Source: a virus. Taken from it: a stretch of DNA of 64,000 bases. Numbering within the stretch: position 1 is the first letter of the stretch; each line of letters begins with the position of its first letter. This document shows positions 1 to 64,000 of this stretch, piece after piece. The notes under the pieces are model-generated. The model had not been told where the DNA came from, made no database searches, and was given only the letters and a program-made list of their open reading frames with translations. A program made the translations under genes and the position numbers. The DNA lies in IMG/VR virus record IMGVR_UViG_3300034031_000046, positions 1 to 64,000 of that record; one strand, written 5' to 3'.

Positions 1-14
1 GGGAAGCGACTCTA

Positions 15-37
15 AGTACGGTCGAGCCGACCGTACT
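15..37. repeat. full palindromic site AGTACGGTCGA-GC-CGACCGTACT
   Basis: Two inverted copies of the dispersed half-site, 14 nt upstream of the first ATG. Confidence 0.9.
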
Positions 38-51
38 CTTTTCACAACACA

Positions 52-876
52 ATGAATTATTTTGAAAAAGACCCGTGCGAGCAGAGGAACTTGGCACCGT
101 ATGATGTCGAGCGTATCGCGCACGAGCTCGACGCAAAGTCCGTGTCTTCCGCTGTCGCTGTACCTCCTCTTGTCCCGACGCCGGTGCGGCCCTTTGTGAT
201 CGACCCGTTACTCATAGAAAGCGTCAATTTCAAACTGGGAGAGAAGACCTGGCTTTCGTGGGATCTGGCAAAACCCGACTCAGAGTTCACCTCGACGCGT
301 TTCTGCATGCCGGAGACGGATAAATTTGCATCGCAGATGTTCGATGGAGCGCCACTTTCCAAGGACTGGACCTTTTCCGCAGAGGACCTGCTCACGGCCA
401 CGACGCCCAGCCAGCCCCCCTACAGTTGCTTCACGGAAGGCTTCGATTTGAAGTTAGAGCTCAAGGAGAAACTGCCCGAGGCGTTTCGCGCGTATCTGGA
501 AAAGCCGATGCCAGCGGTGAGCATCCCTTCCCGCCCTGACGATCTCCCGTTCGGGATTTTTCACACCATGAACTACATGAGCGCGCTCTGTCCCGTCATA
601 CAGCGCCCCGGTCCCATTGTCCGATTCGATGTCCCCGGACCGCCTGTGCTCGCAATGAGCCTCGCGGAACTCCGCCAGTTCAATAAGGTGGCTGCCTACT
701 GGCTCAAGCGCGAGAAACGATTGTTCCGCTCGCATTATCCGCAGCGGCTCCTGACCGAAGCGCCGCGCCACTTTCACGGCGCCACAGGCGACGACCAACG
801 CTACTCGAAATGGCTCATGGCGCGAGAGAGACTTGTCGAACTGGCAGACCACCTGTTAGCCACTCGGGAGTCTTAG
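52..876 (+). CDS. hypothetical protein
   Basis: 274-aa ORF. ATG lies 14 nt after the palindromic site at 15-37. No SD and no motif recognised. Confidence 0.55.
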   Translation: MNYFEKDPCEQRNLAPYDVERIAHELDAKSVSSAVAVPPLVPTPVRPFVIDPLLIESVNFKLGEKTWLSWDLAKPDSEFTSTRFCMPETDKFASQMFDGAPLSKDWTFSAEDLLTATTPSQPPYSCFTEGFDLKLELKEKLPEAFRAYLEKPMPAVSIPSRPDDLPFGIFHTMNYMSALCPVIQRPGPIVRFDVPGPPVLAMSLAELRQFNKVAAYWLKREKRLFRSHYPQRLLTEAPRHFHGATGDDQRYSKWLMARERLVELADHLLATRES

Positions 877-1000
877 GTTCGGGAACCACGCGACTCCGGC
901 CTGCCGTCTAGGGTTTGACCGTCTTCTGCATTTCACTCGTGCGGGACCGTAAAACGAGCCGCCGGAACACCATCATAACCATCAGTCTATTGGAGGAACT

Positions 1001-1519
1001 ATGTCAGCATTAAGAGAACAGCTTTCGACAGCCAGCATCGCCACACTTGCGCTCGTGCACGGTGATCTGTCCCATGCTGTGAGCACACTGGACGAGCAGC
1101 GCGAGAACCTCGCTTTCGCCAACCCGCACCTTTCGACCATCGAAGAGGCGGTCGCCTCTGTGGAGAATTTCGAGCACGGCATCTCGCGCGAAGCCTTTCT
1201 CAACGAAATCGAGCGCATGCAGGTATATCTCCGCGAGAATGCCCTCAAAGTCGAACCCGGCGAGGGAGAAAGAGAAACGCCGGTCACTGACCTGTTTGCA
1301 CGGCTTCACCAGACGTGGCCGACACCGATCGGACGGCACAATATCACCTACAACGTCGATACCGACAAGCTCGAAGTTCGTGTCCTGATCGACGGCCTGT
1401 TCTCGACCTTCGTCTTGCTGAATGAAGACGAACTGGGCAAAGGTGCGGACCTGATTTTCGACTTTCAGCGCCTGCTGGAAGAAAAGAAGCGCAACGCGGC
1501 CATCGCTTCCGCGAACTAA
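1001..1519 (+). CDS. hypothetical protein
   Basis: 172-aa ORF with GGAGGA directly upstream of the ATG. No motif recognised. Confidence 0.6.
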   Translation: MSALREQLSTASIATLALVHGDLSHAVSTLDEQRENLAFANPHLSTIEEAVASVENFEHGISREAFLNEIERMQVYLRENALKVEPGEGERETPVTDLFARLHQTWPTPIGRHNITYNVDTDKLEVRVLIDGLFSTFVLLNEDELGKGADLIFDFQRLLEEKKRNAAIASAN

Positions 1520-1546
1520 GATCGACGCCACTCACAAGGAATTTTT

Positions 1547-2056
1547 ATGTCCGTTATTGCTATCCCCGCGAAATTTGCCGCCTCAGACGGCACTGCGTTC
1601 GATACCAGTGCTGAGGCCGAACGTCACGACAGGCTAGTAAACGCCGTTCGTGGCCTCGCCAGTGCTAAGAAAGAGTTCGTGCGAGCGCTCGTAGAAACGC
1701 AAAAGACAGCCGATGGAAAGATATTCAGTCTGCGACCGAGCGCACGGTACTTTTACATCACCTCCGGCTTTCACGGCATGCCCACTCTCGTTTCCGTGCC
1801 GTGGTTTGGCGGCGACTTTGAACTGTGCGATTATTTCGACAATCACCGGACAAATTCGGTTTCCGTCAGGATAAAAACGATCAACCTGTCGTTAAGCTCG
1901 CGGGAAACTTCCAACGAGACGCAAACCTATCGCATTTCAGATCTGTACGCGTCTGAAGAGGCAGCGCGTGTCGAGCTTCTCAAGCAGCAGGAAGAGTGGT
2001 TGTCAAAGCGTGCCGCCGAAGTCAAAGAGCTTCGTGATGCGCTGGAGCCGAAATGA
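1547..2056 (+). CDS. hypothetical protein
   Basis: 169-aa ORF. Its AAGGAATTTTT-ATG start context recurs at several genes in this window. Confidence 0.6.
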   Translation: MSVIAIPAKFAASDGTAFDTSAEAERHDRLVNAVRGLASAKKEFVRALVETQKTADGKIFSLRPSARYFYITSGFHGMPTLVSVPWFGGDFELCDYFDNHRTNSVSVRIKTINLSLSSRETSNETQTYRISDLYASEEAARVELLKQQEEWLSKRAAEVKELRDALEPK

Positions 2057-2247
2057 CGAAGCGAGAGCGGCGTGCACGCGCCCTGCTTCAATCGGCTCAG
2101 TTCCTGCGAGGTGATCTGCTTCAACGGATTGACGATGAACGCCCGACAGGCGACGCCGCGAAAATTTACTCCGAAGTCCGAGATATCGCCGATGAGTTAG
2201 AGGCGCGCGGTGACGCCATTCTAGACCGCATGGAAGCCCAAAAATGA
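2053..2247 (+). CDS. hypothetical small protein
   Basis: 64 aa. ATGA stop/start overlaps with both neighbours suggest translational coupling. Confidence 0.5.
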   Translation: MTKRERRARALLQSAQFLRGDLLQRIDDERPTGDAAKIYSEVRDIADELEARGDAILDRMEAQK

Positions 2248-2768
2248 ACACCGACGCCCAACTCCACTTTCCGTTGTGGCCCTTTCCTCTGGGCGCTCTC
2301 ACTGTCGAAGTCGAAGAGAGCGACCTCGCCGAAGGGGTACGCTGCAACACGAAGCTGTGCCCTCTCGCGCTCGCGGTGAACCGCGCGACTGGCTGGTTCT
2401 GGTCGCTCTCGCGGACGAACGGCATTGCGCTCAACCTGCATCCCGGCCAGCGTTGCTGGTTCTACCTGCCCCAAGCCGCGTTCGAGCAGCAGCGCCGCAT
2501 CGACCAGAACGAATCGGTGTCTCCCTTTCGTTTCGACATCAATATCGAAATCGCGCCCGAGTATCTGCCACCCGATGAACGTCGTCAGTTCTATTTCAAA
2601 CGCGGCTACCTCGCGCCCGATTGGGGCACTTGGGGCACAACGCGCATCGAAGAGTGGATGCGTCAAACCAACGTGCCCATCAAGAGCAGCTTTCACCCGT
2701 TCTACATGCACTGTAGCGAAGGCCCTGAAGCCTATCTCAATAATTTGCAGAAAACAGGAGCAATATGA
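2244..2768 (+). CDS. hypothetical protein
   Basis: 174-aa ORF, ATGA-coupled at both ends. Confidence 0.6.
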   Translation: MNTDAQLHFPLWPFPLGALTVEVEESDLAEGVRCNTKLCPLALAVNRATGWFWSLSRTNGIALNLHPGQRCWFYLPQAAFEQQRRIDQNESVSPFRFDINIEIAPEYLPPDERRQFYFKRGYLAPDWGTWGTTRIEEWMRQTNVPIKSSFHPFYMHCSEGPEAYLNNLQKTGAI

Positions 2769-3346
2769 ATCCGGTCCCCCTCCAATTGCCTGACGGCCAG
2801 CCCGCAGGCGTTTTTATGTGTTCACAGTGCCAGCGAACCGACACCATCGAAGAGATCGTGCAGGTCTGCTGTGCTCCCAAGGCATGCACCGATTGCGGCG
2901 TGCCCATGAAATACCCTGGCCGCTGTGTCTCTTGTTCCGATGCCTATCTTCTGACTCAGGCCCAAAAACTGGAAACATGGGACGGGCGCGTTTATTTCGA
3001 TGCTCAGGAACGATTCTTTGAGAATCTGGGAGAGTTCGTCGCATGGCTGGACGAAGATGGACCGGGCGTTCCCGCTGTCCGCCCCGAGTGGGTTTCGATT
3101 GCTACCGACCAAGAGTTTCCCGCTCTCGACGCCGGCGATATCTTTCAGGAACTGGAAGAGCAAATGTTCAATGAAGCGGCGGAGGACTTCAACGGCAAGG
3201 TAGAGTTTCGCGCCGCCTGCGAAGCGTTCAACGAAGTCAATCGCGGCATCGACTGGTATCAGTCCGATCACACTCGCGTCGTTCGCGTGCCGCCTGCGGG
3301 CGTCCCAACTACTGCCGACACTGTGGCCGCTGCCGCCTCATTATGA
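2765..3346 (+). CDS. Cys-rich (zinc-ribbon-like) protein
   Basis: Paired cysteines in the first 60 aa (CSQC, CC, CTDC, CVSC). ATGA coupling. Confidence 0.55.
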   Translation: MNPVPLQLPDGQPAGVFMCSQCQRTDTIEEIVQVCCAPKACTDCGVPMKYPGRCVSCSDAYLLTQAQKLETWDGRVYFDAQERFFENLGEFVAWLDEDGPGVPAVRPEWVSIATDQEFPALDAGDIFQELEEQMFNEAAEDFNGKVEFRAACEAFNEVNRGIDWYQSDHTRVVRVPPAGVPTTADTVAAAASL

Positions 3347-4044
3347 CCACTTCTTCCCTGCCCTCCCTCACGGCCACGCCGCTGGCGCTGCACACCGAAG
3401 CCATGGAACTCGCCGAACAGGCCGACCGGTGTCGCCGTGAGGGGGAGAAGGACGATGCGCGCGAGCTCTACAGCCGCGCCTTCGACCTGAGCCGCTACGT
3501 TGCCAACATCTTGTATGACAGCACCGGGTGTGAGCCAACGCGGAGTACTGTGCACCGCAGTGCAGCATGGCTCGCGCTGGAAGCGGGCAGTATTGAGGCG
3601 GCGGAATCCCTGATTTGCGACGGGATGAACGGGCAGCCGCCGGAAGAGATCGAGCACGAGTTGCTGGAAGTGCAGAGGGCCTGTCTGGAGAAGCGCTGCG
3701 ACCGGATCGCGGAAACGCTGCGCCGCCATCGCTATCTCTACAATGACGAGAAACAACTGCAGGACCACATCGAGCGGATATTCCACGAAGCCGGTATTGA
3801 GGCCGAGAGAGAGTACCGCCTCACGGCGCGCGATATTCCCGATTTCTTTACACGCGGCCACATCGCCGTCGAAGTCAAAGTGCAGGGCAGTCAGGCCGCG
3901 CACCTGCGCCAACTCAAACGCTACGCCGATCACCAAGACGTTTCCGCCGTTGTGCTCGTCACGCGACGCGGCGGAGATATGCCTGACACACTCTCGGGCA
4001 AGCCGTTCCGCTGCGTGAGCCTGTGGCGCAATATGATGGGCTAA
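3343..4044 (+). CDS. putative PD-(D/E)xK nuclease-fold protein
   Basis: C-terminal RDIPDFF..HIAVEVKV fits a D..ExK restriction-endonuclease-like core. N-terminus is helical. Confidence 0.4.
   Translation: MTTSSLPSLTATPLALHTEAMELAEQADRCRREGEKDDARELYSRAFDLSRYVANILYDSTGCEPTRSTVHRSAAWLALEAGSIEAAESLICDGMNGQPPEEIEHELLEVQRACLEKRCDRIAETLRRHRYLYNDEKQLQDHIERIFHEAGIEAEREYRLTARDIPDFFTRGHIAVEVKVQGSQAAHLRQLKRYADHQDVSAVVLVTRRGGDMPDTLSGKPFRCVSLWRNMMG
3550..3565. promoter_or_regulatory. GTGCAC-CGCA-GTGCAG imperfect variant
   Basis: Inside CDS 3343-4044. Confidence 0.35.
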
Positions 4045-4046
4045 TT

Positions 4047-4057
4047 TCGACCGTACT
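4047..4057 (+). repeat. TCGACCGTACT half-site
   Basis: Exact 11-mer within a 27-nt box (TAATTTCGACCGTACTTTTCTTATGAA) duplicated at 4428-4454. Confidence 0.9.
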
Positions 4058-4063
4058 TTTCTT

Positions 4064-4408
4064 ATGAACATTCCCCTGTCTTCCCAGAACGCTGAAACAC
4101 TCTGGTTGCGAAACGAACTTAAAGTATTCAATACGTGCAACATGACCACGATGCAAATTGCACCAATGGTCCCACCGGGTGAATTCGCGCGTATCGCGGC
4201 ACCTAATTCGGATGCCGCGCCGCTCTTGGTTCAAGACATCAGCGGGCGGGTGATTCTGACCGTAACGGCTGATGGTAAAACCGAATATGACCCGGCGGAT
4301 ACCGATGAGGTTATCAGGCGTCTGGCAGCTTGTACCCTGACTCTGGTGCCACGCCCCGACATCTGGAGCGTTCGAGAAAAACTGTTACAAGGACCAGCCA
4401 CGTCGTAA
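4064..4408 (+). CDS. hypothetical protein
   Basis: 114 aa. ATG is 6 nt after the TAATTTCGACCGTACTTTTCTT box. No SD. Confidence 0.5.
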   Translation: MNIPLSSQNAETLWLRNELKVFNTCNMTTMQIAPMVPPGEFARIAAPNSDAAPLLVQDISGRVILTVTADGKTEYDPADTDEVIRRLAACTLTLVPRPDIWSVREKLLQGPATS

Positions 4409-4433
4409 TAGCACGCAGGCTGACGGGTTAATT

Positions 4434-4444
4434 TCGACCGTACT
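4434..4444 (+). repeat. TCGACCGTACT half-site
   Basis: Exact 11-mer, 6 nt before the ATG at 4451. Confidence 0.9.
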
Positions 4445-4450
4445 TTTCTT

Positions 4451-4858
4451 ATGAAAACGAGACGAAAACTGAGTGCGCTTGAGTTTGCTGAACGGCAAAA
4501 CGCGCGCAACAAAACAATCGAGAACAAAGAGGGTGCGGCGTGGCATCGGGCAGCGGATGAATTGCCGCCACTCGGTGGCTACGTGGATAACTGCTTCGGT
4601 GAACCGCGCCTCGTTTCGCATTTCGTCGTCGCCCTGAGCCAGTCGAGGGCACCCCTGCCGTTCGTCGCCTATTACGATTACACGGCGTGTACTTGGCGCA
4701 CCTGCCGCAGAACCTCGCGCTGGCTGCGGTGGTGGCCGATGCGCGTGTGGGTCTTTCCTCGCTTTAATCCGCCCGCCTCTGTCGTGCTATGGTCGCACCT
4801 ACCTGACACTCCCGTCACGCGAAAGGCCATCGACGGCATTTACGACAGTCACAAATAA
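4451..4858 (+). CDS. hypothetical protein
   Basis: 135 aa. The box and spacing are near-identical to those upstream of 4064. No SD. Confidence 0.5.
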   Translation: MKTRRKLSALEFAERQNARNKTIENKEGAAWHRAADELPPLGGYVDNCFGEPRLVSHFVVALSQSRAPLPFVAYYDYTACTWRTCRRTSRWLRWWPMRVWVFPRFNPPASVVLWSHLPDTPVTRKAIDGIYDSHK

Positions 4859-4884
4859 ACGCGCTCCGGCGCACTGAGGAACCA

Positions 4885-5553
4885 ATGCCCCGCTTTACCA
4901 AAAATCCTATTCTTTCCGAACGATTCGGAATCGCCCTGAACCATGCCGCCGTGTTGCACTTCTATCAGGTGCGCAAAGGCCCGCTCTCGAAAAACACGCC
5001 CTATCTCGCTCACCTGATGGGCGTCGCCGCGCTCGTGCTCGAAGACGGCGGCAACGAGGACGAAGCGATTGCCGCTCTCCTGCATGACAGCGCCGAAGAT
5101 ATCGGCGCCAACACCATCGATACGATTCGCCAACTCTTCGGCCCGCGCGTCGTGGAGATCGTGATGGAATGCAGCGATAGCGGCCTGACGCTGGACGAGA
5201 AGCTGCCGTGGCGGGAACGCAAAGAAGTTCACCTGCAGCACGCGCGCACGATGAGCGAGAGTGGCCTCAAGGTTTTGCTGGCCGACAAGCGCTACAATCT
5301 CGAATCGCTCATCTCCGAGTGGAACGAACTGGGCAACGAGATCTGGGAGCACTTCAACGCCGGAAAAGAAAACACGCTCTGGTACTATCACGAAATGGAC
5401 GCGATCTTTCAGTGGCGGTGCGAGGGCCGAATGCAGCAGGAATTCAGCGACCGGCTGGAACGCTGGGCGCGTGATATCGCCCGGCGCTCCATGGCCGAGC
5501 ATGGGCTGCTCGACTCCAGCCGGTTTCCCCTTGGGGCGGGTGCTGCCGAATGA
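4885..5553 (+). CDS. HD-domain (p)ppGpp hydrolase-like protein (SpoT/Mesh1-type small alarmone hydrolase)
   Basis: HLMGVA..AALLHDSAEDIG..FGPRVVEIV..LADKRYNL matches the H/HD/ED/D-x-x-N signature of RelA-SpoT hydrolase domains. No synthetase domain. GAGGA RBS. Confidence 0.8.
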   Translation: MPRFTKNPILSERFGIALNHAAVLHFYQVRKGPLSKNTPYLAHLMGVAALVLEDGGNEDEAIAALLHDSAEDIGANTIDTIRQLFGPRVVEIVMECSDSGLTLDEKLPWRERKEVHLQHARTMSESGLKVLLADKRYNLESLISEWNELGNEIWEHFNAGKENTLWYYHEMDAIFQWRCEGRMQQEFSDRLERWARDIARRSMAEHGLLDSSRFPLGAGAAE

Positions 5554-7214
5554 CCACGCGTACTTATGGCGAGATTCGCCTCGATGGTGATGTTTGGCGC
5601 ATCAAGGCTGAACCGCACGTCACGATGCGCCTTAAACAGGTCTTTTCGCGCATCAACAAGCACAAGCATGGCGATGTCGTGGTTCGCAATACGCCCGAGA
5701 TGTGTCGCGACCTGTTGTGGTTTCTGGACCGGTTTCCTCTCCATGTGCACCATCCGCAAGAACTCCGCGCCGGCAGTGATTTTTATGTCCAGACACTCGA
5801 AGAGCTTGAGGCCATCAAGCACCCGGACTTCGTGTCGCGCACCTTCACGTTGACCGAGCCGCTGCGCCAATACCAGGTGGAAGCGAACGAAGTCTATCTG
5901 CGCGTCAAGGGATTGCTCGTCGGCGACGTTGTCGGACTGGGGAAGACCGTGACTGCGATTGGCTCCTTTACGCAGCCGGAAGCCCAGCCCGCGCTCGTCG
6001 TGGTCAAGCCGCATCTGGCGCGACAATGGCGCGAAGCGGTCCAGCATTTCATGCCCGAGGCGAACCCGCACATCATCAAGCAGCGGAAATACTACGATCT
6101 GCCCTCGTCCAGCGTTTACATCATCACCTATCACAAGATGGATGCGTGGGTGGAACCGCTCAAGGGCCTCATCAAGTCGATTACATTCGATGAAGTGCAG
6201 GAACTGCGGCACAGCGACACCGCGCGCTATTCCGCCGCGAAGATGCTCCGTTCTCAGGTGGACTTTGGCCTCGCCCTCAGTGCGTCCCCGATCTACGGCT
6301 ACGGCGGCGAAGCGTTCAATATCTTCGACATCGTTCGCCCCGGTTTTCTGGGTGACAGAGAGGAGTTCGTTCGCGAGTGGTGTTGCACCCGTGGTGACAA
6401 GATTCTTCTCAGCAACCCTGATGCTTTTGGCACCTATCTCCGCGACAACCATCTGATGTTACGCCGCACCCGCTCCGAAGTCGGGCGCGAGTTGCCGCCG
6501 CTTCAGACCGTGGTGGAAGATGTCGAACACGACAGCAAGATGCTCGCAAGTATCGACGCGCTCGCGACCGAGCTCGCGCACCGCATTCTTTCCTCCGATA
6601 CCGAGTATTTCGAGCGAGGACAGGCCGCGCGCGAATTCGATATGCGGCTGCGCCAGATCACCGGCATTGCGAAAGCGCCCTATGTCGCCGCCTATGTCCA
6701 GATGCTGGTCGAGGGAGGGGAAACGGTCCTGCTCGGCGGCTGGCATCGTGAGGTGTATTCCATCTGGGAGCACCACCTCACCAAGGCGGGCATCCCGATC
6801 TGCTACTACACCGGCAGCGAGTCTCCAGCACAGAAAGAAACGTCGAAGCAAAAGTTCCTGTCGGGAGAAGCGAAAGTGATGTTTATGTCGCTGCGTTCCG
6901 GTGATGGTGTGGACGGCTTGCAGGAGGTGTGCAGCGTCGGCGTCATTGGCGAGTTGGACTGGTCGCCTGCGGTTCACGACCAGTTCTTTGGCCGCCTCGC
7001 GCGGGACGGCCAGAAGAATCCAGTTCTCGCGGTTTACGCGGTTTCGGATTCAGGGAGTGACCCGACGGTTGCCAACATCGTCGGCATCAAGAGGACGCAG
7101 TCCGCCGGTATCACCGACCCCGGCGAAGAACGAATTCTCGGCATCCAAAACGATGGTGCGGGACGGGTGACCCTGCTGGCAAAACGTTATCTCAAACAAA
7201 AGGCGGTCAAATGA
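5550..7214 (+). CDS. SNF2-family helicase
   Basis: GDVVGLGKT (motif I), FDEVQELR (DExQ/H box), LSASPIYGYGGEAFNIF (motif III) and ELDWSPAVHDQFFGRLARDGQ (motifs V-VI). Confidence 0.85.
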   Translation: MTTRTYGEIRLDGDVWRIKAEPHVTMRLKQVFSRINKHKHGDVVVRNTPEMCRDLLWFLDRFPLHVHHPQELRAGSDFYVQTLEELEAIKHPDFVSRTFTLTEPLRQYQVEANEVYLRVKGLLVGDVVGLGKTVTAIGSFTQPEAQPALVVVKPHLARQWREAVQHFMPEANPHIIKQRKYYDLPSSSVYIITYHKMDAWVEPLKGLIKSITFDEVQELRHSDTARYSAAKMLRSQVDFGLALSASPIYGYGGEAFNIFDIVRPGFLGDREEFVREWCCTRGDKILLSNPDAFGTYLRDNHLMLRRTRSEVGRELPPLQTVVEDVEHDSKMLASIDALATELAHRILSSDTEYFERGQAAREFDMRLRQITGIAKAPYVAAYVQMLVEGGETVLLGGWHREVYSIWEHHLTKAGIPICYYTGSESPAQKETSKQKFLSGEAKVMFMSLRSGDGVDGLQEVCSVGVIGELDWSPAVHDQFFGRLARDGQKNPVLAVYAVSDSGSDPTVANIVGIKRTQSAGITDPGEERILGIQNDGAGRVTLLAKRYLKQKAVK

Positions 7215-7759
7215 ACGACACCTATCGATGTCAGGAATGCAGTTTTGAGGGTGAGACGAATGTCGCCCAACTGGAAATGGCCTATGGGCGGCCAAAGCTG
7301 CAATGCGACGGTTGCGGACGTTCCATCTGTCTTGTGAAGCCTTCGACTGAAGGGCACAGGTTGTCTGAGGAGATGCTGTCTGAGACAGGCACAGAGGAAA
7401 ATCTGACCGAAGCAGAGAGAGTGAAACAATACTTGGATAAACGCGAAATACGTCAGCGAGAGAACTTTAAAATTGAAGAACTTCTCTTGGCGCAATGCAA
7501 GACCGAACTAGACACTGATCTCTATGACTGGGCTACCAGTTCGTCCGGTTTTTCTGGCATCGCTTGGCGCTACGGCGCAGACGGATTAAGCGGAGAGCGA
7601 ATTACGTTCATGAAAATGATGCACGATTGGTTTCCGGGGCAAAAAGACACTTGCCTCGGGAGCTTTGGCTCATGCCGTCTTGTAGCACTGTGGATTGCGA
7701 AAAATGATCCTGAGTGGGCGAGAAACGACATCAAGAGAATAGAAGGGGTCAAAGGATGA
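7211..7759 (+). CDS. hypothetical protein with N-terminal zinc ribbon
   Basis: CQEC..17..CDGC at the N-terminus. ATGA coupling on both sides. Confidence 0.55.
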   Translation: MNDTYRCQECSFEGETNVAQLEMAYGRPKLQCDGCGRSICLVKPSTEGHRLSEEMLSETGTEENLTEAERVKQYLDKREIRQRENFKIEELLLAQCKTELDTDLYDWATSSSGFSGIAWRYGADGLSGERITFMKMMHDWFPGQKDTCLGSFGSCRLVALWIAKNDPEWARNDIKRIEGVKG

Positions 7760-8328
7760 GAATCGTGTTTTTGGACGTGGACGGCGTGATGAATTCGCAC
7801 CGTCATTTCGCAGCGATGCGACGCGATGGCCGTCCGCCTGTTCCTCAGTCAGTTCATCACCTCTACCACAGCGGCGACGGGCGCATGCCGCTGAGCTATC
7901 ACTTCGACCCCGAGGCGATGGCCGCGCTCAATCACATCATCGAAAAGACCCGCGCCCGCGTCGTTATCAGCAGCACATGGCGCGACTGGAAGCTGACCGA
8001 ACTTCATCAGCACTTTGCATGGCAGGGCTACAGAGGCCCGCGCTTTTTTAGCCGGACACCGAATGGCGGCGGAGTCGCGACGGCGTTGGATAAGCGCCAC
8101 GGCTTTAAGTTGGCTCAAGGCTCGTCGATAATTTACGCCTCGATTTCGCGCGGTGCAGAAATCGACTGGTGGCTCAAAAACGTGGGCATCCGCCACTGTG
8201 TCACCTCGCATGTGATTCTCGACGATGAATCATCAATGGCGATGCATACAGACCGGCTGGTTCAAACCGATGCCCAGTTCGGACTGACCATGGCACAGGC
8301 AGAACGTGCCGTTGCAATGCTCTCGTAA
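7756..8328 (+). CDS. HAD-superfamily phosphatase (RNA-repair-associated HAD type)
   Basis: MRIVFLDVDGVMNS (DxDGV nucleophile motif), VVISSTWR and HVILDD. Start chosen at the ATG overlapping the upstream stop, not the longer 7714 ORF. Confidence 0.65.
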   Translation: MRIVFLDVDGVMNSHRHFAAMRRDGRPPVPQSVHHLYHSGDGRMPLSYHFDPEAMAALNHIIEKTRARVVISSTWRDWKLTELHQHFAWQGYRGPRFFSRTPNGGGVATALDKRHGFKLAQGSSIIYASISRGAEIDWWLKNVGIRHCVTSHVILDDESSMAMHTDRLVQTDAQFGLTMAQAERAVAMLS

Positions 8329-8393
8329 GCGAACTGCCAGGACAAATCGCGCACGGGAACGTGCGGGCGCAGGGTGCCGTCCAAGGTGCGCAA

Positions 8394-8417
8394 AGTACGG
8401 TCGGACTCGACCGTACT
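8394..8417. repeat. full palindromic site AGTACGGTCG-GAC-TCGACCGTACT
   Basis: Second inverted-pair copy, 14 nt before the GTG at 8432. Confidence 0.9.
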
Positions 8418-8431
8418 CTTCAGGAGATTTT

Positions 8432-9109
8432 GTGAGCATTCCTCCCTACCCACCCGAATCGACCGCCCCATCCATTAACGACGCTCAGATTATCTACATG
8501 GGCCAGAAAGCGCGCGTTTGCTGTGATCGCCAGTGCGGCAAAGCGTGGGGCATCAATAACCGCCCCCAAATTCAACTTTCCGAGGAGGACGAAGACGACA
8601 CGGTCTGGCTCAGTGATGGCGAACTGGGTGACGCTCCTAGCGAACCCGGCACTTGGGAAGACGGTTACGGCAAACCGTCCACACCGGACGCCTTTCCCAA
8701 CAAATGGTGCGTTCGCGAGTGTGAGCGCAGCGCAATGTCAGAACCGGGGCGATTCGATGAACCCGTCGAATTGCCGCGTCTCGACGTGCGCCTCTATAAT
8801 CAGCCATCAAAGCACCCCGAAGCAGCAGAATCGCAGAGAAAGACTCCTGTGACTATTGCCGACGACAAACGACTGTCGTTTGATGAGGTGCTCAAAGCGG
8901 CATCGAGTAACCCGGCATTCGTAGCGCAGTTCAATCGTCTCACCGGCTGCGATTTTGGGCGCTCTCTACGCCGCACGCCGATTGAAGTCATGATCGATCA
9001 ATCGACGGGATTTTCCGGTGAGGATGCTGACGACCTCGCGCTCTTTATCGCCGTGGTCTATGACCTCCTCTGGTGCCGTCTGCCGCCCGAACTGTTGAAC
9101 GGTTCGTAG
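8432..9109 (+). CDS. hypothetical protein
   Basis: GTG start 14 nt after the palindromic site at 8394-8417. The longer 8306 ORF would read through that site. Confidence 0.5.
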   Translation: MSIPPYPPESTAPSINDAQIIYMGQKARVCCDRQCGKAWGINNRPQIQLSEEDEDDTVWLSDGELGDAPSEPGTWEDGYGKPSTPDAFPNKWCVRECERSAMSEPGRFDEPVELPRLDVRLYNQPSKHPEAAESQRKTPVTIADDKRLSFDEVLKAASSNPAFVAQFNRLTGCDFGRSLRRTPIEVMIDQSTGFSGEDADDLALFIAVVYDLLWCRLPPELLNGS

Positions 9110-9135
9110 CCCCAACCCCAACTCAAGGAGAATTT

Positions 9136-10206
9136 ATGCAGCGCAAATTAGCCAGCGTCCAACGTGTCCAGGCTCTCGACCCGATTCCCAATGCAGATGC
9201 CATTGAACTGGCCCGCATCAACGGATGGCAGTGCGTCGTGAAGAAAGGAACTTTCGCCCTCCATAATCTGGGCGTCTTTCTGGAAATCGACGCAATTCCA
9301 CCGGACCATCCGGACTTTTCGTTTCTGTGGCAGCCCAAGTCTCCCCTGCCGCTCGACACTGGCGTCTGCACGCCTCGCGCGCCGCGTCCTGAGAAATTCC
9401 GCATCCGCACGATGAAACTGCGCGGCGCTCTCTCGCAAGGATTGCTCTTGCCTCTGACCGACAAGGGTGTGACCGGGCTCCTGCCCGTGAATCATTTTCT
9501 GAGTGAAGGCGACGACCTGACGGAGATGCTCGGCGTTACCAAGTGGGAGCCGCCCGCAACACAGGGAGCCGAAGCGCGCGGCAGCTTCCCCTCGTTTATT
9601 CCCAAAACGGACGAAGCACGGGTGCAGAGTGCGCCGGGAGTGCTTCTCGATATCAAGGGACTGCCGTATGCGATCACGCTTAAATATGACGGGACATCGG
9701 CCACGTATTGCATTGACCCGCGCGACGGTGAGTTTCATGCGTGCAGCCGGAACCTGTCGGTGCGTGATAGCGACAACGTGTATTGGCGTATCGCGCGCCA
9801 GTACGATCTGGAAGGTGTGCTCCGGCGCTCTCTTGGATATTACGCAATTCAGGGTGAAATCTGTGGCCCCGGCATTCAGAAGAACCCACTGGGACTGAAA
9901 GATATCGATTTCTTTGTCTTCAGTATTTATTATCTTCCGCAACACCGGTTTCTCGGTCGTCACGAGGCCGAGAACTATTGCCAGTTCAACGATCTTCGGA
10001 TGGTCGAAACAATTGAAAGAGGCGGCTCATTTAATAAGACGCAGGAAGAACTCCTACAATTGGCCGAGGGGAAATACCCAGGGACAAAGAACGAACGCGA
10101 GGGTATTGTTATCCGCCCGCTGGCCGAAACCCACAGCGAAGCATTGCAAGGGCGCTTGTCCTTCAAGGCGATTTCGAATCGTTTCCTTCTGAAAGGCGGC
10201 GAGTAG
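9136..10206 (+). CDS. ATP-dependent RNA ligase (Rnl5 / DRB0094-like, N-terminal OB domain)
   Basis: Nucleotidyltransferase motif I LKYDGTS, EGIVIRP and SFKAISNRFLLK. N-terminal KLASVQRV..NADAIELARINGWQCVVKKG is OB-like. AAGGAGAATTT-ATG start. Confidence 0.8.
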   Translation: MQRKLASVQRVQALDPIPNADAIELARINGWQCVVKKGTFALHNLGVFLEIDAIPPDHPDFSFLWQPKSPLPLDTGVCTPRAPRPEKFRIRTMKLRGALSQGLLLPLTDKGVTGLLPVNHFLSEGDDLTEMLGVTKWEPPATQGAEARGSFPSFIPKTDEARVQSAPGVLLDIKGLPYAITLKYDGTSATYCIDPRDGEFHACSRNLSVRDSDNVYWRIARQYDLEGVLRRSLGYYAIQGEICGPGIQKNPLGLKDIDFFVFSIYYLPQHRFLGRHEAENYCQFNDLRMVETIERGGSFNKTQEELLQLAEGKYPGTKNEREGIVIRPLAETHSEALQGRLSFKAISNRFLLKGGE

Positions 10207-10217
10207 AGTACGGTCGA
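10207..10217 (-). repeat. TCGACCGTACT half-site (reverse orientation)
   Basis: AGTACGGTCGA on the plus strand, intergenic, 18 nt before the ATG at 10235. Confidence 0.9.
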
Positions 10218-10234
10218 ACACGACAGGACAATTC

Positions 10235-10744
10235 ATGACGAAAACAAAAGAGCGTCTTATTCATAAGGTCAAGGGCATGTATCGTAGTGGAGTGGCGCGC
10301 GCCCTCTGCGTCGAAAAGTCATGCCCCATTGACCCAGAGATTGCCGGTTGGTCCAGAGCCGACAGCGAAGTCACCTGCTCCCAGTGCCTCAAGATGATCG
10401 CAGCGACAGATAAGGAACGCCAAAAAGGGCGCCAGTATTCCCCACGTTGCTTTGGCGGCACACAGAGCGAACTCCGCCTGCTGCGCCATCACCGCGACTT
10501 TTTAGAGTGGCGACGGGACGGCAACGCCGACAGGAACATGGAGCACGCACCCTTCTACCCTTGCTTTGCTTTCACCTATATGTGCCGCGATGAGAACGAC
10601 GACGATGTCTATCTTTCGGTTGAAGACGTGGAGAAAGATATCGAACTGCTGCGCGCAGCAGTTGCAGCGGCCAAGCAAGTCGGGCCGCAAATCGAAGGGC
10701 ACGACCACAACCGGCGCAACTCCAACAGTTGTGAGTCAAATTAA
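10235..10744 (+). CDS. hypothetical protein
   Basis: 169-aa ORF downstream of a reverse-oriented motif copy at 10207-10217. Confidence 0.55.
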   Translation: MTKTKERLIHKVKGMYRSGVARALCVEKSCPIDPEIAGWSRADSEVTCSQCLKMIAATDKERQKGRQYSPRCFGGTQSELRLLRHHRDFLEWRRDGNADRNMEHAPFYPCFAFTYMCRDENDDDVYLSVEDVEKDIELLRAAVAAAKQVGPQIEGHDHNRRNSNSCESN

Positions 10745-10755
10745 GGATCTCTCCA

Positions 10756-11316
10756 ATGAAATACCCTCTCACTCAAAAATATGCTGCGGACAACATGTCA
10801 CAGGAAGAAAAAGAACTGGCGGAAATTGACGTAGTGAAGTGGAAACGAGTCAATTATGAAGTGTATTCCAGCGATGAGGCTGGCGACATCAAGTTTTGGG
10901 TCAACGTCAATATCAAGAGCGCTCGCGACAGTCTCTATCGCCCGTTGTTGCGTCGCGTTGCAGCCTGCCTGAACCTCTGTCGCGGCCTTGCCACTCCCTT
11001 TCTGGAACAATGCGAGTGCGTCACCATCGTAAAACCGGAAATTTCAAAACTCGAAATTACTTATGAGCGGATGTACAGCGCCGCCTATATCTGGCCCTAT
11101 GGCAAGAGCACTTTTGCCGGATACATTCAGGTCAATCTCGATGCGCGCGACGGTGAACCGCAGGTTTGCTGTAATCATTCGTTGCAGAATGTAGACAGCG
11201 CGGAAGCTGTCCGAGATTTCGGTATTGCGATGCTCAAGGCGTGTGAAGTTTTCCAGCATCGCGATGAGTATTTAGCGGCTCGCGAAGAGTGGATTGCATC
11301 GACCAAACAGGATTAG
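10756..11316 (+). CDS. hypothetical protein
   Basis: 186-aa ORF with AAGGA 8 nt upstream. Confidence 0.55.
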   Translation: MKYPLTQKYAADNMSQEEKELAEIDVVKWKRVNYEVYSSDEAGDIKFWVNVNIKSARDSLYRPLLRRVAACLNLCRGLATPFLEQCECVTIVKPEISKLEITYERMYSAAYIWPYGKSTFAGYIQVNLDARDGEPQVCCNHSLQNVDSAEAVRDFGIAMLKACEVFQHRDEYLAAREEWIASTKQD

Positions 11317-11340
11317 TCCCAGACTCTCCAACTCCCCCTC

Positions 11341-11985
11341 ATGAAAACCCCGATTACTTTCAGGCCTATCGAAGCATGGCCGCGTGTCTTCTCCTCAGCG
11401 CGTGGCCGCAGTCGTTTCGATTCGACTTACGCCCAGACGCTGGAGCTTCTCGACCGCGAACTCACGAGCATCAACGCGCGCAGCGTGGTTATTCAACTGG
11501 CGCTGAGCGACTCCGATATTCGTCGTGACGGCTATCCCCGTGCCCAGGCACGCCCGTCCCACCCCGGCGTGATTCTTTCCTTCGAGCTTCGTCCCTACGG
11601 AAAACCGGTCGAACCCTACTCCATGCCCTGCGACACCTTCTCGAAGTGGGAGGAGAATCTACGCGCGATCGCGCTCACGCTTGAAGCACTGCGCAAAATC
11701 GCGCGCTACGGTGTCACGCAGAGCCACGAGCAATACAGGGGATGGGCCGCGCTGCCTCCGGCATCGGGCGACAGTGAAGAATTTTCGACGCGTGAGGATG
11801 CTGCTGCCTTCATCGCGCGCGGCGCCAACACCTCCGCCGTCGCCTCGGACCTGTTGCGCGATGCCGATAACGCGAAGGTGGTCTATCGCATTGCCATGCG
11901 CAAAATGCACCCGGATGCGGGCGGCGACGCGCGCGAGTTCCGCCGTCTGCAAAACGCGTATGCGAAGTTGACTGGAGAAAAGTAA
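11341..11985 (+). CDS. J-domain (DnaJ-like) protein
   Basis: C-terminal YRIAMRKMHPDAGGDAREFRRLQNAYAKL contains the HPD tripeptide of J domains. Confidence 0.8.
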   Translation: MKTPITFRPIEAWPRVFSSARGRSRFDSTYAQTLELLDRELTSINARSVVIQLALSDSDIRRDGYPRAQARPSHPGVILSFELRPYGKPVEPYSMPCDTFSKWEENLRAIALTLEALRKIARYGVTQSHEQYRGWAALPPASGDSEEFSTREDAAAFIARGANTSAVASDLLRDADNAKVVYRIAMRKMHPDAGGDAREFRRLQNAYAKLTGEK

Positions 11986-12411
11986 ATGCAGTTCTGTACG
12001 GGTGACTTTCTGCGGCGATGGGGCTTCGGCGACGGCGATATGCTCGATGCCTTGCTCTGGGACAACGTTCCCGGCGCTTCAGATGCAGATGTCGATATTG
12101 ATTTCGAGCATGAGGTGTTGTGCGAGGTGCTGAAAAAGCACGTCGTTCCCAAAGTCGAAAACAAGCTCACGTTGTATCGGATTGGCACCCTGCACAATCC
12201 CTTGCGAGCATCGGCTGTGGACGGGCGGGAACTGAATAAACTCAATGGCGGTGAACTTGAGGAGATTCGTGCTCGAATCCGGCCCACTGTCGTTGAAGTT
12301 CCAGACCAAGTCATTATCGAGATCGCGCGCGAGATGCTTCCGTTTCTGTTGTCGCGCCCCGTCGAACCCATTGAGCCACCTCCCCTGCCCGCGTCTGCCG
12401 CGAAGGAATAA
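11986..12411 (+). CDS. hypothetical protein
   Basis: 141 aa. ATG immediately follows the upstream TAA. Confidence 0.55.
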   Translation: MQFCTGDFLRRWGFGDGDMLDALLWDNVPGASDADVDIDFEHEVLCEVLKKHVVPKVENKLTLYRIGTLHNPLRASAVDGRELNKLNGGELEEIRARIRPTVVEVPDQVIIEIAREMLPFLLSRPVEPIEPPPLPASAAKE

Positions 12412-12417
12412 ATTCTT

Positions 12418-12798
12418 ATGCCTCGTAACATGAGTTTTATGCTCACCCAACCCCAGTGCCGCGCGCGAACCAAGACCGTCACGCGCCGCCAGAACTGGCG
12501 TCAACTCAAGCCCGGCGATATCTTCCACGGCGTGGAACGTTGTCAGGGCCTGAAGAAGGGCGAAAAGATCGTGCGCCTCTTTCGCGGGCGCTGCGTCACT
12601 AATCGGCGCGAGCCCCTTAACGCAGTTACGCCCGACGAATGCGTGCGCGAGGGCTTTCCCGAAATGACGCCCGCGCAGTTCGTGGAATTCTACTGCCTGC
12701 ACAATAAGTGCAAACCCGAGGATGAAATTTCCCGCATCGAGTTCGAATATTTGGACGATGAGCCCGCCACGGCTGATTTCGGAAGTGTCCATTTATGA
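12418..12798 (+). CDS. ASCH-domain-like protein
   Basis: KTVTRRQNWRQLKPGDIF and a later VREGF resemble the ASCH/PUA-like beta-barrel signature. Confidence 0.45.
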   Translation: MPRNMSFMLTQPQCRARTKTVTRRQNWRQLKPGDIFHGVERCQGLKKGEKIVRLFRGRCVTNRREPLNAVTPDECVREGFPEMTPAQFVEFYCLHNKCKPEDEISRIEFEYLDDEPATADFGSVHL

Positions 12799-13406
12799 AC
12801 GTCATCGTCGCTTGTGGTGCGTCGAAGCAAACCTTGCCGTGTCCTGCGGGAGAGATGTATACCGGAGGCTATCACCGTGCTTGCTTGGAATATGCGCTCA
12901 CCCTCGCGCCGCGCGAGAATGTCTTTATCCTGAGCGCGAGGTACGGTCTTCTCGCCTTGGATACGGTTATCGAGCCGTATGATCAGCGGATGAAAAGAAA
13001 CAATCCCAAGTTCTGGGCGCGTGTCTGGATACAACTGGATGAAGCTGGGGCTCACGCCTCCGAACTGGTCCTGCTCTGCGGCGCGGACTATCGGGAGCCG
13101 CTGCGGTCCCTGTGGCAGGTGAAAGGCTGGCCGGTGTCGGCTCCGCTCGAAGGTATCGGGGGAATCGGGAAACAAAAGGCGTGGCTCAAAGCACAACGGC
13201 AGAATTCAGGAGCATTTTCGCTTTCGCTGCGTTATCACCCACTCGTGGGGACACCCTCAGCCACACAGGATGCCGAACGCGTCAGCTATAATTTATCCAT
13301 GCCGCCCACCTCGTGTTATGCCGGGTGCGCTCCCCTCCAGAAATCCATCACCGACTGTGCCGCTGTTGCGTTTGCAGGGCCGTCAGAGCACAGCAGGCCC
13401 GTTTGA
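12795..13406 (+). CDS. DUF6884-like protein
   Basis: N-terminal IVACGASK..EMYTGGY..ILSARYGLLALDTVIEPYD pattern. ATGA coupling. Confidence 0.4.
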   Translation: MNVIVACGASKQTLPCPAGEMYTGGYHRACLEYALTLAPRENVFILSARYGLLALDTVIEPYDQRMKRNNPKFWARVWIQLDEAGAHASELVLLCGADYREPLRSLWQVKGWPVSAPLEGIGGIGKQKAWLKAQRQNSGAFSLSLRYHPLVGTPSATQDAERVSYNLSMPPTSCYAGCAPLQKSITDCAAVAFAGPSEHSRPV

Positions 13407-13420
13407 GTGCCTTCCCTTCA

Positions 13421-14179
13421 ATGGACTTTCAACCTTCCAGCAAGTACCAGAGTAACGACCGCGTCATGACACCAGAGCCTCTCGCGCAACAGGTCGCCGA
13501 TCATTTTCTCGCGCCCATTTCCCACCGGCTCCGCACCGCACGCTTTCTCGACTGCAGTCGGGGACAGGGCGCGTTCTGGCGGGCTTGCGCTCCGTATTTC
13601 GATGGAGGTGCCATGGACTGGTGCGAAATCGATGAGGGGCGCAATTTCCTTGAATATGACGGTCCCCGCGTCGATTACATCGTGACGAACCCACCATGGA
13701 GTCTGCTCAAAAGTAAGCGGGCCACAAAGAAAAAAGACGCGCAGCCCGGCTTCATCGAGCGCGGGTTTCAGGTCGCGAAGAACGTGATTTATCTTCTCAC
13801 CGCGAACCATGCGCTGGGACTCAAGGCGCGGTTCGATATCATGGACGGCTATGGCTTCGGTCCGCGTGAGATTCTCCTGCTCGACACGCCGCCAAAAATT
13901 ACAGGATGGCCGCAGAGCGGGTTCCAGTTGTGCGCGATGCACTGGCAGCAGGGCTACCTCGGTCCGATCATTCGCAGTGATGGACGTTCTGCCGCGCGCC
14001 TTGCTACTTCGCGACGCACTTACGCAGCCGGTCGCACACTCCAGGAGATTCCCGTCACGTTAGATATAGCCACTGCCATCGGTGGTCCGCCGTGGGACTG
14101 CAAGAAATGCTCTCGTTCAAATACGGCGGAGATGCACAGGTGCATCCGTTGCGGAGAGCCTCGACGGGGGGTTCTTTAA
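13421..14179 (+). CDS. N6-adenine DNA methyltransferase with C-terminal RanBP2-type zinc finger
   Basis: FLDCSRGQGAF (SAM motif I) and IVTNPPW (motif IV). The C-terminus WDCKKCSRSNTAEMHRCIRC fits W-x-C-x2-C-x3-N-x6-C-x2-C exactly. Confidence 0.75.
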   Translation: MDFQPSSKYQSNDRVMTPEPLAQQVADHFLAPISHRLRTARFLDCSRGQGAFWRACAPYFDGGAMDWCEIDEGRNFLEYDGPRVDYIVTNPPWSLLKSKRATKKKDAQPGFIERGFQVAKNVIYLLTANHALGLKARFDIMDGYGFGPREILLLDTPPKITGWPQSGFQLCAMHWQQGYLGPIIRSDGRSAARLATSRRTYAAGRTLQEIPVTLDIATAIGGPPWDCKKCSRSNTAEMHRCIRCGEPRRGVL

Positions 14180-14180
14180 T

Positions 14181-14456
14181 ATGAAAATTGGAACCGAGGT
14201 AATTATCACGGGACCAGTCTTGCACCCGGACAGCGCGAAGTTCATCGGGTATCACGGGACCATCGTACCATCATCGGGAACCCTTTCACCGGGCTGTGTG
14301 ACGGTGCAAACAGAGGCCGGGTGCACGCTTGCCCGTTATGTCAATGTTTCGATGGACTCACTCGCTGTTGCACCATCTGTTGCGCCGTTGACAGCTCTCA
14401 CTCTGACGGAGCAGGAGTACAAAATTGTCGTTCGAAACATTGGACGACTCGACTGA
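14181..14456 (+). CDS. hypothetical protein
   Basis: 91 aa starting MKIGTEVIITGP directly after the upstream stop. Confidence 0.5.
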   Translation: MKIGTEVIITGPVLHPDSAKFIGYHGTIVPSSGTLSPGCVTVQTEAGCTLARYVNVSMDSLAVAPSVAPLTALTLTEQEYKIVVRNIGRLD

Positions 14457-14470
14457 ACAAACCTCCAACC

Positions 14471-14480
14471 CGACCGTACT
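14471..14480 (+). repeat. CGACCGTACT core
   Basis: 10-mer core, intergenic. Confidence 0.85.
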
Positions 14481-14516
14481 ATTCGCGGTGCGAACCGCTA
14501 TTTCACTCTTTCTTTC

Positions 14517-14702
14517 ATGAACCCTACTTCCACTGTTCGCCATGGCTGGACGCTTTTTATTCTGGGTGCCCTGCTCTATGCGCTGTGTCCCGCTCCGCCC
14601 CAACTCTACCAGATTGATTTCAGCCGCTATGCGAAGTTGGCCGAACCATCCAGCCGCAGTGAACGCCGGCGCAATCGGCGCGGTGAATTTCAGCCGATCT
14701 AA
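14517..14702 (+). CDS. small putative membrane protein
   Basis: 61 aa with one hydrophobic stretch (WTLFILGALLYALC). Preceded by a motif copy at 14471. Confidence 0.35.
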   Translation: MNPTSTVRHGWTLFILGALLYALCPAPPQLYQIDFSRYAKLAEPSSRSERRRNRRGEFQPI

Positions 14703-14718
14703 TTTTTAATTCATCTCC

Positions 14719-15786
14719 ATGACACCTACAGACCACCTGAAGTGGGAACCGCAACCTCACGGCGTTTATTACGCGCACATCGGCATGGCCCCCGAAGGCG
14801 ATGCTCTCGGTATGGTCCTCGTTCGCGTGGAAAGCGGGCGTAAACCCTGCAACGGCAACGACTCGGACCCTGACGACGACTATGTCGGTGATGTGCACTG
14901 CAGTGCACAGGGCGCACCGCTGGGGGGGCAAACCGTCCAATACGCTCCGCTTGCCCATATTCTCCAGCCTGACCCCAAAGCTGCTCCTCCGGCGATACCG
15001 GGAATCAAGACGGATTCGCGGGGGCGTCACGTGATCTGGCTCCAGCCAGGACTTTACGGATATCGCTACGTCAACGAAGCGGGCAGTGCCTCGGCATGGC
15101 AGGAAATCGAAGTTGCCAAGGGACACGAAGTCGAGTGGGAATCGGTCGTCGCTGTGCCCGAAGGAGAGACAGAGTCGGGGAGCGATGATGCCGAACCGGA
15201 AACCGTGACCCGTCGCCGTGAAATCGCCTTTGTCTGTCAGGACTTGGTGCTCGACTGGCACCGCGAGGACGGAAAGGATTTCTCACTTCACGAAGCCGAA
15301 GACACAATCGCCCATATCTGCAAACGCGTGCGCGGCCTGCGCCAGGTATCGTTCGCGCGTCCGACTGTTCCATCGCTGATGATCGGGCTCCAGCGGCGCG
15401 GCCTGCCTGTCGTGGATACGATGTGGCGCGATATGGAACTCGCCGCTGCGGGCCGCAACTTCAACGCGCTCGTGAAAGCGCGGTCGATCAAACTCGTGCC
15501 CCACCCGCGCATGATTTTGCAAATCCGTCGCATTCGCGTTGAGAACCGTCGCCTCGTTCCCTCACCGGGCATCCCCTACTATCTGGCGGAAGGCGCTTTC
15601 GCCTCAGCTCACTTCGCGATACAAACCGCTGCCGCAGAAGCGCCGCGCGTCGGGTTTCCGATGCGCAATATGTCAGAAGTTCTGAAACCCGACGAAACAC
15701 GCGGGCGAGGGCTTGATGAGTGTCTGGGTGAATTGTTTGGCCGGGCCTTTGTCGAGTCCCAGAGACAGGATAATTTTTTCGGGTAA
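14719..15786 (+). CDS. hypothetical protein
   Basis: 355-aa ORF. Contains a GTGCAC-N4-GTGCAC variant at 14893. Confidence 0.6.
   Translation: MTPTDHLKWEPQPHGVYYAHIGMAPEGDALGMVLVRVESGRKPCNGNDSDPDDDYVGDVHCSAQGAPLGGQTVQYAPLAHILQPDPKAAPPAIPGIKTDSRGRHVIWLQPGLYGYRYVNEAGSASAWQEIEVAKGHEVEWESVVAVPEGETESGSDDAEPETVTRRREIAFVCQDLVLDWHREDGKDFSLHEAEDTIAHICKRVRGLRQVSFARPTVPSLMIGLQRRGLPVVDTMWRDMELAAAGRNFNALVKARSIKLVPHPRMILQIRRIRVENRRLVPSPGIPYYLAEGAFASAHFAIQTAAAEAPRVGFPMRNMSEVLKPDETRGRGLDECLGELFGRAFVESQRQDNFFG
14893..14908. promoter_or_regulatory. GTGCAC-TGCA-GTGCAC variant
   Basis: Fully palindromic variant inside CDS 14719-15786. Confidence 0.5.
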
Positions 15787-15789
15787 AAG

Positions 15790-15837
15790 AAGATGTTCCG
15801 CTATACAGTTCGTATGCTATAATGCGGCGTACATCTT
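15790..15837 (+). promoter_or_regulatory. extended -10 (TGcTATAAT at 15815-15823) inside an imperfect inverted repeat
   Basis: Arms AAGATGTTCCGC and GCGGCGTACATCTT flank the -10. Upstream of gene 15896. Confidence 0.45.
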
Positions 15838-15895
15838 GATTGCCGGAGTCGGGCGCGAGGCCCACACTGCACGGCAGCCCCCACAAGGACCGGCG

Positions 15896-16369
15896 ATGGA
15901 TACCGAAACACGGGAAACCAATACACGAGGCGCAACCCGCTATGCGGGAGCCGACTGGCTGCGCGCCAACAAGGACGTACTCAAAGAGAAACGGGACCCG
16001 AGCCCCCTCGGTGCTCTTGTCGCCGATGTCCTCGGACAGACGTGGGAGGGCATCTATCACTTGCGGAGTGACGGAATTCGAACAGCCAACTGGGCCGACC
16101 CCCACTTCGTAGAGATCTGCCTGAGCCGAAAGCTCTGCACCGTGGACGGCAATCACCTCACCCGTCTGGTCGTTCTCTGCCACGACCACGCGCTCCGCCT
16201 CGATATCCAACCATGCAACCCGAAGGCGCTGCGTCTGGTGTTCTCTCGGCGCGACCAGAGCGCCGTCGAGTACTATCGGCGCTGCCCCACTCTTGAAGAT
16301 CATGCCGCCCTGATTCGCAGCCATCTCAGCTTCAACAAGAGCCCTGCAGAATCGGACGGCTCCTCTTAG
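15896..16369 (+). CDS. hypothetical protein
   Basis: Start moved to MDTETRE, downstream of the extended -10 element at 15815-15823. Confidence 0.55.
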   Translation: MDTETRETNTRGATRYAGADWLRANKDVLKEKRDPSPLGALVADVLGQTWEGIYHLRSDGIRTANWADPHFVEICLSRKLCTVDGNHLTRLVVLCHDHALRLDIQPCNPKALRLVFSRRDQSAVEYYRRCPTLEDHAALIRSHLSFNKSPAESDGSS

Positions 16370-16412
16370 TCATACCGTTTGCGTCGTATCAATTCACAAA
16401 GGAGTTCCTCCG

Positions 16413-16646
16413 ATGAAACCACGTTTGGAAGTATTGAGCTTGATGGGCCTGATCGGTGCCGTTCGCGACGCGCGCACCCAGCAGCGCACACGCGTTACCA
16501 GCGGTCCTGCGACTGGCCTTCGCTCTCCCCGTCCCAAAGGCCGCAAGCCTCGTATCGGGGCCTCGCACCCCGGCTCGCACCATCACGCGCGCTATCTCAA
16601 GCGCGAGAAAAACCGCCGCCGCGCCCGCCTCGCTGCGGCGCGCTAA
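16413..16646 (+). CDS. small Arg/Lys-rich protein
   Basis: 77 aa and very basic. AAGGAG 8 nt upstream of the ATG. Confidence 0.4.
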   Translation: MKPRLEVLSLMGLIGAVRDARTQQRTRVTSGPATGLRSPRPKGRKPRIGASHPGSHHHARYLKREKNRRRARLAAAR

Positions 16647-16690
16647 ATCCCGCCCCAGTTTTTAAGCCCCAACACCTCACAGGAGAATTT

Positions 16691-17464
16691 ATGTCCACCG
16701 TCAAACAAGTCTCGCGCGCGAACAATCGCCGCAAGCCTCTCAAGCCCGTCTCGGTCCATGGGTCCGGCTCACGCACCGCATCTCGTCCCCGGTCCGCCGA
16801 CTTTCTCACCGGTTCCGGTGAAGTCCTTAGCAAGGGACTTGGCGGAGCCTTTACCAAAGGCGTTGATCCCGTTCAGATTATCCAGTGCACTCTCGACAAT
16901 CTGAGAAGTGAAATCGATGAACTGGAGAACACTGCAAAGAAGTGTTTCAGTCGCCTTGCCCCGGTTGCCGTGAGGGAACTTGATGATTTCTTTGATCCTA
17001 CCGAGGAGGACCCAAGTAAAGAAGCGGAGGGCGATTCCACCATTGCCCGTGTTTTCGAAGGCATCGCCGTCCGGCTCAACTTCATCGGTCGCGGCCTTGG
17101 CTATGCCGAGAACAATCTCGACTTACCGGAAACCCCTGCAGACGATGGGGACACCGGAAACGACGCATGCAAGTCGATTCAATCACGCGACACGATTATC
17201 AGTTTCCTTTCGCGCTGTAACGCGGCTGAACGCGCTGTGCGGGAGAGAATTATCGATCTGGACAGGCGTCTTCAGCCCGTTCTCCGCCCTGATAACAACG
17301 ATGAAGATGATCTCGCCTCCGAAGATGAGAGCCGCAAAATGGCGAACTCGGAAGCAGTGGAGCGCAATACCTGCGAACTGGCTGTATTGGTGGAGGGATT
17401 GACCCATCGGGTCCGTCGCACCACGCGCCATCTTGACGGCATCGTGAATCGTCTCGCAATCTAA
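16691..17464 (+). CDS. hypothetical acidic protein
   Basis: AGGAGAATTT-ATG start (MSTVKQV). The longer 16379 ORF was rejected. Confidence 0.6.
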   Translation: MSTVKQVSRANNRRKPLKPVSVHGSGSRTASRPRSADFLTGSGEVLSKGLGGAFTKGVDPVQIIQCTLDNLRSEIDELENTAKKCFSRLAPVAVRELDDFFDPTEEDPSKEAEGDSTIARVFEGIAVRLNFIGRGLGYAENNLDLPETPADDGDTGNDACKSIQSRDTIISFLSRCNAAERAVRERIIDLDRRLQPVLRPDNNDEDDLASEDESRKMANSEAVERNTCELAVLVEGLTHRVRRTTRHLDGIVNRLAI

Positions 17465-17519
17465 GGCCGCGTAACTCCGAGTTGATCGTTCCCGGTTGAT
17501 TTCTGACAGTAACCCTGCA

Positions 17520-17978
17520 ATGCCCTACCGCCATTCCCATAAGCCCCGAGAAACAACTGCCGCCCCACACCGCGTGACTCTGCGCGACCGGTGGAAGGCG
17601 TTTCGCGCGTTCCTCTGGAAGCACATCGGGCTCGTTGGAGCTTTTGGTGGGGCGAATGCAGGGTTTCTTTTCTGTTATTTGCTGCGCATGGCACCCAACC
17701 GCAGCATCTCTCTGTTTGTGTTGATGTTTATCTTTTGCGGGCTTTGTAGTTTCGTTGTTGGTGGCATTTGCACCGGGATTAAGGAAGAGCACAAGAAAGA
17801 TCAGGAGCGACAGGCGCGGCGCGGACGGGCGCTTTATCTCGTCAACGGTCACGAACTCGATTTAACCGAGGAGGAGACGCTTCAATACCTGATGGACCGC
17901 TGGCTCAACACGTTTCCGGTCGAGCTCGTGCGGCACGCCAACGAGCAGCGCCGCTTTAACCGTCTGTTCCGCGACTAG
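17520..17978 (+). CDS. membrane protein (two predicted TM helices)
   Basis: Hydrophobic segments GLVGAFGGANAGFLFCYLL and ISLFVLMFIFCGLCSFVVGGICTGI. First in-frame ATG chosen. Confidence 0.5.
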   Translation: MPYRHSHKPRETTAAPHRVTLRDRWKAFRAFLWKHIGLVGAFGGANAGFLFCYLLRMAPNRSISLFVLMFIFCGLCSFVVGGICTGIKEEHKKDQERQARRGRALYLVNGHELDLTEEETLQYLMDRWLNTFPVELVRHANEQRRFNRLFRD

Positions 17979-18030
17979 AAACGCGACGAGCAATACCGCG
18001 ATGCGCTCAACAGTAGCAGGAAAGTTTTCG

Positions 18031-18291
18031 ATGCAGCACAAAGGAACACAGCCACGACGATGGAAAGTCGGCAGTACGGTCGTCGTGCTCAGAGGCGTGC
18101 AGGCCGGACGAGTCGGAGAAATCATCTGTATTCAACCGGCCTCGCGACGCGCGGGCGATAGCGCCAGTCCGTTCCCGATCTGTGTTGCCTTCGCCGACGG
18201 CCACAATCCGGCGGAATTCAGCTTCACCGCCGATAACCTCGCCCCGTCTGAGCCCGGTGCACCGGGCTGGAAGAAACGGGGACAACAATAA
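18031..18291 (+). CDS. hypothetical protein (KOW/SH3-like?)
   Basis: AGGAAAG upstream of the ATG. Contains the WKVGSTVVVLRGVQAGRVGEI pattern. Confidence 0.45.
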   Translation: MQHKGTQPRRWKVGSTVVVLRGVQAGRVGEIICIQPASRRAGDSASPFPICVAFADGHNPAEFSFTADNLAPSEPGAPGWKKRGQQ

Positions 18292-18293
18292 TC

Positions 18294-18309
18294 GTGCACC
18301 ACAGTGCAC
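18294..18309. promoter_or_regulatory. GTGCAC-CACA-GTGCAC palindrome (variant spacer)
   Basis: Ends 2 nt before the AAGGA RBS of the TerL-like gene. Confidence 0.7.
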
Positions 18310-18320
18310 AAAAGGATTTT

Positions 18321-19841
18321 ATGGACTCTAACTCAACTCGTAGCACCAACTCGCAAGATGCGGCGGCGGAGGAACGCCGCGAAGCATGTCTAGTTGCCGA
18401 ACTTAACGACCCGTATATCCATGTCGTCGGCATCAATTGCTCGGCTGAGGTTCGCCTGCCCTACCTGTTCTCTTCTGATGTTGCGATCGCTCACGCAGTG
18501 GACGGTGTGCTGCAGACACAAGCTGCGATGGAGAAAACCGAACCGCCGACTCATTTTCGGATTTCCCAAAAGGGGCGACCGACCTTCACCTACAAGGTCG
18601 GCTCGTTGGCGAAGAAACGCACTCTCAAGGACTTGCCCATCGCACTGCAACAGGCAGAGCTGCTGAAAGATATTCAGACCGTTTCAAAATCGGATGCGAT
18701 CAAACACGATGACATTCTCCGAATCGACGAGGGCTTTCGCACGATTCGCCAGTCTCTTCTGACTCTGAACGAGGATAGTTCGGCAGAGATAAAAGTAGAG
18801 ACGCCAGCCTCCGACCCGGTCCCCGACAACCCGGTTCCCGAGGCAGCGCCCGAGCAGCCGTCGCTCTCGTATCGCATTGTCAAAGGTCCTGTCATCGTCA
18901 CGCGCATCGTCTCCCCCGCTGAGGCGGAAGAGAAAGAAACTTTTCGCGCGTTCGTCACGCGGGTTCATCCCAAATTCCAGTGGCATAAGCACGCCAACGT
19001 GATTGCCGATGTGCTGCAAAGTGTTGCCGATGGCAGGCGCCAGCGCGTGATGGTGCTGGGCGGCCCGCGCCTTGGACTTTCCACCCTCTCGCGCCTCTTT
19101 TCTGCTTATTACCTGACACGTCATTATCGAAATCACGTCGGCATCTTCAATCCGCCGGGTGAGTTAGCAAGCTACTCTGCAGCACGCGCGCGTGCATTCT
19201 ATGGCGCATCGCTGCAGCAGCCCTTCGAAGGTAAATGGGAAGAAAACAACGCCGGTGGCTTCATTAGGGGATGGGGAGTCGGAGGAGCCCTGACAGGGAA
19301 CAGACTCGACCTTGCTGTTATCGATGCACCGAGCAAAATCAGCGATAGTGAACAAGACAAGGAATTGGTGTACGAGTGGTATCAAAATGTGCTGAGCCTC
19401 CGTGTGGAGGATGCAGGTGCCATTGTCCTCTTTACCCCGCGTCTAACCGGGACCGATCTCGTGGACCGGCTGGCGAATGAGGACGAAAAGAAACTCAAGC
19501 ACGGCGAGCAGGCCGAGCAGTGGCACGTCGTGGAACTGCCCGAAATCGCTGAACGCGAAAAAGCGGTCTATCCGGCCACCTGGACCGTGGAACCGGACTG
19601 GCGTGTGCCGGGCGAACCGCTGCGCACCGACATCGACCTGATGCGCCTGTATTGTAGCCTGGGTCCCGCGAAATTCGCCGCTCTCTATCAGCAGCGACCG
19701 CAGAAGTCTGGGCTGCCGCCGTGCTTGCGCGACTTCATGGATTTTCTGGGAAGCAAAGGTGCTGTCAAACAGCAGGTAACGATTCTGGAAGCAATTGCTG
19801 TCCATCTGGCTACCGGCGCCTTTCTCAACGAGACACGGTAG
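18321..19841 (+). CDS. terminase-large-subunit-like protein (ATPase-domain homologue, degenerate motifs, no nuclease domain evident)
   Basis: VMVLGGPRLGLSTL, LDLAVIDAPSK, IVLFTPRLTGTDLVDRL, WHVVELPEIAE and FAALYQQRP follow the order of TerL ATPase-domain blocks. Lies upstream of the portal. AAGGATTTT-ATG start. Confidence 0.5.
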   Translation: MDSNSTRSTNSQDAAAEERREACLVAELNDPYIHVVGINCSAEVRLPYLFSSDVAIAHAVDGVLQTQAAMEKTEPPTHFRISQKGRPTFTYKVGSLAKKRTLKDLPIALQQAELLKDIQTVSKSDAIKHDDILRIDEGFRTIRQSLLTLNEDSSAEIKVETPASDPVPDNPVPEAAPEQPSLSYRIVKGPVIVTRIVSPAEAEEKETFRAFVTRVHPKFQWHKHANVIADVLQSVADGRRQRVMVLGGPRLGLSTLSRLFSAYYLTRHYRNHVGIFNPPGELASYSAARARAFYGASLQQPFEGKWEENNAGGFIRGWGVGGALTGNRLDLAVIDAPSKISDSEQDKELVYEWYQNVLSLRVEDAGAIVLFTPRLTGTDLVDRLANEDEKKLKHGEQAEQWHVVELPEIAEREKAVYPATWTVEPDWRVPGEPLRTDIDLMRLYCSLGPAKFAALYQQRPQKSGLPPCLRDFMDFLGSKGAVKQQVTILEAIAVHLATGAFLNETR

Positions 19842-19862
19842 AACCTTCGAGATTGCGCAGAT

Positions 19863-19891
19863 TTTACCGGAGAGGGCGCCTATGTTAGAAT
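19863..19891 (+). promoter_or_regulatory. extended -10 promoter (TTTACC-17-TGtTAGAAT)
   Basis: TGn plus TAGAAT, with a 4/6 -35 match, just after the TerL-like stop. Confidence 0.45.
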
Positions 19892-19897
19892 GAGTTC

Positions 19898-20004
19898 AAC
19901 GCCGGTCCTCTCCTCCAACGCTCGTTCCCTCAACCGTTTTTAATCGCATAACCAAATTCAGGCCCGCAGCCGCCCTTTTCACGAAGGGCGGCTGCTTTGT
20001 TTTT
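19898..20004 (+). ncRNA. candidate short CU-rich transcript / leader (about 105 nt)
   Basis: Runs between the promoter at 19863 and the terminator at 19966. Contains CCUCUCCUCC (anti-SD-like). Confidence 0.3.
19966..20004 (+). terminator. rho-independent terminator
   Basis: Perfect 12-bp stem GCAGCCGCCCTT/AAGGGCGGCTGC, 6-nt loop, then TTTGTTTTT. Confidence 0.85.
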
Positions 20005-20040
20005 GGTTTCGTTCTCGGAGTCTTTCCATCGAGGTGCCCT

Positions 20041-20415
20041 GTGAGTCATTTGTTGCACAATCCCCTGTCCCACCGTAACGAAGTTGCCGCCGACGCCCAA
20101 GACCCAACGGTCGAATACATCAGCGAGCACGGTGGCGACCTTGATCTTTCCAGTGCCGACGAAGCGCGTTTGTTGATCGAATACACCGACGGCACTCCGG
20201 TCGCTCCCAGTCTCGTACTGCGCCCGTTCTGGAAGTGGAACGACCCCGAGCCGAAGTTCTACGCCGGTGAAGCGCTCCCGGAGATCACCGAAGTGGGAGC
20301 CTTTGTCGTCTCGATTCCCGCTCTGGGACCGCGCCTGTTCGTCAAGATCGAGACGCTGGACGGAACCACGCCGCGCTGTAACATCCGCGTCGTCCCGGTT
20401 TTCAAGCGTCCCTGA
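20041..20415 (+). CDS. hypothetical protein
   Basis: GTG start with GAGGTG 4 nt upstream, directly after the terminator at 19966-20004. Confidence 0.5.
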   Translation: MSHLLHNPLSHRNEVAADAQDPTVEYISEHGGDLDLSSADEARLLIEYTDGTPVAPSLVLRPFWKWNDPEPKFYAGEALPEITEVGAFVVSIPALGPRLFVKIETLDGTTPRCNIRVVPVFKRP

Positions 20416-20513
20416 TGCACTGCGTCGAAAACAGAATCGATGCTGACCCCACACCGCGCCGCTAGGGCGTGTGCCACCAAGGCGTATGACGCTGCGGCGG
20501 CTACTTTCCATCT

Positions 20514-22958
20514 ATGAGCGAGTCCACCTCTTCTTCGAGCACCAACGCACCAGAAACCAATGCCAACGGAATGATCACGCTGTCCGAGCGTGCGTTCGTC
20601 GAGCTCGCGGCAGGTGCCGAGCGTGCCGGCCAACCCGCGTTGATGGAAAAGTATTTCGACAAGGCGGTCGAGGCCAGTGTCAACGGCGGAACGGCTCAAC
20701 TCGAAATGCCGCGCCACATGATGATGACCAACGACCCGTCACCAACGGGCCACGCGGCAACGGGTTACCCGCAGGAAGTGCTGCCGCGCATCGATCGCGA
20801 TTCGCCCATCGTGAAAGCCATCGTTGCCAATGGCTACAGCCCGCGCCCTGTTCCGTATCGCGTCAACGATGCACTCATGACGCTCGGGCACTACAACGGC
20901 ATTCGCGACCTCAGTCAGGCCACGTCCAAGACGTTCCAGATGCTGAAAAAAGTGAGTGAGTTTCCGCTCATCGATGCCATCATCGGCTACAAGATCGCCG
21001 AAATTGACCCGTTTCTTTCTCAGCCGACCAACAAGAAAAAGTACGGCTTCGAGATTCGTCAGAAGAACCGCAAGGCCCCCGTCACCCGCCGCTCGCGCAA
21101 GCGCTGCGAAGACCTGACGCACCTGATGCTTCACGGCGGCTTCATGAATCTGCCCGACGGCACGCGTCGCTGCCATCCCCAGACCGGTGAGCCCGGCTGC
21201 TGGGATGGTCTGGGGCTGGAAAAGGCCGTACCGCTGCGCCAGTTCGGCGCGAGCTTTATTCGTGACTCGTTTTCGATGGACTGGGCGTGCGCGCGCACCG
21301 AACCGGGTGGCGACCCACGCGCCTATCCCGTGGTGTTTTTTGCTCCGGTCGCCAGCGAAATGATTCGACGCACCGTCCGTGACCGCTACCAGCCCGATAT
21401 GCTGCCCGACGGGACCTTTGTCGAATACGTGGAAATGAATCCCGGCATGGATGGGCGCGTGGTGCGCGAGTTTCCGTGGACGCACATGTTCTCGATGGTG
21501 CGTCGTCCCCGCACCGACTTTTACGGGCGTGGCTATGGCTTCTCGGAAATCGAAGTTCTGCTGCGCGAAATCGCCTCGCTCCAGTTGAATCTCCAGTTCC
21601 AGAAATCGTTCTTTGACGAGAACCATATCCCGCCCGGTTTCCTGCAAATCAACGGCATGCCTGCCGATATCGACGATCAGGCAATGGACGAAATCCGCCG
21701 CAAGTTCTCCCAGTTCGGCGGTCCCGGCGCGATGTGGAAACTGTGGCTCCTGCTCTTCCCGCCTGGCTCGGAAGGCAAGGCCGAGTTCGTCGCAATGCGT
21801 GACCAGATGGGCGCCGTCCAGACGCTGCAATACAGCCTGCAAGGATTCATTCACATTCTGAATATCGTGACCTCAGTCTTCCAGATGAACCCCGAAGCGA
21901 TTGGCTTTGAGGGGCTGAAGATTCAGGCGACGGCACTCAATGGCGAAGACCCCGCCACGGCTCTGGCGCACTCCAACGACAAGAGCCGTATGTCCACGCT
22001 GGGCAATCTCGAAACGCTGTTCACCGAACACATCATCGAACGCTACGACCCCGATTTCGAATTCGGGTTTGTCGGAGCGGAGTCCCACGATCAGAAAGCC
22101 GAGGACGATCATGTTCAGGTTCTGATGTCACGCGGCTTTCCCCAGAACAAAATCGCCGATCTCAACGATGAGGACCATCTCAAAATCGCGCTGCACCCGG
22201 ACCTGTATGATGCCGTTATCGCCGAATGCGACGAAGAAAAGTTCGACTCACCCTCGGACATGCAGCGCCATATCGAAACCGAATACACGAAGCGCTTCGA
22301 AAAGATCGTTGGCACGGTTGAAGAAGGCTTTTCACCTTGGTGCGATTCACCCAATGCACCTACGGGCAATCCCGAGTCGATGAAAATCTACACCGAAAAT
22401 CGGGGCCGCGTCCTGCAGCAGATTCAAACGAAACAGATGCAGGCCAAAATGGAAGAGTTGGGCCTGCCCAAGGGCATGGACCTCCAGTCGGCGCAACAGA
22501 TGCAGGCGATGGGCTACGAGGTTCCCGGTCTGCCCTCGATGCAGCCGCAGGAGGGCGAGGGAGGCGAGGAAGAAGACCCGAATGAATCCGCTGTCCGGTC
22601 CGCGTTTGGTGGAGCCGCACCGGGACAGGCCACAGGACAGGAACCCGGAGGGAAGCAGGGCGCGCAGGGGGGCGCTCCCTCGGGTCAGGCACAGTCGATG
22701 AAGAAACCACCGGCGCTGCCGCCAGCCCTTCAGTCGCTCACCGAACGCCCGCAAGACGAAGACGAAACCGCTGACGACGACAAGAAGGACAAAGGCGGAA
22801 TGCGCCCTCCACGCCCCAAGACTCGCCCGGCGATGACACCGGCGATGAAGCCCACAAAGCGAAGCGCCGCCGCCTCGCTGAAAAAGGCCGAAGACTTTGC
22901 TCCAAACGACTTTGCGTCGGGCGCACGCGTGATTGAAGTCGTAATTCGTCGCTCCTAA
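20514..22958 (+). CDS. portal protein (putative)
   Basis: 814 aa downstream of the TerL-like gene. Central FYGRGYGFSEIE..FDENHIPPGFLQINGM..DEIRRKF resembles portal core blocks. Gly/Gln/Pro-rich basic C-tail. Confidence 0.65.
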   Translation: MSESTSSSSTNAPETNANGMITLSERAFVELAAGAERAGQPALMEKYFDKAVEASVNGGTAQLEMPRHMMMTNDPSPTGHAATGYPQEVLPRIDRDSPIVKAIVANGYSPRPVPYRVNDALMTLGHYNGIRDLSQATSKTFQMLKKVSEFPLIDAIIGYKIAEIDPFLSQPTNKKKYGFEIRQKNRKAPVTRRSRKRCEDLTHLMLHGGFMNLPDGTRRCHPQTGEPGCWDGLGLEKAVPLRQFGASFIRDSFSMDWACARTEPGGDPRAYPVVFFAPVASEMIRRTVRDRYQPDMLPDGTFVEYVEMNPGMDGRVVREFPWTHMFSMVRRPRTDFYGRGYGFSEIEVLLREIASLQLNLQFQKSFFDENHIPPGFLQINGMPADIDDQAMDEIRRKFSQFGGPGAMWKLWLLLFPPGSEGKAEFVAMRDQMGAVQTLQYSLQGFIHILNIVTSVFQMNPEAIGFEGLKIQATALNGEDPATALAHSNDKSRMSTLGNLETLFTEHIIERYDPDFEFGFVGAESHDQKAEDDHVQVLMSRGFPQNKIADLNDEDHLKIALHPDLYDAVIAECDEEKFDSPSDMQRHIETEYTKRFEKIVGTVEEGFSPWCDSPNAPTGNPESMKIYTENRGRVLQQIQTKQMQAKMEELGLPKGMDLQSAQQMQAMGYEVPGLPSMQPQEGEGGEEEDPNESAVRSAFGGAAPGQATGQEPGGKQGAQGGAPSGQAQSMKKPPALPPALQSLTERPQDEDETADDDKKDKGGMRPPRPKTRPAMTPAMKPTKRSAAASLKKAEDFAPNDFASGARVIEVVIRRS

Positions 22959-22964
22959 TTTTCC

Positions 22965-22994
22965 GCACCCGGCTCCAATGAACCGGGTGCTTTT
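22965..22994 (+). terminator. rho-independent terminator after the portal gene
   Basis: GCACCCGG/CCGGGTGC stem, 10-nt loop, TTTT. Confidence 0.55.
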
Positions 22995-23298
22995 CCGGTA
23001 TCCCTTGAACACCGATGCGTTTACTCCGCCCCCGCATTCATCCCCCTCACCCGTTGAGCCGGAGGAAGGCGGGGCTCATGCCGATGGCTCGCTCGACTAT
23101 GACCATTGGCAGACCCGCACCCGCTTCCAGTCGCTCGGTCATATCTGCGGCTACTGGGGCGATGTGGAGCCGTTGATGGACCTTTTCCGCTCATTCTCTC
23201 TAACCCGTAACGAAACGCCCGCGATGTGCCTGAGCCTTGCAATGGGAGGCTGGGAGCCGTGGCGTGTCTTTTATCAGCAGTATCTTCGCACGCCCTGA
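22978..23298 (+). CDS. hypothetical protein (doubtful)
   Basis: 106-aa ORF of protein-like composition, but its ATG sits in the loop of the terminator hairpin at 22965-22994. Confidence 0.35.
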   Translation: MNRVLFRYPLNTDAFTPPPHSSPSPVEPEEGGAHADGSLDYDHWQTRTRFQSLGHICGYWGDVEPLMDLFRSFSLTRNETPAMCLSLAMGGWEPWRVFYQQYLRTP

Positions 23299-23342
23299 GA
23301 ACACTCCCAGTGTTCACGGCGGATGAAGTTCAGAGGCTCGTT

Positions 23343-24821
23343 ATGTCCCGTTCGAAGAAGTCCACTCCACAGCAGGCGACGCCCAAAACAGTCCGGCGCA
23401 CCAACCCGTCCGGCTGCGGTCGCCCGATCAGCGCCAACTCAAAATTCCGCAAGCTCGCGAGTGAACCGTGGTTCAAGCTGGCACTGGAATCCGAAACCGT
23501 GAGCGCGATTCACAAGCGGCTGGAATCGCACGGCTACGTGTACGAAACCGTGCGCGCAGCAGCGGCTCTTGTCCGTGAAACCAACCCCACGATGGCCGCC
23601 CCGAGCGTCATGCCTCCCGAGTTCACCGGCGAACCTGACGACGCTCCTGCCGGAGAGGCAGAGGAGAAAATCTCCGACGAAGACGAAAACGAGGCCGAAC
23701 CAATCGACCCTGCGGCCACGCGCGCGTCGTTCGATGTCAAGGGCAATAGCGCTGTCGGCAGATCAATCAGCGCGGACATTCGCACGATTGAGGATTTCGT
23801 CACTTATCTCGAAGTCGATACCACCATCTGGCGTGTTAAGGATTGGCGTGCCAAGAAATGGGACGGCTACATCAAGAACAAATCGAAGGAAATTGAGACG
23901 CGCCCTCTTTTCGCCCTCGATGCCAAGTTCGAGCGATTGGTCGCGATTGACGACGCGCGCAGTGAAATCGCCCTCATGGTCGAGGAAGCCAAGGCCGCGA
24001 TGCCGTTTTATCAGCCCGTGGTCCGCCCGGCCCGCACGACGCCCGGCCACCTGCTCGAAATCTCGATTTTCGACCCGCACTTCGGCAAGCTGGCGTGGAA
24101 TCCTGAAACCCGCCACGGCTCCTACGATGTCAACATCGCCGAGCGCGTTTTCTTTGCGGCGCTCGAAGACCTGCTGAACAAGGCGTCGGGCTGTTCGATT
24201 TCACAGGTGCTGCTGCCTCTGGGCAATGACCTGCTCAATACGGACAACCTTGAAGGCAAGACAACCGCCGGCACACCGCAGAGCACCGATGGCCGCCAGA
24301 TTCGCACCTTTACCCGCGTGCGCCAGACGATGGTCGCAGCGATTGAACGCGCGCGCCAGATCGCCCCTGTACACGTCAAGATGGTGCCCGGCAACCATGA
24401 CCGGCTCAGCGTCTTTCACCTCGGTGAAGCGCTGGAAATGCGCTTCCATAACTGCGACGACGTGGTGATCGACAACACGCCACCCAACCGCAAGTACTAC
24501 GAGTGGGGCCGCAACATGCTGCTCTTCACCCATGGCGACAAGCCCAAGCCCGCCGAACTGCACAGCGTCGCAGCGGCGGAAGAACCGCAGATGTGGGGAC
24601 GCACCCGCTTCCGCGAGGCGCATATCGGCCACATGCACAAAACAGCGCTCGACGAAAAGCATGGCTTTCGCGTGCGCACGATTGCCGCTCTCTGTCCGGC
24701 GGACGGATGGCACTCGGAGAACGGGTATATCGGCAACGTGCGCAGTGCCGAGGCTTTTCTTTACAGCCGCGACAACGGCATGGAAGGCTCCTTCGTTCAC
24801 AACGTACCCGAAGAAGAATAG
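23343..24821 (+). CDS. calcineurin-like metallophosphoesterase
   Basis: LPLGNDLLN, VPGNHD, FTHGD and GHMHK occur in the canonical order of metallophosphatase motifs. Start at MSRSKK. Confidence 0.75.
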   Translation: MSRSKKSTPQQATPKTVRRTNPSGCGRPISANSKFRKLASEPWFKLALESETVSAIHKRLESHGYVYETVRAAAALVRETNPTMAAPSVMPPEFTGEPDDAPAGEAEEKISDEDENEAEPIDPAATRASFDVKGNSAVGRSISADIRTIEDFVTYLEVDTTIWRVKDWRAKKWDGYIKNKSKEIETRPLFALDAKFERLVAIDDARSEIALMVEEAKAAMPFYQPVVRPARTTPGHLLEISIFDPHFGKLAWNPETRHGSYDVNIAERVFFAALEDLLNKASGCSISQVLLPLGNDLLNTDNLEGKTTAGTPQSTDGRQIRTFTRVRQTMVAAIERARQIAPVHVKMVPGNHDRLSVFHLGEALEMRFHNCDDVVIDNTPPNRKYYEWGRNMLLFTHGDKPKPAELHSVAAAEEPQMWGRTRFREAHIGHMHKTALDEKHGFRVRTIAALCPADGWHSENGYIGNVRSAEAFLYSRDNGMEGSFVHNVPEEE

Positions 24822-24873
24822 TCGGGAAGAGTAGTCGGCCCGCTGACCGATACGTATAGCGGAAATGTATAAC

Positions 24874-24915
24874 GGGACGGCGTTGCCTGTGCTAAAATGA
24901 GGGCAACGCCGTCCC
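24874..24915 (+). promoter_or_regulatory. extended -10 (TGcTAAAAT at 24890-24898) in the loop of a perfect 14-bp inverted repeat
   Basis: GGGACGGCGTTGCC..GGCAACGCCGTCCC. The loop and right arm resemble 19876-19905. Confidence 0.5.
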
Positions 24916-24934
24916 CCTGCCCACCCACCCGTTT

Positions 24935-24945
24935 TCGACCGTACT
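24935..24945 (+). repeat. TCGACCGTACT half-site
   Basis: Exact 11-mer, intergenic, 43 nt before the ATG at 24989. Confidence 0.9.
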
Positions 24946-24988
24946 CTGTTCCGCGCGAAAGTTTTGCGTGACGGAGAACAAGGAATTT

Positions 24989-25594
24989 ATGAACCCAACC
25001 ACTCCCTCGCGCGCCATTGTCGGCGTCGATGCCGATGGCGTCCTGTTCGATTTCAACGGCGCGATGCAGGCGCTTTTCCTCAGTCACTATGGCATCGAGT
25101 ACCCGCTCGACGCGATCACGGCATGGGATTACACCGACTGTCTGCCGGTGACGCAGGAGCAGTTTCAGTTCTGTTTTGAACGGCTGATGCGCTACGAGTG
25201 CGAGCAAATGCCCCTTGTTCCCGGTGCCGTCGAGGGCATGAAATGGCTGGCGATGGCCGCTGGCGCGGACCAGTGGGTGATTACCGCACGCCCCGACTAC
25301 TCCTATGCAGCAACCAAATGGGCGCTGCGCCATCACGGCGTGCCGCACAGCGCCCTGATTTTCGCGGACGATAAAACCGAGTTCGCGGATGTGCTTTGCT
25401 GCATGATCGAAGACAAGGCCCAGACCGCGATGGAATTTGCCGAACTCGGCGTTCCCGTTGTGCTCCTTGACTATCCGCACAATCGCGACGCGGCGCATCC
25501 GCTCATCACGCGGGTGAGCAACTGGCCTGAAGTGTTCGTCGCGGCGAGTTGCCACGTTAAGGCTTACCAAGAACGGGACTTCGCTCTCGTCTGA
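24989..25594 (+). CDS. 5'(3')-deoxyribonucleotidase (NT5C-type HAD)
   Basis: VGVDADGVLFDFNG nucleophile motif and MIEDK..LLDYPHNRD tail. AAGGAATTT-ATG start. Confidence 0.7.
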   Translation: MNPTTPSRAIVGVDADGVLFDFNGAMQALFLSHYGIEYPLDAITAWDYTDCLPVTQEQFQFCFERLMRYECEQMPLVPGAVEGMKWLAMAAGADQWVITARPDYSYAATKWALRHHGVPHSALIFADDKTEFADVLCCMIEDKAQTAMEFAELGVPVVLLDYPHNRDAAHPLITRVSNWPEVFVAASCHVKAYQERDFALV

Positions 25595-25616
25595 CCCTAA
25601 TTTTCTGAGGATACCC

Positions 25617-26249
25617 ATGTACCTGATTGGACTCACCGGAACCGCTCGTCACGGCAAAGACACCGTTTACACCATCCTCGTGGAGATCTTCCTGCGCTAC
25701 ACACAGGCGAAAGGTTTGCCTCCCGCCGATATTCCACCTGCTACCTTTATTCGGCGCTATGCCATCGCCGACCGGCTCAAGATGGAAGTGGCCGCCGCGT
25801 GGGGCGTCACCCTCGAAGAAATCAACGCCAATAAAGATTTCTGGCGTCCCCTGCTTCAGGCGTGGGGTAACACCAAGCGTGTGACGCATGGCGAAAACTG
25901 CTGGCTGGACCAGGTCGAGCATCAAATTGAGAAGGACCGGCCCCAGATCGCCATTATCACCGACGTGAGTTACCCCAACGAATTCGCGTGGTGCCGCGTG
26001 AAGTACGCTGGCGTGGTCTGGCGCGTCTTGCGCCCCGGCGTCCCCGCGCCCAACAACCACGCCACTGAGCACGGGCGGGCCAACGAACCGGTCGAGTACA
26101 CGATTGTCAACGACGGAACCATCAACGATCTCCGCATCGCCGTGGCGGTCGCTCTGGATGAATGGACCAATCGTTATCACGACATTCCGCCTGCCAATGG
26201 TGCAAGGACTGAAGCCGCAGCCTCTTCCGCAGGCGCGCCCTCCGCATGA
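25617..26249 (+). CDS. deoxynucleoside monophosphate kinase-like P-loop protein
   Basis: MYLIGLTGTARHGKDTV P-loop at the extreme N-terminus, as in phage dNMP kinases. GAGGA RBS. Confidence 0.6.
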   Translation: MYLIGLTGTARHGKDTVYTILVEIFLRYTQAKGLPPADIPPATFIRRYAIADRLKMEVAAAWGVTLEEINANKDFWRPLLQAWGNTKRVTHGENCWLDQVEHQIEKDRPQIAIITDVSYPNEFAWCRVKYAGVVWRVLRPGVPAPNNHATEHGRANEPVEYTIVNDGTINDLRIAVAVALDEWTNRYHDIPPANGARTEAAASSAGAPSA

Positions 26250-27271
26250 ACTCTTCGAGATCGTCCGATAATTCCCTGACTGTCCGCTTCATTCCTGAAG
26301 ACGGGGCCGGTGTCGATGATCTTGTCGCCATCGTGCAGGCGGCTCTTGCCGTCCCCGAGGTCGCGCAGCACTTTTCTCTCAGCGGCTACGGGACAGTGAA
26401 CTCGCTTCTGGAAAAGGCGATTGTGATCGACGCGGAAGGAGAAGCCCGCGCACTGGAGCAAGCGACGGCGGGCATTGAAGAAATCACCGCGCGCTTGATG
26501 GAACTCAAGGACGGGTGGCAGGCGACGTGTGAACTTCACGCGGCAGCGACGCGCGCCGCCGGTCCGGCATGGGCGAACCCGCGCCTTGAGAAAGCACGGC
26601 GCGTTTTCGAACGGCAGGCGCGCAGTGTGATACGCACCTCGCTGCGCCAGATGTGGATGCGCGGGAGGGAGGCGGGAGGGGCCACGGGGCCGCTACGCCA
26701 CGATGAAGAGGTGCAGCTTCAACGCCTCTATCGCGAGGAGCAACAGTATTTTCTTAACCTCCTTGTGGATGTCGAGCAAGGCACGGGGCGCATGGACAAA
26801 GACCGCCGCGTCGCCATGTATGGCCGCGCTTCGCTCGAAGCCTACTGGGCCGGTTTTGTTCTCGCCCAACTGGCCCCCGGTCGCTACGTGCAGTGGATAA
26901 AAAACGACGTGGAATCGTGCGGCGACTGCATCCTGCTCGCGCGCGGTGGCCGCTGGGGAAACGGAATTTACACGGCGCGGGAACTGGCGCGGGCGGGGCT
27001 CTTCCCGCGTTCGGGGAAGCTGCAGTGCTGCACCAATTGCGAATGTGAACTGCGGGCCGTGCCGCGTCCAACCGGGCCACCGGTGCGCGGCCATGTGCTG
27101 CTGAGCGATCTGCCGCTGAAAGGCGTGTCCTCTTCATCCTTCACCGGTCAGGGGCGCAGCGGTCGGCAGGCGCTGGAGAAACGCGCGGCAAAGTATGGTC
27201 GATGGACCCACCAGGGCCGGACGGTGAAACGAGGCAATCCGCTCTGGCGTGCCGGGAGGAAAAAGGTATGA
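26246..27271 (+). CDS. MuF / SPP1 gp7-like head morphogenesis protein (putative)
   Basis: C-terminal WIKNDVESCGDCILLARGG..LFPRSGKLQCCTNCECEL resembles the D-x-x-x-C-x-x-C...P-x-H/x-x-C-x-C end of MuF domains. Divergent. Confidence 0.45.
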   Translation: MNSSRSSDNSLTVRFIPEDGAGVDDLVAIVQAALAVPEVAQHFSLSGYGTVNSLLEKAIVIDAEGEARALEQATAGIEEITARLMELKDGWQATCELHAAATRAAGPAWANPRLEKARRVFERQARSVIRTSLRQMWMRGREAGGATGPLRHDEEVQLQRLYREEQQYFLNLLVDVEQGTGRMDKDRRVAMYGRASLEAYWAGFVLAQLAPGRYVQWIKNDVESCGDCILLARGGRWGNGIYTARELARAGLFPRSGKLQCCTNCECELRAVPRPTGPPVRGHVLLSDLPLKGVSSSSFTGQGRSGRQALEKRAAKYGRWTHQGRTVKRGNPLWRAGRKKV

Positions 27272-27732
27272 GCGTGGCAATCGTAGTTCGGGAAGACCAG
27301 CAGCATCTGATATTTGCGGAGCAAACCTGCATCGTGCCTCTGGAGTGTCAGGCGATCTTCGTGCGCTTGCCCTCCGGCGTCGCTCCCGAGACTCTGGCGG
27401 AGTGTCATGAAAAAATGAACGCGCACCGGCGACGCAACGGCATTACAGCGAATGTGATCTTCCTCGCCAGTGATGAGCCGGTCGAAGCCTACTCCGAGCG
27501 CGAGATGAACGACCATGGCTGGTATCGCCATAATGCCGCGTGTGAAGCGCCTGCGAGTGAAGGGGCTGTGAACGAGGCCGTTCTCAGTGCCGGACCTGTG
27601 GCCGAATTGTGCAGGCCGTTTGCTCCCCCACTCTGGTGGAAACTCCGCGCTGCCGGACTGGTGATTGTCCTTTACCATCTCGCGGTTTTTCTGTGGTCGC
27701 GCTTTGGGCTGCATATCGCGTTCCCTCTCTAA
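27268..27732 (+). CDS. hypothetical protein with C-terminal TM helix
   Basis: ATGA coupling to the MuF-like gene. C-terminal LRAAGLVIVLYHLAVFLW. Confidence 0.5.
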   Translation: MSVAIVVREDQQHLIFAEQTCIVPLECQAIFVRLPSGVAPETLAECHEKMNAHRRRNGITANVIFLASDEPVEAYSEREMNDHGWYRHNAACEAPASEGAVNEAVLSAGPVAELCRPFAPPLWWKLRAAGLVIVLYHLAVFLWSRFGLHIAFPL

Positions 27733-27742
27733 GTACGGTCGA
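27732..27742 (-). repeat. TCGACCGTACT half-site (reverse orientation)
   Basis: AGTACGGTCGA on the plus strand, intergenic, upstream of the 1055-aa gene. Confidence 0.9.
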
Positions 27743-27834
27743 ACTCCCCCGTCTCCTCCCACCGCTGCCTTTTAACAACGACGACAGAGCGATGCACACT
27801 CCGCACGCATTTTCGCATCAACGGTGCCTTTAAC

Positions 27835-30800
27835 ATGACCGCAACGCCATTTACCCAGACCCGGCAGAACCGTTCCCGACAGGGGCGTCCCCACCCCACT
27901 CTCCTGATTGTCAGCGCTCCCGCCGCCATTCCCGCCGTCACGGCTCCCCAGCTTGTGCACTGCGGTGCACACGAGGAAGAGTTACTCAAAGCGCATCCGG
28001 GTTCGGTCGCGGTTGTCAAGACGCGCCGCGACGGCCACCGCCAGCGCTACTGGACCAAGCCCGACGGCCATTTCTGGATTACGCCAAAAGGGGAATCCGT
28101 CCGCCTCAAGGGCACGCACGCGGGTTTCCTGTCGCGCCGTCGCGATCTGCTCAAGCGGTTCGTGCCCGAATATGATGGCGGTCAGGTCGAGGACCATCAC
28201 ATCACGAAGTTCGCGCAGCGGACGGGATGGGTGCGCGCGCGCCACTGGAATATGGCCGGCCACAACTGGCACTCCTATTCGCTTCCTAACGAGCGGCCTG
28301 ACACCTTCGAAGCCGCGCAGCGCCATCACGAGGAGCGCTACGGCAAGGACGGAGATCCGCCGCTCGTCACCGTTGAACTCGATAACGACGCCATCGACTT
28401 GCACCCCGACGCCGGTCAAAGCTGGCATCGTTCCTATCGCCAGATGAAGCGGCTTCACGGCATGGGCATGGAATGGGGACAGCCGCTCTTTAAAGCGACG
28501 GCGTTGCATCCCAAAAGCGATTACGTGCCCGGAGAGGATTGTCCGCACTGCGGCGCTTCGATGGAACAGGGCGGACAGGCCGATTACGATAAAACACAGA
28601 TGCCGTTGTGTAACTCCTGCGGCAAGGAGTGGCCGGACCCGACATGGTCATCCCCGAGTCTGTCGGGGGATGGTGGTCAGGGATGGCACTGCCCATGGTG
28701 CTCGGAGGTCAACTGCTCCGAAACACCGGAGACGAACCGCTCCTGCTACAAGTGCAAGAAAACCGTCGATGTCATTGACGAGGGCGACAGCCCCTCCGGA
28801 AAGGAGATCTGGCATGTTCATCCGGCACGCCAGCACGCGGGGAAAGACGGCGAAGATATCGCTAAGGCGTTCGCCTCGGGTTATCCGCTTCAGGGGCGGC
28901 GCATGTTTCGTGGGCTACATGTCTCCATTGAGAACCGCAAGGGCCGCTATCGCGTGGACAAGCAGCACGACCCACCGCAGTGGAAAAGCCTGATGTATTG
29001 TGATTACGGATACGTGCGCGGCTCCGAAGGTGTCGATGGCGACCACATCGACGTGTTTGTCGGTCCCAACGAAAACGCGCCGGACGTTTACATCGTGCGC
29101 CAGGTCAACCCGTCAACGGGAAAATTCGATGAGCAAAAGTGCATGCTCGGTTTCGACTCGGCGGAGCAGGCGAAGGCGATGTATCTCAAGCATTACGACA
29201 CGCCGAAATTCTTCGGCGGCATCACCGCGATGCCGTTTGACGAGTTCAAAGCCAAATCGCTCGCCAGTCTGCACGGCGAGAAGTTGCTCAAGGCCGTCGC
29301 GCTACGCGCCCTCTCCCCTGCTCCGTCCACCGCGACAAAGAAGAAAAACAAGGCTGCTGCGCCGGGGGCGAAGCCTACCGCTCCCCGCCAGATCGCCGTC
29401 GTGATTCCGTCGGTGAAACCGGCTGCCGCCAAAGGTGCGACCAAAGGTGCCCTCACCGGCGCCCGCCGCGTCGGTGGCGTTGGGCCATCGCACAAGGGCA
29501 GCAAGTGGATTACCGTGCACGATGCCGTTGAAGTCCATGTACCGCGCAAGGGCCGTCAATCTGGGGCCGTTGTTTCAGCCACTAAAAATCACGTCTGGGT
29601 TTTCACACGTCACGGCACGTTCGAAGCGCCGCGCGCCGAAGTCACGCCACTCAAGCGCAAAGTCACCTTTGACTGGCGCAAGGCATCGCAGGTGATACCG
29701 CACCCCGGAAGTGTCGTCACCGTCCGTCCCCTGCCCGAGTCGCTGCCCGCAGGAATGAAACAGGCGCAAAGCGTGAAGCGCGTTCTGGCCGAACCCATCA
29801 AAAACAAGGGCGCCAACGCGAGCGTGAAAGTGCTCGAAGTTCGTCCCGGTCGCAACGACATGAAAACGCACACGGTGAAGCGGTCGCAAATCGCGGGACC
29901 GTACTTGCCGGACAAGTTCATCGACCCGGTCGAGAAGACGCGCACACGTCGCCGCCCCGACGCCGTCAAGACGAAGTCACAGTTGAAGTCCGAAGCGTCG
30001 AACCTCACCTACGTGAAATATCTCGATGCGCGCGGCCAGAAGAACCTGAGCGAGCGGGAAAACAAATGGTTCGCCAAGCACGAACAGCGCATCGAGGGCG
30101 TAGCACGCGGCATCGCGGCGCGCATGATGATCACCGGAGAAAACGTGCAAGACCTGATTTCCCACGCCAACGTCGGTGCGCTCTACGCCTACCGTCAGTG
30201 GGACCGGGACCGCGCGGCGCAACGGGGCATGAAGCTCTCCAACATGGCCCGCCACGCCGCGATTGAGGCCGGTCTGGATCTCGATTCCGAGGAAGGCAAG
30301 GCGTTCGTCAAAGTCGAAGCCCATCGCCTGTCGAAAACGATGTCGGCGACCGCTCTCCGCGACAAACACATCTTCGCGGGTGCATGGATGGAAACGATGC
30401 GGCGCGCGGACGAGGTCATGGATATCACCGGTCTTTCCGGTATCAACCGCAGCGATATCGGGCGCGTGGTGCGCGCGGAACGCGACCTGTCCGCAGAACT
30501 GGGACGCCGTCCCCTGCCCCGCGATATCGCGAACCGTCTGGGTTGGACGAGTGCAGGCGGTGAAGAAAAGGTACGCCTCTGCCTCGCCAAGAAAATCGCG
30601 CGCGCTGCGTCGCGGATGTCGGAACTGGAACGTGAAACCGAAGGCGGCACCGTATCACCGCAGGACACACTCGCAGCGAAACCCGAGGTCGATGCAGCAT
30701 CCAGCGAACGCGCGGAACAAACGCGCGCAGCGGTGATGCAATTGGGCCGTCTCGCCGGACTCGACGAACGCCAGACGCTGATTTTGCGCGAGGGCCTGAG

Positions 30801-31002
30801 CCGCGATATCGCCAACCGTCCCAAAGCCAGCGGTGCCGCGCTTGCGATCGCGCAGCAACTGCGCAAGGAATTCGGCGGTAAGGATTCCGAAGGCTCAGTG
30901 ATTCAGGAGTGGACCGCGATTCAGCAGCACCTTTCCTCCTACGTGCAGGGCAACCGCTTTACGGCGGAAAAGGTCTTGGGCCAGAAGCTCGTCGGCACCT
31001 GA
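27835..31002 (+). CDS. giant multidomain protein: zinc ribbons + inorganic-pyrophosphatase-like domain + C-terminal sigma-70-like domain
   Basis: CPHC..CNSC and WHCPWC..CYKC ribbons. YCDYGYVRGSEGVDGDHIDVFVG resembles PPase YPxNYGFIP..DGDPxDVLV. VQDLISHANVGALYAYRQWD (sigma region 2-like), LSAELGRRPLPRDIANRLGW (region 3-like) and LDERQTLILREGLS (region 4-like). Confidence 0.6.
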   Translation: MTATPFTQTRQNRSRQGRPHPTLLIVSAPAAIPAVTAPQLVHCGAHEEELLKAHPGSVAVVKTRRDGHRQRYWTKPDGHFWITPKGESVRLKGTHAGFLSRRRDLLKRFVPEYDGGQVEDHHITKFAQRTGWVRARHWNMAGHNWHSYSLPNERPDTFEAAQRHHEERYGKDGDPPLVTVELDNDAIDLHPDAGQSWHRSYRQMKRLHGMGMEWGQPLFKATALHPKSDYVPGEDCPHCGASMEQGGQADYDKTQMPLCNSCGKEWPDPTWSSPSLSGDGGQGWHCPWCSEVNCSETPETNRSCYKCKKTVDVIDEGDSPSGKEIWHVHPARQHAGKDGEDIAKAFASGYPLQGRRMFRGLHVSIENRKGRYRVDKQHDPPQWKSLMYCDYGYVRGSEGVDGDHIDVFVGPNENAPDVYIVRQVNPSTGKFDEQKCMLGFDSAEQAKAMYLKHYDTPKFFGGITAMPFDEFKAKSLASLHGEKLLKAVALRALSPAPSTATKKKNKAAAPGAKPTAPRQIAVVIPSVKPAAAKGATKGALTGARRVGGVGPSHKGSKWITVHDAVEVHVPRKGRQSGAVVSATKNHVWVFTRHGTFEAPRAEVTPLKRKVTFDWRKASQVIPHPGSVVTVRPLPESLPAGMKQAQSVKRVLAEPIKNKGANASVKVLEVRPGRNDMKTHTVKRSQIAGPYLPDKFIDPVEKTRTRRRPDAVKTKSQLKSEASNLTYVKYLDARGQKNLSERENKWFAKHEQRIEGVARGIAARMMITGENVQDLISHANVGALYAYRQWDRDRAAQRGMKLSNMARHAAIEAGLDLDSEEGKAFVKVEAHRLSKTMSATALRDKHIFAGAWMETMRRADEVMDITGLSGINRSDIGRVVRAERDLSAELGRRPLPRDIANRLGWTSAGGEEKVRLCLAKKIARAASRMSELERETEGGTVSPQDTLAAKPEVDAASSERAEQTRAAVMQLGRLAGLDERQTLILREGLSRDIANRPKASGAALAIAQQLRKEFGGKDSEGSVIQEWTAIQQHLSSYVQGNRFTAEKVLGQKLVGT
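27955..27970. promoter_or_regulatory. GTGCACTGCGGTGCAC 16-mer
   Basis: Exact copy, 120 nt inside the 1055-aa ORF. Confidence 0.7.
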
Positions 31003-31061
31003 TCTCCCACCGTGTTCTCCCTCCCACCGCTTTTTTATTTGAGGTATTTTTGAGGTTTTCT

Positions 31062-34000
31062 GTGGCACATAAAAACAATCGCACCCGCTCTGCTTCGGCC
31101 CCTTCGTCGCCTGCGACTTCTTCGTCAGACCCTTCGCCGAAACGCTACACCGCACAGGTCGGCGATGCCCGCGTCCCCGTTGCGGTCTGTCATAAAACGG
31201 GAGCCGTGCACCGGCTCGTACCGCGCTCGTGCGACTGCGGGCGGGTGCATCTTCTCAAGGGCAGCATTCACAGCCAGCGCGGCCCCGTCGTGGACGGCGA
31301 GCGCGACTTCTCGATCTGTGATGAATGCGGAAAAATCCACCCACACGGCAACGACGAAGTCACCCTGCAAAAGTCGTTCGACTGGCTGCAGCAGGCGTAT
31401 TTCGCAGGCGATGCGCGGCGCGATGCGCAGGAGTCTCCGGCACAGAAAACCGTGCTCTTGGTCAAGGCGTCGCCGCATGTGATTCCGACTCCCAAGAACT
31501 CGGAGGGTCGTGTTGATTTCGGCGCTGTGGCAACGGGCAAAACGATCTGGATTACCATCACCAAGGAAGGCCCGCTGCGGGGCCGTCGCGTGATGATCAC
31601 CAAGCGCCCTGATGGATTGTTTGCCATCACCGGCGGCGCCAAGGCAGCGCGCGATCGCGGTTATTTTCACGCCGCTCTGGAATTCGGGAAGCAACGCGAA
31701 CTCACCGACGAAGAAAAAGCGTCGCGCGAAAAGTTCCGCGTCAAGGAAGAGGAGAAAAAGCAGCAGCGCCAGGCGTTCTTCAAGGAACACGGCGGAGATC
31801 TCAACAAGCTCAAAACTGCGCAGAAAGATGTGCGCGCCAAAATCTGGCAGTCGATGGGAATCGACTCCGATGAGGAAGCCAGCGAAAAGCTGCGGTCATA
31901 CCGCGCCAAGGCGCGCGACCTGTTGGTTAAGGCCGGATACGAAAAAGACGACGCGGCCAAGATTTCCGATGAGATGGCGAACTCGGAAAAGGCGCGTCTC
32001 AAGTTCGTGCGCGAGCGGGCGCTGAAAGAAGCGATGAAACGCGCCTATGAAGCCGAACGCTCGAAGGCCGCCCAACTGGCGAATCAGCCCGCAGCAGAGC
32101 CACCCAAAGCCAAGGAAGACAAGGGCAGCGCCGAAGACGACGCCCCAGCGGGTGATACTGCCAGGGAGAATGCTGGTGATGCGGCACAAACCGAGGAAAC
32201 GCCAGCAGTTGAAGAAACCCCGCTTCTCTCCGAAGAGCAACGGCAGGAACTGCATGGTCTGGACGCGGACACGCTCACACCCGAAGACATTCCGGCCCCT
32301 GACGCGGGTAAGACCCTGACCGATGAGCAGCGTCAGAAAATCTCCGAGGGAATCAAAGCCCGCCATGAGGAAAAGCGCCGTCTTGCCGCCGAGGAAGCCG
32401 CCGCCGAAGCGCAACGCGCACGCGAAGCCGAGGACCAGAAACGCATGGCCGGGAGCGACTCCAAGGACATGCTCCGCTGGATTGGTGAGCACCGCCATTT
32501 GCAGGAAACCGAGCGCAAGCTGCGCGCGAAACAGGAAAAGGCCATCGGTCCCGAATTCTCGGGCACCATCGCTGCGCTCAATTTCCGCCAGACGGGCACC
32601 GATATCATCGGCGAAGACGAGGCAGTGCAGAAGGCGATGAGCACCATCGAGGACCAGATCGAGGAGGAAAAACGCGGCGACTTTTACGCGCGCCTCGCCG
32701 AAATGGCCCGCAATCCCGAGACGGGTGACCACGACCCGCACAACCCGTTCGGCCATCTGGCCGCGCACTATGAAGCGGGCGGTATCAAAACCCTCAATCG
32801 TATTGCCACCGAGTTCTTGGGCGCGGACATTTTGCGCGGCGAGCTCGTCAAGGGACTGGGATTGCAGGCAGCGACCGAAGTCGTCGTCGAACGCCTCAAG
32901 CGTGAGGGTGCTGACCTTGAGCACGTTCGCGAGTGGGTGCGCCAGCAGGAAGGCCGCGAGATGGACACGCTGGAGCGGGCACTCGAACGCGACGAAACGT
33001 TGCAAACGGAACACACCGAACTGCAGAAGCAGGCGGGCGAAGAGTACGGTAAGGGCACGCGTCTCCACGACGCGGTCAAAGCGCTGTATGAGGCTGATAA
33101 CCTTGCACGCCAGCATGAAAACATGGGAGAGGCTCTGGGAGGACTGGAAGCCATCGGTTCGTTTGCTCTCGCTCTCGATTCGAAACCGGGCGGCGTGATC
33201 GAACTCAGCGTGGGCGAAGACCTTTCCGGCTTCCGCCAGCGCGTGTCCCGGACCGTGAGTGCCGGTGTCGCCAAGCGTATCGTCGGCAAAACCAAGCGTG
33301 ATGGGACGCGTGTCGCCCAGGTGCGCATTGCCGATCTGCGCAACTTCGTTGACCGGATGGGAGCCGTCAACACGACTCAGGTAGCGCTCGCGAAAATCGC
33401 TTCTGGCAAAGAAAATACGGCGGACTTTGTGGTCCCCGGCATCAAGATCGGAGAGGGCCATGACTTCGGCACTTTTCGTCCCGGTCAGCAATCCGACGTG
33501 CGTCATGTGATGAAGCAGTTGGAGGTTCTTGAAAAAGAAAAGAATCTTTCCAACGCCGAGAAATCGCTGCGCACGGCGGGGCTTTTCATCAACCGCGAAG
33601 TCGGCGGTGGCAAGTCACTCATCTCCCTCGCGGTCGCGCAGCAGATGCTCAATCAGAACAAGGACAACAACCGTCCGGTGATTTTCACCTGTCCCGAGAA
33701 ACTTCTCGCCAACTGGCACGGACAGGTGAAACAGTGGTGCGAGGACCCGTCGGCGATGGTTTTCGGCCAGCATCCGGGTGGAAAGCTCTCTGCCGATGAT
33801 GCAGGCGAAGACGGCCAGGCTGCACAATACCTTCAAAACAAGGATGGCCTGCAAAAAATGGTCAACCAGATTCTCTCCGGCAAAGCGCCGCGCCGTCTGG
33901 TAATCGGGCAGAAAGCACTCAACGCCAAGGTCCGCGTCAAGATGCCGGGAATGACCAAGTCTGAAGAAATGACCGTCGCACAGGCGCTCAATTACACCAA

Positions 34001-35204
34001 TCCCCTGCTCGTCGCGCACGATGAACCGCAGACGATGACGACGGCCAAGAAAGGCGTGCTGGGCGAAGCGGGCAAAGCCGCGACGCGAATGGGCGTTGGC
34101 CTCAAGGATGAGAACGATAGTCCCCTGCACTGCGCTCGCCTTGCTCTCACCGCTACACCGGCGCGTCACAACGTCGGCCAATTGTATGATATGGCACGAT
34201 GGGTAACGGGCGGCACCATCGGTACCCGCAAATCCTTCGAAAGCAAAAACGGCACGCTGGGCAAGGGCACGAACGTTTTCGAAGAATCGCAGGGCGATGC
34301 CGTTCTCAACAAGCTGCGCACGCAGATGGTGTCCGAGCGCGGCCAGAAGCAGCACACGCCTTACGTTGGAAAGCGTCTGTCGAACATGGACGAGTGGCAG
34401 AAAACGGCACAGGCCACGACCTCCTCGGAGTACGGTCCCCACATTGAGGCGCTCACCGCCGCGCTGGAGAAACCGCAGTTCCGCGCGGGCAACTTTCAGG
34501 TGAAGATGTCCACCGGCTGGAAGGAAAAGGAGATCACCAACCGGCGTGATGCCGAGGCGTGGCGCGACCGTTTGCTCGAAAAGCACGACGCCGACCAGTA
34601 CGCGCACCTCTACGGCGTTCCTGCTGGCGGCAACTGGAAAGACAATCCCGCGCTGGTCGAGGCGTCGAAGGCATTGCGCGAGCGGGACAAAGCCAATCCC
34701 GGCGAGCAGTCGATTCTATGGGCGCCGCACGAAGACACGCTGCGTGGCCTCAAGCAGATGCTGCGTGAGGAGTACCCGGACGAATCGTTCACGACGATGT
34801 GGAAGGAATCGGAAATGCCCGGCAACTCGGAGGAGTTCAAGTCCGGCAAACACCGTTTTGTAGTCGCATCGCACAAGGCGAACTCCGGTTACAACTTGCA
34901 GAATGCGGGAAGCGCTCTCTTTGTAGGCTTGCCCAAGGAAGCGGTGGAAAACATTCAGGCACGAGGGCGTATCGAGCGAGATCCACGAGCGGGTGACCCG
35001 GTCACCTATCACATCGATTACGAGGATGCGCCCACGGTCCATCGCCAGAATCATATCCGTGCGAACGAACAGCGTCTCATCGAAGCGACCAACCTCGCCG
35101 TACGCGGCAAGAACGATTTGCCGATTCCGGCGGAAACCACCGGCGTGCTCGCGCGCGCCGATGCCTACACCGGCGAATACAGCGAACAGCGTAAAGCGGC
35201 CTAA
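31062..35204 (+). CDS. giant coiled-coil protein with C-terminal SF2 (SNF2-like) helicase
   Basis: GTG start 6 nt after GAGGT; the first start in the ORF track (30909) overlaps the upstream gene. REVGGGKSL (Walker A), LVAHDEPQ (DExQ), LTATPARHNVGQLYDMARWV (motif III) and NIQARGRIER (motif VI). Confidence 0.7.
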   Translation: MAHKNNRTRSASAPSSPATSSSDPSPKRYTAQVGDARVPVAVCHKTGAVHRLVPRSCDCGRVHLLKGSIHSQRGPVVDGERDFSICDECGKIHPHGNDEVTLQKSFDWLQQAYFAGDARRDAQESPAQKTVLLVKASPHVIPTPKNSEGRVDFGAVATGKTIWITITKEGPLRGRRVMITKRPDGLFAITGGAKAARDRGYFHAALEFGKQRELTDEEKASREKFRVKEEEKKQQRQAFFKEHGGDLNKLKTAQKDVRAKIWQSMGIDSDEEASEKLRSYRAKARDLLVKAGYEKDDAAKISDEMANSEKARLKFVRERALKEAMKRAYEAERSKAAQLANQPAAEPPKAKEDKGSAEDDAPAGDTARENAGDAAQTEETPAVEETPLLSEEQRQELHGLDADTLTPEDIPAPDAGKTLTDEQRQKISEGIKARHEEKRRLAAEEAAAEAQRAREAEDQKRMAGSDSKDMLRWIGEHRHLQETERKLRAKQEKAIGPEFSGTIAALNFRQTGTDIIGEDEAVQKAMSTIEDQIEEEKRGDFYARLAEMARNPETGDHDPHNPFGHLAAHYEAGGIKTLNRIATEFLGADILRGELVKGLGLQAATEVVVERLKREGADLEHVREWVRQQEGREMDTLERALERDETLQTEHTELQKQAGEEYGKGTRLHDAVKALYEADNLARQHENMGEALGGLEAIGSFALALDSKPGGVIELSVGEDLSGFRQRVSRTVSAGVAKRIVGKTKRDGTRVAQVRIADLRNFVDRMGAVNTTQVALAKIASGKENTADFVVPGIKIGEGHDFGTFRPGQQSDVRHVMKQLEVLEKEKNLSNAEKSLRTAGLFINREVGGGKSLISLAVAQQMLNQNKDNNRPVIFTCPEKLLANWHGQVKQWCEDPSAMVFGQHPGGKLSADDAGEDGQAAQYLQNKDGLQKMVNQILSGKAPRRLVIGQKALNAKVRVKMPGMTKSEEMTVAQALNYTNPLLVAHDEPQTMTTAKKGVLGEAGKAATRMGVGLKDENDSPLHCARLALTATPARHNVGQLYDMARWVTGGTIGTRKSFESKNGTLGKGTNVFEESQGDAVLNKLRTQMVSERGQKQHTPYVGKRLSNMDEWQKTAQATTSSEYGPHIEALTAALEKPQFRAGNFQVKMSTGWKEKEITNRRDAEAWRDRLLEKHDADQYAHLYGVPAGGNWKDNPALVEASKALRERDKANPGEQSILWAPHEDTLRGLKQMLREEYPDESFTTMWKESEMPGNSEEFKSGKHRFVVASHKANSGYNLQNAGSALFVGLPKEAVENIQARGRIERDPRAGDPVTYHIDYEDAPTVHRQNHIRANEQRLIEATNLAVRGKNDLPIPAETTGVLARADAYTGEYSEQRKAA

Positions 35205-35234
35205 CCGCCAAGCGGCCTAACCGCCAAGCGGCCT
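35195..35234 (+). repeat. tandem 16-bp repeat (AGCGGCCTAACCGCCA x2.5)
   Basis: Spans the stop codon of the 1380-aa gene and the following spacer. Confidence 0.85.
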
Positions 35235-35245
35235 TTGAGAATTTT

Positions 35246-36199
35246 ATGAGTAGTCTTTTTTGCGCCTGTGGCAATGCGCTGCGCTACGATATCCGCCGCT
35301 GCCGCTCCGTCTGCGATCTGTGTGAACAAGATCGACAGGCGGGGCGGCGCTCTTCCTCGGCGCGTGGGCGAACCTCCGGTCGGGGAAAAACCAGTGAAGG
35401 AATATCCAACGGCGGCTTGATCGACCGGGCGGAAATTGCCGCGCGAGCGACGAGCGGCCTGCCCGGTTCTCGTCCATCACGCCAACCATCGCCGCGCGAA
35501 CCGGCGCCCATGGCCGAACTGATTGCGCCCCTGCCCAAGTCCGCCAACGACGGGGCCACTCGCCAGTACAAGCTATCGGGCCTCCAGCCGGGGCGCAGCA
35601 GTGCAAAGCCGAAAATCGCAGAGGAGGAGGTCCAGCGTTCCACGCTTAATAAGCTCCGTCTCGCCGGTTACCGTGTCCTGCAAACAACCGTGCGCTTTAA
35701 ACGGATATTCTGCCAGTGCTCTAACTGCGGGCGTCAGTGGTTTCAGGCACCGTCGTTTGAAACCGGACAGGACCCCGGCATCAGCGACCTGCTGGTGTTC
35801 AGCGAGCGCTGGCGCCATCCCCTCTTGCCTTCGACCCTTTATCTGCCCCTCGAACAGAAAGGCACCAAGTGGACTTACTCATCACCAGAGCAGCAGCAAC
35901 TGGCCGAAGAGGGACACCTGATTGTCGCGCACAGTGCGGACGAGGGCGCCACGCGTGTCGCCCAAGTCGATGCCTTCTGGGAGCGGGTCGAAAATTTGGA
36001 GTGTCTGGCGGACATTGTCCGCGTTAAACTGGCGGCCACAAGTGACGACCCATCCAAAGCAGGCGAGTCCGAGCGGGAAACAGTCTCTTTCCGGCGTCAG
36101 GACTTGGAACGTTTGCTGCAAGGCGTGCCCGAGCGGCCAGTCGAAGGCTTCCGCTCCGGGAACGCACGACGCGCTCCCGTCAAGCGCCGTAAGAAGTAA
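35246..36199 (+). CDS. VRR-NUC domain nuclease with N-terminal zinc ribbon
   Basis: VQRSTLNKLRLAGYRV..GISDLLVF..YLPLEQKG..SPEQQQL fits the VRR-NUC D..ExK..Q pattern. CACG..CDLC at the N-terminus. Confidence 0.6.
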   Translation: MSSLFCACGNALRYDIRRCRSVCDLCEQDRQAGRRSSSARGRTSGRGKTSEGISNGGLIDRAEIAARATSGLPGSRPSRQPSPREPAPMAELIAPLPKSANDGATRQYKLSGLQPGRSSAKPKIAEEEVQRSTLNKLRLAGYRVLQTTVRFKRIFCQCSNCGRQWFQAPSFETGQDPGISDLLVFSERWRHPLLPSTLYLPLEQKGTKWTYSSPEQQQLAEEGHLIVAHSADEGATRVAQVDAFWERVENLECLADIVRVKLAATSDDPSKAGESERETVSFRRQDLERLLQGVPERPVEGFRSGNARRAPVKRRKK

Positions 36200-36227
36200 A
36201 CAAGACCCTGAAAGCAGAAACGCAAAT

Positions 36228-36257
36228 TTGACAGAAGGTCCCGTTTTAATGCACAAT
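36228..36257 (+). promoter_or_regulatory. putative sigma-70 promoter TTGACA-18-CACAAT
   Basis: Perfect -35 and a weak -10, in the 240-nt gap before gene 36440. Confidence 0.35.
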
Positions 36258-36316
36258 GAGGCCGCTTGGCGAGGGGAACAGAATACCGACCCATCCGGTC
36301 TAACGCGCAACATAGT

Positions 36317-36332
36317 GTGCACCGCGGTGCAA
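36317..36332. promoter_or_regulatory. GTGCAC-CGCG-GTGCAA imperfect variant
   Basis: Intergenic, downstream of the putative promoter at 36228. Confidence 0.45.
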
Positions 36333-36439
36333 CGCACTCAGGTGCCCGTTGCGGCGACTTGCGTCGCCGTGGAACAGGGCAACAGGAATGAAGACTGCGG
36401 TAGATTCGGAAGCGCTGAAAAACGGAAAGGGAGAGAATT

Positions 36440-36796
36440 GTGAATACGAAGAAAAGCGGAGTCAAACACGCTCCGCGCTGCTGCCACATGAATGAAGACT
36501 GTCTGCCCTGCCCGCGTCTGGCGTCCTGGCTCATCATCACCGGGCCGAAGGCACAAGACACAACTCATTCCTGCACAAGCCACATTCCGTTTATGTTGTC
36601 CGATGCGCCCTCCCACCATGTTTTTCCGATTGCGATGTCTGGGCACACATCGCAATCGGGCCTGTCACTCGCGGAAGTCGTGACGCTCTCACGTTCCCGA
36701 AAACGCGTCGCACCTGTTTCTGCGCGTGACTCAATCTCCCGCAGGCGGCGCACCCCGCGCCGTCATCCGGGCCACTTTAAAGGGAGGAAAACATAG
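36440..36796 (+). CDS. hypothetical Cys-rich protein
   Basis: GTG start with GGGAGAG upstream. 118 aa. Confidence 0.4.
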   Translation: MNTKKSGVKHAPRCCHMNEDCLPCPRLASWLIITGPKAQDTTHSCTSHIPFMLSDAPSHHVFPIAMSGHTSQSGLSLAEVVTLSRSRKRVAPVSARDSISRRRRTPRRHPGHFKGRKT

Positions 36797-36798
36797 CG

Positions 36799-37275
36799 AT
36801 GAAACTTTATATCTCGCCTCTGCAGCGGCAAATTGCGAATTTGAGCAAAGGAGTGAGTCTCGATGCGCCAACCGCGCAGAAAAAGGGTGGCGTCTCCAAG
36901 GACGCTGCCCCGAAAGACGCCCCCGTAAAAGGCGCCGCCCCTGAAAACACGGCCCATAAGAAGCGTCTCGGTTCGGCGCGAAAGCGCGCCGTCGAGATCG
37001 CGGCGCGCAAGTCGGCTTCGGCGCAAAAAATCCAGCGCGGCATCGCCCAGTGCGATGCTGACATCACCCGGCTCGAAGCGCGAGAAGCCGAGTACCGGTC
37101 GAATCTCGAACGGAAGATGGAATCCGACCGTACTCCCGATGCCGCATTCAAGACGATTCGCGCTGCGCTTGCCAAGGTCCTCCAACAGAAAACCGAAGCT
37201 GCGGAAGCCCGGCGCGTGTATGTTCTCGCGCACGCCAAGCTGATGCAGCCGTTCCGTCAAACCGTGGATGCCTAA
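36799..37275 (+). CDS. hypothetical basic coiled-coil protein
   Basis: GGGAGGA RBS. Lys/Ala/Arg-rich helical sequence. Confidence 0.55.
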   Translation: MKLYISPLQRQIANLSKGVSLDAPTAQKKGGVSKDAAPKDAPVKGAAPENTAHKKRLGSARKRAVEIAARKSASAQKIQRGIAQCDADITRLEAREAEYRSNLERKMESDRTPDAAFKTIRAALAKVLQQKTEAAEARRVYVLAHAKLMQPFRQTVDA

Positions 37276-38659
37276 AGGTGGACGCCTGACTCGCCCGAAC
37301 TTTCCTATGGACCCCTTTTCCTCTCTTCAACTCGCGTTCCAAAAATCGCTGCAGAACCAGTTTCTCGCGAGCGGTCTGATGTTGATGCTGGGCGGTAGCC
37401 TGCTGGCGTTATGCCGCACGGTGCCCGCCCACATTTTTCGCTGGCTCAAGAGCCAGTTCATCGTTTCGGTTGATGTGCTCAGCCCCGACCCTGTTTATGA
37501 CTGGTTGTCGATCTGGCTTGATCAGCACCCGTACAGCAACCGGGCACGTGCCCTCACGGCGACAGCGCGGCGCCATTACCGCCCGATTTCGCAGACGCCG
37601 GACAATTGTGCTGAGCCTTCGCTGCCAGAGATCCTCTTCACTCCCGCTCCCGGTAATCATTTCTTCGTGTATCACGGGCATCTGGCGTGGCTGAGCCGGG
37701 AACGCAAAGAGCCGACCGCCGACAACCCGCTGGTGATGATGCCGCGCGAAACATTCATGATTCGCATCGTGGGACGCCGCCAGTCGCTCGTGCGTGATTT
37801 GTTAGAGGACGTGCGCCTCTGCGCTCATTCGGCGATGAAGGAGCATCGCAACGTCTTTGTGACCGGAGACGGCTACTGGCGTTCTACCGGCATACGCCTT
37901 CAGCGGTCGCTGGACTCGGTGATTCTTCCCGAAGGCGTCGCGGAGGATGCTCTGGCCTCGGTGCGCGAGTTTCTGCAAAGCGCGCCCTGGTATCAGAAAG
38001 TCGGTGTCCCATGGCGCTGCGGCTGGCTTCTCGAAGGGCTTCCCGGCTCGGGTAAAACCAGTCTTATTGGTGCCATCGCCAGTGAACTGAATCTCGATCT
38101 CTATTGCCTTAGTCTCGTTTCGTCTGGCATGAACGACAGTCGTCTGGCCGATATGATTGCGAACATGAATCCCGGCAGCATCCTGCTGATGGAGGATATC
38201 GATGCGGCGACACAAGGCCGCACGATGACCCTCGTCGAGGAAGAGGGGCAGGCAGTGTCGGGCGTCACGTTCTCGGGCCTGCTCAATGCCATTGATGGCA
38301 TCGCCGCGAAGGAAGGCACGCTGCTCTTCATGACGACCAACCATGCGGAACGGCTCGACCCCGCACTGATTCGTCCGGGCCGTATTGACCATCGCATTCA
38401 CTTCTCTCACGCCACGCCGGAACAGGTGGGCCGTATGCTCTGCCGCTTTTATCCCGATTCCGATACGACCTACCGCTTGCGGTTCATGGCCGCTCTCGAA
38501 GCCACTCAGTCCAGTGCAGAGCCATTGTGGCCCCTTAGTACTGCGACTCTCCAGCAACACCTGCTGCGCTTCAAGACGGACCCGGAAGGCGCATTACTCA
38601 ATCTCGAAAGCCGGTTGCAGCGCGGCCCACGCAGAGCACTTCACGCTGTTTTCGGATAG
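37268..38659 (+). CDS. BCS1-like AAA+ ATPase with N-terminal TM helix
   Basis: N-terminal FLASGLMLMLGGSLLAL. WLLEGLPGSGKTS (Walker A), ILLMEDIDAA (Walker B), FSGLLNAIDG and LFMTTNHAERLDPALIRPGRID (SRH/Arg finger). Alternative start at 37306. Confidence 0.85.
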   Translation: MPKGGRLTRPNFPMDPFSSLQLAFQKSLQNQFLASGLMLMLGGSLLALCRTVPAHIFRWLKSQFIVSVDVLSPDPVYDWLSIWLDQHPYSNRARALTATARRHYRPISQTPDNCAEPSLPEILFTPAPGNHFFVYHGHLAWLSRERKEPTADNPLVMMPRETFMIRIVGRRQSLVRDLLEDVRLCAHSAMKEHRNVFVTGDGYWRSTGIRLQRSLDSVILPEGVAEDALASVREFLQSAPWYQKVGVPWRCGWLLEGLPGSGKTSLIGAIASELNLDLYCLSLVSSGMNDSRLADMIANMNPGSILLMEDIDAATQGRTMTLVEEEGQAVSGVTFSGLLNAIDGIAAKEGTLLFMTTNHAERLDPALIRPGRIDHRIHFSHATPEQVGRMLCRFYPDSDTTYRLRFMAALEATQSSAEPLWPLSTATLQQHLLRFKTDPEGALLNLESRLQRGPRRALHAVFG

Positions 38660-38757
38660 CCTCCATCGGATAACCTCCGTGTCACAGGCCCTCACTCAAT
38701 AAGTCCCTCCCCTCCAGCAATCTGCACCAGCAATCTGCATTCGATGAGGCAAGCCGC

Positions 38758-41700
38758 GTGAATTCTCTTTCCGACCGTACTCTCACTCTTTCCCCAGAGG
38801 AACGTTACCTTCAGTCCCTGTTCGCGAGTTCCGCGTCAGCAACTTCAACGTCCCCTACACCGCTCAATCACACGGAACAGTCGGTCTTGAAGGCGCTCTC
38901 TCTCCAGACTTTCCCGTCCGCCGCACCCGTAGCACCGCGCCGCGTGCGTCGCAAGAATCGGAGCGCATCGCAGCTTGTCGTCCTGCAGAAAAGCTGGTCG
39001 ATGGACCTGCACGCCGAGTGCACGCGCAAATTTGGCGGCGATTGTCACTGGGTGACGCTGCACGGCAATCACGGCGGCGGGTCGGCTCATGTGCTGCTGT
39101 CGCCACCACAGGGCAAGGAAAAGCACCGGCGCGTGGTCTGGGCACCAGAGGGCACTGGCCTCGAACATTTGCGCATGGAAGGGTTGGGGAGCAATGACGA
39201 CATTCGTACGCGCGCCAAAGCCAAAGCCAAGCAGCGCGCGGTCGTGAAAAAGACGCTGTCCAAAGACGAGGTTGAGGGCGAGCGCAACCTTGTCAACTGG
39301 AGCCGCGACAAGATGCAGAAACTGCACGGCGAAGTTCACAACGTGCTCAAGGAAGAGCTCGGAGACGAGTTCGGTGAAACGGAACTCTCGGAAAGCACGC
39401 GCGCGATCGCGCGCCGTGCACAGGAAGTTTTGCGCGAGTCCGGCCAGAAGGTCCCGACCGGCTCCGATGGTAAAGTCGCCCGCCCCGATATCGATAGCGG
39501 GGAAGGCACGGAGCCGTCCGCAGGAGAGGAAGCAGAGGACGCGGGCTTCTCTTCGCGTTCGGTGCGCGAAGCGGTCGCCAATCATGCCGCTTCGATTCTC
39601 GCCAGCGAGATCACGGGCGCCCCGCCAATGCGCAGCAAGAAAGTCGATGCCCTGCCCGAACCTCTCCAGCGCAAGATTCAGGAAATGACACCCGAATCAG
39701 CACAGCGAATTCTCCAGCAGATGGCGCGCACCAGCGAGTTCCAGAAGAACGCGAAAAAGGTTTTGCAGGGCCGGATGAGCCGCACTGAGGCCGAAGCCTC
39801 TATCGTGTCTTCGGTTTCACCCGATACGGTCGAAACCGAAATCAAGAAGCGCGTCGCCGATGCGGAACGTGTGCGATATAACAGCGCGCTCTGGCAGCAG
39901 GTTGGTTCGGCGTATGCTGACGGCGCGCGCCATGTGGGCGATGCGTTTACACGCGGCGGAACCGAAGCGATTTCCTCGCTCGTTTCCAAGTCTCTCGGGT
40001 CCGGTGTTTCGCCCGGTGTCGTGGGCAGTCTGGGTCTTTCAGGCATTGCTCACGTTCTCGCGCACGAGCTCGCGCGCACCGGCGGCTATGACGATGTGCG
40101 TTCGGTGCAGGACCTCACCGATTACATCGAGATGGAAGCCGACACGCTCCGGGACGAAGACGGTCCGCTGTCGGAAGTAAACGAACTGCGGGACCAGATG
40201 CAGTTCAATGAAAGCCTGCGCGATACCGATCTCAATGAACGCACCGTCGCCAGCCTCAACGCACGGCTGTCCGCACAGGCGCAGAAAATTCTGGGCAACG
40301 TGGCCGGACGGCTCGAAGCGGGTGCCGAGATGGCAAAAGCTCTCCGCACCGTGCCGCACAGCGCCAACGGAGATCTTACCCTGACCAACGGCATCAACTC
40401 GTCGCTCATCGTCGCCCAGATGGAAGCTGCGGGCCTTTCGCCGGATGATTACACCATCACCGAGCAAAGAGACGATAAGGGCGAGCACCTGGCTGTGACG
40501 ATCAAGGCGGATTCCTTTCCCAAAATCCTGCGCCAGTCGAAGCGCGATGAGGAAAACGAAGAGATTCGTTCGGGGAGTACGGTCAAAGAATACAAGCACC
40601 CTGCCGGATGGACCGACGATCCGAAGCTGCAACTCAAGCCGCAGCAAATCCAGCACGTCCAGTTCTGGCAGAAGAACCGGCGCACCCTCGCCGACGCTTC
40701 CACCGGTTTTGGCAAGACACCCGTCGCTCTAGCGTGCGCGCTCCATCTCAAGGAAGAGATGGCGGCGGAGGGCCGCAAACCGCGTGTGCTTGTGCTCACG
40801 ACCGCCGGTGTGCGTGACCAGTACGGCGAGGAGTGTGCCAAGTTCGCGCCCGGCCTCGAAGGCGATTATCGCGTGGCGGGCGGCACCGGGGAAGAAAACG
40901 CGGCAGCCATCAAGGGCGACCAGACACTCACCATCTGCGCCCACGACGCGCTCGTGCACAACGCCGACGAAATTCTCCAGCAAAACTGGGACGCGATTAT
41001 CGTGGATGAGGCCGACAAGCTGATCTCACCGGCAGCGGGCGAACCCTCGATTCGTGAAGGCGTGTTCAATGCGCTTTCTTCCGCCGCGCCGGACATGCTG
41101 TGCGCGACGGCGACACCGTTGCGTAACTCGGTTCAAGAGTACTGGAAGATGCTGCACCTGCTGCGCCCGACGCGTTTTCCGCGCTACGCGGACTTTGAAG
41201 CGCAATATGAAAATCTGGGAGCGGGCACGCGCGCTTACGACGCCGCAATTTCGGAGGCACTCAACAACGAAACGCGTGACACCGTCCTGTCTTCCCGCAT
41301 GGGCGAGGGTACCAAGCACGAGCACTTCGAATCGGTTGTGCCGGTGATGGACAACGACCAGTGGCGCGAAATGCACGCGGAGATCGAGCGGCAGTTCGGC
41401 GAGGACCGCGCCCACTCCGACCCGGAAATCGCCAGCAAGGCCGCGTCACGGCGTGATGTCGAGCACATGAAGGTTTCTTACGACATCAGCGAAGATAACC
41501 CGGTGCAGACCCATGCTCGCTCGATTGCCGACAAGGCATTTCAGAGCGGAGAACGCGGCATCGTCTTCGCTGACTACATGCCGATTCTCGACACCTTCCG
41601 CAACGCCTATAAGCCCGGCGAATGGATGGAGTATTCGGGACGCGTGGATACGCAGAGCGGACGGCGCGAGGAACTCAAACACGCGCTCAATCATGGCGCT

Positions 41701-42198
41701 CTGATTCGTGGCGTGCGCGTCGCCCTTGGCCATCAGGGCAAAGGTGCCGAGGGCGTTATCGACCAAGTCCACCGTGCGCCTGTGTCCGCCGAGGACCGGC
41801 GCGCGGGCAAACAGGGCGAGATCACCGGCTACACGGTTCAACTCGATGATGGCAGCGGCGAAGGAAAGTACGTGACGGTTCCGGCGGATGCGAACATGAA
41901 GAGCCTGCTGCGTGGCCTTGTCGCCACACGCGCCGCGCAGTATGGACTCAACCTTCAGGAAGGCGGGCGGTACGTGATGCGCATGGGGCATCCCTACACG
42001 CCTACGGCCTATGAGCAGGAAGTCGGTCGATTGCGCAGCCGCGAGCAAAGTGCGGCGGGACGCCCCACCTGGGACCACACTCTTAGCAGCGACCACCCTG
42101 TTGCCGGCGTCCGGCGGCGCAACATCTTCAACCGCAAGGCGCAGTTGACACGCGGGCGCGAGCACTATCTGCGCAGCGATGAATATGGAGTGGGGTAA
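38758..42198 (+). CDS. giant SNF2/DEAD-type helicase
   Basis: ASTGFGKTPVA (motif I), AIIVDEADKL (DEAD), CATATPLRNSVQEYWKMLHLL (SNF2 motif III) and later YEQEVGRLRS. The GTG start is uncertain because a motif copy lies at 38772. Confidence 0.8.
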   Translation: MNSLSDRTLTLSPEERYLQSLFASSASATSTSPTPLNHTEQSVLKALSLQTFPSAAPVAPRRVRRKNRSASQLVVLQKSWSMDLHAECTRKFGGDCHWVTLHGNHGGGSAHVLLSPPQGKEKHRRVVWAPEGTGLEHLRMEGLGSNDDIRTRAKAKAKQRAVVKKTLSKDEVEGERNLVNWSRDKMQKLHGEVHNVLKEELGDEFGETELSESTRAIARRAQEVLRESGQKVPTGSDGKVARPDIDSGEGTEPSAGEEAEDAGFSSRSVREAVANHAASILASEITGAPPMRSKKVDALPEPLQRKIQEMTPESAQRILQQMARTSEFQKNAKKVLQGRMSRTEAEASIVSSVSPDTVETEIKKRVADAERVRYNSALWQQVGSAYADGARHVGDAFTRGGTEAISSLVSKSLGSGVSPGVVGSLGLSGIAHVLAHELARTGGYDDVRSVQDLTDYIEMEADTLRDEDGPLSEVNELRDQMQFNESLRDTDLNERTVASLNARLSAQAQKILGNVAGRLEAGAEMAKALRTVPHSANGDLTLTNGINSSLIVAQMEAAGLSPDDYTITEQRDDKGEHLAVTIKADSFPKILRQSKRDEENEEIRSGSTVKEYKHPAGWTDDPKLQLKPQQIQHVQFWQKNRRTLADASTGFGKTPVALACALHLKEEMAAEGRKPRVLVLTTAGVRDQYGEECAKFAPGLEGDYRVAGGTGEENAAAIKGDQTLTICAHDALVHNADEILQQNWDAIIVDEADKLISPAAGEPSIREGVFNALSSAAPDMLCATATPLRNSVQEYWKMLHLLRPTRFPRYADFEAQYENLGAGTRAYDAAISEALNNETRDTVLSSRMGEGTKHEHFESVVPVMDNDQWREMHAEIERQFGEDRAHSDPEIASKAASRRDVEHMKVSYDISEDNPVQTHARSIADKAFQSGERGIVFADYMPILDTFRNAYKPGEWMEYSGRVDTQSGRREELKHALNHGALIRGVRVALGHQGKGAEGVIDQVHRAPVSAEDRRAGKQGEITGYTVQLDDGSGEGKYVTVPADANMKSLLRGLVATRAAQYGLNLQEGGRYVMRMGHPYTPTAYEQEVGRLRSREQSAAGRPTWDHTLSSDHPVAGVRRRNIFNRKAQLTRGREHYLRSDEYGVG

Positions 42199-42203
42199 GA
42201 ACT

Positions 42204-42665
42204 ATGAAAAACAGTAAAGAAAATTCGTCCACGAAACCCAAGGCATCGCTGGCAAAAGCCGAACGCACAGCGCGTACCGCAGCAAACAGTGTGTATGCAC
42301 TCATGGCCGAATTACGCGACCATGACGAGGCTTCCATCGCGCGTTTGCAGGAACAGCGCGACCATGTTGCCAAGCTGCACGACGACGCGCGCCCGCAAGT
42401 TGAGCGTCTAATGAAGCGTGCGACACGGACCAAGCGACGCTCTGACGTGCAGAAATATGGCACACTGGCGCAGCGTCAACGTCACCGGCGCGAGCAATAT
42501 CATCACACGAATGAACTGATCTCCGAAATCAAAAGCGGGGGGAGTTTTCAGGCAACGGCCCAACGCGGAAAAACCCGAAGCAAGAGCGGGGGGCAGAAAA
42601 CCAAAACGAATCATGGGGAATCCGACAAGGGCGAGAAACGGGGGACGGCGAAACCAGCCTCTTGA
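42204..42665 (+). CDS. hypothetical basic protein
   Basis: 153 aa, Lys/Arg-rich and helical. Confidence 0.55.
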   Translation: MKNSKENSSTKPKASLAKAERTARTAANSVYALMAELRDHDEASIARLQEQRDHVAKLHDDARPQVERLMKRATRTKRRSDVQKYGTLAQRQRHRREQYHHTNELISEIKSGGSFQATAQRGKTRSKSGGQKTKTNHGESDKGEKRGTAKPAS

Positions 42666-42927
42666 ACTGGTAGTCACCGGACCTAAAGCCGCGCCGACAC
42701 CTACCGTCAAATCTCCGGTAAAGCCGGTCATACCATGGGGAGAGGCGTGTCTCACATCCGCAGGAAAATGTCCGCACTGTGCGGCAAAGGTGCGCCTGCA
42801 TAGAGACGGGAGCGACGCCGGGCGCAGCAAGATCAATTCGAGGTGCGTGCTCGTTGACGACCGCTCAGGTCGTGTCTTCGCCAAGTGTCCCGGCTGTCGG
42901 CGCATGGTGGCTCTCACCGCCAGTTAA
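42613..42927 (+). CDS. hypothetical zinc-ribbon protein (doubtful start)
   Basis: CPHC..31..CPGC. Overlaps the upstream gene by 53 nt. No SD. Confidence 0.35.
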   Translation: MGNPTRARNGGRRNQPLELVVTGPKAAPTPTVKSPVKPVIPWGEACLTSAGKCPHCAAKVRLHRDGSDAGRSKINSRCVLVDDRSGRVFAKCPGCRRMVALTAS

Positions 42928-43053
42928 GACGGAACGATGCTTCGCTTGTCCGACGAAGCGCGACGGAATGGGCGCCGAGAATTCGGCTGATACGCGATTG
43001 GTATCGACCTCTACCCGGCTGGTAGTTGTGGGCTATTCCATCGGACACCAAAA

Positions 43054-43081
43054 AAGGCGCGCGGCAAATGCCGCGCGCCTT
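43054..43081. terminator. convergent-block terminator hairpin (T-run on minus strand)
   Basis: 12-bp stem AAGGCGCGCGGC/GCCGCGCGCCTT, preceded on the plus strand by AAAAA. Sits where the plus and minus blocks meet. Confidence 0.75.
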
Positions 43082-43096
43082 AATCGTTAAATTTCC

Positions 43097-43267
43097 CTAC
43101 GTTTTCCCACGTTGCTTCTTTCCTCGCCACGGTGTCCGTTTGCCGATATCGCCGCGCAATTGCTGGCACATTTGAGCAGGCTCCATCGCTAATAATCCAT
43201 CTAAATAAGCCATGTGCTTGGCCCATCGCTGTTTTATTCGCTGTCGTTGCCAGTGGGACAGAACCAT
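43097..43267 (-). CDS. small basic protein
   Basis: ATG 1 nt after the upstream TGA, with GGAGAG upstream. 56 aa. Confidence 0.35.
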   Translation of the reverse strand: MVLSHWQRQRIKQRWAKHMAYLDGLLAMEPAQMCQQLRGDIGKRTPWRGKKQRGKT

Positions 43268-43268
43268 T

Positions 43269-43481
43269 TCACTCTCCGTAAAAGAAATTGATTGTGAATG
43301 CGAGTGCGGGATAAATACCCACCGCCAGCAGCCAGAGCCAGACTGGTGCATTTTCGCGGTCAGCGACAGCAATCGCATTTAGGACGGTGAACATCAGAAT
43401 CGGAAACCGTTGCGACTCGGTCAGGGTAAAGGCACGTTTCAGACGCTTTCTCACTTTAAAACCTCGCCCAGTCAGGGTCAT
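43269..43481 (-). CDS. small membrane protein (two TM; holin-like topology, function unknown)
   Basis: Hydrophobic segments FPILMFTVLNAIAVA and VWLWLLAVGIYPALAFTINFF. Confidence 0.45.
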   Translation of the reverse strand: MTLTGRGFKVRKRLKRAFTLTESQRFPILMFTVLNAIAVADRENAPVWLWLLAVGIYPALAFTINFFYGE

Positions 43482-43962
43482 TTAAAATTGCCTGCACCAT
43501 CGCATCTGTCACGAGGTCCCTGCCCCGCTTGACCGGCTTCTCGGTCGCGGAGGGATTTGATGCAGACGGTTTTGGCCCTGCCGCCTTCTGTGATTTACGG
43601 AGATGTGGCAGACGGTTCTCTCGTGTCTTGCGACGCGAGGCACGCACCAGTTCTCGCCGCCGCTCCGGCGTGACGACAATCGTCCCGTTACGGATTTCCG
43701 TCAGGATGGCGCGAATGATGTGCTTACAGAAATAGTCGGGATGGGAGGTAATGCGGGGCTCATAGCGTACACACCGGTAATTGAAGTCGGGACAATCGAT
43801 GCACTCGACTCGGCAGTCGTTAAGATTGCCCTCGATTTCGATCACCGGTGTGTACTCGTCTTCCTTTTCCTCGGTAAAGGACTTAGTGGTGAACATCGTT
43901 CGGTCGGACAATGCGTCGGTCCGCCGCACCTTGCGATGAATCTTGTACGGGTCATGCCCCAT
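43456..43962 (-). CDS. SWIM zinc-finger protein
   Basis: CIDCPDFNYRC..16..CKH fits the SWIM CxC..CxH pattern. AAGGAGG RBS. Confidence 0.6.
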   Translation of the reverse strand: MGHDPYKIHRKVRRTDALSDRTMFTTKSFTEEKEDEYTPVIEIEGNLNDCRVECIDCPDFNYRCVRYEPRITSHPDYFCKHIIRAILTEIRNGTIVVTPERRRELVRASRRKTRENRLPHLRKSQKAAGPKPSASNPSATEKPVKRGRDLVTDAMVQAILNDPDWARF

Positions 43963-43976
43963 CTAAAAACCTCCTT

Positions 43977-44330
43977 TTAATTGTCGAGTTCGACGCACTC
44001 CACGATGCCGACGAACTGGTTTGGGAATCCCTCCACCGGACTGGTTTCGAGAAATCGGTAGGTCGCCTTGGTGCCGTCTTCCAGTCGGCAAATCAGCAGA
44101 TCCCCCGGCTCGGCACAGGGCGAGTGCATGCCACGAAGCGCCGCAGTGGGCGCTCCCGCTTCGTGCGAGAGCCACTCCCAGTGCGGCGCTTCATCGGGCA
44201 TCAGGAACGTTAAGGGCAGTCGGACGGCGGTCGCCGACGCTTCGACGGAGTTGCGCAGTGTGCGCGGCCTCCGACCTCCTGTCTTCCCGGTGGCCTTTCC
44301 GGTTGTCGGCGGTCCTGTTGGTCGTTTCAT
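43977..44330 (-). CDS. hypothetical protein
   Basis: Start MKRPTG, ATGA-coupled to the upstream gene. The longer 44510 ORF was rejected. Confidence 0.5.
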   Translation of the reverse strand: MKRPTGPPTTGKATGKTGGRRPRTLRNSVEASATAVRLPLTFLMPDEAPHWEWLSHEAGAPTAALRGMHSPCAEPGDLLICRLEDGTKATYRFLETSPVEGFPNQFVGIVECVELDN

Positions 44331-44866
44331 AATTCCACGCTTTGCGCTGTCAGAAGCGCGGCATTCTCTGCTTCGAGTTCCTCCCATGGCAACAAGAGGC
44401 CACCGGCAATCCCGTTTGCGATCTGGTTGTGACCCGGAAGCGCCAGGACATAATAACCGGGCATATAGTCGTAGTGTGCCGCGACGATTGTGCCCTGCTC
44501 GCCCTTCCACTGCACGACATCGTCTTTTTTGAGACGCGGTTTGACATCATACGCTTTGACCCAGTCGCCGACTGCTGCCTCAAGAGCCTCCGACAAAATT
44601 CCTTCGGCACTATCCAAGATTTCAACGACCGCAGCCCGCATCTCGTAACCTTCGTTGTCGAGTTCCTTGCCAAGGTCGTAACCGTCGTAAGGATGTCCCC
44701 ATCGGAGGGCTTCGGTGAGGTCTTGTTTCAGCGTTTCAACGGGCACGCCCATGTACTCCGGCTGGAGCATTTCCGCGAGGCGGTCAGCAACGACGGCTAT
44801 CAGGTGGGCGTCACGGCGCTGTGGCCTTGGCGGGATGATGGTTGTTTTGGTGGGTTCTACAGACAT
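44327..44866 (-). CDS. hypothetical protein
   Basis: AAGGAGATATC-ATG start. A 16-mer palindrome lies 20 nt upstream. Confidence 0.55.
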   Translation of the reverse strand: MSVEPTKTTIIPPRPQRRDAHLIAVVADRLAEMLQPEYMGVPVETLKQDLTEALRWGHPYDGYDLGKELDNEGYEMRAAVVEILDSAEGILSEALEAAVGDWVKAYDVKPRLKKDDVVQWKGEQGTIVAAHYDYMPGYYVLALPGHNQIANGIAGGLLLPWEELEAENAALLTAQSVEL

Positions 44867-44885
44867 GATATCTCCTTTAACTGGT

Positions 44886-44901
44886 GTGCACTGCGGTGCA
44901 C
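44886..44901. promoter_or_regulatory. GTGCACTGCGGTGCAC 16-mer
   Basis: Exact copy, 20 nt upstream of the ATG at 44866 (minus-strand gene). Confidence 0.75.
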
Positions 44902-44908
44902 AAAACCT

Positions 44909-44919
44909 TCGACCGTACT
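44909..44919 (+). repeat. TCGACCGTACT half-site
   Basis: Exact 11-mer, intergenic in the minus block, 7 nt from the 16-mer palindrome. Confidence 0.9.
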
Positions 44920-44922
44920 TTT

Positions 44923-45729
44923 TCAATTCACTGAGGCTGCCGATTCCAAAACGCTCTTCCACGTATGGCGACGCCCCAGCCCCTTGGTCGAGCGTTTTGG
45001 ATGGCGCCCTTCAAGGAAGTTTTCTTCGATTCTCAATGAGCGCTGGAGCAGTTCGGGATGCGCCTGATTGAGCCACACAATTTCACTCTTATGGGACGCC
45101 GGGCAAAAGAAACATGCCGATTTAACAGGGACGGGAAGACCGGCTGCTTTGATGATGTCAATGCACATGTCGCGATCGTACTGCCATTCAATCAGCGGAT
45201 ACCAATACTCGTATTTCTTGCAGGGGTTGGAACGACAGCAGATGCACTTCCCTTTCCCCGTCCCGTCTTGGCCGAATGTTCCGCGACACGAATCGCGCGG
45301 CGAAGCATCGTAGCCAATGACCTTCTTCACCTTAACGCCTGCGGCCCATGCCTCCCGTGCGGGTGCCCAGTTGTTACAGAATTTGTTCTGCGGCCCGACC
45401 TTCCACTTCAAAGAACAGGACTTCATGCCAAACGCCAGTGACGGCAGTGTCTCATTCGTCAGACACTCCGCCTCCAGACTTTCATGCTTGCTGGTCCGTG
45501 TAACCGTGACCACCTGAATCGGCGGCTGTGCGTGCGCTGCAAGATATTCCTGAATGATCGGAAGATAGGCATACGTCTCCGGCTTTTCTCCTTTCGTATC
45601 TGCAAACAAAATAAGGTCTGGGACGATTCCCCGCTTTACAAACTCAACGAGAATGGCGGTGCTGTCCACCCCCATGCCATAGGCCATCGTGAGAGGCGGG
45701 CGAATATCGATTAGCTGTAACTGGCTCAT
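44923..45729 (-). CDS. PAPS-reductase-family (PP-loop-like) protein
   Basis: MAYGMGVDSTAIL..LILFADTKGEKPETY (variant PP-loop and DTG-x-E-x-PET). Cys-rich C-terminus ..SACFFCP. Confidence 0.7.
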   Translation of the reverse strand: MSQLQLIDIRPPLTMAYGMGVDSTAILVEFVKRGIVPDLILFADTKGEKPETYAYLPIIQEYLAAHAQPPIQVVTVTRTSKHESLEAECLTNETLPSLAFGMKSCSLKWKVGPQNKFCNNWAPAREAWAAGVKVKKVIGYDASPRDSCRGTFGQDGTGKGKCICCRSNPCKKYEYWYPLIEWQYDRDMCIDIIKAAGLPVPVKSACFFCPASHKSEIVWLNQAHPELLQRSLRIEENFLEGRHPKRSTKGLGRRHTWKSVLESAASVN

Positions 45730-46877
45730 GACAATTGTTCTCCTTGGGTGTGCTCGATAAACCCGTCGATGAATTCGTTCGTCAGAATCTGAAAGTCCGA
45801 TTCGAGCAGGTTCACGCCATTGCCCTCTTTCAGGGACTCGGCAACGAGCTCGTCCAGATGCTGCCGAATCAAGGCCGCCAGTTTTGGACTGGGAGTGCGG
45901 TCCTTACCGATGGCATAAATTTCGGGTGATGCCTGCATCTTCTGATAAAGTGCCACCTTTTTTCGATAAATGCTTTCGGTCGTTTCCGCCCAGAGGCAGA
46001 ACTGTCCGATGTAATAATTGGCGTAGCCCAGAAACGGCTCGGTCCGCCGTTCGTGCTCCTCCTTTTCGCTGATTTTTTCGAGATAGATCATCACGGTAGC
46101 GATGCCCGTTCCGCTTTCCTTGAACGCGCCGGCTTCGATTTCTGAATACTCCCCAAACGTGAGCACGAACTTGAGGAAGTCTTTTTCGCGTTGGCCCGTG
46201 TTGCGAAGAAATCCGGGAGGTGCAATGGCGACCATGACACCGTGTGGACGAAGCAACTCATAGGCGCGCTCGATGTGCGTGATGTATGCAAGACGGTCAC
46301 CCTGCACCGAAAAAGGCGGGTTAATCAAAATCCGGTCGTAGGTATTGGGTGGCCCATCAAAGCTCAGAAAGTCGTCACCTGCGAGCGCGTAGCCTTTGCG
46401 CTCCAGCACCATGCGATTCAGTTCATCGATCTCGCAGATGTCGATTTGCTCCGGGCGAATTCCGGCTTCCACAAGGGCATCGACAATCGCTCCCTGACCG
46501 GCGGAGAATTCACCGAATCGTGCATCTTCGGGAACATAGTTCATAAATGCCAGTTCGACCATGCGGTCCACAACAGGGCGCTGCGTCGGAAAATAGGCCA
46601 GTGGATTCTTGGGAGGCATCTTGCCCGTTTCCTGCACAGCAGCCAGAAGCGGACGGGGGTCGAATGAAAAGAGATGCGCCTTTTTGCTGCCCTTCCATTT
46701 GCCGCCGATGCGCTCCAAGACCGCGTTCACCGCTTCATATTCTTTCCGGTCAAGTTCACCGCACAGCAGCTTCACCGAGTCCGGCGTGCATTCCACCTGA
46801 TGCCGCAGAATCTCCAGCACCGTGGGTAATACGGGTTCGCTCGCCATCGCAACATCGAATCGATTTACAGTTTTCAT
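45726..46877 (-). CDS. DNA methyltransferase (N6A/N4C class, NPPF motif)
   Basis: FGEFSAGQGAIVD (motif I) and ILINPPFS (motif IV). AGGAGA RBS. Confidence 0.75.
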   Translation of the reverse strand: MKTVNRFDVAMASEPVLPTVLEILRHQVECTPDSVKLLCGELDRKEYEAVNAVLERIGGKWKGSKKAHLFSFDPRPLLAAVQETGKMPPKNPLAYFPTQRPVVDRMVELAFMNYVPEDARFGEFSAGQGAIVDALVEAGIRPEQIDICEIDELNRMVLERKGYALAGDDFLSFDGPPNTYDRILINPPFSVQGDRLAYITHIERAYELLRPHGVMVAIAPPGFLRNTGQREKDFLKFVLTFGEYSEIEAGAFKESGTGIATVMIYLEKISEKEEHERRTEPFLGYANYYIGQFCLWAETTESIYRKKVALYQKMQASPEIYAIGKDRTPSPKLAALIRQHLDELVAESLKEGNGVNLLESDFQILTNEFIDGFIEHTQGEQLS

Positions 46878-46943
46878 AAGTGTCTCCTAGGTAGAGGGTT
46901 GGGCGGGACGCAATAGCCAGGGCTACTCCCCCGCTTCATCAGA

Positions 46944-46967
46944 ACGTAGGTAAAAGGGCATTTTGAC
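46944..46967 (-). promoter_or_regulatory. leftward promoter-like element A (GTCAAAATGCCC-N6-CTACGT on minus strand)
   Basis: Upstream of the methyltransferase operon (ATG 46877). The most divergent copy. Confidence 0.5.
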
Positions 46968-46984
46968 GGTGAGCGTTGCGGTTC

Positions 46985-47485
46985 TTAGGAGGACCGGAGA
47001 GGGATGACCTTTGCGGGAATAACAGCGCGCCCGATTTCAATAGATGCTCCGGCGCCCAGACGTTTCATGCGGTCGAACCAGTTTCCCAGTGTGGCCGCCT
47101 GCTCTTCGCTGAGGGCGTCGCAACAGACTTCTTCGGGCCGTCCCTGTGCGGAGAGGAGAACGCCTTCCAGTACGCGGATATGAGCCGCTGCGGGCTCGGC
47201 ATCGCGCGCCTCTCGCATCTCGGTAATCAAGTCCGTGAGTTGTTCGGTGCGGGTAGGGAGGCGAATCCCCGCGCGCCGGTCGAGCTCGTCGTCGTCGGCA
47301 AGTGTCACTGGAAAATCGATGGCGCCCGAGGGCGGCAAGAGTTCGCCCACAGATTCGCTATCGAAATCGCGCACGATCACAATGACGTTGGGGTTGTTGC
47401 TCAGAATGTCGGTTACGCTGCCGCCGCGCACTTCGACAATGATTCGCTGAACGGCTGGGGTTGCTTCCACAGATGTCGTATTCAC
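46985..47485 (-). CDS. hypothetical acidic protein (candidate anti-sigma partner, speculative)
   Basis: GTG start 6 nt after AAGGAG, 27 nt downstream of the sigma gene stop. Confidence 0.5.
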   Translation of the reverse strand: MNTTSVEATPAVQRIIVEVRGGSVTDILSNNPNVIVIVRDFDSESVGELLPPSGAIDFPVTLADDDELDRRAGIRLPTRTEQLTDLITEMREARDAEPAAAHIRVLEGVLLSAQGRPEEVCCDALSEEQAATLGNWFDRMKRLGAGASIEIGRAVIPAKVIPLRSS

Positions 47486-47512
47486 AGGAGTCTCCTTAAT
47501 CAATTCGGGTTG

Positions 47513-48082
47513 TTATTGGTTCATCAGACTTTTCATCGACGGTCCCATTCGCTTCGCCATCTCGGCACGGCCACGGCACAAACGGGACTTGACGGTGCCG
47601 ACGGGATAGCCGACACGGACGGAGATTTCTTTCACGTCCATACCCTGCACATGGTGCATCACGATGACTTCACGCTGCCAGTCGGGCAGACATTTGAGAG
47701 CATCATGGACGAGGAGGCGCAGACACTGGTGGTACTCATCGTTCTCCAGATCGTGGTGCACAGGCGGCGCGCTGTCTTCGACTTCGAGCACGGTCCCGTC
47801 GATGTCGGAACTATCGAGAGACAGCAGAATAATCGGTGCCGCTGGGTTACGTCCCCGCGTCTTGCGCAGGTAATCAATGACGATGTTGGATGCTGTCGTA
47901 TAAAGGTAGGACGCGACCGCGCGGTCACTCAGACTTTCCATCTCGTCTATCTTCTGCGAAAAGCGGATGAACGTTTCCTGCGTCACGTCTTCGGCATGGT
48001 CGGAATTACAGCCCATCTTTGTGACGTGAGTCAGGATGCGGCCATAAAATCGCTGGTGAATATCGGGGAATAGGGGGGACAT
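47513..48082 (-). CDS. ECF-type sigma-70 family RNA polymerase sigma factor
   Basis: Region 2 (AEDVTQETFIRF..YLYTTASNIVIDYLRK) and region 4 (LPDWQREVIVMHHVQGMDVKEISVRVGYPVGTVKSRLCRGR). AAGGATTATTT-ATG start. Confidence 0.85.
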   Translation of the reverse strand: MSPLFPDIHQRFYGRILTHVTKMGCNSDHAEDVTQETFIRFSQKIDEMESLSDRAVASYLYTTASNIVIDYLRKTRGRNPAAPIILLSLDSSDIDGTVLEVEDSAPPVHHDLENDEYHQCLRLLVHDALKCLPDWQREVIVMHHVQGMDVKEISVRVGYPVGTVKSRLCRGRAEMAKRMGPSMKSLMNQ

Positions 48083-48111
48083 AAATAATCCTTGGGCCTG
48101 AGCCGGTTTTT

Positions 48112-48127
48112 GTGCACTGCGGTGCAC
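48112..48127. promoter_or_regulatory. GTGCACTGCGGTGCAC 16-mer
   Basis: Exact copy between the minus-strand terminator at 48137-48162 and the sigma-factor start at 48082. Confidence 0.75.
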
Positions 48128-48136
48128 AACACAGGT

Positions 48137-48162
48137 AAAAATTAAAGCACCGCAACCGGTGC
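48137..48162 (-). terminator. rho-independent terminator (minus strand)
   Basis: GCACCG/CGGTGC stem, then TTTAATTTTT on the minus strand, after the stop of gene 48170-49153. Confidence 0.55.
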
Positions 48163-48169
48163 GGCTGAA

Positions 48170-49153
48170 CTACGCGATGCTCACTTGATTGGCGAGCCAA
48201 GTTTGCACCCAGCCCGCCGCAATGATGTCATGTTCATCCGTGCTGCCAGGTTCCAAGGTATAGAGCCAGATCATCGCGGCTTCCATCTCCTTAGTGATTT
48301 TATCTTCGGGAATGGTGCCCTCATAACCGTCGTCAGGGTTGTGAAGCACGACAGACTTTTCACCAGTTGCATTCAGAAGTTCAAGCCAGAACGCGCTGTA
48401 CTCTTCATAGGCTTTGTAATCGTGGGCGCGCAGACTCTTTTCTAGACGCCTCGCCGTATCGATGCCAACGAATTCGAGCAGGGCTGCAAAAGATTTTGTG
48501 TAGTGCTCTTCCCTGCCTATGTCCTCGGCCCATTGCCCGCATCCGGCATACCAGTCGAATTGGTCGCACCATCGAATGTGCCTGCACAAATCACAATCTT
48601 CGCGCAACGTGTTGTCATTGCACACGCTGCAATAAATCGTTTCGCCTTCTTGGATATTCCACGAGTCACCAAACGGGTTTGTATTCTCCTCGCCGTGAAG
48701 CGGAAGCGGCGCATCAAGCAAACGATAGTTAAGTGCCGCGATTTCTTCGTCGGAAAGCGGTTCTGGTTCTTTGTCTTTGGAATAGCCGCCCCTGTAGCCA
48801 ACAGGCGTAATCTTCGACCGGTCGAGCCAGAGCGGGGTCGGTTCGTCCCCAGTTATCCGGTCGATTCGTACTGTCGCATCGCCACCACCGCCGCTGTTAT
48901 GGAAGTAGCTCACTTCCTGCGCCTTGCTGTAAGCGAAATCCCAGTGGTTTGGACTCAAGCCGGTGCGGCCTTCGTGGTTATATTCTTCCATCGTCGTGAC
49001 TCCCCACGGTGCCCAGACACCGGGCTTCACTTCCTCGTAATGAATCGCGACAACGTGATGTGTTTCGGTGGGCCGATAGCCACCATAACCGGGAACGAGA
49101 TAAATCATAAAACTCCCAAGAGTGAGGTCGAAACGACCGTACTCCAAATTCAT
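48170..49153 (-). CDS. hypothetical protein
   Basis: 327 aa, tightly coupled to the ParB-like gene. Cys cluster CSVC..CDLC. Confidence 0.6.
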   Translation of the reverse strand: MNLEYGRFDLTLGSFMIYLVPGYGGYRPTETHHVVAIHYEEVKPGVWAPWGVTTMEEYNHEGRTGLSPNHWDFAYSKAQEVSYFHNSGGGGDATVRIDRITGDEPTPLWLDRSKITPVGYRGGYSKDKEPEPLSDEEIAALNYRLLDAPLPLHGEENTNPFGDSWNIQEGETIYCSVCNDNTLREDCDLCRHIRWCDQFDWYAGCGQWAEDIGREEHYTKSFAALLEFVGIDTARRLEKSLRAHDYKAYEEYSAFWLELLNATGEKSVVLHNPDDGYEGTIPEDKITKEMEAAMIWLYTLEPGSTDEHDIIAAGWVQTWLANQVSIA

Positions 49154-49154
49154 T

Positions 49155-50141
49155 TCAGGCCGCTTTCCGCAGTGGCTTTACCGACGGGTTGCCTTTCTTC
49201 GCGCGCCGGAATATCTGTTTGCGTGTCCTCTCCGTCGTCAGGTCCTTACGAACACGGGCCAAGTGTTTCTCCAGCAATTCGATTTCGAGAATCGTGCGGT
49301 CGAGGTCATTGCGGCTGAACGCCGACACCACGAGTTGGCAGCGTTTTGCGTCCCAGGTGTCGGAGCAGAGCTTCGTGATTTTAGCGAGCTTCTCTTCAAG
49401 CGTCTGGCGTGCTCGTGCCGCTCGCTTGGCCTGATAGGGTGTGAGCGCGGCAAGCGCAAAAAACGATTGTTGCTGCGTCATGGCCGCTTGTTGACGAATG
49501 GCACTCACGGCAGATCGAAGTGATGTCCCCTTTTGATAGGCCTTAAAAATCGTGTACTGCGCGTGACGCGGAACCGGCATCAGCCGGGACGCTGTCACGA
49601 TCTGATATGCCTGCCCGATGGAGATCTGCCCGCTATCAGGCTCTGGCGCGTTTTGCACCATGCCGCGCAGCATCGGGTGAAGTTCGAGCAGTGCCAGCCG
49701 GTAATCCACATAATCTTTTGTCTTGCCGATAACGGAGGCAATCGTTTCCGTGGTCCAGTCCAAGTTCTCCTTCAACATCTTCCGGTAGGCTTCCGCTTCT
49801 TCCATCGGCTGCGGGTCGTCGCGTTGCACATTTTCAATGACGCCCATCGTAAAGCACTTGCGCTTGGTCGCCTTGGTGATGGAAACCGGAAGCAGCTTGA
49901 GGCCCGCGATAAGGGCCGCGCGGTAGCGGCGTTCCCCGGCAATCAGCAGGTAGCGTCCGGTTGCTGGATTGTAGGAAAGTTTGAGCGGCTGCAAGATTCC
50001 AAACTCTTGGAACGATGCCGCGAGTTGCTGCAGATTACGAAAGCGCTTGCGGTGCTGGTCGATGTCGGGGTCAATCAGTTCTATGGGTAAATGCGGTTGT
50101 CCATCGATTAAGACAACGTGTGGATAAGAAATCGAATTCAC
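49155..50141 (-). CDS. ParB/Srx-family (ParB-like nuclease domain) protein
   Basis: FGILQPLKL..LLIAGERRYRAA..IENVQRDD matches ParB N-terminal boxes. GTG start with AAAGGAG upstream. Confidence 0.85.
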   Translation of the reverse strand: MNSISYPHVVLIDGQPHLPIELIDPDIDQHRKRFRNLQQLAASFQEFGILQPLKLSYNPATGRYLLIAGERRYRAALIAGLKLLPVSITKATKRKCFTMGVIENVQRDDPQPMEEAEAYRKMLKENLDWTTETIASVIGKTKDYVDYRLALLELHPMLRGMVQNAPEPDSGQISIGQAYQIVTASRLMPVPRHAQYTIFKAYQKGTSLRSAVSAIRQQAAMTQQQSFFALAALTPYQAKRAARARQTLEEKLAKITKLCSDTWDAKRCQLVVSAFSRNDLDRTILEIELLEKHLARVRKDLTTERTRKQIFRRAKKGNPSVKPLRKAA

Positions 50142-50172
50142 GTCGGGCTCCTTTCAAATTGGTTTCTTCACC

Positions 50173-50201
50173 GGTACGTAGATCGATGGGCATTTTGACA
50201 A
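50173..50201 (-). promoter_or_regulatory. leftward promoter-like element B (TTGTCAAAATGCCC-N6-CTACGTACC)
   Basis: 31 nt upstream of the ParB-like gene start. Confidence 0.6.
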
Positions 50202-50223
50202 GCGCGACACAGGTGAACGAAAA

Positions 50224-50234
50224 AGTACGGTCAA
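50224..50234 (-). repeat. near-match half-site (AGTACGGTCAA)
   Basis: One mismatch. Intergenic, next to promoter element B. Confidence 0.5.
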
Positions 50235-50272
50235 CAAACTGTCTGCACTGACCGTAGTTTTTCGCGCTGGAT

Positions 50273-50491
50273 TTAGAGAAGAGCTTTCAGACTGATTCGG
50301 CTGGATTCCAAGATGATGGCCGGCTGCTCGGCTACGATTTGAATGGTTGCAAATGCGTGACAAACTTCTATCGGTGTCATTTGTGCGGCCTTGACGCTGA
50401 CCATCGCTTTATCCGCAATGCCATGGATCACGAGTAATCGCTCTTCCGAGCTCCATGCGTCGCTGATGTTGTCAAATTCTTCAGGGGGCAT
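50273..50491 (-). CDS. hypothetical small protein
   Basis: 72 aa. AAGGAGA 4 nt upstream of the ATG. Confidence 0.55.
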   Translation of the reverse strand: MPPEEFDNISDAWSSEERLLVIHGIADKAMVSVKAAQMTPIEVCHAFATIQIVAEQPAIILESSRISLKALL

Positions 50492-50557
50492 CGTATCTCC
50501 TTTTGTTCGTCTTTATTGTGACAGAGTCCGGTCGAATCCGACCGCCCTTCGCTGTCC

Positions 50558-51685
50558 TCACGCCGCACGAAGCAACTTGCGCTTTTCCTTCTGGTCCTTC
50601 GCTTCCTCTTTCTGGGCGTTCTGTGCCATGAGCCCGCGATATCGCTCGCGTAATTCCTCCGGCTCCGTATAGTCAATCTCCAAGCCGACTGCCGCTGCGA
50701 CACGCTTGCGCACCGTGCAGAGCAGCTTTGCTTCGGCTACCGTAGGAACACAGGTCGGCCAGCCCTTGGTATAGAGCAGGTGCGATGGAATCAATGATTC
50801 GGCATCCTCGCGCTCTTTGGCTTTTTCCTTGGCTCTATCGAGGCGGATGCTAAGTTCAGTGCTCAGCAGCATCGGAGAAACGTCACCAAGCCAGGTATTC
50901 TCCTGAAAACTGAATGTCGATCGCGCCTCCAGTTCGACCATCTCCCGATAGACATCGTGATTGTCGGGACAACTGGCGGACGCCGCCATATCTCCTTTCG
51001 AGGACATGATGCAGAAGGAACACGAAACGCGCGAGGTGCCGTAAATAACATATGCCTCGTGCAGTGGAAAAGACTTTTCTTCCAGATAGCTGAAAATGTC
51101 ATCTTTGAGCCAGCCTGCAATCGGGTGCCAGTCAAGGCCGCGCGTGCCGTGCGTTATGCTGGTGAGCTTGCTTTGCTCTTTGGCCGTTGGTGCTTTGGAG
51201 CGACCGGTACTTTCATCGCGCCGAATGCCTGAAACGGAAAGAATGGTCTGGCCGGGGAACCGTCGAATCAGTTCACGACAAATCACCGCCGTCTTGAGTT
51301 CACTGGTGCAGAACCGCATCGAGGGCGTGCTCCATGGCAGGATGAGCTTGACGCATTCCAGCGCCGCATACCGTGCGACGTTATTATCCCAGCGCACCAG
51401 AAAGCGATCCATCATATCGCCAGCAGCGCGCCGTACAACAATCAGTTCCAGCCCGAGCGCTGTCGCAAGACGTTCGCACGTTGGCAGCGAGTCGCGCCAT
51501 TCGATTCGTCCAAGGTCGCTGTGAACAAGAACGCGCGGGCCGCGATGCCCGACGCTGTCCAGATAGTCATTGGTCGCAAACGCCGCAGCACAACTGTCCT
51601 TCCCGCCGGAAACGCCGATGCAGACTGGTGCTCCCTCATGGAGCAAAGTTTCAATTTCGGGCGTCGATTCGATAGGTAAATTCAT
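50558..51685 (-). CDS. DndC-like / PAPS-reductase-family PP-loop ATPase
   Basis: IGVSGGKDS PP-loop, RFCTSELK, SGIRRDES and a C-terminal SCSFC. ATG with GAGGT upstream preferred over the TTG at 51727. Confidence 0.75.
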   Translation of the reverse strand: MNLPIESTPEIETLLHEGAPVCIGVSGGKDSCAAAFATNDYLDSVGHRGPRVLVHSDLGRIEWRDSLPTCERLATALGLELIVVRRAAGDMMDRFLVRWDNNVARYAALECVKLILPWSTPSMRFCTSELKTAVICRELIRRFPGQTILSVSGIRRDESTGRSKAPTAKEQSKLTSITHGTRGLDWHPIAGWLKDDIFSYLEEKSFPLHEAYVIYGTSRVSCSFCIMSSKGDMAASASCPDNHDVYREMVELEARSTFSFQENTWLGDVSPMLLSTELSIRLDRAKEKAKEREDAESLIPSHLLYTKGWPTCVPTVAEAKLLCTVRKRVAAAVGLEIDYTEPEELRERYRGLMAQNAQKEEAKDQKEKRKLLRAA

Positions 51686-51733
51686 AAGCAACCTCGGGTT
51701 GATTCCCACAGTTTTGAGTACGATCAATGGATT

Positions 51734-51744
51734 TCGACCGTACT
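51734..51744 (+). repeat. TCGACCGTACT half-site
   Basis: Exact 11-mer, upstream of the DndC-like gene. Confidence 0.9.
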
Positions 51745-51791
51745 CTGCACACTTCGCTGTTCCCGCAGTTTTGCGTTGATTTTTCAGACTT

Positions 51792-52154
51792 TTACGCCCA
51801 GCAGCCCAGAGGCTGTTCCAACATCTTCGCGAGAGTTTTTTGCAACTCCTCTTTGTTCTTGTAAGTTGTGGTTTCTTTTTGCTCCCATGTGCAATCGTCG
51901 CCGCTGGGGGTATTGCGGAAATAGCGGCCTACCATCGTCGGCGTAACAACGATGACATGGTCGCCGGGTTCGGTAACGTAGCACGGCGCGACGAAGACGC
52001 GGATGCCGAGGGGCAGACCGGTGTCTGTAAGCGGCGCATTGTCAACCAGTCCCTTCTCGTCGCGATAGCCGAGGCTGAAGCCGCCCGCTTCGAGATAGGC
52101 CGCAATGCGCTCTTCGACCTGTTGCTGTAACGGTGTGAGGTCTTGTCCATTCAC
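51792..52154 (-). CDS. hypothetical protein
   Basis: GTG start with AAAGGA upstream. 120 aa. Confidence 0.5.
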   Translation of the reverse strand: MNGQDLTPLQQQVEERIAAYLEAGGFSLGYRDEKGLVDNAPLTDTGLPLGIRVFVAPCYVTEPGDHVIVVTPTMVGRYFRNTPSGDDCTWEQKETTTYKNKEELQKTLAKMLEQPLGCWA

Positions 52155-52187
52155 GAAAATCCATCCTTTAAACTAAATTTTTTCGAC

Positions 52188-52745
52188 TTAGACGCCGAAC
52201 TTTTCCCTGAAGACAGTGACTTCAGCGGGTGTCAATCCGTATCCGGCGTTGACGCGCTCCATTACCTCTTCAAACGACGGATACACATGCTTTTCGACCC
52301 ACTGGCGATTGCCCTTGGTGTAGGCGTAGCACTGGGAACAAACTCCCGTTTCGCGCACATCCGCTGCTTCGAGAGAGATCGCGTATTTCGTTTGGCAGCA
52401 CGGGCATTGCACCCAGCCATGTTCACGAAAGTCCTGCCACGCTGTATCCCGCGCATGCTGGAGAGCTTCCTTGGTGGGATAAACGGGCCACGCACGAATC
52501 AGCATGAAGCCACTTTCGCGCCGCCAGCGGGGGGCCTGTAGCCCTTCGGCGGCGCGGGTGGCCTGAACGCGTTCATCATCGGACGAGAGCACAAAAAGGG
52601 AATCTGGCTGTGCGGCGCGAATTAGGGCACATCGTTCGCTGCACAGAAAATTGCCCATGCAGGTAAAACCTTCACTGGTTTCGGTCGTGCAGACAACACA
52701 CGGTTCCTTCCGGCAGGCATAGGAGCAGGTTGTGAAATTCAACAT
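52188..52745 (-). CDS. hypothetical Cys-rich protein
   Basis: 185 aa with AAGGA 8 nt upstream. Several CxxC pairs. Confidence 0.55.
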   Translation of the reverse strand: MLNFTTCSYACRKEPCVVCTTETSEGFTCMGNFLCSERCALIRAAQPDSLFVLSSDDERVQATRAAEGLQAPRWRRESGFMLIRAWPVYPTKEALQHARDTAWQDFREHGWVQCPCCQTKYAISLEAADVRETGVCSQCYAYTKGNRQWVEKHVYPSFEEVMERVNAGYGLTPAEVTVFREKFGV

Positions 52746-52782
52746 GAGTGGGTCCTTGGAGTCTGGTCGTATTTTCCGAAAG

Positions 52783-53190
52783 CTAGGCGCGTCGTGCCAC
52801 TCGGGGCCGTCTGGAGACGCGCCGTCGCACGGGCTCGTCTTCGAACCCGAGGCGCAGCCGGTTCTGAGTCAGGCTGATGAACATTTGCATTGGCGGCTTC
52901 GACTTCGCTGCGATGTGAAATTGTTTGACAAGCTCGGGCAGCAGAGGAATGACTTCCTCAGCCGATTCCGAAGCCCCACTGCCAGTACTTGTAGTGTGCA
53001 CCGCAGTGCACCCTTTCGCTCCGCTGTGCAGTGCGAGACGGTCACCCTTCAGCTTGAGGATAAGTGAGGGCTGAGCCGGGTTGCGCTGCACTGAATGATT
53101 CACGACCGCCAGCACTTCGGTTACGGGAAATTTGAGTTTCATAGTTGGTGGTTCCTGCGTGGTTTCTCTTTCACGCCATATTTCGCTCAC
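52783..53190 (-). CDS. hypothetical protein
   Basis: GTGA-coupled start at 53190, or ATG at 53142. Contains the 16-mer palindrome in its coding sequence. Confidence 0.5.
   Translation of the reverse strand: MSEIWRERETTQEPPTMKLKFPVTEVLAVVNHSVQRNPAQPSLILKLKGDRLALHSGAKGCTAVHTTSTGSGASESAEEVIPLLPELVKQFHIAAKSKPPMQMFISLTQNRLRLGFEDEPVRRRVSRRPRVARRA
52996..53011. promoter_or_regulatory. GTGCACCGCAGTGCAC (same 16-mer, opposite strand)
   Basis: Exact reverse-complement copy inside CDS 52783-53190. Confidence 0.65.
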
Positions 53191-53399
53191 AAAACGACTT
53201 CAACGGTGACAACGCCCTGATGCTGTCGGTCGTACTGTTCCTTGAGATAACCGGGGTCGCCGGTTCGCCCGTCGGACTGCGCGTCGTGAGTGAACTCAAT
53301 ATAGCGATCGGGTTCGTTGGTTGTTCCGAAGTCGCGGAGAGAACTCACGGGGCCACGATAGATGGCCCCGTTGCTCATTTTGACAATGACGGTTTTCAT
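53187..53399 (-). CDS. hypothetical small protein
   Basis: AAGGAATTTT-ATG start (MKTVIVK). The longer 53615 ORF was rejected. Confidence 0.5.
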   Translation of the reverse strand: MKTVIVKMSNGAIYRGPVSSLRDFGTTNEPDRYIEFTHDAQSDGRTGDPGYLKEQYDRQHQGVVTVEVVL

Positions 53400-53445
53400 A
53401 AAATTCCTTGAGTGAGATAGGGGTGAGTTGTTATTCGAACGCAGG

Positions 53446-53814
53446 TCAATCGAACGCAGGGCACTCGGGCAGTCGTTCGATTGCGCGCAGCGTGCTCTCG
53501 CGCGCCACCACTTTGCCCGCGATGCGAAGCTCGCAGAACTGTGTGGCCGGATTGTAAATAATGCACTTGTCGGCGTTGCCACGCAGCACAAGGGGAAAGC
53601 AGATCTGCATGACACTTTCCGAAATGCCCCGCAGGGAATAGGACATCGGCACCAGAAACTGCGCGCCGCTGGGAGCGGTGTGGACCCGGCGTCCCTGAGC
53701 CGCCAGAATCCGCACCCCCTTCAATAAACCGTGTCCGATGATGTCGCGCACATCAAACGTTTCTTCTGTCTTCGGACCGGAGTCACAACCGAGCACGCAA
53801 AGATTGTATTTCAT
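53446..53814 (-). CDS. hypothetical protein
   Basis: GAGGGA RBS. 122 aa. Confidence 0.5.
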   Translation of the reverse strand: MKYNLCVLGCDSGPKTEETFDVRDIIGHGLLKGVRILAAQGRRVHTAPSGAQFLVPMSYSLRGISESVMQICFPLVLRGNADKCIIYNPATQFCELRIAGKVVARESTLRAIERLPECPAFD

Positions 53815-53868
53815 GATATTCCCTCGCTTAAAAATTGTTCAACCGGATTGTGGCTCTGCGCTCTGGCT

Positions 53869-54357
53869 TTACCAGACCCCCGCTTGTTTTCGTTCAATCG
53901 TGAAATTGCACTGGTGAATAAACAGCGTGAGCTCGTCGCCGGTGAAGTGCGTAAAACACGTCACATCGCGCATTTGTTCGAGTTGCTCAATGGTGAGTCC
54001 CTTGAGGATCTCATACACCTCGTTCATCACCTCACCGCTCACTGGCGCCGTGCCGATGTGCTCGGAGATCTCGGTTTGCAGCGTTTGAAACAGTTCCTGA
54101 ATCGACGGCGCCAGAACGCCGACTTCGATGGAGGTCGCATCGCGTTTGTGGCGGATCTCGCGTTTCGCACACTCGATATCTTCGTCGGTGTGGTGGCTTT
54201 CGCGAATCAGGCAGAACCAGTAGCCTTCTGAGCCCGAAGGCTCATCCATGAACACCACGCCATTATCGGTGATGTTTTCGAACCTCTTCAATCGGTCGTA
54301 CTCCTCTCGACTGATTTCCCGCACCTGCTTCCCGTCGATTGATATGAACCTAGACAT
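53869..54357 (-). CDS. hypothetical protein
   Basis: Start MSRFISIDGK overlaps the upstream stop. GAGGAGAAGG upstream. Confidence 0.55.
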   Translation of the reverse strand: MSRFISIDGKQVREISREEYDRLKRFENITDNGVVFMDEPSGSEGYWFCLIRESHHTDEDIECAKREIRHKRDATSIEVGVLAPSIQELFQTLQTEISEHIGTAPVSGEVMNEVYEILKGLTIEQLEQMRDVTCFTHFTGDELTLFIHQCNFTIERKQAGVW

Positions 54358-54550
54358 TGGCCTTCTCCTCAAGTTTTTCTTGGGCGAGCGTGGTGATGCG
54401 CTCCCAGATTTTCGCGCCGAAGATGCTGGTCGCGCGCTGGCGCTTCACAGCATCTTCGAAGGACAAACCGTTCTGACGCACCGACCAGAGAATGCTCTGG
54501 ACGTGCTGCTCGATTTTTACTTCCGTCGCTTTTTGCATATCGTCTCGCAT
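54350..54550 (-). CDS. hypothetical small protein
   Basis: First gene after promoter element C. Start MRDDMQK with GGGGGA upstream. Confidence 0.5.
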   Translation of the reverse strand: MRDDMQKATEVKIEQHVQSILWSVRQNGLSFEDAVKRQRATSIFGAKIWERITTLAQEKLEEKANV

Positions 54551-54571
54551 GATTCCCCCTGTAAATTCATC

Positions 54572-54600
54572 GGTACGTAGATCGGCGGGCATTTTGACAA
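54572..54600 (-). promoter_or_regulatory. leftward promoter-like element C
   Basis: 21 nt upstream of the ATG at 54550. Near-identical to B and D, including the flanking CGATGAA. Confidence 0.6.
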
Positions 54601-54612
54601 CGGGCGGTATTG

Positions 54613-55434
54613 CTAAAGCATCGGAGGCCGCTGCGTCGGGAAGTTCAGGCGATCAAGCAGCGCCGTGAGTCCTTCGGTCGTGGCGAAGCAAATCCCCTCG
54701 TGTTCTTTCTGTCCTGCGTTCGCGGTTTCCCATCCCTGCGCGCGAAGCGGGTGATAGTAGAGGCCGAGGCGGTCCGGTGAGGGTGGGACATAGCGCGTTA
54801 CGATACGCCCGTTCCAGTGCCAGAAGTCTTTGCCCCAGTGCCACAGCAACTCGTTGTCTCCGCGCGTGCACAGATCGGACGGCTGGCGCAGGAACCAGTG
54901 GTAGCGATGGTCTTTGGTGAGCGAGGTGTACCAGTCGCTATACCACGTCACGGTCGTGATGCTGGGCACCACGTCAATCGAGCGCAGATGGAATACGGTC
55001 TTGAGCAGATGGGACACGGCATCGAGCACACCCTCTTTTCCCATCCTCCCGCAGGAGAAAGATTCGACCGGCTCTTCATCGATGATAACCAGCCATTCGT
55101 CGCCGCCTTCCACCTGGTCGATGAAGCAGACGTTGCGCCAGTAGAACGGCTGTCCCACGCACCAGTAGGGGCTCTGGAGAATCCGGTCCACCATCAGGCC
55201 GATATCTGTGTACTCCGCGTTGCGAAACGAGTCCCGCGTGAACGGTGGGTCGCTAGCCTTACGAATCGATGGTTTGCTCATGCCGATGCGGAACCACGCT
55301 TCGACCAACTCGGAGCGACGGTTGGAAGAGGGTGTTTCGGTATCGGGGACAGACGCCAGAACCGGGGCCGTTACCGACGCTGCAGGCGCTGTTGGAGCGA
55401 GGTCATTTTTCAGTTGGGCAATTGATGTAATCAT
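54613..55434 (-). CDS. hypothetical Trp-rich protein
   Basis: First gene after promoter element D. AAGGAG 8 nt before the ATG (MITSIAQ). Confidence 0.55.
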   Translation of the reverse strand: MITSIAQLKNDLAPTAPAASVTAPVLASVPDTETPSSNRRSELVEAWFRIGMSKPSIRKASDPPFTRDSFRNAEYTDIGLMVDRILQSPYWCVGQPFYWRNVCFIDQVEGGDEWLVIIDEEPVESFSCGRMGKEGVLDAVSHLLKTVFHLRSIDVVPSITTVTWYSDWYTSLTKDHRYHWFLRQPSDLCTRGDNELLWHWGKDFWHWNGRIVTRYVPPSPDRLGLYYHPLRAQGWETANAGQKEHEGICFATTEGLTALLDRLNFPTQRPPML

Positions 55435-55462
55435 TGAAATTGTCTCCTTGGTTTTCTTCATC

Positions 55463-55491
55463 GGTACGTAGGAAGGCGGGCATTTTGACAA
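55463..55491 (-). promoter_or_regulatory. leftward promoter-like element D
   Basis: 28 nt upstream of the ATG at 55434. Divergent from the rightward consensus promoter at 55508. Confidence 0.6.
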
Positions 55492-55507
55492 AGCGCGAAA
55501 AAATTGC

Positions 55508-55536
55508 TTGACAGCACGCGAGGCCGCCTCTATAAT
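55508..55536 (+). promoter_or_regulatory. sigma-70 consensus promoter TTGACA-17-TATAAT
   Basis: Perfect -35 and -10 hexamers with a 17-nt spacer, in the divergent control region. Confidence 0.75.
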
Positions 55537-55542
55537 TGAAGA

Positions 55543-55698
55543 CGTATAGCAAGCGCGTATAGCTGTTTTAATCGATTTCGTTTCACCTCGTCGTTACTCC
55601 ATTCAGGTCAAGGCATCATGAAATTTTAATTTTCAACTCGTAATTGCATAATTGGCCCGCCGCCGCCCTTTCACTTCGAAGGGGCGGTTTTTTGTTTT
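55543..55698 (+). ncRNA. candidate short leader / small RNA (about 155 nt) from the consensus promoter to the terminator
   Basis: No ORF above 3 codons with an RBS. More AT-rich than its surroundings. Bounded by the promoter at 55508 and the hairpin plus T-run at 55663-55698. Confidence 0.45.
55663..55698 (+). terminator. rho-independent terminator
   Basis: CCGCCCTT..AAGGGGCGG stem followed by TTTTTTGTTTT. Confidence 0.75.
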
Positions 55699-55707
55699 CC
55701 AGTTGTT

Positions 55708-55723
55708 GTGCACTGCGGTGCAC
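55708..55723. promoter_or_regulatory. GTGCACTGCGGTGCAC 16-mer
   Basis: Exact copy 10 nt after the leader terminator and upstream of the late structural genes. Flanks extend the symmetry (GTTGTGCAC..GTGCACACAAC). Confidence 0.75.
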
Positions 55724-55988
55724 ACAACGCCCGACAAACCGGCGAGGCCACGGGTACAGGCTGCGGGGCCAACGACCTTCTCGTGCTGAACAGCACTCCA
55801 AGGGTTCGGGCCGACGTTCAAATGGTGGGACCTATATTCCATTGGTTTGAACACCGCACTGGGAACGGTTGATGCTGACCGTTCCCATGAGAGCAAAACC
55901 CACCGCTGAAAGAGGCGCTTTTGCGAGCGTCCTTTCGTCGGTGGGTTTCTTTTTGAAGTAGGGGCGGGCACAGCCCGCCGGGTGCATC

Positions 55989-56918
55989 ATGAACGCAAAA
56001 GACGGCGTTCTTCAGGCTTTCGAATGGTTCGTTCCTATCGTGAAAAGCGAGCCCATCGGTGACGATGGGCGCGGCCCCATTCGCGTCTATGGCGTGTTCA
56101 CCGACGAGAGCGCCGATCTGGAGAACGACATCGTTAAAGCGGCAACCAACCCGAATGCGTTTCAATGCGCGCGGCACGGTCAGATGCGCTTCAACTACAA
56201 CCATCGCAACAAGATCGTCGGTGATGTGCACGCGGTGCGCTTTTTGACGAACGCGGCAGCGCAGCGCAAGTACGGTCACTTCGGCAAAACGTTCAAGGGC
56301 ATCGTCGGCGAGGTCGAGGGTATTGTTCATCCTCTCACCGAGGAAGCGTCCGAGGACCTCAAGGATGTTCGCCACTTGCTCAAGTGCCAGCGCGAGGTCG
56401 GGACCGCCGTCGGGTTCTCCCTTCAGGGCAAGGCACGCACACAGTCGCACCCGACGCAGCCGGGCTATCGCCTCGCCTATCCCACGTTCGTGCCCCTGAT
56501 TTCGATCGCTCCTGTTCCCAAAAACATGAACACCGTCTGTCTGGCGAAGGGTATCGACCTCAGTCAGATGGAGGATCAATCGATTCTGGAACTCGACAGC
56601 GGACCGGGAGAGATGGACGGCAACGGCGATCTTCCCGCGATTCTCTGGGTCGCGAAAGCGATGGACGTATCGGGCATCAAGGCCGATGGCGGCGTCACGG
56701 GCGGCGATTCCCTCAAGCTCGAATCGAGTGGGAGCGGGGTCGTAAACGCAGTGCGCGATGGCGGACATCTTCGCTCCTGCGCGCGCTGTGGTGTGCCGCT
56801 CGATCACAAACACAAGCATTGCCACCAGTGTGGCGAACGCTATCAATCGTCGGCGGAACTCCTGCGCACAATCGCAGGCGCTGCCAATGCCCGTACCCGG
56901 TGTGAATGCCGGAGTTAG
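55989..56918 (+). CDS. prohead serine protease (HK97/S78-like) with C-terminal zinc ribbon
   Basis: IRVYGVFTDESADLENDIV, FNYNHRNKIVGDV and VGFSLQGK resemble the His and Ser blocks of S78 proteases. Followed by scaffold and capsid genes. CARC..CHQC tail. Confidence 0.55.
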   Translation: MNAKDGVLQAFEWFVPIVKSEPIGDDGRGPIRVYGVFTDESADLENDIVKAATNPNAFQCARHGQMRFNYNHRNKIVGDVHAVRFLTNAAAQRKYGHFGKTFKGIVGEVEGIVHPLTEEASEDLKDVRHLLKCQREVGTAVGFSLQGKARTQSHPTQPGYRLAYPTFVPLISIAPVPKNMNTVCLAKGIDLSQMEDQSILELDSGPGEMDGNGDLPAILWVAKAMDVSGIKADGGVTGGDSLKLESSGSGVVNAVRDGGHLRSCARCGVPLDHKHKHCHQCGERYQSSAELLRTIAGAANARTRCECRS

Positions 56919-57020
56919 AGCAGGACTGAATTTGTATCCAGAGCGCGCTGAGTGCTGTTCGTCGCAAGGCGGAGAGAGAGCAGTGGCCGCTTGAAGATAA
57001 AAACGCAAGGAGGCAAATCT

Positions 57021-58097
57021 ATGCCAAACGAATTACAGAATGGCGGAGCGGATAATTCATTCGATCTCGACCAATGGGAAAAGGAAGCGGACGCCATCAC
57101 CGACCCGGCAGCGCGCAGCCTGTTCCAGAAGGGCGTCGATCTGGTGAAGGGCTTCGTCTCGAAGGCTGATAAAACCAAGTCTGCCAACGCCAGCGAAGAG
57201 GAGGACAAGTCCAAGAAGTCCAAAAAGGATGACGAGGACGAAGAAGGCACCGGCGACGGTGACGCCACTCCTCTGCCTGCCGATACCACCGAGGGCGATG
57301 GTGACGGTGACGGGGAAGTCGATGGTGATGAAGGTGACGGCGATGGCGATGGCGAGCCAGACGACGATGAAGAGTTGTCGGATGAAGCGCCCCCCCCACG
57401 CAACATCAAGAAGGGTCACGATCTTGATGAAAACGATGTGGACAGCCTTCTCGCTGACGACCTCGATCTCAGCGATGATGACTTTCTTCCACAGGAAGCG
57501 ATCAACGTCACCGAGCTCGTCAAAAGCGTCGAGCTTCATCTGGTCCAGTCACAAGAACGCGAGGGCCGCCTCGAAGCGGCGCTGGGCGAAGCGCTCAAGG
57601 CCAATGCGCAGATCATGGAGCAAAACGCCACGTTGCTCAAGTCCTTCGATCTCTTCAACGGCGAAATGACCGAAATCAAAAAATCGGTCGGTGAGCAGCT
57701 TGAACTGCTCCAGGAAGAGGTCACTCTGAACAAAGCATTCGGCGACAAGATCGAAACGCTCAGCATGACCCCGCACCCGTTCGGCACGCCGCGCGGCAAA
57801 GGGAAAGGCGAGCATCTCCTGAGCAAGGGCGTGGACGAGAACTTCGAACCACCGTCCAACGGAGGCGGTTCGGGCAGCATGGGCGGCCTCAACTTCAAGC
57901 GCCGTCACGGCCTGACGGACGGACAGTTCGTCACGGGACTGGGTGCCTATGTCCGTGACAATCCGCACAACGACCTCGGCCTGAGTTCCGACACGCTGAT
58001 GAAGGCGGTGGCACTCGCACCCGAAGAGCGCGGCGAACAAATGTATAAAGCGGCGTGTATCGGTCTGGGTATCGGTTTCGTTGCTGAAAACGAATAA
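57021..58097 (+). CDS. scaffolding protein (putative)
   Basis: AAGGAGG RBS. Acidic (DGDGDGE) low-complexity region plus a coiled-coil segment. Lies between protease and capsid genes. Confidence 0.55.
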   Translation: MPNELQNGGADNSFDLDQWEKEADAITDPAARSLFQKGVDLVKGFVSKADKTKSANASEEEDKSKKSKKDDEDEEGTGDGDATPLPADTTEGDGDGDGEVDGDEGDGDGDGEPDDDEELSDEAPPPRNIKKGHDLDENDVDSLLADDLDLSDDDFLPQEAINVTELVKSVELHLVQSQEREGRLEAALGEALKANAQIMEQNATLLKSFDLFNGEMTEIKKSVGEQLELLQEEVTLNKAFGDKIETLSMTPHPFGTPRGKGKGEHLLSKGVDENFEPPSNGGGSGSMGGLNFKRRHGLTDGQFVTGLGAYVRDNPHNDLGLSSDTLMKAVALAPEERGEQMYKAACIGLGIGFVAENE

Positions 58098-58233
58098 CGC
58101 CACGCGCTCGCGCTAAATCACGCACTCGCGGCAGCACCAGCCATTCTGGTGTTGCCCTCTTTTCATCCTCCAACGCTCCACCTCCCACCTATGAACCTCT
58201 CGAAGAAAAAAAGTAACCCCGGAGGATGAACCA

Positions 58234-59766
58234 ATGTCGAATCCCGTAGCAATTGGATTAGAACACTTTGTCGAGGAGTACCTGCTCGACCCCGAGATCG
58301 CCGACCACGGCGATCGCGCACTTGAAGTTATCGAACGTCGCCTGCAGCGCCACGCTGGCGGAGGTATCGCCGAAATCGCGAAAGCGATGGACATTTCGGG
58401 CGTAAAAGCGGATGGCGGAGTTACTGGAGCCGACGCCCTCAAATTGGAGGATTTGCTCCCCGTCGTAACCAGCGCCACAATTTCCGCGCAGGACTTTGCG
58501 CCCGCATGGAATAAAGTCAACAAGCGCGCGGCCACCTCGGACCGCGTGGAACACACGCTCATCACCGACCTCGGTGGCGAACCCGGTCTTGGCTTCGTGA
58601 ACCCCGGCTCACTCAGCGGTGACGGCGAAGACAACGATCCCGACTTGGAACGCGTTCACCAGAACATCCGCTGGTACGGACATCCTTACAGCACCTCGCT
58701 GCCCGCGACTCTGGTCACGGCGCAGACGATGTCGGGTAAGGCAGTTGCCGGTGGTGTTGACCGCATCAACGAATACGCGGCGCTCAACCAGACGATTATC
58801 GATCTGAACATCCAGCATTGGCATGGCAACAACAGCATCACCAAGCTGGAAGCGGATGGCTTTCTTGCCCAGACGCGCGCCAAGCACGATCGCCACAACA
58901 AGATTTTGCGCTTCAACTGCAACGGCAAGCCGCTGGACTTGAAGAACCTTCCTGACATCGCCGCGATGAACTATGAAAATGGTGCCGTTGCGACCGATTT
59001 CTGGTGGGGGCCAAAGGTTCTTGCGGACATTGAAAAGTCCCTGTTGCCACATGGCCGCTTGAACATGGGCGAGGAAACCGACCTGCTCAACATGCCGGAG
59101 AACTTCCTCGTGAAGAAACTCGGCGGGCAGACCGGTCGCGTGAAAACCAATCGCGACTTGCACCTCGACCCGTACTTGAAGCGTCCGCGCTCGGCGCCTT
59201 CGCGCGCCAACGCTCCGACCAAGCCGTCGGCGGTCGTCGCTTCGTTGGAAGCCGATAACACCGGTAACGTCCTCGATGGCAACAAGCTCAAGGCGGATGG
59301 CCCGTACTACTACTCGGTGCAGGCCGTCGGTGTGAAGGGCCGCAGTGATGCGCGCGTTTCCGCCGGGTCGGTGAGCCCCAACGGCAGCCAGAAGGCCAAG
59401 CTGGTTATCACCAACGCGCACGCTTCGACCCTGCGCTTCGAAATCTTCCGTGGCCCCACGGCAGACATCGCGACGCACAAGTATCTGACTGCGGTCACGG
59501 CCAACGGCATCGCCAATGGCGCGGACCAGACGTTCTACGACGACGGTGAATTCATTCCCGGTTGCTCGACGGGCGTTTTGATGTGCAACACGCAGCAGCC
59601 GGACGGCACGGGCCTGTGGCTCGCTCGCCAGTTGCTGCCGATCTCGCGTTACGACTTGCCTCGTTACGTGTTCAACTTCCCGTCGATCTGGCTCGCGGGC
59701 GTGTGCTTCCAGTTGCGCGCTCCGCAGTTCCAGATCATCGTGGAAAACATCGGTCACATCGACTAA
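58234..59766 (+). CDS. major capsid protein (putative)
   Basis: 510 aa with GGAGGA RBS. Follows protease and scaffold and is followed by a strong terminator. Its N-terminal peptide is shared with the protease C-terminus. Confidence 0.65.
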   Translation: MSNPVAIGLEHFVEEYLLDPEIADHGDRALEVIERRLQRHAGGGIAEIAKAMDISGVKADGGVTGADALKLEDLLPVVTSATISAQDFAPAWNKVNKRAATSDRVEHTLITDLGGEPGLGFVNPGSLSGDGEDNDPDLERVHQNIRWYGHPYSTSLPATLVTAQTMSGKAVAGGVDRINEYAALNQTIIDLNIQHWHGNNSITKLEADGFLAQTRAKHDRHNKILRFNCNGKPLDLKNLPDIAAMNYENGAVATDFWWGPKVLADIEKSLLPHGRLNMGEETDLLNMPENFLVKKLGGQTGRVKTNRDLHLDPYLKRPRSAPSRANAPTKPSAVVASLEADNTGNVLDGNKLKADGPYYYSVQAVGVKGRSDARVSAGSVSPNGSQKAKLVITNAHASTLRFEIFRGPTADIATHKYLTAVTANGIANGADQTFYDDGEFIPGCSTGVLMCNTQQPDGTGLWLARQLLPISRYDLPRYVFNFPSIWLAGVCFQLRAPQFQIIVENIGHID

Positions 59767-59794
59767 TTCTCGGCGTGAACGGTTAAAGTAATTC

Positions 59795-59828
59795 AAAACA
59801 TTGGCTTTCTTCGGAGAGCCAATGTTTT
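59795..59828 (+). terminator. rho-independent terminator after the capsid gene
   Basis: 15-bp stem (one mismatch) with a TTCG tetraloop, ending in TTTT. Confidence 0.8.
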
Positions 59829-59847
59829 GCCTTAAAAGGTGATTTCA

Positions 59848-60165
59848 GTGGACCAACTCGTTTATAATGCGCTCAACACCGCAGCGCCCGGCCTCCCCGA
59901 CGGACAGCAACTGGGCGATTTGATTGCCGCACTGCAAGCAGGACCGGTTACCAAAATTGTGGCCGGCGCGGCGGCTGGCAATGTGGCCGTCGCCGGTATT
60001 GCCGTCGGCGACAAGCTCGTTTCCGTGCTCTATCATTCGGCGGATGACATCGTCGATTTGACGAGCCAGTTTTCGGTTACGGCCGTAAATACGATCAACA
60101 ACACGGGCGGCACGGTAAGCACCGGTGGCAAGCTCATCGTGATTTTCAACGATCTGACGTTCTAG
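59848..60165 (+). CDS. hypothetical small structural protein (decoration-like?)
   Basis: GTG 6 nt after AAGGTG. Gly/Ala/Val-rich, 105 aa. Confidence 0.4.
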   Translation: MDQLVYNALNTAAPGLPDGQQLGDLIAALQAGPVTKIVAGAAAGNVAVAGIAVGDKLVSVLYHSADDIVDLTSQFSVTAVNTINNTGGTVSTGGKLIVIFNDLTF

Positions 60166-60183
60166 TCACTAGGACCGTCTTCT

Positions 60184-60218
60184 CGGGAGACGCCAGCCGT
60201 CTCCCGACTTTCATTTTT
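60184..60218 (+). terminator. rho-independent terminator
   Basis: CGGGAGACG/CGTCTCCCG stem, then ACTTTCATTTTT. Confidence 0.6.
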
Positions 60219-60232
60219 AAGAGGAAATCTAA

Positions 60233-61342
60233 ATGTCCCAAAACGATTCAAAGACCACTGATGATACGACAGTCGCCGTTCCGGCCTCTCATGTTTTTAT
60301 TGAAATCCGCCACGAGAGTCTGCGTGATGAATCCACGAACTTTGCGTCCGGGGAAGCCTATTTCAACCGCGACGGAATTGCTTATGTTTCTCTGGCGATT
60401 GCGATGGATGCGAAGGATGTTCCGCAAATCCGCATCGACGCTTCCAATCGCGAGATTATGGCTCAGCATGCCGAAGTTTTAGCGCCTGTCCCGAATGGAC
60501 ACTATGAGGCGGGACGACGGGTCATTATCAAGTTGCCCCCTCAGTCGCGCAAGTACCGCGCGCTCTGCGGACAACTGACCACGGCGCCGGACAATGTTGA
60601 TGTCCAGTTCAACAACCTGTGCTCCGCTGTCGTTGGCGAACGCACCGCGTATGCACTCCAGGGCGCCTATCCTGATTTGATGATCGAAGATTGTGAAGAC
60701 TCGCCCGCGCGCGCTGCCGAAACATCTCTGACCGAGGATTGGATAAACAACCTCTCGGAAGACGAATCGCCGGAAGATGAAGCACCGGAAGAACCAGAGC
60801 CGGCCTCTGGTGCGGACTCGACTGAATCAGTAGAGGACGAACCTGCGCCAACGGAACCTTCGCCTCTCGAACCAACGCCGGAAGTTGAGACGGTAGTCGT
60901 CGCTGACGACGAACAAACCGAGTCCATTGTCCAAGGCGCCGCCGAGCAGGATTCCTCAGAGGTCAAGGTTGTATCCGAGAGCAGCGAAGTCGAAGCACCG
61001 GTGACCGGCGAAAATGAAACGACCGAAGCAAGTGCATCCGTCGATTCATCGGATAACGATTCGTCGGATGAAGCCAACGCCGATAGCGCTGCAACTGGTG
61101 ATGAAAAAACTGCCGACGCTGGAACGAGTGAGGCCGTCGTGGTCGAAACCACAGACGACGAAGTATCCGAAAACAGCACTGCCAGCCAGGACGAAGTCGT
61201 CACTCCTGATGTCGTTCCTCCGGCAGTCGTCACTCCCGAAGTCCCTGCAAAACCGACTACCCCTACGGCTCCGAGAAAAGCAGCGCCAAAGTCAACGACC
61301 GCCAAAACGACCGCGAAGAAAACCACTGCGGCCAAGAAATAA
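60233..61342 (+). CDS. hypothetical protein: folded N-domain, long acidic Ser/Thr/Glu-rich region, basic AKK-type tail
   Basis: AAGAGGAAA RBS. C-terminus KPTTPTAPRKAAPKSTTAKTTAKKTTAAKK. Confidence 0.55.
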   Translation: MSQNDSKTTDDTTVAVPASHVFIEIRHESLRDESTNFASGEAYFNRDGIAYVSLAIAMDAKDVPQIRIDASNREIMAQHAEVLAPVPNGHYEAGRRVIIKLPPQSRKYRALCGQLTTAPDNVDVQFNNLCSAVVGERTAYALQGAYPDLMIEDCEDSPARAAETSLTEDWINNLSEDESPEDEAPEEPEPASGADSTESVEDEPAPTEPSPLEPTPEVETVVVADDEQTESIVQGAAEQDSSEVKVVSESSEVEAPVTGENETTEASASVDSSDNDSSDEANADSAATGDEKTADAGTSEAVVVETTDDEVSENSTASQDEVVTPDVVPPAVVTPEVPAKPTTPTAPRKAAPKSTTAKTTAKKTTAAKK

Positions 61343-61433
61343 GGCGACTACACGTTATTTGTAAAGATACAGCACCGGCTTTGAATCGAGGCCGGTGCCC
61401 CATTCCCATTCCCCTCTCCCGAGGACACCAATC

Positions 61434-61850
61434 ATGAAACCATCTTCACTCTCGCCGACCCCCGCTCCGACTGTCTTTGCCTCACCGCTCTCGGCTGATG
61501 CTGCCGTGCGTCCTACAATGCCCTGCCTCGTGACCGAAATTGTGCAGGGTGGGCAACTCGAACTGGTTCTTGTCGATGACCTGGAACTCACGGCCTTTCT
61601 CGGTGCTGTCGGCTGGAATCGCTTTGATATCCGCATCGACCCGCACCGTCCCGCACGCGACAACTACCCAGAGCGCAACCTGTTCTATTTGATCTGCCCT
61701 TCCGAAGTCACGGAGCCGCTCGCCTTCATTCAGGACTATTACAGCTTCAATGTAGCGCAGCCGCCGCAGCCGCTCGATATCGCCAACGAGCGCAAGAAAA
61801 TCCAGCGTGAGATTCGCGACAACCGTACCCGCCGCGCTGCTCACAACTAA
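61434..61850 (+). CDS. hypothetical protein
   Basis: GAGGA upstream of ATG (MKPSSLS). Confidence 0.5.
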   Translation: MKPSSLSPTPAPTVFASPLSADAAVRPTMPCLVTEIVQGGQLELVLVDDLELTAFLGAVGWNRFDIRIDPHRPARDNYPERNLFYLICPSEVTEPLAFIQDYYSFNVAQPPQPLDIANERKKIQREIRDNRTRRAAHN

Positions 61851-61885
61851 TTTCCGGGCACCTGTCCCGAATCCCCTGAAAAATT

Positions 61886-62761
61886 ATGTGGCCTCTTGTT
61901 ATCACCGTAAAATCCGTCAAGCAGGAACTTTCCGGCAAGCCGGTGATGTCCTATCTTCTCAAGCTCGCCGCTGTGGAAGCGACGACGGCGGAACAAAAGG
62001 TCGCATCCGTCAATACACAGATCGCCGAAGCGATTCAGGAAGCTCAAGGCGACTATGAGACGCTGACGGGAAATTTTCTCACGCAGCGGCGTGTGCGCAC
62101 AATTCCCGTCGAACCGAAAACGGACGGCGAGCCGCAGGTGCCTGGCATTGATTACGACTGGGAAGAGGAAGGCTACAACTATATCCGCGAAGACTGGGAG
62201 CAGGGTTTTGCGGATATCAAAGTGCGTCATCGGCCATTGATCGAAATCGACCGTGTTGTACTGCGATACGGCCAGACCCTTGATGCCGTCAAAGCCCTTA
62301 ACCTGCCGGAACAGTGGCAGATCAAAAATCGCAAACTGGGCATCGTCCATATCGTTCCGATTATCGGTCTGGGGCCGTTTGCCACTTCTTCGTTGACGCT
62401 CCTCGCTGTCGCCGGTGCGAATCTGGCGGGCCACAACAACATTCCCAACATCGTCACCATCGACTATACCGCGGGATTCCTGCCTCGTGATTTCAACGTC
62501 GAAACCGACGATCCCACGACAGCCTGCCGTTTTGAAGACATGCGCCCGATTCTGGCAGCGGTTCGCTTCAACGCTACCGCTCGCGTCCTCACCCGGATGC
62601 AGCGTGCGGTTTCTCTGACTGGCGGCACCATCTCGATTGATGGCGTGTCGCAATCGATACAGCCCGGCTTCTTCGACAGCTACATCAAAACCTACGAAGA
62701 GAAGTTTCAGGCAGCGGTTAATCAAACCAAACGACCCGGCCTGAAATTCACGACGCTTTAA
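61886..62761 (+). CDS. hypothetical structural protein
   Basis: 291-aa ORF in the late block. Confidence 0.55.
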   Translation: MWPLVITVKSVKQELSGKPVMSYLLKLAAVEATTAEQKVASVNTQIAEAIQEAQGDYETLTGNFLTQRRVRTIPVEPKTDGEPQVPGIDYDWEEEGYNYIREDWEQGFADIKVRHRPLIEIDRVVLRYGQTLDAVKALNLPEQWQIKNRKLGIVHIVPIIGLGPFATSSLTLLAVAGANLAGHNNIPNIVTIDYTAGFLPRDFNVETDDPTTACRFEDMRPILAAVRFNATARVLTRMQRAVSLTGGTISIDGVSQSIQPGFFDSYIKTYEEKFQAAVNQTKRPGLKFTTL

Positions 62762-62774
62762 TGGAGGCCCTGCG

Positions 62775-63470
62775 ATGACCCCGGACCCCGAAGCCTTTCG
62801 CGCGTTATTCGCGGAGCAGGGCGAACCCATTCTCTGGTTCCCCGCGATTCCCTGCACCTGCTATCGCGCTGGCAATAACGACTACACGTTCTCCTGCCCA
62901 CTCAACTGCCAGCACGGCTATCTCTATTCGCAGCAGACGGTGGCCGCCAACGGCCAGACTCTCTCGACGGTGGATGCATCGGGCCTGCCGACGGATGGTC
63001 CGCGCGCGGTCATCCAGATGAAAAAGACCGAGCTCGTCAACACGAGTTCGGGAATGTTTCAGGGATTTGGCGACGGCACCATCATGACGATGGCGGACGA
63101 AATCCCGCTCGCGCGTCCCGACATGTATGTCCGGCTGACCGTCCGGGAACAGTATCGTGAGACGCTCCAGCGCGGCGTTGCCGATAAGCTCACCCATCCC
63201 TACGCCTTTCAGATTCTGGCGCTCGTCGGGACCACGGGGACCCGGCTCACCGAAGGCAAGGATTACCGGCTCGACACGGCGACCAATTCCGTTGTCTGGC
63301 TTTCAAACGCCGTGGCCGAAAACGGAAAGTACTCTCTGGCTTACTACTATCGCCCGCGCTTCTGGTTTCTGGGTGTGCTCGACAAGAGCGCTCGTCCGGC
63401 TCCATCCGGCGGACTGCTCGCTGATCGCGGCGTCATTACGGTGCGCCATCCATCGACGTTTAACGGGTAA
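62775..63470 (+). CDS. hypothetical structural protein
   Basis: GGAGG 7 nt upstream. 231 aa. Confidence 0.55.
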   Translation: MTPDPEAFRALFAEQGEPILWFPAIPCTCYRAGNNDYTFSCPLNCQHGYLYSQQTVAANGQTLSTVDASGLPTDGPRAVIQMKKTELVNTSSGMFQGFGDGTIMTMADEIPLARPDMYVRLTVREQYRETLQRGVADKLTHPYAFQILALVGTTGTRLTEGKDYRLDTATNSVVWLSNAVAENGKYSLAYYYRPRFWFLGVLDKSARPAPSGGLLADRGVITVRHPSTFNG

Positions 63471-63476
63471 ACCTTT

Positions 63477-64000
63477 ATGCCCAACGCGGGACTCTTTCGT
63501 TTCGCACGCGAGACGGCTCATATCTTCGCGCCTACAACCGGCTCCTCGGTAACAGCCAGCGTGCAGTCGCTTCTCTCGCTTCCCCAAGCGGCGTCTCTTC
63601 CACTGGCCCCGGCACGAGCTCGTGCCGCCGGTGCCAACGCGTGGCCGCTGGCGTTGCCGCCGGTGGCAGCAAGTCCCTACGCGACACGTACCCCGACTGT
63701 AGGCAAAACCGTTCCACGCCCGTACCAAGTCCTGACGAGCAGCGACACAGGCGAGATGGAGATCCAGCAGCCGCTTTTGATGGATGTCACGGGCATGCCT
63801 TCGTTTCATCTTTACCAGCACGCGACATCGGGCAATTTCGTGATGTCCCTGCAGCGCAAGACGCAGTACATGAGCGATGTGCAGCCGGGAGATCTGGCTG
63901 GCATTCGCGCCCTTGGCGACGCGATGTATGAAATGCTCAAACACATGTCGCAGGGTCCCTACAAGACGCCGACGCTGCGCGCGATGGGGCATCCCTACGG
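63477..64000 (+). CDS. hypothetical protein, 3'-truncated by the window end
   Basis: My own translation from the ATG at 63477 (MPNAGLFRFARE...) has no stop up to 64000. Absent from the ORF track because it is open-ended. Confidence 0.55.
   Translation, partial: MPNAGLFRFARETAHIFAPTTGSSVTASVQSLLSLPQAASLPLAPARARAAGANAWPLALPPVAASPYATRTPTVGKTVPRPYQVLTSSDTGEMEIQQPLLMDVTGMPSFHLYQHATSGNFVMSLQRKTQYMSDVQPGDLAGIRALGDAMYEMLKHMSQGPYKTPTLRAMGHPY

Follow-up and report, generated by a model that had tools for sequence, protein, structure and literature searches.

A dispersed 18-bp palindrome in an uncultivated phage genome is most likely a docking site for a DNA-binding protein of the phage

The window (the whole stretch of DNA analysed, 64,000 nucleotides) belongs to the 139-kb genome of an uncultivated phage, of which 83.4 kb were scanned and which carries at least 10 copies of a palindrome with two GTGCAC arms. 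The copies and the features next to them are as follows.

3550..3565: imperfect copy GTGCACCGCAGTGCAG, one arm mismatch, within a 233-aa gene (3343-4044, +)
14893..14908: perfect 16-bp palindrome GTGCACTGCAGTGCAC (18 bp with its T/A flanks), within a 355-aa gene (14719-15786, +)
18294..18309: copy with a CACA spacer, intergenic, 2 nt past the stop of the upstream gene (18291), 2 nt ahead of AAGGA and 11 nt ahead of the ATG (18321) of a TerL-like gene
27955..27970 (+): exact copy, codons 41-46 (V-H-C-G-A) of a 1055-aa polyvalent protein (27835-31002, +)
36317..36332: imperfect copy GTGCACCGCGGTGCAA, in a 599-bp gap without genes, about 50 nt 3′ of a TTGACA-type promoter-like site at 36229
44886..44901 (+): exact copy, in a 56-bp gap separating minus-strand genes, 8 nt ahead of AAGGAG and 19 nt ahead of the ATG at 44866, 6 nt away from a copy of a second repeat, TTCGACCGTACTTTTT
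48112..48127 (+): exact copy, with a terminator-like hairpin on one side and the ECF sigma gene on the other, 18 nt ahead of AAGGA and 29 nt ahead of the ECF sigma ATG (48082)
48147..48165 (-): that terminator-like hairpin with its T-run, which ends the ParB operon 19 nt upstream of the site at 48112
49155..50141 (-): ParB/Spo0J/Noc-family protein, 328 aa, the candidate binder, with a GERRYRA CTP box, an ENVQR box and an HTH_ParB domain
52996..53011 (-): exact copy on the opposite strand, within a weakly supported 119-aa ORF (52783-53142, -)
55508..55697 (+): sigma-70 promoter matching 12/12 consensus positions (55508-55536), leader and strong terminator (55662-55688 plus T-run)
55708..55723 (+): exact copy, in a 554-bp divergent gap, beginning 11 nt past the T-run of the leader terminator and 266 nt ahead of the first head-module gene (55989); a one-base bulge lets its flanks lengthen the palindrome (GTTGtT...ACAAC)
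69545 in window-equivalent numbering (L003:21312): tenth site, 5.5 kb past the window end

The five exact copies of GTGCACTGCGGTGCAC reported in a preliminary description of this DNA were all recovered by a scan of the window, for which shuffled sequence gave 0.00, and when only the two arms were held perfect (GTGCAC-N4-GTGCAC) the count rose to 7 against 0.01 expected, bringing in the spacer variants at 14893 (TGCA) and 18294 (CACA) that had been listed with them. The two imperfect copies, at 3550 and 36317, indeed differ by one arm mismatch each, which makes nine sites in the window. Extending the scan to 83.4 kb of the same genome added the site at 69545 and no eleventh, and for all 10 sites together the expectation is below 0.01. 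GTGCAC on its own is neither enriched nor avoided (33 observed, 31 expected), and just one further full palindrome is repeated, three times in all. The sites are spaced more evenly than random (CV 0.54, P=0.036).

The same description had recognised the dyad but missed its true unit, which is the 18-bp palindrome T-GTGCAC-YGCR-GTGCAC-A, assembled from two TGTGCACYG half-sites (TGTGCACTG nine times and TGTGCACCG seven times). The 16-mer forms a 16/18-bp dyad, its apparently non-palindromic TGCG spacer being a T/C heterodimer of half-sites, and the spacer classes TGCA : TGCG/CGCA : CGCG occur at 2:6:1, the outcome expected if half-site position 7 is a Y. The dyad is of even length (8+8 bp), like parS and NBS, and its perfect form spells G-TGCA-C-TGCA-G-TGCA-C; each arm is its own reverse complement, as are about 1.6% of hexamers. 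The 18-bp motif holds 27-29 bits, roughly twice the 13-14 or so needed, and among the sites compared no conservation extends past position +/-1. Near-invariance of this degree is usual for parS and OB sites and also argues against a mobile element.

The sites favour the gaps between genes: 6/10 are intergenic in the 8.5% of sequence that lies there (P=6e-5), three are in well-supported genes and the fourth genic one is in the weak 119-aa ORF. They stand at module junctions, ahead of the TerL-like gene, the ECF sigma gene and a 179-aa gene and in terminator-adjoining leaders, and this position makes a regulatory protein-binding site a reasonable reading. The distances to ribosome-binding sites (RBSs) given earlier, and the placement of the 55708 copy relative to the late-leader terminator, were all correct on recheck, but the statement that the element usually lies just upstream of an RBS went too far, as only 3/10 sites adjoin one. 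Of the roles proposed for it at regulatory nodes, the DNA operator holds up as reasonable on the intergenic enrichment, whereas the RNA-level alternatives are weakened.

The motif is probably recognised as DNA by a protein. Its orientation relative to transcription is mixed across sites, both arm variants disrupt the outer pair without a compensatory change, and an intrinsic-terminator T-run is absent from every copy; together these observations favour DNA recognition over an RNA hairpin. The transcript loops also vary by site (UGCG three times, CGCA three times, UGCA twice, CACA and CGCG once each; n=10), and with the uncompensated arm variants and the three or four coding copies this costs the translational-operator and processing-site readings ground. 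The most likely role is that of a docking site for one of the DNA-binding proteins of the phage, with ParB as the leading candidate. The element is of an ordinary kind.

ParB is the candidate at hand, and from its sequence and setting we tentatively suggest that the element is a ParB loading or operator site of the KorB kind. The protein scores 97 bits in TIGR00180, above the cut-off of 58, and aligns with Spo0J (1vz0) at 2.7e-27 across residues 15-226, HTH included; it is of chromosomal type with CTP box and HTH intact, and it lies 1 kb from one site. Missed in the preliminary description, it belongs to a protein class that requires a site of just this sort. Its recognition region in the Spo0J alignment reads GKTKDYVDYRLALL where the canonical ParB has GKARSTVANALRLL, and no canonical parS or NBS is present, so that the phage ParB must use another site. 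No other palindrome-binding protein is recognisable in 83 kb, where the only Pfam DNA-binding domains are that of ParB and the sigma domains. The mixed orientation and the occurrence in both coding and intergenic DNA were also counted for ParB, and the four closest-spaced sites (44886-55708) bracket parB, albeit with marginal significance (P about 0.06). No ParA gene adjoins parB, and neither a ParA nor a KorA-like partner was recognised in the genome examined; lysogeny or plasmid genes were likewise not seen in the 83 kb.

In such a scheme dimers of the phage ParB/Noc-family CTPase would bind the 18-bp dyad through their HTH domains, close into CTP clamps at the palindrome and spread onto adjoining DNA from roughly 17 entry points genome-wide (an extrapolated number). 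Their occupancy would dampen or insulate transcription into the modules, like KorB from the OB operators on plasmid RK2; dampening is proposed because most sites stand at module entrances, and it would affect the TerL-like gene, the ECF sigma gene, the head leader and the tail-tube leader. We infer that ParB would be the binder, that it would slide, and that the outcome would be transcriptional control and not partition.

Some of the same evidence counts against ParB. The intergenic enrichment is atypical of chromosomal parS, and a half-site model leaves the self-complementary arms unexplained; they would fit small dimers binding in tandem, for instance ribbon-helix-helix repressors. It is possible, if somewhat doubtful, that some other phage regulator, as yet unrecognised, uses the sites as its operators. 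This could be a small repressor of the ribbon-helix-helix or HTH type that sits as a dimer of dimers on the pair of GTGCAC boxes, which are separated by one helical turn, and that acts where modules begin, by repression or as a roadblock, in a palindromic analogue of the stoperators of mycobacteriophage L5. Besides the enrichment between genes, three sites lie 2-18 nt from an RBS in apparent operons with no sigma-70-like promoter near, and the centres of the hexamers are 10 bp apart, as fits tandem dimers. About 70% of the phage proteins lack a recognisable domain, so that an unseen repressor is quite possible, and the minus-strand block holds many small ORFans (66-135 aa) without a Pfam match. 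However, no candidate protein was identified, three or four sites lie within genes, the set is more invariant than most repressor operator sets, and stoperators are asymmetric and transcription-oriented, which the phage sites are not.

A transcript hairpin with a 6-7-bp stem and a 4-nt loop, which would stabilise upstream mRNA, bind a translational or antitermination (boxB-like) factor or mark processing, is unlikely. Every copy does fold as had been predicted (about -9 kcal/mol for the bare hairpin), three adjoin an RBS and two are in terminator-adjoining late-operon leaders. The palindrome grows to 26-28 bp at 69545 (folding z-score -5.1) and gains 4 bp beyond a bulge, with different flank sequence, at 55708, and the plus-strand loop C(UGCG)G is a UNCG-type tetraloop. 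That form, however, occurs in 3/10 sites only, the stem is invariant and does not co-vary, 8/10 of the 46-nt contexts fold no better than shuffles (|z|<2), there is no Rfam match, and a 6-bp stem is a weak exonuclease barrier. Lacking a U-run, the copies are not terminators.

Another DNA transaction is also an improbable explanation: the enzymes encoded next to parB, activated by ParB, might modify the DNA sequence-specifically at the palindrome, the sites might be nicked as in T5 or phiKMV-like phages, or the palindrome might serve replication or packaging as a structural cruciform signal. The gene block of ParB does also encode a DNA methyltransferase and two proteins resembling PAPS reductases, with weak similarity to DndC. 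Activation of DNA-modifying enzymes is known for ParBs of phages (PMC13229309), and members of the ParB superfamily work together with the modification systems Dnd and Dpd (PMC12839542); the precedent for a phage ParB as an enzyme activator, given the neighbours of ParB here, counts against site binding. The even spacing and an information content within the range of restriction-type sites would also agree with such a transaction, but modification motifs are usually 4-6 bp long and much commoner, GTGCAC shows neither enrichment nor avoidance, and a modification or nicking target would not predict intergenic enrichment.

The multi-copy palindrome was found nowhere else in IMG/VR, among the metagenome matches listed or in GTDB species genomes, and no close relative of the phage was found; four head-module relatives lack the motif and, within +/-10 kb of their capsid gene, also ParB, the sigma factor, the PAPS-reductase-like genes and the methyltransferase, a joint absence that was counted in favour of ParB. 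That the copies are functionless (chance, assembly artefact or recent neutral duplications) is scarcely credible: although no relative could show conservation and the three assemblies holding the sequence are 100% identical, chance predicts none, two independent samples and assemblers gave the identical sequence, the intergenic bias is strong, and the flanks are unrelated, so that duplication of longer segments does not account for the copies.

Among known systems, the phage ParBs that activate 5-methylpyrimidine dioxygenases (PMC13229309) are likewise ParA-less and adjoin genes of DNA-modification type. They have no obvious DNA-binding domain or known specific site, whereas this ParB keeps its HTH, and no TET/JBP domain was detected in the neighbours of its gene. 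In mycobacteriophage L5 the repressor gp71 reportedly binds stoperators, many near-identical short sites dispersed, like those here, through a phage genome in short intergenic gaps and transcribed regions. They are thought to stop transcription running through; in contrast to the palindromic phage sites of mixed orientation, which have no known repressor, they are 13 bp long, asymmetric, transcription-oriented and recognised by an immunity repressor that acts as a monomer. The linear plasmid-prophage N15 is said to carry dispersed SopB centromere sites, which share with our element several 16-bp inverted-repeat copies scattered among phage genes; a protein of the ParB type binds them and, as a side effect, influences the expression of phage genes, the binder in our phage being a candidate. 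N15 differs in its SopA (a ParA), its plasmid-prophage lifestyle and its only four sites, and SopB is of a different ParB subfamily.

The parS and NBS sites of chromosomal-type ParB and Noc CTPases are multi-copy in B. subtilis, V. cholerae chromosome 2 and Burkholderia replicons. They share with the phage element an even-length 16-bp palindrome, about ten near-invariant copies over tens of kb in genes and gaps, and a ParB with CTP box and HTH encoded among the sites. The phage sequence is unrelated to TGTTNCACGTGNAACA, however, and is set apart by its self-complementary arms, its strong intergenic bias, the lack of a ParA and a phage host in which no lysogeny or plasmid genes were seen in 83 kb. 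Plasmid RK2 has 12 OB sites, identical short palindromes dispersed over a mobile genome near to or far from promoters, like those described here, and loaded by a ParB-family CTP clamp, for which the phage has a candidate. OB is an odd-length palindrome of 13 bp (TTTAGCSGCTAAA), KorB partners KorA/TrbA and the ParA homologue IncC, none of which was recognised in the phage, and the phage ParB is much closer to Spo0J and Noc than to KorB (2.7e-27 vs 1.6e-8). Acting as a ParB-CTP clamp, KorB represses promoters from scattered OB sites (PMC11790492), a system that serves global gene silencing in RK2 and for which we tentatively propose an equivalent in the phage.

Five exact copies of GTGCACTGCGGTGCAC, the 16-mer GTGCAC-TGCG-GTGCAC, are present in the window as the preliminary description reported (plus strand at 27955, 44886, 48112 and 55708, minus strand at 52996), and none arose in 100 dinucleotide-preserving shuffles. 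With the spacer left free, GTGCAC-N4-GTGCAC occurs 7 times against an expectation of 0.01, which takes in the variant-spacer copies at 14893 (TGCA) and 18294 (CACA), and the two imperfect copies at 3550 and 36317 carry one arm mismatch each. All coordinates and distances to ribosome-binding sites (RBS) in that description were correct on re-checking; its wording that the element lies 'usually' just upstream of an RBS is too strong, as three of the ten sites now known abut one, at 2–18 nt. The wider genome scan that it proposed was made on 83.4 kb (∼60%) of the genome, put together from neighbouring loci (window coordinates −9948 to 73470), and yielded ten sites in total, the tenth at window-equivalent 69545. 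In this the element resembles parS-, NBS- and OB-type sites, which are likewise short dyads repeated several times, nearly unchanged, on a single replicon.

The window comes from a metagenomic contig of 139,401 bp (ENA ERZ27253121:k141_478499). Because window positions 1–10428 cross the two ends of that contig, the ∼139.3-kb genome must be a circle or a circular permutation. Logan assemblies from a second run are 100% identical and so hold no divergence information. The virus is a tailed phage, as indicated by its TerL-like, portal, major head and tail-tube genes:

18321–19841, TerL-like gene
20514–22958, portal
58234–59766, major head protein
just beyond the window end, tail tube

No relatives were found among 50,697 GenBank phages (megablast, tblastn) or in IMG/VR (searched with the capsid protein, with the sigma factor and with the closest capsid relative), a word-indexed protein search returned the phage itself (twice) and nothing else, and 1.8 billion cluster representatives yielded no capsid relative above 41% identity. 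Four distant relatives share the head module, and the motif is absent in all four, as are ParB, sigma factor, PAPS-reductase-like and methyltransferase genes near their capsid gene. Multiple copies were found nowhere else in IMG/VR, in GTDB species genomes or among the metagenome matches listed: IMG/VR holds two single matches for the exact 16-mer and four for the degenerate pattern, GTDB species genomes hold four singletons for the 18-mer, and metagenomes hold at least 120 single matches for the exact 16-mer, none of those listed being related to the window (blastn, tblastx). A literature search on GTGCAC repeats in phages gave nothing relevant.

The genome has several other features of note. 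There are two terminase-like genes, and the product of the second has PHROG terminase matches only and none in Pfam. In the 1055-aa polyvalent-type protein an InPase domain (2.3e-40) is accompanied by weak matches, under curated cut-offs, to sigma-70 region 2/3 and FliA-like sequences between residues 757 and 990, and the protein might serve as an injected or virion-packaged sigma-like module. A metallophosphatase gene lies just upstream of the window. A relative (L134) has an IS605 OrfB/TnpB-type gene inserted in its structural module at 12553–13758. Three hexamer palindromes are absent from 74.2 kb (window −4450 to 69766), namely CCCGGG (0 against 15 expected), AAGCTT (0 against 17) and CAGCTG (0 against 6); this looks like host restriction-site avoidance and may hint at host R-M systems.

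∼9.3–9.9 kb upstream of the window start (1–657 of neighbouring locus L140), 604-aa Terminase_6N protein
18321–19841, 506-aa TerL-like protein
4885–10206 (+), RNA-repair-like cluster: HD_4 phosphohydrolase, SNF2 helicase, HAD_SAK_2 ('Swiss Army Knife' RNA repair), RNA ligase with OB domain
27835–31002 (+), 1055-aa polyvalent-type protein
37268–38659 (+), BCS1-like AAA ATPase (BCS1_N 1.2e-29)

Aligning the ten sites gives the consensus T-GTGCAC-YGCR-GTGCAC-A, an 18-bp palindrome. Nine of the 20 half-sites are TGTGCACTG and seven are TGTGCACCG, the rest being four single variants. With two acceptable half-sites, the seemingly non-palindromic TGCG spacer is simply their T/C combination, and the spacer classes TGCA, TGCG/CGCA and CGCG occur at 2:6:1, near the expected 1:2:1. 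Each GTGCAC arm is in addition self-complementary, and the site in its perfect form is G-TGCA-C-TGCA-G-TGCA-C. The 18 positions hold 27–29 bits of information, while ∼13–14 would specify ten sites in 83 kb, and conservation stops at position ±1 of the palindrome. Together these values mean that recognition by the binder must be very strict, and the lack of conserved flanks means that the copies do not derive from a longer stretch that was duplicated or mobile. Two further sequences resemble the element, an 18-bp perfect palindrome containing GTGCAC (AGCCCGGTGCACCGGGCT, 18251–18268), 26 nt upstream of site 18294, and, within gene 55989–56918, a degenerate copy (GTGCACGCGGTGCGC, 56226–56240) that has a 3-nt spacer and a T-run after it.

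Using the gene calls supplied with the contigs and our own for 37–48 kb, the 83 kb are 91.5% coding, and still 6 of the 10 sites are intergenic (binomial P = 6e-5):

18294, stop codon 2 nt before, TerL-like ATG 11 nt after
36317, in a 599-bp gap, ∼50 nt past a TTGACA-type promoter-like site
44886, 19 nt from the ATG at 44866
48112, flanked by the terminator-like hairpin closing the ParB operon on one side and by the ECF sigma gene on the other
55708, in the head-module leader, 11 nt past the T-run of a terminator with a perfect TTGACA-17-TATAAT promoter ahead of it
69545, 4 nt past an 828-aa gene's stop codon, ∼75 nt before the terminator preceding the tail-tube gene

Sites 3550, 14893 and 27955 are inside well-supported genes, all in frame GTG-CAC, and 52996 is within a weak 119-aa ORF. 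The sites are spaced a little more evenly than at random (CV 0.54, P = 0.036), and the four closest-spaced sites bracket parB, all ≤6.1 kb from it (P ∼0.06), both being weak statistics.

Other putative control elements occur in the phage. A second, commoner repeat, TTCGACCGTACT(C/T)TT, has 18 matches to its 9-mer core, mostly intergenic and in either orientation (16–38, 4046–4062, 4433–4449, 8393–8420, 10205–10220, 14469–14482, 18072–18084, 24934–24950, 27731–27745, 37123, 38770–38786, 44908–44923, 49132 and 51733–51748, and outside the window at −8265, in L140, and 64106). It occurs three times as a full palindrome, TACGGTCG-N3/4-CGACCGTA, at ∼8.3-kb intervals (−8265, 17 and 8396), runs directly into an ATG at 4049 and 4436, and has one copy 6 nt from site 44886. 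A similar palindrome, ATCGAGTACTCGAT, is present ∼12 times at gene junctions in a relative (L131), and the repeat may serve as a promoter or operator throughout the clade. A ∼35-nt conserved element, TTGTCAAAATGCCC-N5/6-CTACGT(A/T)CCGATGAAG, lies on the minus strand at 46959, 50191, 54590 and 55481, 37–80 nt ahead of four genes of that strand, among them those for the methyltransferase and ParB. The genes of the minus-strand block probably share it as their promoter type, and its core GTCAAAATG has five copies in the corresponding block of another relative (L128). Finally, a leader/terminator module (AATYGCATA box, GGCCCGCNGCCGCCC...GGGCGG hairpin, T-run) precedes the portal, head and tail-tube operons, and two of its three copies have a sigma-70-like promoter ahead of them, that of the 55508 copy being a 12/12 match. 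This placement suggests that expression of the late genes relies on antitermination or on promoters lying beyond the leader/terminator insulators.

19863–20005, leader/terminator module
55508–55697, leader/terminator module
69621–69682 (window-equivalent; 21388–21450 of neighbouring locus L003), leader/terminator module

Several familiar identities for the GTGCAC palindrome could be rejected. Its geometry, read straight from the sequence, is not that of a sigma-70, sigma-54 or ECF promoter: compared with sigma-54 elements (−24/−12; GG-N10-GC, TGGCAC-N5-TTGCA) it has TG in place of GG and TGC one base out of register, its hexamers are 4 nt apart and not the 16–17 nt needed for an ECF or bipartite −35/−10 promoter, and at 18294 the motif ends so close to the ATG (18321) that there is no room for a −10 plus leader. 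Restriction-site avoidance or enrichment of GTGCAC is not seen (33 observed, 31 expected), and a HIP1-type repeat is excluded as GCGATCGC is not enriched. The unconserved flanks, together with the single chance matches that are all that IMG/VR, the listed metagenome matches and GTDB species genomes contain, exclude a mobile repeat (MITE/REP). The motif is likewise unrelated to canonical parS (TGTTNCACGTGNAACA) or NBS, neither of which occurs in the 74.2 kb scanned, the best parS-like matches there having 3 mismatches and lying elsewhere; this comparison rules out canonical parS for the motif and leaves room for a private specificity.

A candidate binder is encoded on the same replicon, within an accessory block of the minus strand:

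44923–51727 (−), accessory block: PAPS-reductase-like protein (389 aa, weak DndC similarity), ParB, 327-aa ORFan, ECF sigma factor, 172-aa ORFan, DNA methyltransferase (383 aa), second PAPS-reductase-like protein (268 aa)
49155–50141 (−), ParB/Spo0J/Noc-family protein, 328 aa
47513–48082, ECF sigma factor

The accessory block is missing from ±10 kb around the capsid gene in the four relatives, and the 327-aa protein encoded downstream of ParB has no PDB sequence match and gave an unusable single-sequence AlphaFold model (pLDDT 34). The candidate binder has ParB_N (2.9e-18) and HTH_ParB (1.7e-10) domains, scores 97 bits against TIGR00180 (cut-off 58), aligns with Spo0J 1vz0 (2.7e-27) across the CTP-binding domain and HTH, and has intact GERRYRA and ENVQR boxes. 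Judged by these matches it is a genuine chromosomal-type ParB, so that a ParB with CTP box and HTH shares a replicon with the sites, as for parS, NBS and OB. Its recognition region differs from that of canonical ParB, and its homologues elsewhere are ≤46% identical and mostly chromosomal. To our knowledge, all characterised members of the class (ParB, Noc, KorB) load at a short palindrome. Within the 83 kb, Pfam, NCBIfam, PHROGs and precomputed domain lists reveal only two kinds of sequence-specific DNA binders, ParB and sigma factors (the ECF sigma and the weak sigma-like segment of the 1055-aa protein), and only two full palindromes are repeated in the sequence, the GTGCAC dyad and TACGGTCG-N3/4-CGACCGTA (three full copies).

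We therefore tentatively prefer, as a possibility short of even confidence, that the palindromes are loading or operator sites for the phage's ParB clamp, which would control the entry of transcription into gene modules much as KorB does from OB on RK2. The family of sites, with its symmetry and placement, and the character of the ParB are observations, whereas the identity of the binder and the effect of binding are inferences. Several observations weigh against this reading. No ParA/CbiA-type or KorA-like partner was matched in the called genes of the 83 kb, the strong intergenic bias is unlike that of chromosomal parS, the self-complementary arms would fit tandem small dimers better, and ∼70% of the proteins are ORFans, among which a repressor could hide. 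ParB also adjoins two PAPS-reductase-like genes and a methyltransferase, and some phage ParBs are enzyme activators instead of site binders (PMC13229309). In an extended version of the clamp model, which we regard as a long shot, a ParA-less ParB CTP clamp would enter at private, self-marking palindromes every 3–14 kb and spread over phage DNA only. There it would gate transcription into the packaging, sigma-factor, head and tail modules, or restrict modification to phage DNA, sparing that of the host, by carrying or activating the neighbouring PAPS-reductase-like and methyltransferase enzymes, or do both.

The copies might instead be operators of an unrecognised repressor, palindromic 'stoperators', an explanation that we consider somewhat unlikely. 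As with stoperators, many copies occupy short intergenic gaps within transcription units. However, a stoperator is expected to be asymmetric with a fixed orientation, whereas the element is palindromic and its spacer orientation relative to gene direction is mixed. No repressor-like domain was recognised among the scanned proteins, most of them ORFans.

Recognition at the RNA level has also to be weighed, as a hairpin of about −9 kcal/mol can form at every copy and the palindrome is extended by flanks of differing sequence at 69545 (26–28 bp, z = −5.1) and 55708. However, the loop in the transcript differs between sites (UGCG three times, CGCA three times, UGCA twice, CACA and CGCG once each), so neither loop nor orientation is constant as in a regulatory RNA, and the arms are invariant without co-variation, both arm variants (3550 and 36317) simply losing the outer pair. 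Rfam gave no match at gathering score in the whole window. An intrinsic terminator was rejected, as there is no U-run on the transcribed strand and nine of the ten sites have no T-run after them on either strand (A-runs follow and T-runs precede). The only one of the ten listed by a terminator consensus scan is 18311–18292 (−), antisense to the local genes, and together with the missing T-runs elsewhere this means that no copy terminates a local transcript. The element is thus probably read as duplex DNA, and it is distinctly unlikely that even some copies act as an RNA hairpin. That the element is a target of modification or nicking, or a structural signal, is improbable, and copies without any function are scarcely credible.

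Under either a ParB or a repressor, the palindrome and its binder would form a compact, highly specific protein–DNA pair with potential as an orthogonal tool. Should an unknown repressor be the binder, the element marks the control points in a 139-kb phage whose lineage has no cultured or catalogued relatives and provides an 18-bp bait to fish out the regulator. If it loads ParB, it would offer a simple, testable viral ParB-CTP clamp without ParA and a possible link to recently described ParB-dependent phage DNA-modification pathways, and KorB-style long-range sliding-clamp control would extend from plasmids to phages; a ParA-less clamp with private sites would, if true, put the ParB-parS principle to new use in a virus. 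As the evidence stands, the genome is unusual but the element in it is of an ordinary kind, a dispersed palindrome resembling an operator, and dispersed, highly specific palindromic protein-binding sites in mobile genomes are a kind already well known. The likeness we propose is to KorB-OB of RK2 (PMC11790492), where transcription here would likewise be gated from the sites of a ParB-family clamp.

What the first reader, a model, noticed from the sequence alone, without database searches (positions are those of the whole stretch)
26246..42927. 16-kb arsenal of giant multidomain proteins downstream of a MuF-like gene: candidate virion-delivered takeover or anti-defence system
**Gene order, all on the plus strand.**
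- MuF-like protein
- C-terminally TM-anchored protein
- 1055-aa zinc-ribbon + PPase-like + sigma-like protein
- helicase of about 1380 aa
- VRR-NUC nuclease
- two small proteins
- membrane-anchored BCS1-like AAA+ ATPase
- 1146-aa SNF2/DEAD helicase
- two basic proteins

**Why it matters.** As I recall from Iyer, Aravind and colleagues (J Bacteriol 2017), MuF-family minor head proteins mark polyvalent effector proteins that are packaged and injected with the DNA. Their domain repertoire there includes SNF2 helicases, nucleases and a pyrophosphatase-like module.

The combination seen here adds a sigma-like domain, a VRR-NUC nuclease and a protein-translocase-type AAA+ ATPase. To my knowledge that combination is not a described system. 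Counting the gene at 5550, the window holds three SNF2-type helicases.

Shared C-rich boxes precede the two largest genes: CTCCCACCGCT at 27756 and 31021, and CTCCCACCG at 31004.
Basis: partly seen in the sequence, partly recalled or inferred. Interest (0 to 1): 0.8.

Follow-up and report, generated by a model that had tools for sequence, protein, structure and literature searches.

The report
Phage head-module giant effector-like proteins
Next to the portal and a MuF-like head gene, an uncultivated phage carries a conserved block of giant "polyvalent-type" proteins that are most likely packed into the capsid and injected with the DNA; the kind is known, but this domain combination is not.

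Summary
The genes and the gene order are real. The window is part of a 139-kb uncultivated phage contig, and the block lies in its head module: terminase, portal, nucleotide genes, MuF-like gene, the block, then the major capsid protein further on.

Confirmed by Pfam:
- The polyvalent-type pyrophosphatase (InPase, E 2e-40).
- Both SNF2 motors.
- The BCS1-like AAA+ ATPase.

Supported only by deeper tests:
- **Sigma-like C-terminus:** sub-threshold Pfam r2/r3 hits, with sigma factors as the top hits in both a PDB profile search and a Foldseek search.
- **VRR-NUC:** through an orthologue that hits Pfam, with the catalytic residues conserved.
- **MuF-like:** no Pfam hit, but supported by fold, by position after the portal, by fusions to polyvalent domains, and by a profile link to a Thermus phage MuF protein.

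The core of the block recurs at 40-53% identity in three other metagenomic phages. There the orthologues carry ART-PolyVal, PBECR2 and LPD1 domains. The BCS1 gene is absent at the corresponding position in the one relative that can be read there.

The C-rich boxes exist but are no more than chance would give. Packaging in the virion is inferred, not shown.

Verdict: a new variant of polyvalent, virion-delivered phage proteins. The InPase-sigma fusion is the most interesting part.

The parts
26246..27271 (+). MuF-like minor head protein (341 aa), from a divergent family outside Pfam PF04233
   Evidence: There is no Pfam or PHROG hit. The family has 183 representatives. None of 106 members scanned hits Phage_Mu_F; one is fused to ART-PolyVal and two to a 2H phosphoesterase. 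The AF2 model has pLDDT 89. BFVD Foldseek hits are capsid/head morphogenesis and minor capsid proteins, E 1e-4 to 5e-2. In L007 the homologue lies two genes after a portal homologue. hhalign against the Thermus phage Lalka27b minor head protein gives P 6.5e-4 over the W..C..C...C.C motif. That protein hits Phage_Mu_F at E 8e-6, 27.0 bits, below the 29.6-bit cutoff.
27268..27732 (+). 154-aa protein with a C-terminal transmembrane helix
   Evidence: It is called in the public annotation. There is a hydrophobic segment at aa 126-148 and no family hit.
27835..31002 (+). 1055-aa polyvalent-type protein: N-terminal domain, two zinc ribbons, InPase, a middle region and a sigma-70-like C-terminus
   Evidence: The InPase, zinc-ribbon and sigma evidence is given under the sub-feature rows for this gene. 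Other points:
- The identical protein is on a 139,401-bp contig.
- The N-terminal domain (aa 49-277) is 35% identical to part of L014's 704-aa protein, which also has sub-threshold matches to ART-PolyVal and PBECR2.
- The orthologue P0081 is 44-45% identical.
28540..28755 (+). Two zinc ribbons inside the 1055-aa protein (CPHC, CNSC, CPWC, CYKC)
   Evidence: The motifs are read directly from the sequence. There are weak zinc-ribbon Pfam hits.
28891..29253 (+). InPase domain (polyvalent-protein type of family I pyrophosphatase)
   Evidence: PF18823 matches at E 2.3e-40 and 138 bits over aa 353-473. The acidic motif DGDHIDVFV is retained. PHROG hits include minor head, virion structural and DarB-like families. 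The PDB hit is Pa193 portal gp19, residues 638-731, E 4.7e-19.
29980..30999 (+). Sigma-70-family-like module (regions 2, 3, an acidic linker and 4)
   Evidence: Pfam gives Sigma70_r3 at E 6e-5 and Sigma70_r2 at E 2e-3, both below the cutoffs. In the PDB profile search the top four hits are SigA/RpoD, best E 0.0047. The AF2 model has pLDDT 72. Of the top 14 Foldseek PDB hits, 13 are sigma factors; sigma-28 (1rp3) has probability 1.00.
31062..35204 (+). 1380-aa protein: zinc ribbon, charged coiled-coil region, helical pre-helicase domain and SNF2-like ATPase (about 33573-34979)
   Evidence: Pfam gives SNF2-rel_dom at 27.4 bits and Helicase_C at 25.2 bits, both just above the cutoffs. Orthologues are 53% identical in L013 and about 40% in L015/L016. 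It is weakly paralogous to the 1146-aa protein, E 3e-8 over 558 aa. There is no tblastn hit in 50,697 phage records. It is weakly related to the Lalka Lvh helicase, including the pre-helicase region.
35246..36199 (+). 317-aa VRR-NUC-type nuclease with an N-terminal zinc ribbon and an inserted one (core about 35615-35893)
   Evidence: The protein itself has no Pfam hit. The syntenic orthologue L013:7457-8020 hits VRR_NUC at E 6e-8 and 33.1 bits, above the 23.8-bit cutoff. That orthologue matches this protein at 33% identity, E 2e-16. E126, D181, E203, K205 and Q216 are conserved in the alignment.
36440..36796 (+). Doubtful 118-aa ORF inside a 600-nt gap with no called gene
   Evidence: It was not called in the public annotation and has no homologue or family hit. 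The gap holds a sigma-70-like TTGACA-18-CACAAT site at 36228-36257.
36799..37275 (+). 158-aa basic helical (coiled-coil-like) protein, a conserved partner of the two helicases
   Evidence: Homologues follow the 1380-aa orthologue in L013, L015 and L016. The pI is 10.2.
37307..38659 (+). BCS1-like AAA+ ATPase with an N-terminal membrane anchor
   Evidence: Pfam gives BCS1_N at E 1.2e-29, AAA at 6.7e-20 and AAA_lid_BCS1 at 3.4e-12. phrog_7485 matches at E 1.5e-79. The TM helix is at aa 31-50 of the longer ORF that starts at 37268. Homologues in jumbo phages are 30-36% identical. The gene is absent at this position in L013.
38758..42198 (+). 1146-aa protein: pre-helicase region and SNF2 ATPase (about 40627-42036). 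The exact start codon is uncertain.
   Evidence: Pfam gives SNF2-rel_dom at E 1.3e-15, DEAD at 1.1e-9 and ResIII at 4.4e-8. The best PDB hits are RapA at E 1.2e-7. It is 45% identical to the C-terminal 800 aa of L013's 1847-aa protein, which carries LPD1 upstream.
42204..42927 (+). Two small basic ORFs: 153 aa, and 104 aa with two CxxC motifs
   Evidence: The ORFs are present, with pI 10.5 and 10.6. There are only sub-threshold Pfam hits. Conservation was not assessed.
27756..27766 (+). C-rich box CTCCCACCGCT, first copy
   Evidence: The match is exact. It is not significant and not conserved in L013.
31021..31031 (+). C-rich box CTCCCACCGCT, second copy (CTCCCACCG also at 31004)
   Evidence: The match is exact. 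It is not significant.

Best explanation
What it is. The block is a conserved set of polyvalent-type cargo proteins encoded inside the head-morphogenesis module of a large uncultivated tailed phage.

Proposed mechanism (inferred):
1. The proteins are made together with the portal and the MuF-like minor head protein.
2. They are incorporated into the procapsid.
3. They are ejected into the host with the DNA.

Proposed roles inside the cell (inferred):
- The 1055-aa protein supplies a sigma-70-like module that engages host core RNA polymerase at time zero. Its fused InPase removes pyrophosphate or a nucleotide signal to favour first transcription.
- The two paralogous SNF2 translocases, the VRR-NUC nuclease and the small helical (coiled-coil-like) partner act on DNA. 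They could clear or protect the incoming genome, or attack host DNA.
- The membrane-anchored BCS1-like AAA+ ATPase is a lineage-specific addition. It may handle folded cargo at a membrane-proximal assembly site.

Shown: the domain identities, the position in the head module, and conservation of the core in related phages.
Inferred: packaging, injection and the individual activities.
For: Head-module position.
- Terminase is at 18321-19841, the portal at 20571-22958 and the major capsid protein at 58234-59766.
- All genes from the terminase to 42927 are on one strand. A strong hairpin follows at 43054-43081.

Marker domain.
- InPase PF18823 matches at E 2e-40.
- Its PHROG relatives are minor head, virion structural and DarB-like proteins.
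- In the protein database it is usually fused to Phage_Mu_F, ART-PolyVal, ddrB-ParB, LPD or SNF2 domains.
- It forms the C-terminus of the Pa193 portal protein, E 4.7e-19 (PMC11042391).

Conserved core in related phages.
- L013/L014 carry, in order: a 704-aa protein with the shared N-terminal domain plus sub-threshold ART-PolyVal and PBECR2 matches; an InPase-sigma-like protein (44% identity); the 1380-aa orthologue (53%); VRR_NUC; the p158 homologue; and an LPD1-SNF2 protein (45%).
- L015/L016 keep the helicase, the p158 homologue and the second helicase.
- Domains are shuffled between neighbouring genes in these relatives, which I read as typical of polyvalent proteins.

MuF-like protein: fold, synteny, fusions and a profile link to a MuF protein.

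Sigma-like module.

Link between InPase and transcription elsewhere: P0067 fuses InPase to RNA polymerase beta and beta-prime domains.

Experimental analogue.
- Thermus phage Lalka27a packages a 1715-aa SNF2-type helicase (Lvh) that is encoded among structural genes.
- The portal of the related phage Lalka27b is a distant homologue of the portal here.
- Lvh is the top hit in the Lalka27b genome for both helicase families here, E 3e-5 and 1.5e-8 among 477 ORFs, including the pre-helicase region.

Replication helicase: a separate, ordinary 554-aa SNF2 helicase at 5550 is available for replication or repair.
Against: - There are no virion data for this phage.
- The sigma, MuF and VRR-NUC assignments of the window proteins are all below Pfam thresholds. 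They rest on two-sequence profiles, a model with pLDDT 72 and weak Foldseek E-values (8e-3 and worse).
- No processing peptidase or known capsid-targeting signal was found in the window. A shared W[IV]T motif failed an HMM test.
- The InPase-sigma fusion was found in only two lineages. The sigma-like region has no detectable relatives among the 78 other InPase proteins retrieved.
- BCS1 is not conserved at this position, and in jumbo phages it is not next to head genes.
- Nucleotide-metabolism genes sit between the portal and the MuF-like gene, so the 'head module' is not purely structural.
- The phage also has a regular stand-alone sigma factor at 47513-48127. A second sigma is therefore not needed for transcription as such.
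Confidence: 0.5

Rival explanations
1. The proteins are packaged cargo, but their main job is defence evasion in the manner of the phage P1 Dar system. The SNF2 motors, the nuclease and the partner protein travel with the incoming DNA and block or strip restriction and other defence complexes. InPase degrades defence-related nucleotide signals. The sigma-like part acts as an RNA polymerase binder or decoy rather than as a promoter-specificity factor.
For: - The InPase region matches a DarB-like antirestriction PHROG at E 2.4e-20.
- Iyer et al. 2017 propose nucleotide-signal degradation as one possible role for InPase.
- In polyvalent proteins SNF2 ATPases are typically tied to anti-restriction.
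- The orthologous locus has sub-threshold matches to ART-PolyVal and the PBECR2 RNase domain.
- A stand-alone methyltransferase with polyvalent-type PHROG hits lies nearby at 45726-46877, and a ParB protein at 49155-50141.
Against: - None of the giant proteins has a methylase domain, whereas DarB is a methylase-helicase dyad.
- The sigma-like module keeps the colinear region 2, 3, linker and 4 layout of real sigma factors.
- Another InPase protein is fused to RNA polymerase catalytic domains, which points towards transcription.
Confidence: 0.2
2. The proteins are not packaged. They are ordinary intracellular phage enzymes that happen to be encoded near head genes: a phage sigma factor for a middle or late gene class, two SNF2 helicases with a VRR-NUC nuclease for recombination, fork processing or host DNA breakdown, and a membrane AAA+ chaperone.
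For: - As I recall, SNF2 helicase plus VRR-NUC pairs are common in phage replication and recombination modules. The closest cultured-phage hits to the 1146-aa helicase core are Gordonia phage 'DNA helicase' genes.
- RapA is the best PDB match.
- An exonuclease, a nucleotidase and a dNMP kinase lie between the portal and the MuF-like gene, so non-structural genes do occur here.
- Promoter-like boxes of one shared type precede both the portal region and the nucleotide genes.
Against: - The polyvalent-type InPase is found overwhelmingly in MuF or portal fusions and virion-annotated proteins.
- The orthologues carry polyvalent-specific domains.
- A regular 554-aa SNF2 helicase and a regular sigma factor already exist elsewhere in the window.
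- Long N-terminal extensions of 600-850 aa are unlike replication helicases.
- The nearest experimentally studied analogue, Lvh, is virion-associated.
Confidence: 0.25
3. The block is an assembly artefact or a set of decaying genes.
For: The contig is a metagenome assembly. One related locus (L016) shows a frameshift in the helicase gene.
Against: - The reading frames are intact for 1055, 1380 and 1146 codons.
- Two contigs on record carry the identical 1055-aa protein.
- The same order is found in independent assemblies from other samples at 40-53% protein identity.
Confidence: 0.02

Closest known systems
Polyvalent proteins of phages and conjugative elements (Iyer, Burroughs, Anand, de Souza, Aravind, J Bacteriol 2017; PMC5512222)
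   Same: - It has the InPase domain of the polyvalent type and SNF2 ATPases.
- It lies next to the portal and a MuF-type head gene.
- Orthologues carry ART-PolyVal, PBECR2 and LPD1.
- Domains are shuffled between adjacent genes.
   Different: - The repertoire is spread over several adjacent giant genes rather than one polypeptide.
- A text search of that paper finds no mention of a sigma-like module, a VRR-NUC nuclease or a BCS1-like ATPase.
- No zincin processing peptidase was seen in the window.
Thermus phage Lalka27a large virionic helicase, Lvh (bioRxiv 10.64898/2026.04.20.719267)
   Same: - It is a large protein with a long N-terminal region and a C-terminal SNF2-type core (Pfam on the Lalka27b copy).
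- It is encoded among structural genes.
- The portal of the related phage Lalka27b is distantly homologous, and that phage has a MuF-type minor head protein and the same exonuclease, nucleotidase and dNMP kinase trio.
- There is weak similarity that includes the pre-helicase region.
   Different: - Similarity is marginal: P about 1e-3 for the pre-helicase region.
- Lvh lies among tail and baseplate genes, not after the MuF gene.
- Lalka phages have no InPase-sigma protein and reportedly no sigma factor.
Phage P1 Dar anti-restriction system (DarB, a methylase-helicase packed in the head)
   Same: Large helicase-containing head cargo that is proposed to act on the injected DNA. The InPase region matches a 'DarB-like' PHROG.
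   Different: - No methylase domain is present in the giant proteins.
- No DarA, Hdf, Ddr or Ulx homologues were found.
- The PHROG match covers only the InPase domain.
Virion-delivered transcription takeover: phage N4 virion RNA polymerase and T4 Alt
   Same: The logic is the same: a protein carried in the capsid reprograms or supplies transcription the moment the DNA enters.
   Different: Here the candidate is a sigma-like specificity subunit fused to a pyrophosphatase. It is neither a polymerase nor an ADP-ribosyltransferase. I know of no described virion-borne sigma factor, and a literature search found none.
Pbunavirus portal proteins with a C-terminal InPase (Pa193 gp19, PDB 9b41; PMC11042391)
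   Same: The InPase domain family is the same (E 4.7e-19), and there it is physically part of a virion protein.
   Different: - There the domain is fused to the portal, and that part (residues 529-765) is not resolved in the map.
- Here it lies inside a separate 1055-aa protein.
BCS1-like AAA+ ATPases of jumbo phages (Iyer et al., Viruses 2021; PMC7824862)
   Same: The architecture is the same (BCS1_N + AAA + lid), at 30-36% identity to Caulobacter and Brevundimonas jumbo phage proteins. That paper proposed that such proteins translocate folded proteins into heads during membrane-proximal assembly.
   Different: Here the gene sits between genes for candidate head cargo. In the jumbo phages checked it lies among unrelated genes. 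It is missing at the same position in L013.

Membership tests
Polyvalent proteins (Iyer et al. 2017) | Contains domains from the polyvalent repertoire (InPase, SNF2, ART, PBECR, LPD and others) | tested here: met
   InPase PF18823 matches at E 2.3e-40, and SNF2 is present in two proteins. In the orthologues, LPD1 matches above its cutoff (E 4e-17); ART-PolyVal (E 7e-5) and PBECR2 (E 3e-4) match below theirs.
Polyvalent proteins (Iyer et al. 2017) | Several disparate domains combined in one polypeptide | tested here: met
   The 1055-aa protein combines a shared N-terminal domain, two zinc ribbons, InPase and a sigma-like module. The helicases each have one recognised catalytic module plus long uncharacterised regions.
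Polyvalent proteins (Iyer et al. 2017) | [quoted passage not shown] | tested here: met
   The terminase, portal and MuF-like genes lie upstream on the same strand, and the capsid protein gene lies downstream.
Polyvalent proteins (Iyer et al. 2017) | Delivered into the recipient cell with the DNA | not testable with these tools
   This needs virion proteomics or infection experiments.
MuF / SPP1 gp7 minor head proteins (Pfam PF04233) | Match to the Phage_Mu_F profile | tested here: not met
   There is no hit for the window protein even at E up to 10. None of 106 family members hits at E up to 1e-3.
MuF / SPP1 gp7 minor head proteins (Pfam PF04233) | MuF-like fold and C-terminal W...C..C...C.C motif | tested here: inconclusive
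   - BFVD hits are head morphogenesis and minor capsid proteins, but E is only 1e-4 to 5e-2 and TM only 0.2-0.4.
- hhalign aligns the motif with Mu gp30 (P 0.04), SPP1 gp7 (P 0.02) and the Lalka27b minor head protein (P 6.5e-4).
MuF / SPP1 gp7 minor head proteins (Pfam PF04233) | Position just downstream of the portal gene, and use as an anchor for effector domains | tested here: met
   In L007 the gene lies two genes after a portal homologue. Here it lies five genes after the portal. Family members are fused to ART-PolyVal and 2H domains.
Sigma-70 family | Regions 2, 3 and 4 recognised by family profiles | tested here: inconclusive
   Region 3 gives E 6e-5 (23.5 bits, cutoff 25.3) and region 2 gives E 2e-3 (18.4 bits, cutoff 24). 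Region 4 is not detected by Pfam. In the PDB profile search the top four hits are all SigA/RpoD, best E 0.0047.
Sigma-70 family | Sigma fold with the domain order sigma2, sigma3, linker, sigma4 | tested here: inconclusive
   The model has pLDDT 72. Of the top 14 Foldseek PDB hits, 13 are sigma factors, and full-length sigma-28 aligns with probability 1.00. However, E is 8e-3 or worse and TM scores are low.
Sigma-70 family | Binds core RNA polymerase and directs promoter recognition | not testable with these tools
   This needs biochemistry or a complex prediction.
VRR-NUC nucleases (Pfam PF08774) | Match to the VRR_NUC profile | tested here: not met
   The window protein has no hit. Its syntenic orthologue does hit, at E 6e-8 and 33.1 bits against a cutoff of 23.8.
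VRR-NUC nucleases (Pfam PF08774) | Catalytic E...D...ExK residues | tested here: met
   E126, D181, E203 and K205, and also Q216, are conserved with the orthologue that hits Pfam.
BCS1-like AAA+ ATPases | BCS1_N domain, AAA module, BCS1 lid and N-terminal membrane anchor | tested here: met
   All three Pfam domains are above their cutoffs at 104, 72.3 and 46.5 bits. There is one hydrophobic helix near the N-terminus.
SNF2 (SWI2/SNF2) ATPases | SNF2-related N-lobe and Helicase_C lobe | tested here: met
   - 1146-aa protein: SNF2-rel_dom 57.8 bits, but Helicase_C only 17.7 bits.
- 1380-aa protein: SNF2-rel_dom 27.4 bits and Helicase_C 25.2 bits, both just above the cutoffs.
P1 Dar system | DarB-type adenine methylase fused or coupled to the helicase, with DarA, Hdf, Ddr and Ulx partners | tested here: not met
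   The giant proteins have no methylase domain, and the scans showed no Dar partners. The 'DarB-like' PHROG match covers only the InPase domain.

The most novel reading that the evidence does not exclude
This phage lineage injects its own sigma-like specificity subunit, fused to a pyrophosphatase, from the capsid. Host core RNA polymerase would then be redirected to phage DNA before any phage gene is expressed. A conserved pair of giant SNF2 motors with a VRR-NUC nuclease would travel with it. In this phage a membrane-anchored BCS1-like translocase would load these folded giants into the prohead. To my knowledge this would be the first virion-borne sigma factor, and the first genomic link between phage BCS1 and head cargo.
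Probability: 0.2. Interest if true: 0.8.

Novelty: new variant of a known kind. Interest (0 to 1): 0.55.

Why it matters
Some phages carry proteins in the capsid that act before any phage gene is read: N4 RNA polymerase, T4 Alt, P1 DarB. Polyvalent proteins extend this idea widely but remain almost untested.

A capsid-borne sigma-like factor fused to a pyrophosphatase would be a new way to seize host transcription at time zero. It would also give a concrete function to the widespread InPase domain.

The conserved helicase, nuclease, partner, helicase core defines a testable multi-protein unit. The BCS1-like gene embedded in it offers a handle on how very large folded proteins get into proheads. 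That question was raised for jumbo phages and has not been answered.

Tried and rejected
- **C-rich boxes as a shared regulatory element.** The copies are exact but not significant. They are not enriched and not conserved in L013.
- **A W[IV]T motif seen by eye in all three giants as a shared targeting signal.** An HMM built from the 1380-aa family segment finds nothing else in the six-frame translation of the window.
- **The sigma-like region as a common partner of InPase.** A two-sequence HMM finds no significant match in the 78 other InPase proteins. A profile of five InPase proteins that also carry an S-adenosylmethionine lyase domain hits only the Pa193 portal in the PDB.
- **Close relatives.**
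  - There is no megablast hit in the phage collection.
  - tblastn finds nothing for the MuF-like and 1380-aa proteins.
  - IMG/VR scans found relatives of the InPase domain only.
  - GTDB genome scans found none, so no prophage copy and no host clue.
- **Foldseek of the MuF-like model against the PDB.** Only generic helical bundles came back.
- **BCS1 neighbourhoods in Brevundimonas and Caulobacter jumbo phages.** They contain no head or polyvalent genes.
- **Rfam scan of 25000-44000.** No family was found.
- **The AAA ATPase in the Lalka27b head module.** It is PrkA, not BCS1.

Full report
**Setting**

The window has about 58% G+C and no tRNA genes. The 1055-aa protein is identical to one on a 139,401-bp ENA metagenome contig, whose gene calls match my ORFs.

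PHROG and Pfam scans give this layout:
- Large terminase: 18321-19841.
- Portal: 20571-22958.
- Metallophosphoesterase exonuclease: 23343-24821.
- NT5C nucleotidase: 24989-25594.
- dNMP kinase: 25617-26249.
- The flagged block.
- A convergent minus-strand block at 43456-55491. It holds two PAPS-reductase-like proteins, a methyltransferase, a regular sigma factor, a ParB protein and others.
- Plus-strand genes again, including the major capsid protein at 58234-59766.

The block therefore lies inside the head module of a large tailed phage. Nothing in 50,697 phage records is close at the DNA level. The portal has only 24-26% identical relatives: Morganella, Bordetella, Thermus Lalka and SPO1-like phages.

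**The observation**

The exception is the 118-aa ORF at 36440-36796. It is uncalled, has no homologue and lies in a 600-nt gap.

Pfam confirms the following:
- InPase (PF18823): E 2.3e-40, aa 353-473 of the 1055-aa protein.
- The BCS1_N/AAA/lid architecture of the ATPase.
- SNF2 cores in the 1146-aa protein (strong) and the 1380-aa protein (just above the cutoffs).
- An SNF2 core in the gene at 5550.

Two zinc ribbons, the C-terminal helix of the 154-aa protein, the N-terminal anchor of the ATPase and the basic character of the last two ORFs can be read from the sequence.

The C-rich boxes are at the stated positions, but they are not evidence of anything:
- 1391 different 11-mers recur in the window.
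- C-rich tracts are as frequent as in shuffles.
- The box is missing from the orthologous intergenic region.

**The three weak assignments**

*Sigma-like.*
- Pfam regions 3 and 2 score E 6e-5 and 2e-3, in the right order but below the cutoffs.
- A profile of the window protein and its orthologue finds SigA/RpoD as the top four PDB sequences, best E 0.0047. Regions 2.2 and 3.0-3.1 align colinearly.
- The AF2 model (pLDDT 72) is all-helical, with a disordered acidic linker where region 3.2 would be. Foldseek against the PDB returns sigma factors as 13 of the top 14 hits. Whole-length sigma-28 aligns with probability 1.00, but E-values are 8e-3 or worse.
- I accept 'sigma-70-like' as likely, not proven.

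*VRR-NUC.*
- The 317-aa protein has no Pfam hit.
- Its syntenic orthologue in L013 hits VRR_NUC above the cutoff and is 33% identical to it. The E, D, ExK and Q positions are conserved.

*MuF-like.*
- Neither the protein nor any of 106 relatives hits Phage_Mu_F.
- The exhaustive search shows a family of 183 representatives with nearly invariant W217, C225, C228, C261, C265 and C267 and invariant P254.
- The confident model (pLDDT 89) matches head and capsid morphogenesis and minor capsid proteins in BFVD.
- A homologue lies two genes after a portal homologue.
- Members are fused to ART-PolyVal and 2H domains.
- The family profile aligns at P 6.5e-4 with the Lalka27b minor head protein. That protein hits Phage_Mu_F at E 8e-6, below the Pfam cutoff.
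- It behaves like MuF but is a separate sequence family.

**Conservation**

The C-terminal half of the 1055-aa protein has one relative among 5.8 billion proteins, P0081 (45% identity). The contigs that carry P0081 (L013/L014) hold these genes in order:
1. A 704-aa protein whose middle is homologous to the N-terminal domain of the window's 1055-aa protein. It also has sub-threshold matches to ART-PolyVal and PBECR2.
2. The zinc ribbon, InPase, sigma-like protein.
3. The 1380-aa orthologue (53% identity).
4. VRR_NUC.
5. A homologue of the 158-aa protein.
6. A 68-aa gene.
7. An 1847-aa protein with LPD1, followed by the orthologue of the 1146-aa protein (45% identity).

Two JGI contigs (L015, L016) keep the helicase (about 40% identity), the small partner, and the start of the second large protein. 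The two helicases are themselves distant paralogues that share a pre-helicase region.

The BCS1-like gene is absent from this position in L013. Its closest relatives lie in unrelated neighbourhoods of jumbo phages.

The conserved core is therefore InPase-sigma, helicase, nuclease, partner, helicase. The membrane protein and the AAA+ ATPase are not part of what could be shown to be conserved.

**Why packaging is the best reading**
- The polyvalent-type InPase occurs overwhelmingly in proteins fused to MuF, portal or other polyvalent domains. It matches PHROGs annotated as minor head or virion structural proteins.
- It is the unresolved C-terminal part of the Pa193 portal protein (PMC11042391).
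- Iyer et al. 2017 inferred from such contexts that these proteins are packaged and injected. They proposed that InPase either degrades nucleotide signals or clears pyrophosphate to help early transcription or replication.
- In support of the second idea, one database protein fuses InPase to RNA polymerase beta and beta-prime domains.
- An experimental analogue exists. Purified Lalka27a virions contain a 1715-aa SNF2-type helicase encoded among structural genes.
- The related phage Lalka27b shares with this phage a distantly homologous portal, a MuF-type gene and the exonuclease, nucleotidase and dNMP kinase trio.
- In the Lalka27b genome, that helicase is the best match for both helicase families here, including the pre-helicase region, though only weakly.
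- A regular 554-aa SNF2 helicase and a regular sigma factor elsewhere in the window make a purely housekeeping role for the giants less likely.

**What remains open**
- Packaging, injection, polymerase binding and all enzymatic activities are inferred.
- No processing peptidase or targeting signal was found.
- The InPase-sigma fusion is known from two lineages only.
- RapA as the best PDB match of the 1146-aa helicase fits a polymerase-associated role. It may equally reflect the few bacterial SNF2 structures available.
- The role of the BCS1-like ATPase as a cargo loader follows a published hypothesis for jumbo phages (PMC7824862). It gains only single-genome context here.

**Verdict**

The finding is real. 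Its interpretation is largely reasonable but unproven. It is a new variant of a known kind, polyvalent virion-delivered proteins. The most notable element is a sigma-like module fused to InPase. The conserved multi-gene core had not been described in the literature I could search.

Noticed in passing
window, 16 exact sites: 15(-), 28, 4048, 4435, 8394(-), 8408, 10207(-), 14471, 18073(-), 24936, 27732(-), 37125, 38772, 44910, 49134, 51735: The 10-mer CGACCGTACT is strongly over-represented. There are 24 copies with at most one mismatch against 2.9 expected, and no shuffle out of 100 reaches that number. Most copies lie at gene boundaries. Two pairs form inverted repeats (15/28 and 8394/8408). 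Two copies sit in a 35-nt repeat, GGGYTAATTTCGACCGTACTTTTCTTATGAA. The motif is absent from the related loci. It may be an operator, a promoter element or a site for the phage ParB or another DNA-binding protein.
   Followed up: partly
window 19886-19904 and 24893-24911: There are two near-identical promoter-like boxes, TG(T/C)TA(G/A)AATGAGnnCAACGCCG, which resemble an extended -10 element. One lies upstream of the gene before the portal and the other upstream of the nucleotidase gene. Each is followed by a C-rich tract. They may define one promoter class that drives the head-module genes.
   Followed up: partly
window 43456-55491, minus strand: A convergent block interrupts the head module. 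It contains:
- Two PAPS-reductase-like proteins (44923-45729 and 50558-51727).
- A methyltransferase (45726-46877) whose PHROG hits are very long polyvalent-type families.
- A compact sigma factor with regions 2 and 4 (47513-48127).
- A ParB-like protein (49155-50141).
This suggests DNA modification plus the phage's own transcription control.
   Followed up: partly
window 36200-36798: A 600-nt stretch between the nuclease gene and the 158-aa gene has no called gene. The related phage has only 53 nt here. It contains the best sigma-70-like site of the region (TTGACA-18-CACAAT, 36228-36257) and no Rfam match.
   Followed up: partly
window 43054-43081: A perfect 12-bp G+C-rich hairpin followed by a T-run on the minus strand lies where the plus-strand and minus-strand gene blocks converge. 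It is a likely terminator for the minus-strand block and possibly for both.
   Followed up: no
window 23343-26249, compared with Thermus phage Lalka27b (L021 22934-25626): The exonuclease, nucleotidase and dNMP kinase trio between the portal and the MuF-like gene is also adjacent in Lalka27b, whose portal is a distant homologue. This points to a shared ancestry for the two phage groups.
   Followed up: partly
protein P0067 (JGI, 7.6-kb contig): An 1799-aa protein fuses the polyvalent-type InPase to RNA polymerase beta and beta-prime domains (Rpb2_6 at E 2.5e-52, Rpb1_2 at E 1.6e-21). This is a direct architectural link between InPase and transcription.
   Followed up: no
proteins P0038, P0040, P0043, P0044, P0057: A group of InPase proteins also carries an S-adenosylmethionine lyase domain, an anti-restriction activity as I recall. 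JGI names one of them a 'specialized sigma subunit', but no sigma hit was seen in Pfam or in a PDB profile search.
   Followed up: partly
L013 8750-13300: In the orthologue of the 1146-aa protein, the extra N-terminal 720 aa contain LPD1 and a zincin-like HEWGH motif. This could be the processing peptidase that the window lacks.
   Followed up: no
window 38758-38781: The annotated GTG start of the 1146-aa gene is followed 14 nt later by a copy of the over-represented 10-mer. Homology with the orthologue begins only at about codon 76, so the true start codon is uncertain.
   Followed up: no

Follow-up and report, generated by a model that had tools for sequence, protein, structure and literature searches.

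The open reading frame at 27835-31002 of the window (the whole stretch of DNA that was analysed, 64,000 nucleotides of the IMG/VR virus record IMGVR_UViG_3300034031_000046) encodes a 1055-aa phage multidomain protein of polyvalent type, in which an inorganic pyrophosphatase-like domain precedes a C-terminal module related to sigma factors. Profile comparisons give good support to a resemblance of the C-terminal ~300 residues to sigma-70 factors beyond chance, and also to the assignment of the pyrophosphatase part as a clear InPase domain, a type known from phage polyvalent and minor head proteins. Taken as a whole, the protein is best explained, with a probability that we put at about 50%, as a probably packaged polyvalent-type protein whose C-terminal module descends from sigma-70 and docks on host RNA polymerase. 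Its architecture would run from an N-terminal region through two zinc ribbons, the InPase domain, a flexible linker and a conserved, beta-rich-looking region to the sigma-70-descended module, the latter being ordered as sigma2 (regions 2.1-2.2), sigma3, acidic linker and sigma4.1. With zinc ribbons, InPase, the conserved region and the sigma-like module in a single chain, the protein has the at least two unrelated effector-type domains that characterize polyvalent proteins.

The frame lies on the plus strand (stop codon included), as do all features given below unless stated otherwise, and the same gene call is found in the public contig. This agrees with the original prediction of a 1055-aa protein, and all peptide strings quoted there were found at the positions claimed. 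The start codon is uncertain by ~40 codons: an alternative in-frame GTG at 27955 would give a protein of 1015 aa, and this GTG sits within one of nine copies of a palindrome, GTGCACTGCGGTGCAC (27955-27970, no strand assigned), which falls within codons 41-46 of the 1055-aa frame and of which three other copies are located immediately 5' of a ribosome-binding site and ATG. Two CxxC...CxxC zinc-ribbon motifs, identified from the sequence itself, occur at 28540-28755 (residues 236-262 and 286-307), N-terminal of the pyrophosphatase-like part as had been proposed; the zinc-ribbon Pfam matches for this pair are sub-threshold only.

The InPase domain (28891-29253, residues 353-473; type I inorganic pyrophosphatase-like, polyvalent-protein clade) matches PF18823 over 122 of the 135 profile positions (E = 2.3e-40; 138 bits, cut-off 26.8), and the pyrophosphatase-like domain noticed originally is thereby borne out. 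The string resembling a pyrophosphatase active site, YCDYGYVRGSEGVDGDHIDVFVG, corresponds to residues 388-410 (28996-29064). The acidic metal-binding residues are kept, and the motifs DGDHID (residues 402-407) and FDEQK (residues 431-435) are identical in the relative P0002. PHROG matches of the InPase part are minor head, virion structural and DarB-like proteins, and among its phage homologues (474 phage records) the usual annotation is minor head protein. InPase has been described as a phage-only polyvalent-protein domain that is likely packaged and for which PPi clearance in early transcription or replication was proposed, the same clade occurring in minor head, portal-fused and polyvalent proteins (PMC5512222, the last point also from phage-record annotations).

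The gene is embedded in a phage context with terminase, portal and major head protein genes. Between the portal protein gene (20514-22958, assigned by PHROG portal families) and the sigma-like gene lies that of a Cys-rich 341-aa protein (26246-27271), a conserved syntenic partner, and directly downstream is the gene of a giant SNF2-type helicase (31062-35204; 1380 aa in the public contig). The gene order portal, X protein, sigma-like protein and giant helicase recurs in four divergent lineages. A 376-aa protein occupies the corresponding place in L008 and shares 50% identity (E = 2e-64) with the 341-aa protein, while the proteins of 379 aa in L010 and 356 aa in L012 are matched by position alone. 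Wherever the flank of a relative is long enough, a giant helicase comes next after the sigma-like gene, and in the relative L001 a downstream protein has LPD1 and SNF2. The linkage to the portal gene is kept across lineages with only 20-25% identity. The family itself comprises only nine sequences in ~15 billion searched, all from metagenomes, which limits the generality of what is proposed here.

The link of InPase to virion and minor head proteins and the portal-proximal position are indirect indications that the protein may be injected, and it would probably be head-associated (packaged) like other InPase proteins. The alternative that survives best, which we regard as quite possible while leaning the other way, accepts a sigma-derived, polymerase-binding protein but treats it as a normal intracellular protein from an early or middle gene, one among the non-structural genes, and not as delivered by the virion. 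It accords with the content of the interval from portal to major head protein gene (20-58 kb), which is rich in non-structural genes (exonuclease, nucleotidase, dNMP kinase, helicases, AAA ATPase, methyltransferase and ParB-like). It also accords with Pfam and PHROGs searches, in which neither the 1055-aa protein nor its 341-aa neighbour has a MuF, peptidase or protease, or known capsid-targeting domain, so that the hallmark anchoring and processing domains of polyvalent proteins (MuF, Zn-peptidase) are missing from both. It is at odds with the minor head, portal-fused and polyvalent proteins in which this InPase clade occurs, and with a portal linkage that is conserved across lineages of such low identity.

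The protein resembles the InPase polyvalent proteins surveyed by Iyer, Burroughs, Anand, de Souza & Aravind (2017, J Bacteriol; PMC5512222) in being a long phage protein that combines several domains, InPase among them, with flexible linkers, in its head-gene neighbourhood and in its adjoining giant SNF2 helicase. Unlike them, it has no MuF, peptidase, ART or methylase, and the C-terminal partner here is a sigma-70-like module. The word "sigma" has 0 occurrences in that survey (PMC5512222), and a search of the literature found no other report of a fusion of InPase with a sigma-like part.

Downstream of the InPase domain, an Ala/Pro/Lys-rich low-complexity linker (29272-29457, residues 480-541, evident from the sequence itself) leads to a conserved boundary motif, GARRVGGVGPSHKGSKW (29458-29508), which heads the beta-rich region and the sigma-like module. 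In the family this motif has the pattern G-x-[RQ]-R-x-GG-x-G-x-SH-x-x-S-x-W, and in P0004 it is found in two copies, one ahead of each module. The following conserved region of ~140 aa (29512-29934), recognized in the family alignment (P0002-P0006) and always N-terminal of the sigma-like module, reads as beta-rich, and searches of Pfam and the PDB found no family match for it.

The relationship of the C-terminal module to sigma factors was evaluated by several sequence comparisons. When the query aligned with P0002 was compared with E. coli RpoD, FliA, RpoS and RpoH, hhalign gave a probability of 96% and P = 4.6e-9 for a single alignment of 171-189 collinear columns, which extends from region 1.2/2.1 to region 4.1 in the order 2, 3, 3.2 linker and 4 and with which the phmmer alignment to RpoD agrees. 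Reversed-sequence controls gave P = 0.065 for the full match and at least 0.016 in all cases. Because blocks 2.1-2.2, 3.0-3.1 and 4.1 are matched in order and with near-canonical spacing, the hhalign score rises from 42 for sigma3 alone to 66 with all three blocks. When all 594 ORF segments of the window were searched with an HMM built from these E. coli sigmas, the 1055-aa ORF came first with E = 2e-8, ahead of the window's genuine ECF sigma (E = 0.046), and all other segments had E > 1.

All ten NCBIfam matches of the C-terminal module at E <= 10 are sigma factors, the best models being FliA_WhiG and SigBFG, with scores far under the family cut-offs (22 bits versus 190-234). The FliA/WhiG match (E = 7.6e-5) covers the stretch from ahead of region 3 to the beginning of region 4, reaching profile position 184 of 224. 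In Pfam, the C-terminal 342 aa match Sigma70_r3 (PF04539) with E = 1.8e-5 and 25.2 bits, 0.1 bit short of the gathering score of 25.3, and Sigma70_r2 (PF04542) with E = 9e-4 and 19.4 bits (17.3 bits on the full protein) against a curated gathering score of 24, only the 2.1-2.2 block being aligned in the latter. No Pfam sigma model attains its gathering score on the 1055-aa protein, and there is no match to Sigma70_r4 or r4_2 even at E <= 10, either with the full protein or with the C-terminal 342 aa; HTH or DNA-binding families other than Sigma70_r2/r3 are likewise absent at E <= 10 from the latter. The closest PDB sequence matches are SigA/RpoD chains, all weak (E = 0.0039-0.05), the SigA chains being matched with E = 0.048 by the single protein and E = 0.0039 by the profile of query and P0002. 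The sigma matches are reproduced by P0002, which is 46% identical; among the seven family members, r3 is found in two and r2 in three. With a profile of all seven, the sigma signal is lost except for region 2.1-2.2 (P = 0.002), and no sigma is retrieved from the PDB.

The AF2 model of the C-terminal 342 aa (pLDDT 77.5) was compared with the PDB using Foldseek, and all of the top 50 matches are sigma factors, with probabilities of up to 0.99 and 270-370 aligned columns; these matches to the module as a whole have E-values of just 0.01-0.25 and TM-scores not exceeding 0.37. FliA (1rp3) has the highest probability (0.99) and the highest TM-score but is only ninth by E-value. In a viral structure library, the best matches of the same model are phage sigma factors. 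The sigma2-like segment modelled alone (pLDDT 95) retrieved only generic helical bundles from the PDB, with no sigma and all E > 1.

Considered block by block, the region 2.1-2.2-like part is found at 30091-30216 (residues 753-794) and includes IEGVARGIAARMM (residues 753-765, 30091-30129) and VQDLISHANVGALYAYRQWD (residues 771-790). Within the whole family, conservation is highest at positions of its region 2.2-like block (xANxGALxxxRxW), and region 2.2 is the main core-binding determinant of sigma factors. Taken singly, this part is weak (hhalign P = 0.006), as is region 4.1 (P ~ 0.005 for such blocks). It is followed by three helices (30217-30456, from the AF2 model and the alignments), through which the 2.2-like block stands ~45 residues farther from the 3.0-like block than in canonical sigmas. 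The three-helix unit resembling region 3.0-3.1 (30457-30612, residues 875-926) contains VVRAERDLSAELGRRPLPRDIANRLGW (residues 878-904, 30466-30546), whose earlier description as region 3-like agrees with the near-threshold Sigma70_r3 match and with hhalign of this segment alone against the E. coli sigmas (92%, P = 7e-7). It is present in the query and P0002 only and absent from P0003-P0007. At the position of region 3.2, the collinear alignment places an acidic linker (30613-30699), predicted with low confidence (disordered; pLDDT < 50 for model residues 214-242). The sigma4-like C-terminal helices of the AF2 model (30700-30999) contain a weak region 4.1-like block, LGRLAGLDERQTLILREGL (30742-30798), matched by hhalign with P = 0.004 over 23 columns of region 4.1 only.

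The remaining blocks of the proposed layout were not confirmed. Regions 2.3 and 2.4 of sigma factors are responsible for -10 recognition and melting, and the HTH of region 4.2 for -35 recognition. The string assigned to region 2.3-2.4, KLSNMARHAAIE (residues 800-811), has no profile support, and the melting and -10 aromatic residues are not recognisable in the alignment with RpoD: sigma-70 positions Y430, W433 and W434 are M, H and A in the query and differ again in relatives, the pairwise alignment being unreliable there. Of the strings assigned to region 4, LGRLAGLDERQTLILREGLS (residues 970-989) and ALAIAQQL (residues 1002-1009), the second, which would represent region 4.2, has no profile support, and neither Pfam nor hhalign detects a region 4.2 HTH in the C-terminal helices. 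What stands of the sigma-70 regions 2, 3 and 4 first described is thus a collinear series of 2.1-2.2, 3.0-3.1, acidic 3.2-like linker and 4.1. This series is shared with group 3 sigmas (FliA/sigma-28 and SigB/F/G, organized as sigma2-sigma3-sigma4), as is the approximate spacing from 3.0 to 4.1 (~100 residues here and ~90 there). The module differs from them in the extra residues between 2.2 and 3.0 and in its unrecognisable regions 2.3/2.4 and 4.2, and group 3 sigmas are free factors of 25-30 kDa, whereas this module ends an enzyme-bearing protein of 1055 aa.

In the full form of the original prediction, the protein would be carried in the capsid and injected together with the DNA, and its module would be a fully functional alternative sigma serving phage-specific promoters from the first moment, which we consider unlikely. 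The collinear layout is kept as a whole, and its sigma3 unit and acidic 3.2-like linker would be superfluous in a mere docking peptide; InPase is a virion-protein domain at a conserved portal-proximal position; and non-canonical motifs, strongly over-represented near gene starts within the window, could be phage-specific regulatory sites. These motifs are without a link to the 1055-aa protein, however, and the missing promoter-contacting features, the insertion ahead of region 3.0 and the failure of the sigma2-like segment alone to retrieve a sigma2 fold all weigh against a working sigma. In addition, the phage already has a canonical ECF sigma, correctly noted beforehand (47513-48127, minus strand; scored at 81.6 bits by TIGR02937, whose cut-off is 42.9). 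It is similarly improbable that the C-terminal region is unrelated to RNA polymerase. It would then be a helical module, containing a three-helix unit of generic HTH-like type, with a DNA-binding or head structural/scaffolding function, and its similarity to sigmas would stem from distant HTH ancestry or chance. In favor of this are the significance of only the ~45-residue region 3-like unit when taken singly, its absence from most family members, the generic bundles matched by the isolated sigma2-like model and the family profile without a PDB sigma. Against it are the three ordered blocks with their joint gain in score, the lack at E <= 10 of any Pfam HTH or DNA-binding family other than Sigma70_r2/r3, the NCBIfam matches confined to sigmas, the sigma factors that make up all of the top 50 structural matches, and a sigma HMM that scores this ORF above every other in the window, the real ECF sigma included.

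Our best reading remains a sigma-descended module on a probably packaged protein. The module probably docks on RNA polymerase, and it would engage the host core as sigma does: its region 2.2-like helix would contact the beta' clamp helices, while the sigma3/linker/sigma4.1-like part would follow the path of sigma. The polymerase would be captured for phage use when the genome enters or shortly afterwards, with the module acting as a very diverged alternative sigma, possibly with a promoter specificity of its own, or as a sigma competitor; such a module may let the phage seize host RNA polymerase early in infection. Docking would also put the pyrophosphatase beside the transcribing enzyme, where PPi could be removed and the two parts could cooperate. 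The more ambitious scenario, in which a capsid-packaged sigma-family subunit with pyrophosphatase enters with the genome, reprograms the host core polymerase and clears PPi before phage expression, is doubtful.

The enzymes known from polyvalent and virion-delivered phage proteins act against host defences or alter host machinery, and a sigma-derived module would add to this repertoire the direct capture of the host RNA polymerase core. In virion-delivered hijackers, a capsid-carried protein redirects transcription to phage DNA ahead of phage gene expression (PMC5512222, PMC7318152). The same logic would apply here, if the protein is packaged, as to the T4 Alt ADP-ribosyltransferase and the virion RNA polymerases of N4 and phiKZ, but those are a polymerase-modifying enzyme or complete phage polymerases, and none is a sigma-like docking or specificity subunit for the host core. 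If true, a packaged sigma with pyrophosphatase would add a third way of "bootstrapping" early transcription to the two that use packaged polymerases (N4, phiKZ, crAss-like) or packaged polymerase-modifying enzymes (T4 Alt). A sigma-derived module would also provide the first physical link for the 2017 proposal that polyvalent pyrophosphatases assist early transcription (PMC5512222).

The module can also be compared with T4 gp55/gp33, the minimal sigmas of group 2 jumbo phages and gp68 of the phiKZ nvRNAP, which are likewise phage-encoded, sigma-derived and highly diverged. Diverged phage sigma-like factors of this kind are barely detected by standard models (PMC7824862). Whereas these are small, stand-alone and made in the cell, the present module has retained an arrangement of three parts and belongs to a chain that also has a pyrophosphatase and other domains. 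The separate ECF sigma of the window probably starts at the ATG at 48082, which follows a copy of the palindrome.

The C-terminal 342 aa (residues 714-1055) of the 1055-aa protein are probably homologous to the sigma-70 family, and we put the probability of this reading at roughly 0.7 to 0.75. A profile of this protein and its closest relative, P0002 (46% identical), was compared by hhalign with an alignment of the E. coli sigma factors RpoD (C-terminal part), FliA, RpoS and RpoH, translated from NC_000913. The match (96% probability, P = 4.6e-9) is one collinear alignment of 171-189 columns running from region 1.2/2.1 to region 4.1, and reversed-sequence controls gave P values of 0.016 to 0.33. 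By segment, sigma3 alone reaches P = 7e-7 (92%), while sigma2 alone (P = 0.006) and sigma4 alone (P = 0.004) gave matches that would not stand alone for sigma2 and sigma4.1. The original prediction of sigma regions 2, 3 and 4 holds for a collinear series from 2.1 to 4.1, but regions 2.3/2.4 and 4.2 are not recognisable. The stretch KLSNMARHAAIE, which had been assigned to 2.3-2.4, places M, H and A at the sigma-70 melting positions Y430, W433 and W434, where the alignment is unreliable, and the gap between the 2.2-like block and the 3.0-like helix is about 90 residues, versus about 45 in RpoD. In the reverse direction, the 594 stop-to-stop segments of the window were all scored with an HMM built from these four sigmas; the ORF of the 1055-aa protein ranked top (E = 2e-8), P0002 second (E = 1e-3) and the separate canonical ECF sigma of the window, which proved to be real, third (E = 0.046), with all others at E > 1.

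Family models give a similar picture. For the whole protein, Pfam returned Sigma70_r3 (E = 1.9e-4) and Sigma70_r2 (E = 4e-3) in the correct order; for the C-terminal 342 aa the values were E = 1.8e-5 (25.2 bits against a gathering score of 25.3) and E = 9e-4 (19.4 bits against 24). No Pfam sigma model reached its gathering score with either query, and the region 4 models did not match the 1055-aa protein even at E ≤ 10. All ten NCBIfam models matched by the C-terminal 342 aa belong to sigma factors, among them FliA/WhiG (E = 7.6e-5), which spans from ~25 residues before the region 3-like block to the start of region 4, as well as SigB/F/G, the RpoD C-terminus and SigK. The sigma matches recur in P0002, and within the family r3 is found in two and r2 in three of the seven members. 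The best sequence matches in PDB are SigA and RpoD chains, with poor scores whether the query was the 1055-aa protein by itself (E = 0.048) or the two-sequence profile (E = 0.0039). The positions A-x-x-G-A-L-x-x-x-R, invariant in all seven members, align with sigma region 2.2 (E-G-N-I-G-L-M-K-A-V), the main determinant for binding the beta' clamp helices. With a profile of seven relatives the sigma signal is reduced to region 2.1-2.2 (P = 0.002), and the same profile found no sigma in PDB, the top match being phi29 p6 (E = 0.78). The loss of the region 3 columns is due to the region 3 unit existing only in the 1055-aa protein and P0002.

The AlphaFold2 model of the 342-aa module (mean pLDDT 77.5) is all-helical, with one disordered acidic stretch located exactly where the sigma 3.2 linker is expected. 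In PDB, the best 50 Foldseek matches to this model consist entirely of sigma factors (SigD, SigA, sigma-S, SigB and FliA), with probabilities up to 0.99 over 270-370 aligned columns, modest whole-module E-values (0.01-0.25) and low TM-scores; these matches may partly re-use the amino acid signal already seen in the sequence. Phage sigma factors were also the top matches in a viral structure library, none of them significant. The sigma2-like segment was modelled alone to obtain a domain-level TM-score. This model is very confident (pLDDT 95.3, pTM 0.84), but Foldseek retrieved only generic helical bundles with it, all at E > 1, and not a single sigma factor, which is evidence against a canonical sigma2 fold. 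A helical or helix-turn-helix module unrelated to polymerase would account for the result with this segment and for the outcome of the seven-member profile; the collinear alignment and the uniformly sigma-type NCBIfam matches speak against it, and we regard it as a less probable alternative to sigma homology.

The family itself is very small. An exhaustive HMMER search with residues 560-1055 against 1.84 billion cluster representatives found only six relatives, or nine sequences in about 15 billion when cluster members are included. A word-indexed search with the C-terminal 365 aa returned nothing, and with the seven-sequence profile only the family member P0005; a scan of IMG/VR and JGI metagenome contigs with the two-sequence profile gave no relatives. 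Neither the 1055-aa gene and its sigma-like part (megablast, tblastn) nor the major head protein had a match among 50,697 phage records, which indicates a phage without a sequenced relative in that collection. All relatives share a short motif, a ~140-aa conserved region without a match to known families and the sigma-like helices as one module. The motif, G-x-[RQ]-R-x-GG-x-G-x-SH-x-x-S-x-W, marks the N-terminal edge of the module (29458-29508 in the window, residue 282 in P0002) and lies near the protein N-terminus in short relatives (residue 44 in P0005); P0004 carries it twice (residues 33 and 508), each copy ahead of a module. The motif may mark a site of processing or act as a signal for capsid targeting. 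Another member, P0008, is binned with an Abditibacteriaceae MAG, a possible clue to the host.

The pyrophosphatase-like domain proposed upstream of the module is fully confirmed, with residues 353-473 matching Pfam InPase (PF18823, E = 2.3e-40) and the acidic motifs DGDHID and FDEQK identical in P0002, the only other family member in which InPase precedes the sigma-like module. By tblastn the domain is present in 474 phage records, most annotated "minor head protein", from Pseudomonas PB1-like and other myoviruses, and the PHROG matches of the 1055-aa protein are minor head protein, virion structural protein and DarB-like. InPase was defined in the 2017 study of phage "polyvalent proteins" by Iyer et al.; the beta-hairpin found in cellular type I PPases is absent from it, and the authors proposed that it is packaged, acting in nucleotide-signal degradation or in PPi clearance favouring early transcription or replication (PMC5512222). 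The 1055-aa protein fits the definition of such a polyvalent protein. The two zinc ribbons described before the domain are present as CxxC...CxxC motifs (residues 236-262 and 286-307), and the peptide strings quoted in the original prediction were all located, at most a few bases from where it had placed them. The N-terminal 352 aa and residues 560-712 matched no family and no PDB entry.

The ORF comprises 3,168 nt (27835-31002, plus strand), and the same gene call is found in a public 139-kb metagenome contig containing this sequence (ENA ERZ27253121 k141_478499). Its first ~40 codons are doubtful as coding sequence because they are of low complexity, coding-type G+C by codon position begins only after about 27925, and codons 41-46 are taken up by one of the nine copies of a palindrome that, at other places, immediately precedes ribosome-binding sites. 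Translation could instead begin at an in-frame GTG at 27955; the domain assignments are unaffected by the choice. A candidate ECF-type promoter 5' of the gene, AAGTACGGTCGAAC...CGTC, was dropped, its spacing being far too short.

The window comes from a tailed phage, with the large terminase at about 18.3 kb, the portal at 20.5 kb and the major head protein at 58.2 kb. Between portal/terminase and major head protein lies a long insertion of accessory genes, including the 1055-aa gene, an exonuclease, an NT5C nucleotidase, a dNMP kinase, two giant SNF2 helicases, a BCS1-type AAA ATPase and a reverse-oriented block with a methyltransferase, two PAPS-reductase-like genes, a ParB-like gene and the ECF sigma. 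In four lineages with flanks the gene order is portal, a Cys-rich protein of 341-379 aa, then the sigma-like gene. The Cys-rich protein is encoded at 26246-27271 in the window and at 8000-9130, 8865-10004 and 8842-9912 in the relatives' loci L008, L010 and L012; identity between the copies of the window and L008 is 50% (E = 2e-64), and size and position were the sole basis for assigning those of L010 and L012. A giant helicase follows the sigma-like gene in the window, L010 (12214-18750, 2178 aa, with an intein), L012 (16802 to the locus end, 1890 aa) and L001 (8750 to the locus end, 1847 aa, an LPD1+SNF2 polyvalent protein), and the L008 contig ends just past the gene. Such conservation of order speaks for a functional unit with a link to head assembly. 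It is compatible with virion packaging of the 1055-aa protein, short of proof, and a sigma-derived protein that is not packaged is a plausible alternative, with the head-protein annotations of InPase pointing the other way. The 341-aa neighbour ends in a Cys-rich segment (CGDC...CCTNCEC), from which a MuF-type minor head protein was considered; the idea was dropped, as neither Pfam nor PHROG returned a family for the protein.

Domain identity, collinearity and synteny are the observations here, and each further step of the mechanism is what we infer. Most likely, the sigma-derived module would dock on the host RNA polymerase core, its 2.2-like helix contacting the clamp helices and its sigma3 unit, acidic linker and 4.1-like part tracing the path of sigma on the polymerase. 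Such docking would give the phage early control of the polymerase and would bring the fused pyrophosphatase to the site of PPi production, a physical basis, if true, for the function proposed for InPase in 2017 (PMC5512222). Judged from sequence, the module may be a true sigma conferring promoter specificity, as the retained sigma3 unit and 3.2-like linker favour, or may be a competitor or tether merely occupying the sigma site, as favoured by the fact that elements 2.3/2.4 and 4.2 can no longer be recognised. An injected, fully functional sigma, which the former features would suit, is a less probable alternative given the latter losses. Our literature searches gave no precedent for a packaged, injected or polyvalent sigma.

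In the known virion-delivered takeovers of transcription, the delivered protein is either an entire phage polymerase, as in N4 and phiKZ, or, as with T4 Alt, a modifying enzyme. The sigma-like partner domain of InPase is new: the 2017 survey of polyvalent proteins never mentions sigma (PMC5512222), and a jumbo-phage survey by the same group describes stand-alone phage sigmas only (PMC7824862), whereas here the module is fused into the 1055-aa protein. If functional, it would surprise a specialist; the evidence is computational and partly equivocal, and the family is very rare.

Three repeated motifs were noticed in the window. The 16-nt palindrome GTGCACYGCRGTGCAC occurs at 3550, 14893, 18294, 27955, 36317, 44886, 48112, 52996 and 55708 (nine copies versus 0 expected from shuffling). 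The copies at 18294 (terminase), 44886 (a minus-strand gene) and 48112 (ECF sigma) lie 10-30 nt upstream of a clear ribosome-binding site plus ATG, and the palindrome may act as an operator, as a hairpin in the 5' RNA or as a promoter element. The GTG within the palindrome accounts for false starts of long ORFs, at 18294 for the terminase and at 48127 for the ECF sigma. The 12-mer AAGTACGGTCGA is found on both strands at 14, 4047, 4434, 8393/8407, 10206, 24935, 27191, 27731, 44909, 50223 and 51734 (12 copies versus 0.23 expected), mostly in intergenic DNA. One copy begins at the stop codon of the ORF preceding the 1055-aa gene, inverted pairs (hairpins) are seen at 8393/8407 and at 14, where gccgaccgtact follows, and the copy at 44909 lies 7 nt from a palindrome copy, ahead of a ribosome-binding site. 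A 41-nt repeat (reverse complement TTGTCAAAATGCCCGCCGATCTACGTACCGATGAA, containing ATG) at 46935-46975, 50167-50207, 54566-54606 and 55457-55497 lies, in all four copies, in or at the edge of minus-strand inter-ORF gaps of the 43-56 kb block, and is a candidate phage promoter or 5' leader; the copy at 50167 heads the gene run containing the ECF sigma, and that at 55457 overlaps the start of ORF 54613-55491.

The phage-encoded AAA ATPase (37268-38659), located between the two giant SNF2 helicases, combines a BCS1 lid domain with the BCS1 N-terminal domain (PF08740, E = 1e-29), a mitochondrial-type architecture that seemed unusual for a phage. A 67-nt direct repeat (56650-56716 and 58376-58442, 81% identity) is shared by the major head protein gene, in its 5' part, and an ORF about 1.7 kb upstream, which suggests a duplicated N-terminal segment. 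The two PAPS-reductase-like genes and the DNA methyltransferase-like gene of the reverse-oriented block (44923-45729 and 50558-51727, with 45726-46877, all on the minus strand) may form a DNA-modification cassette.
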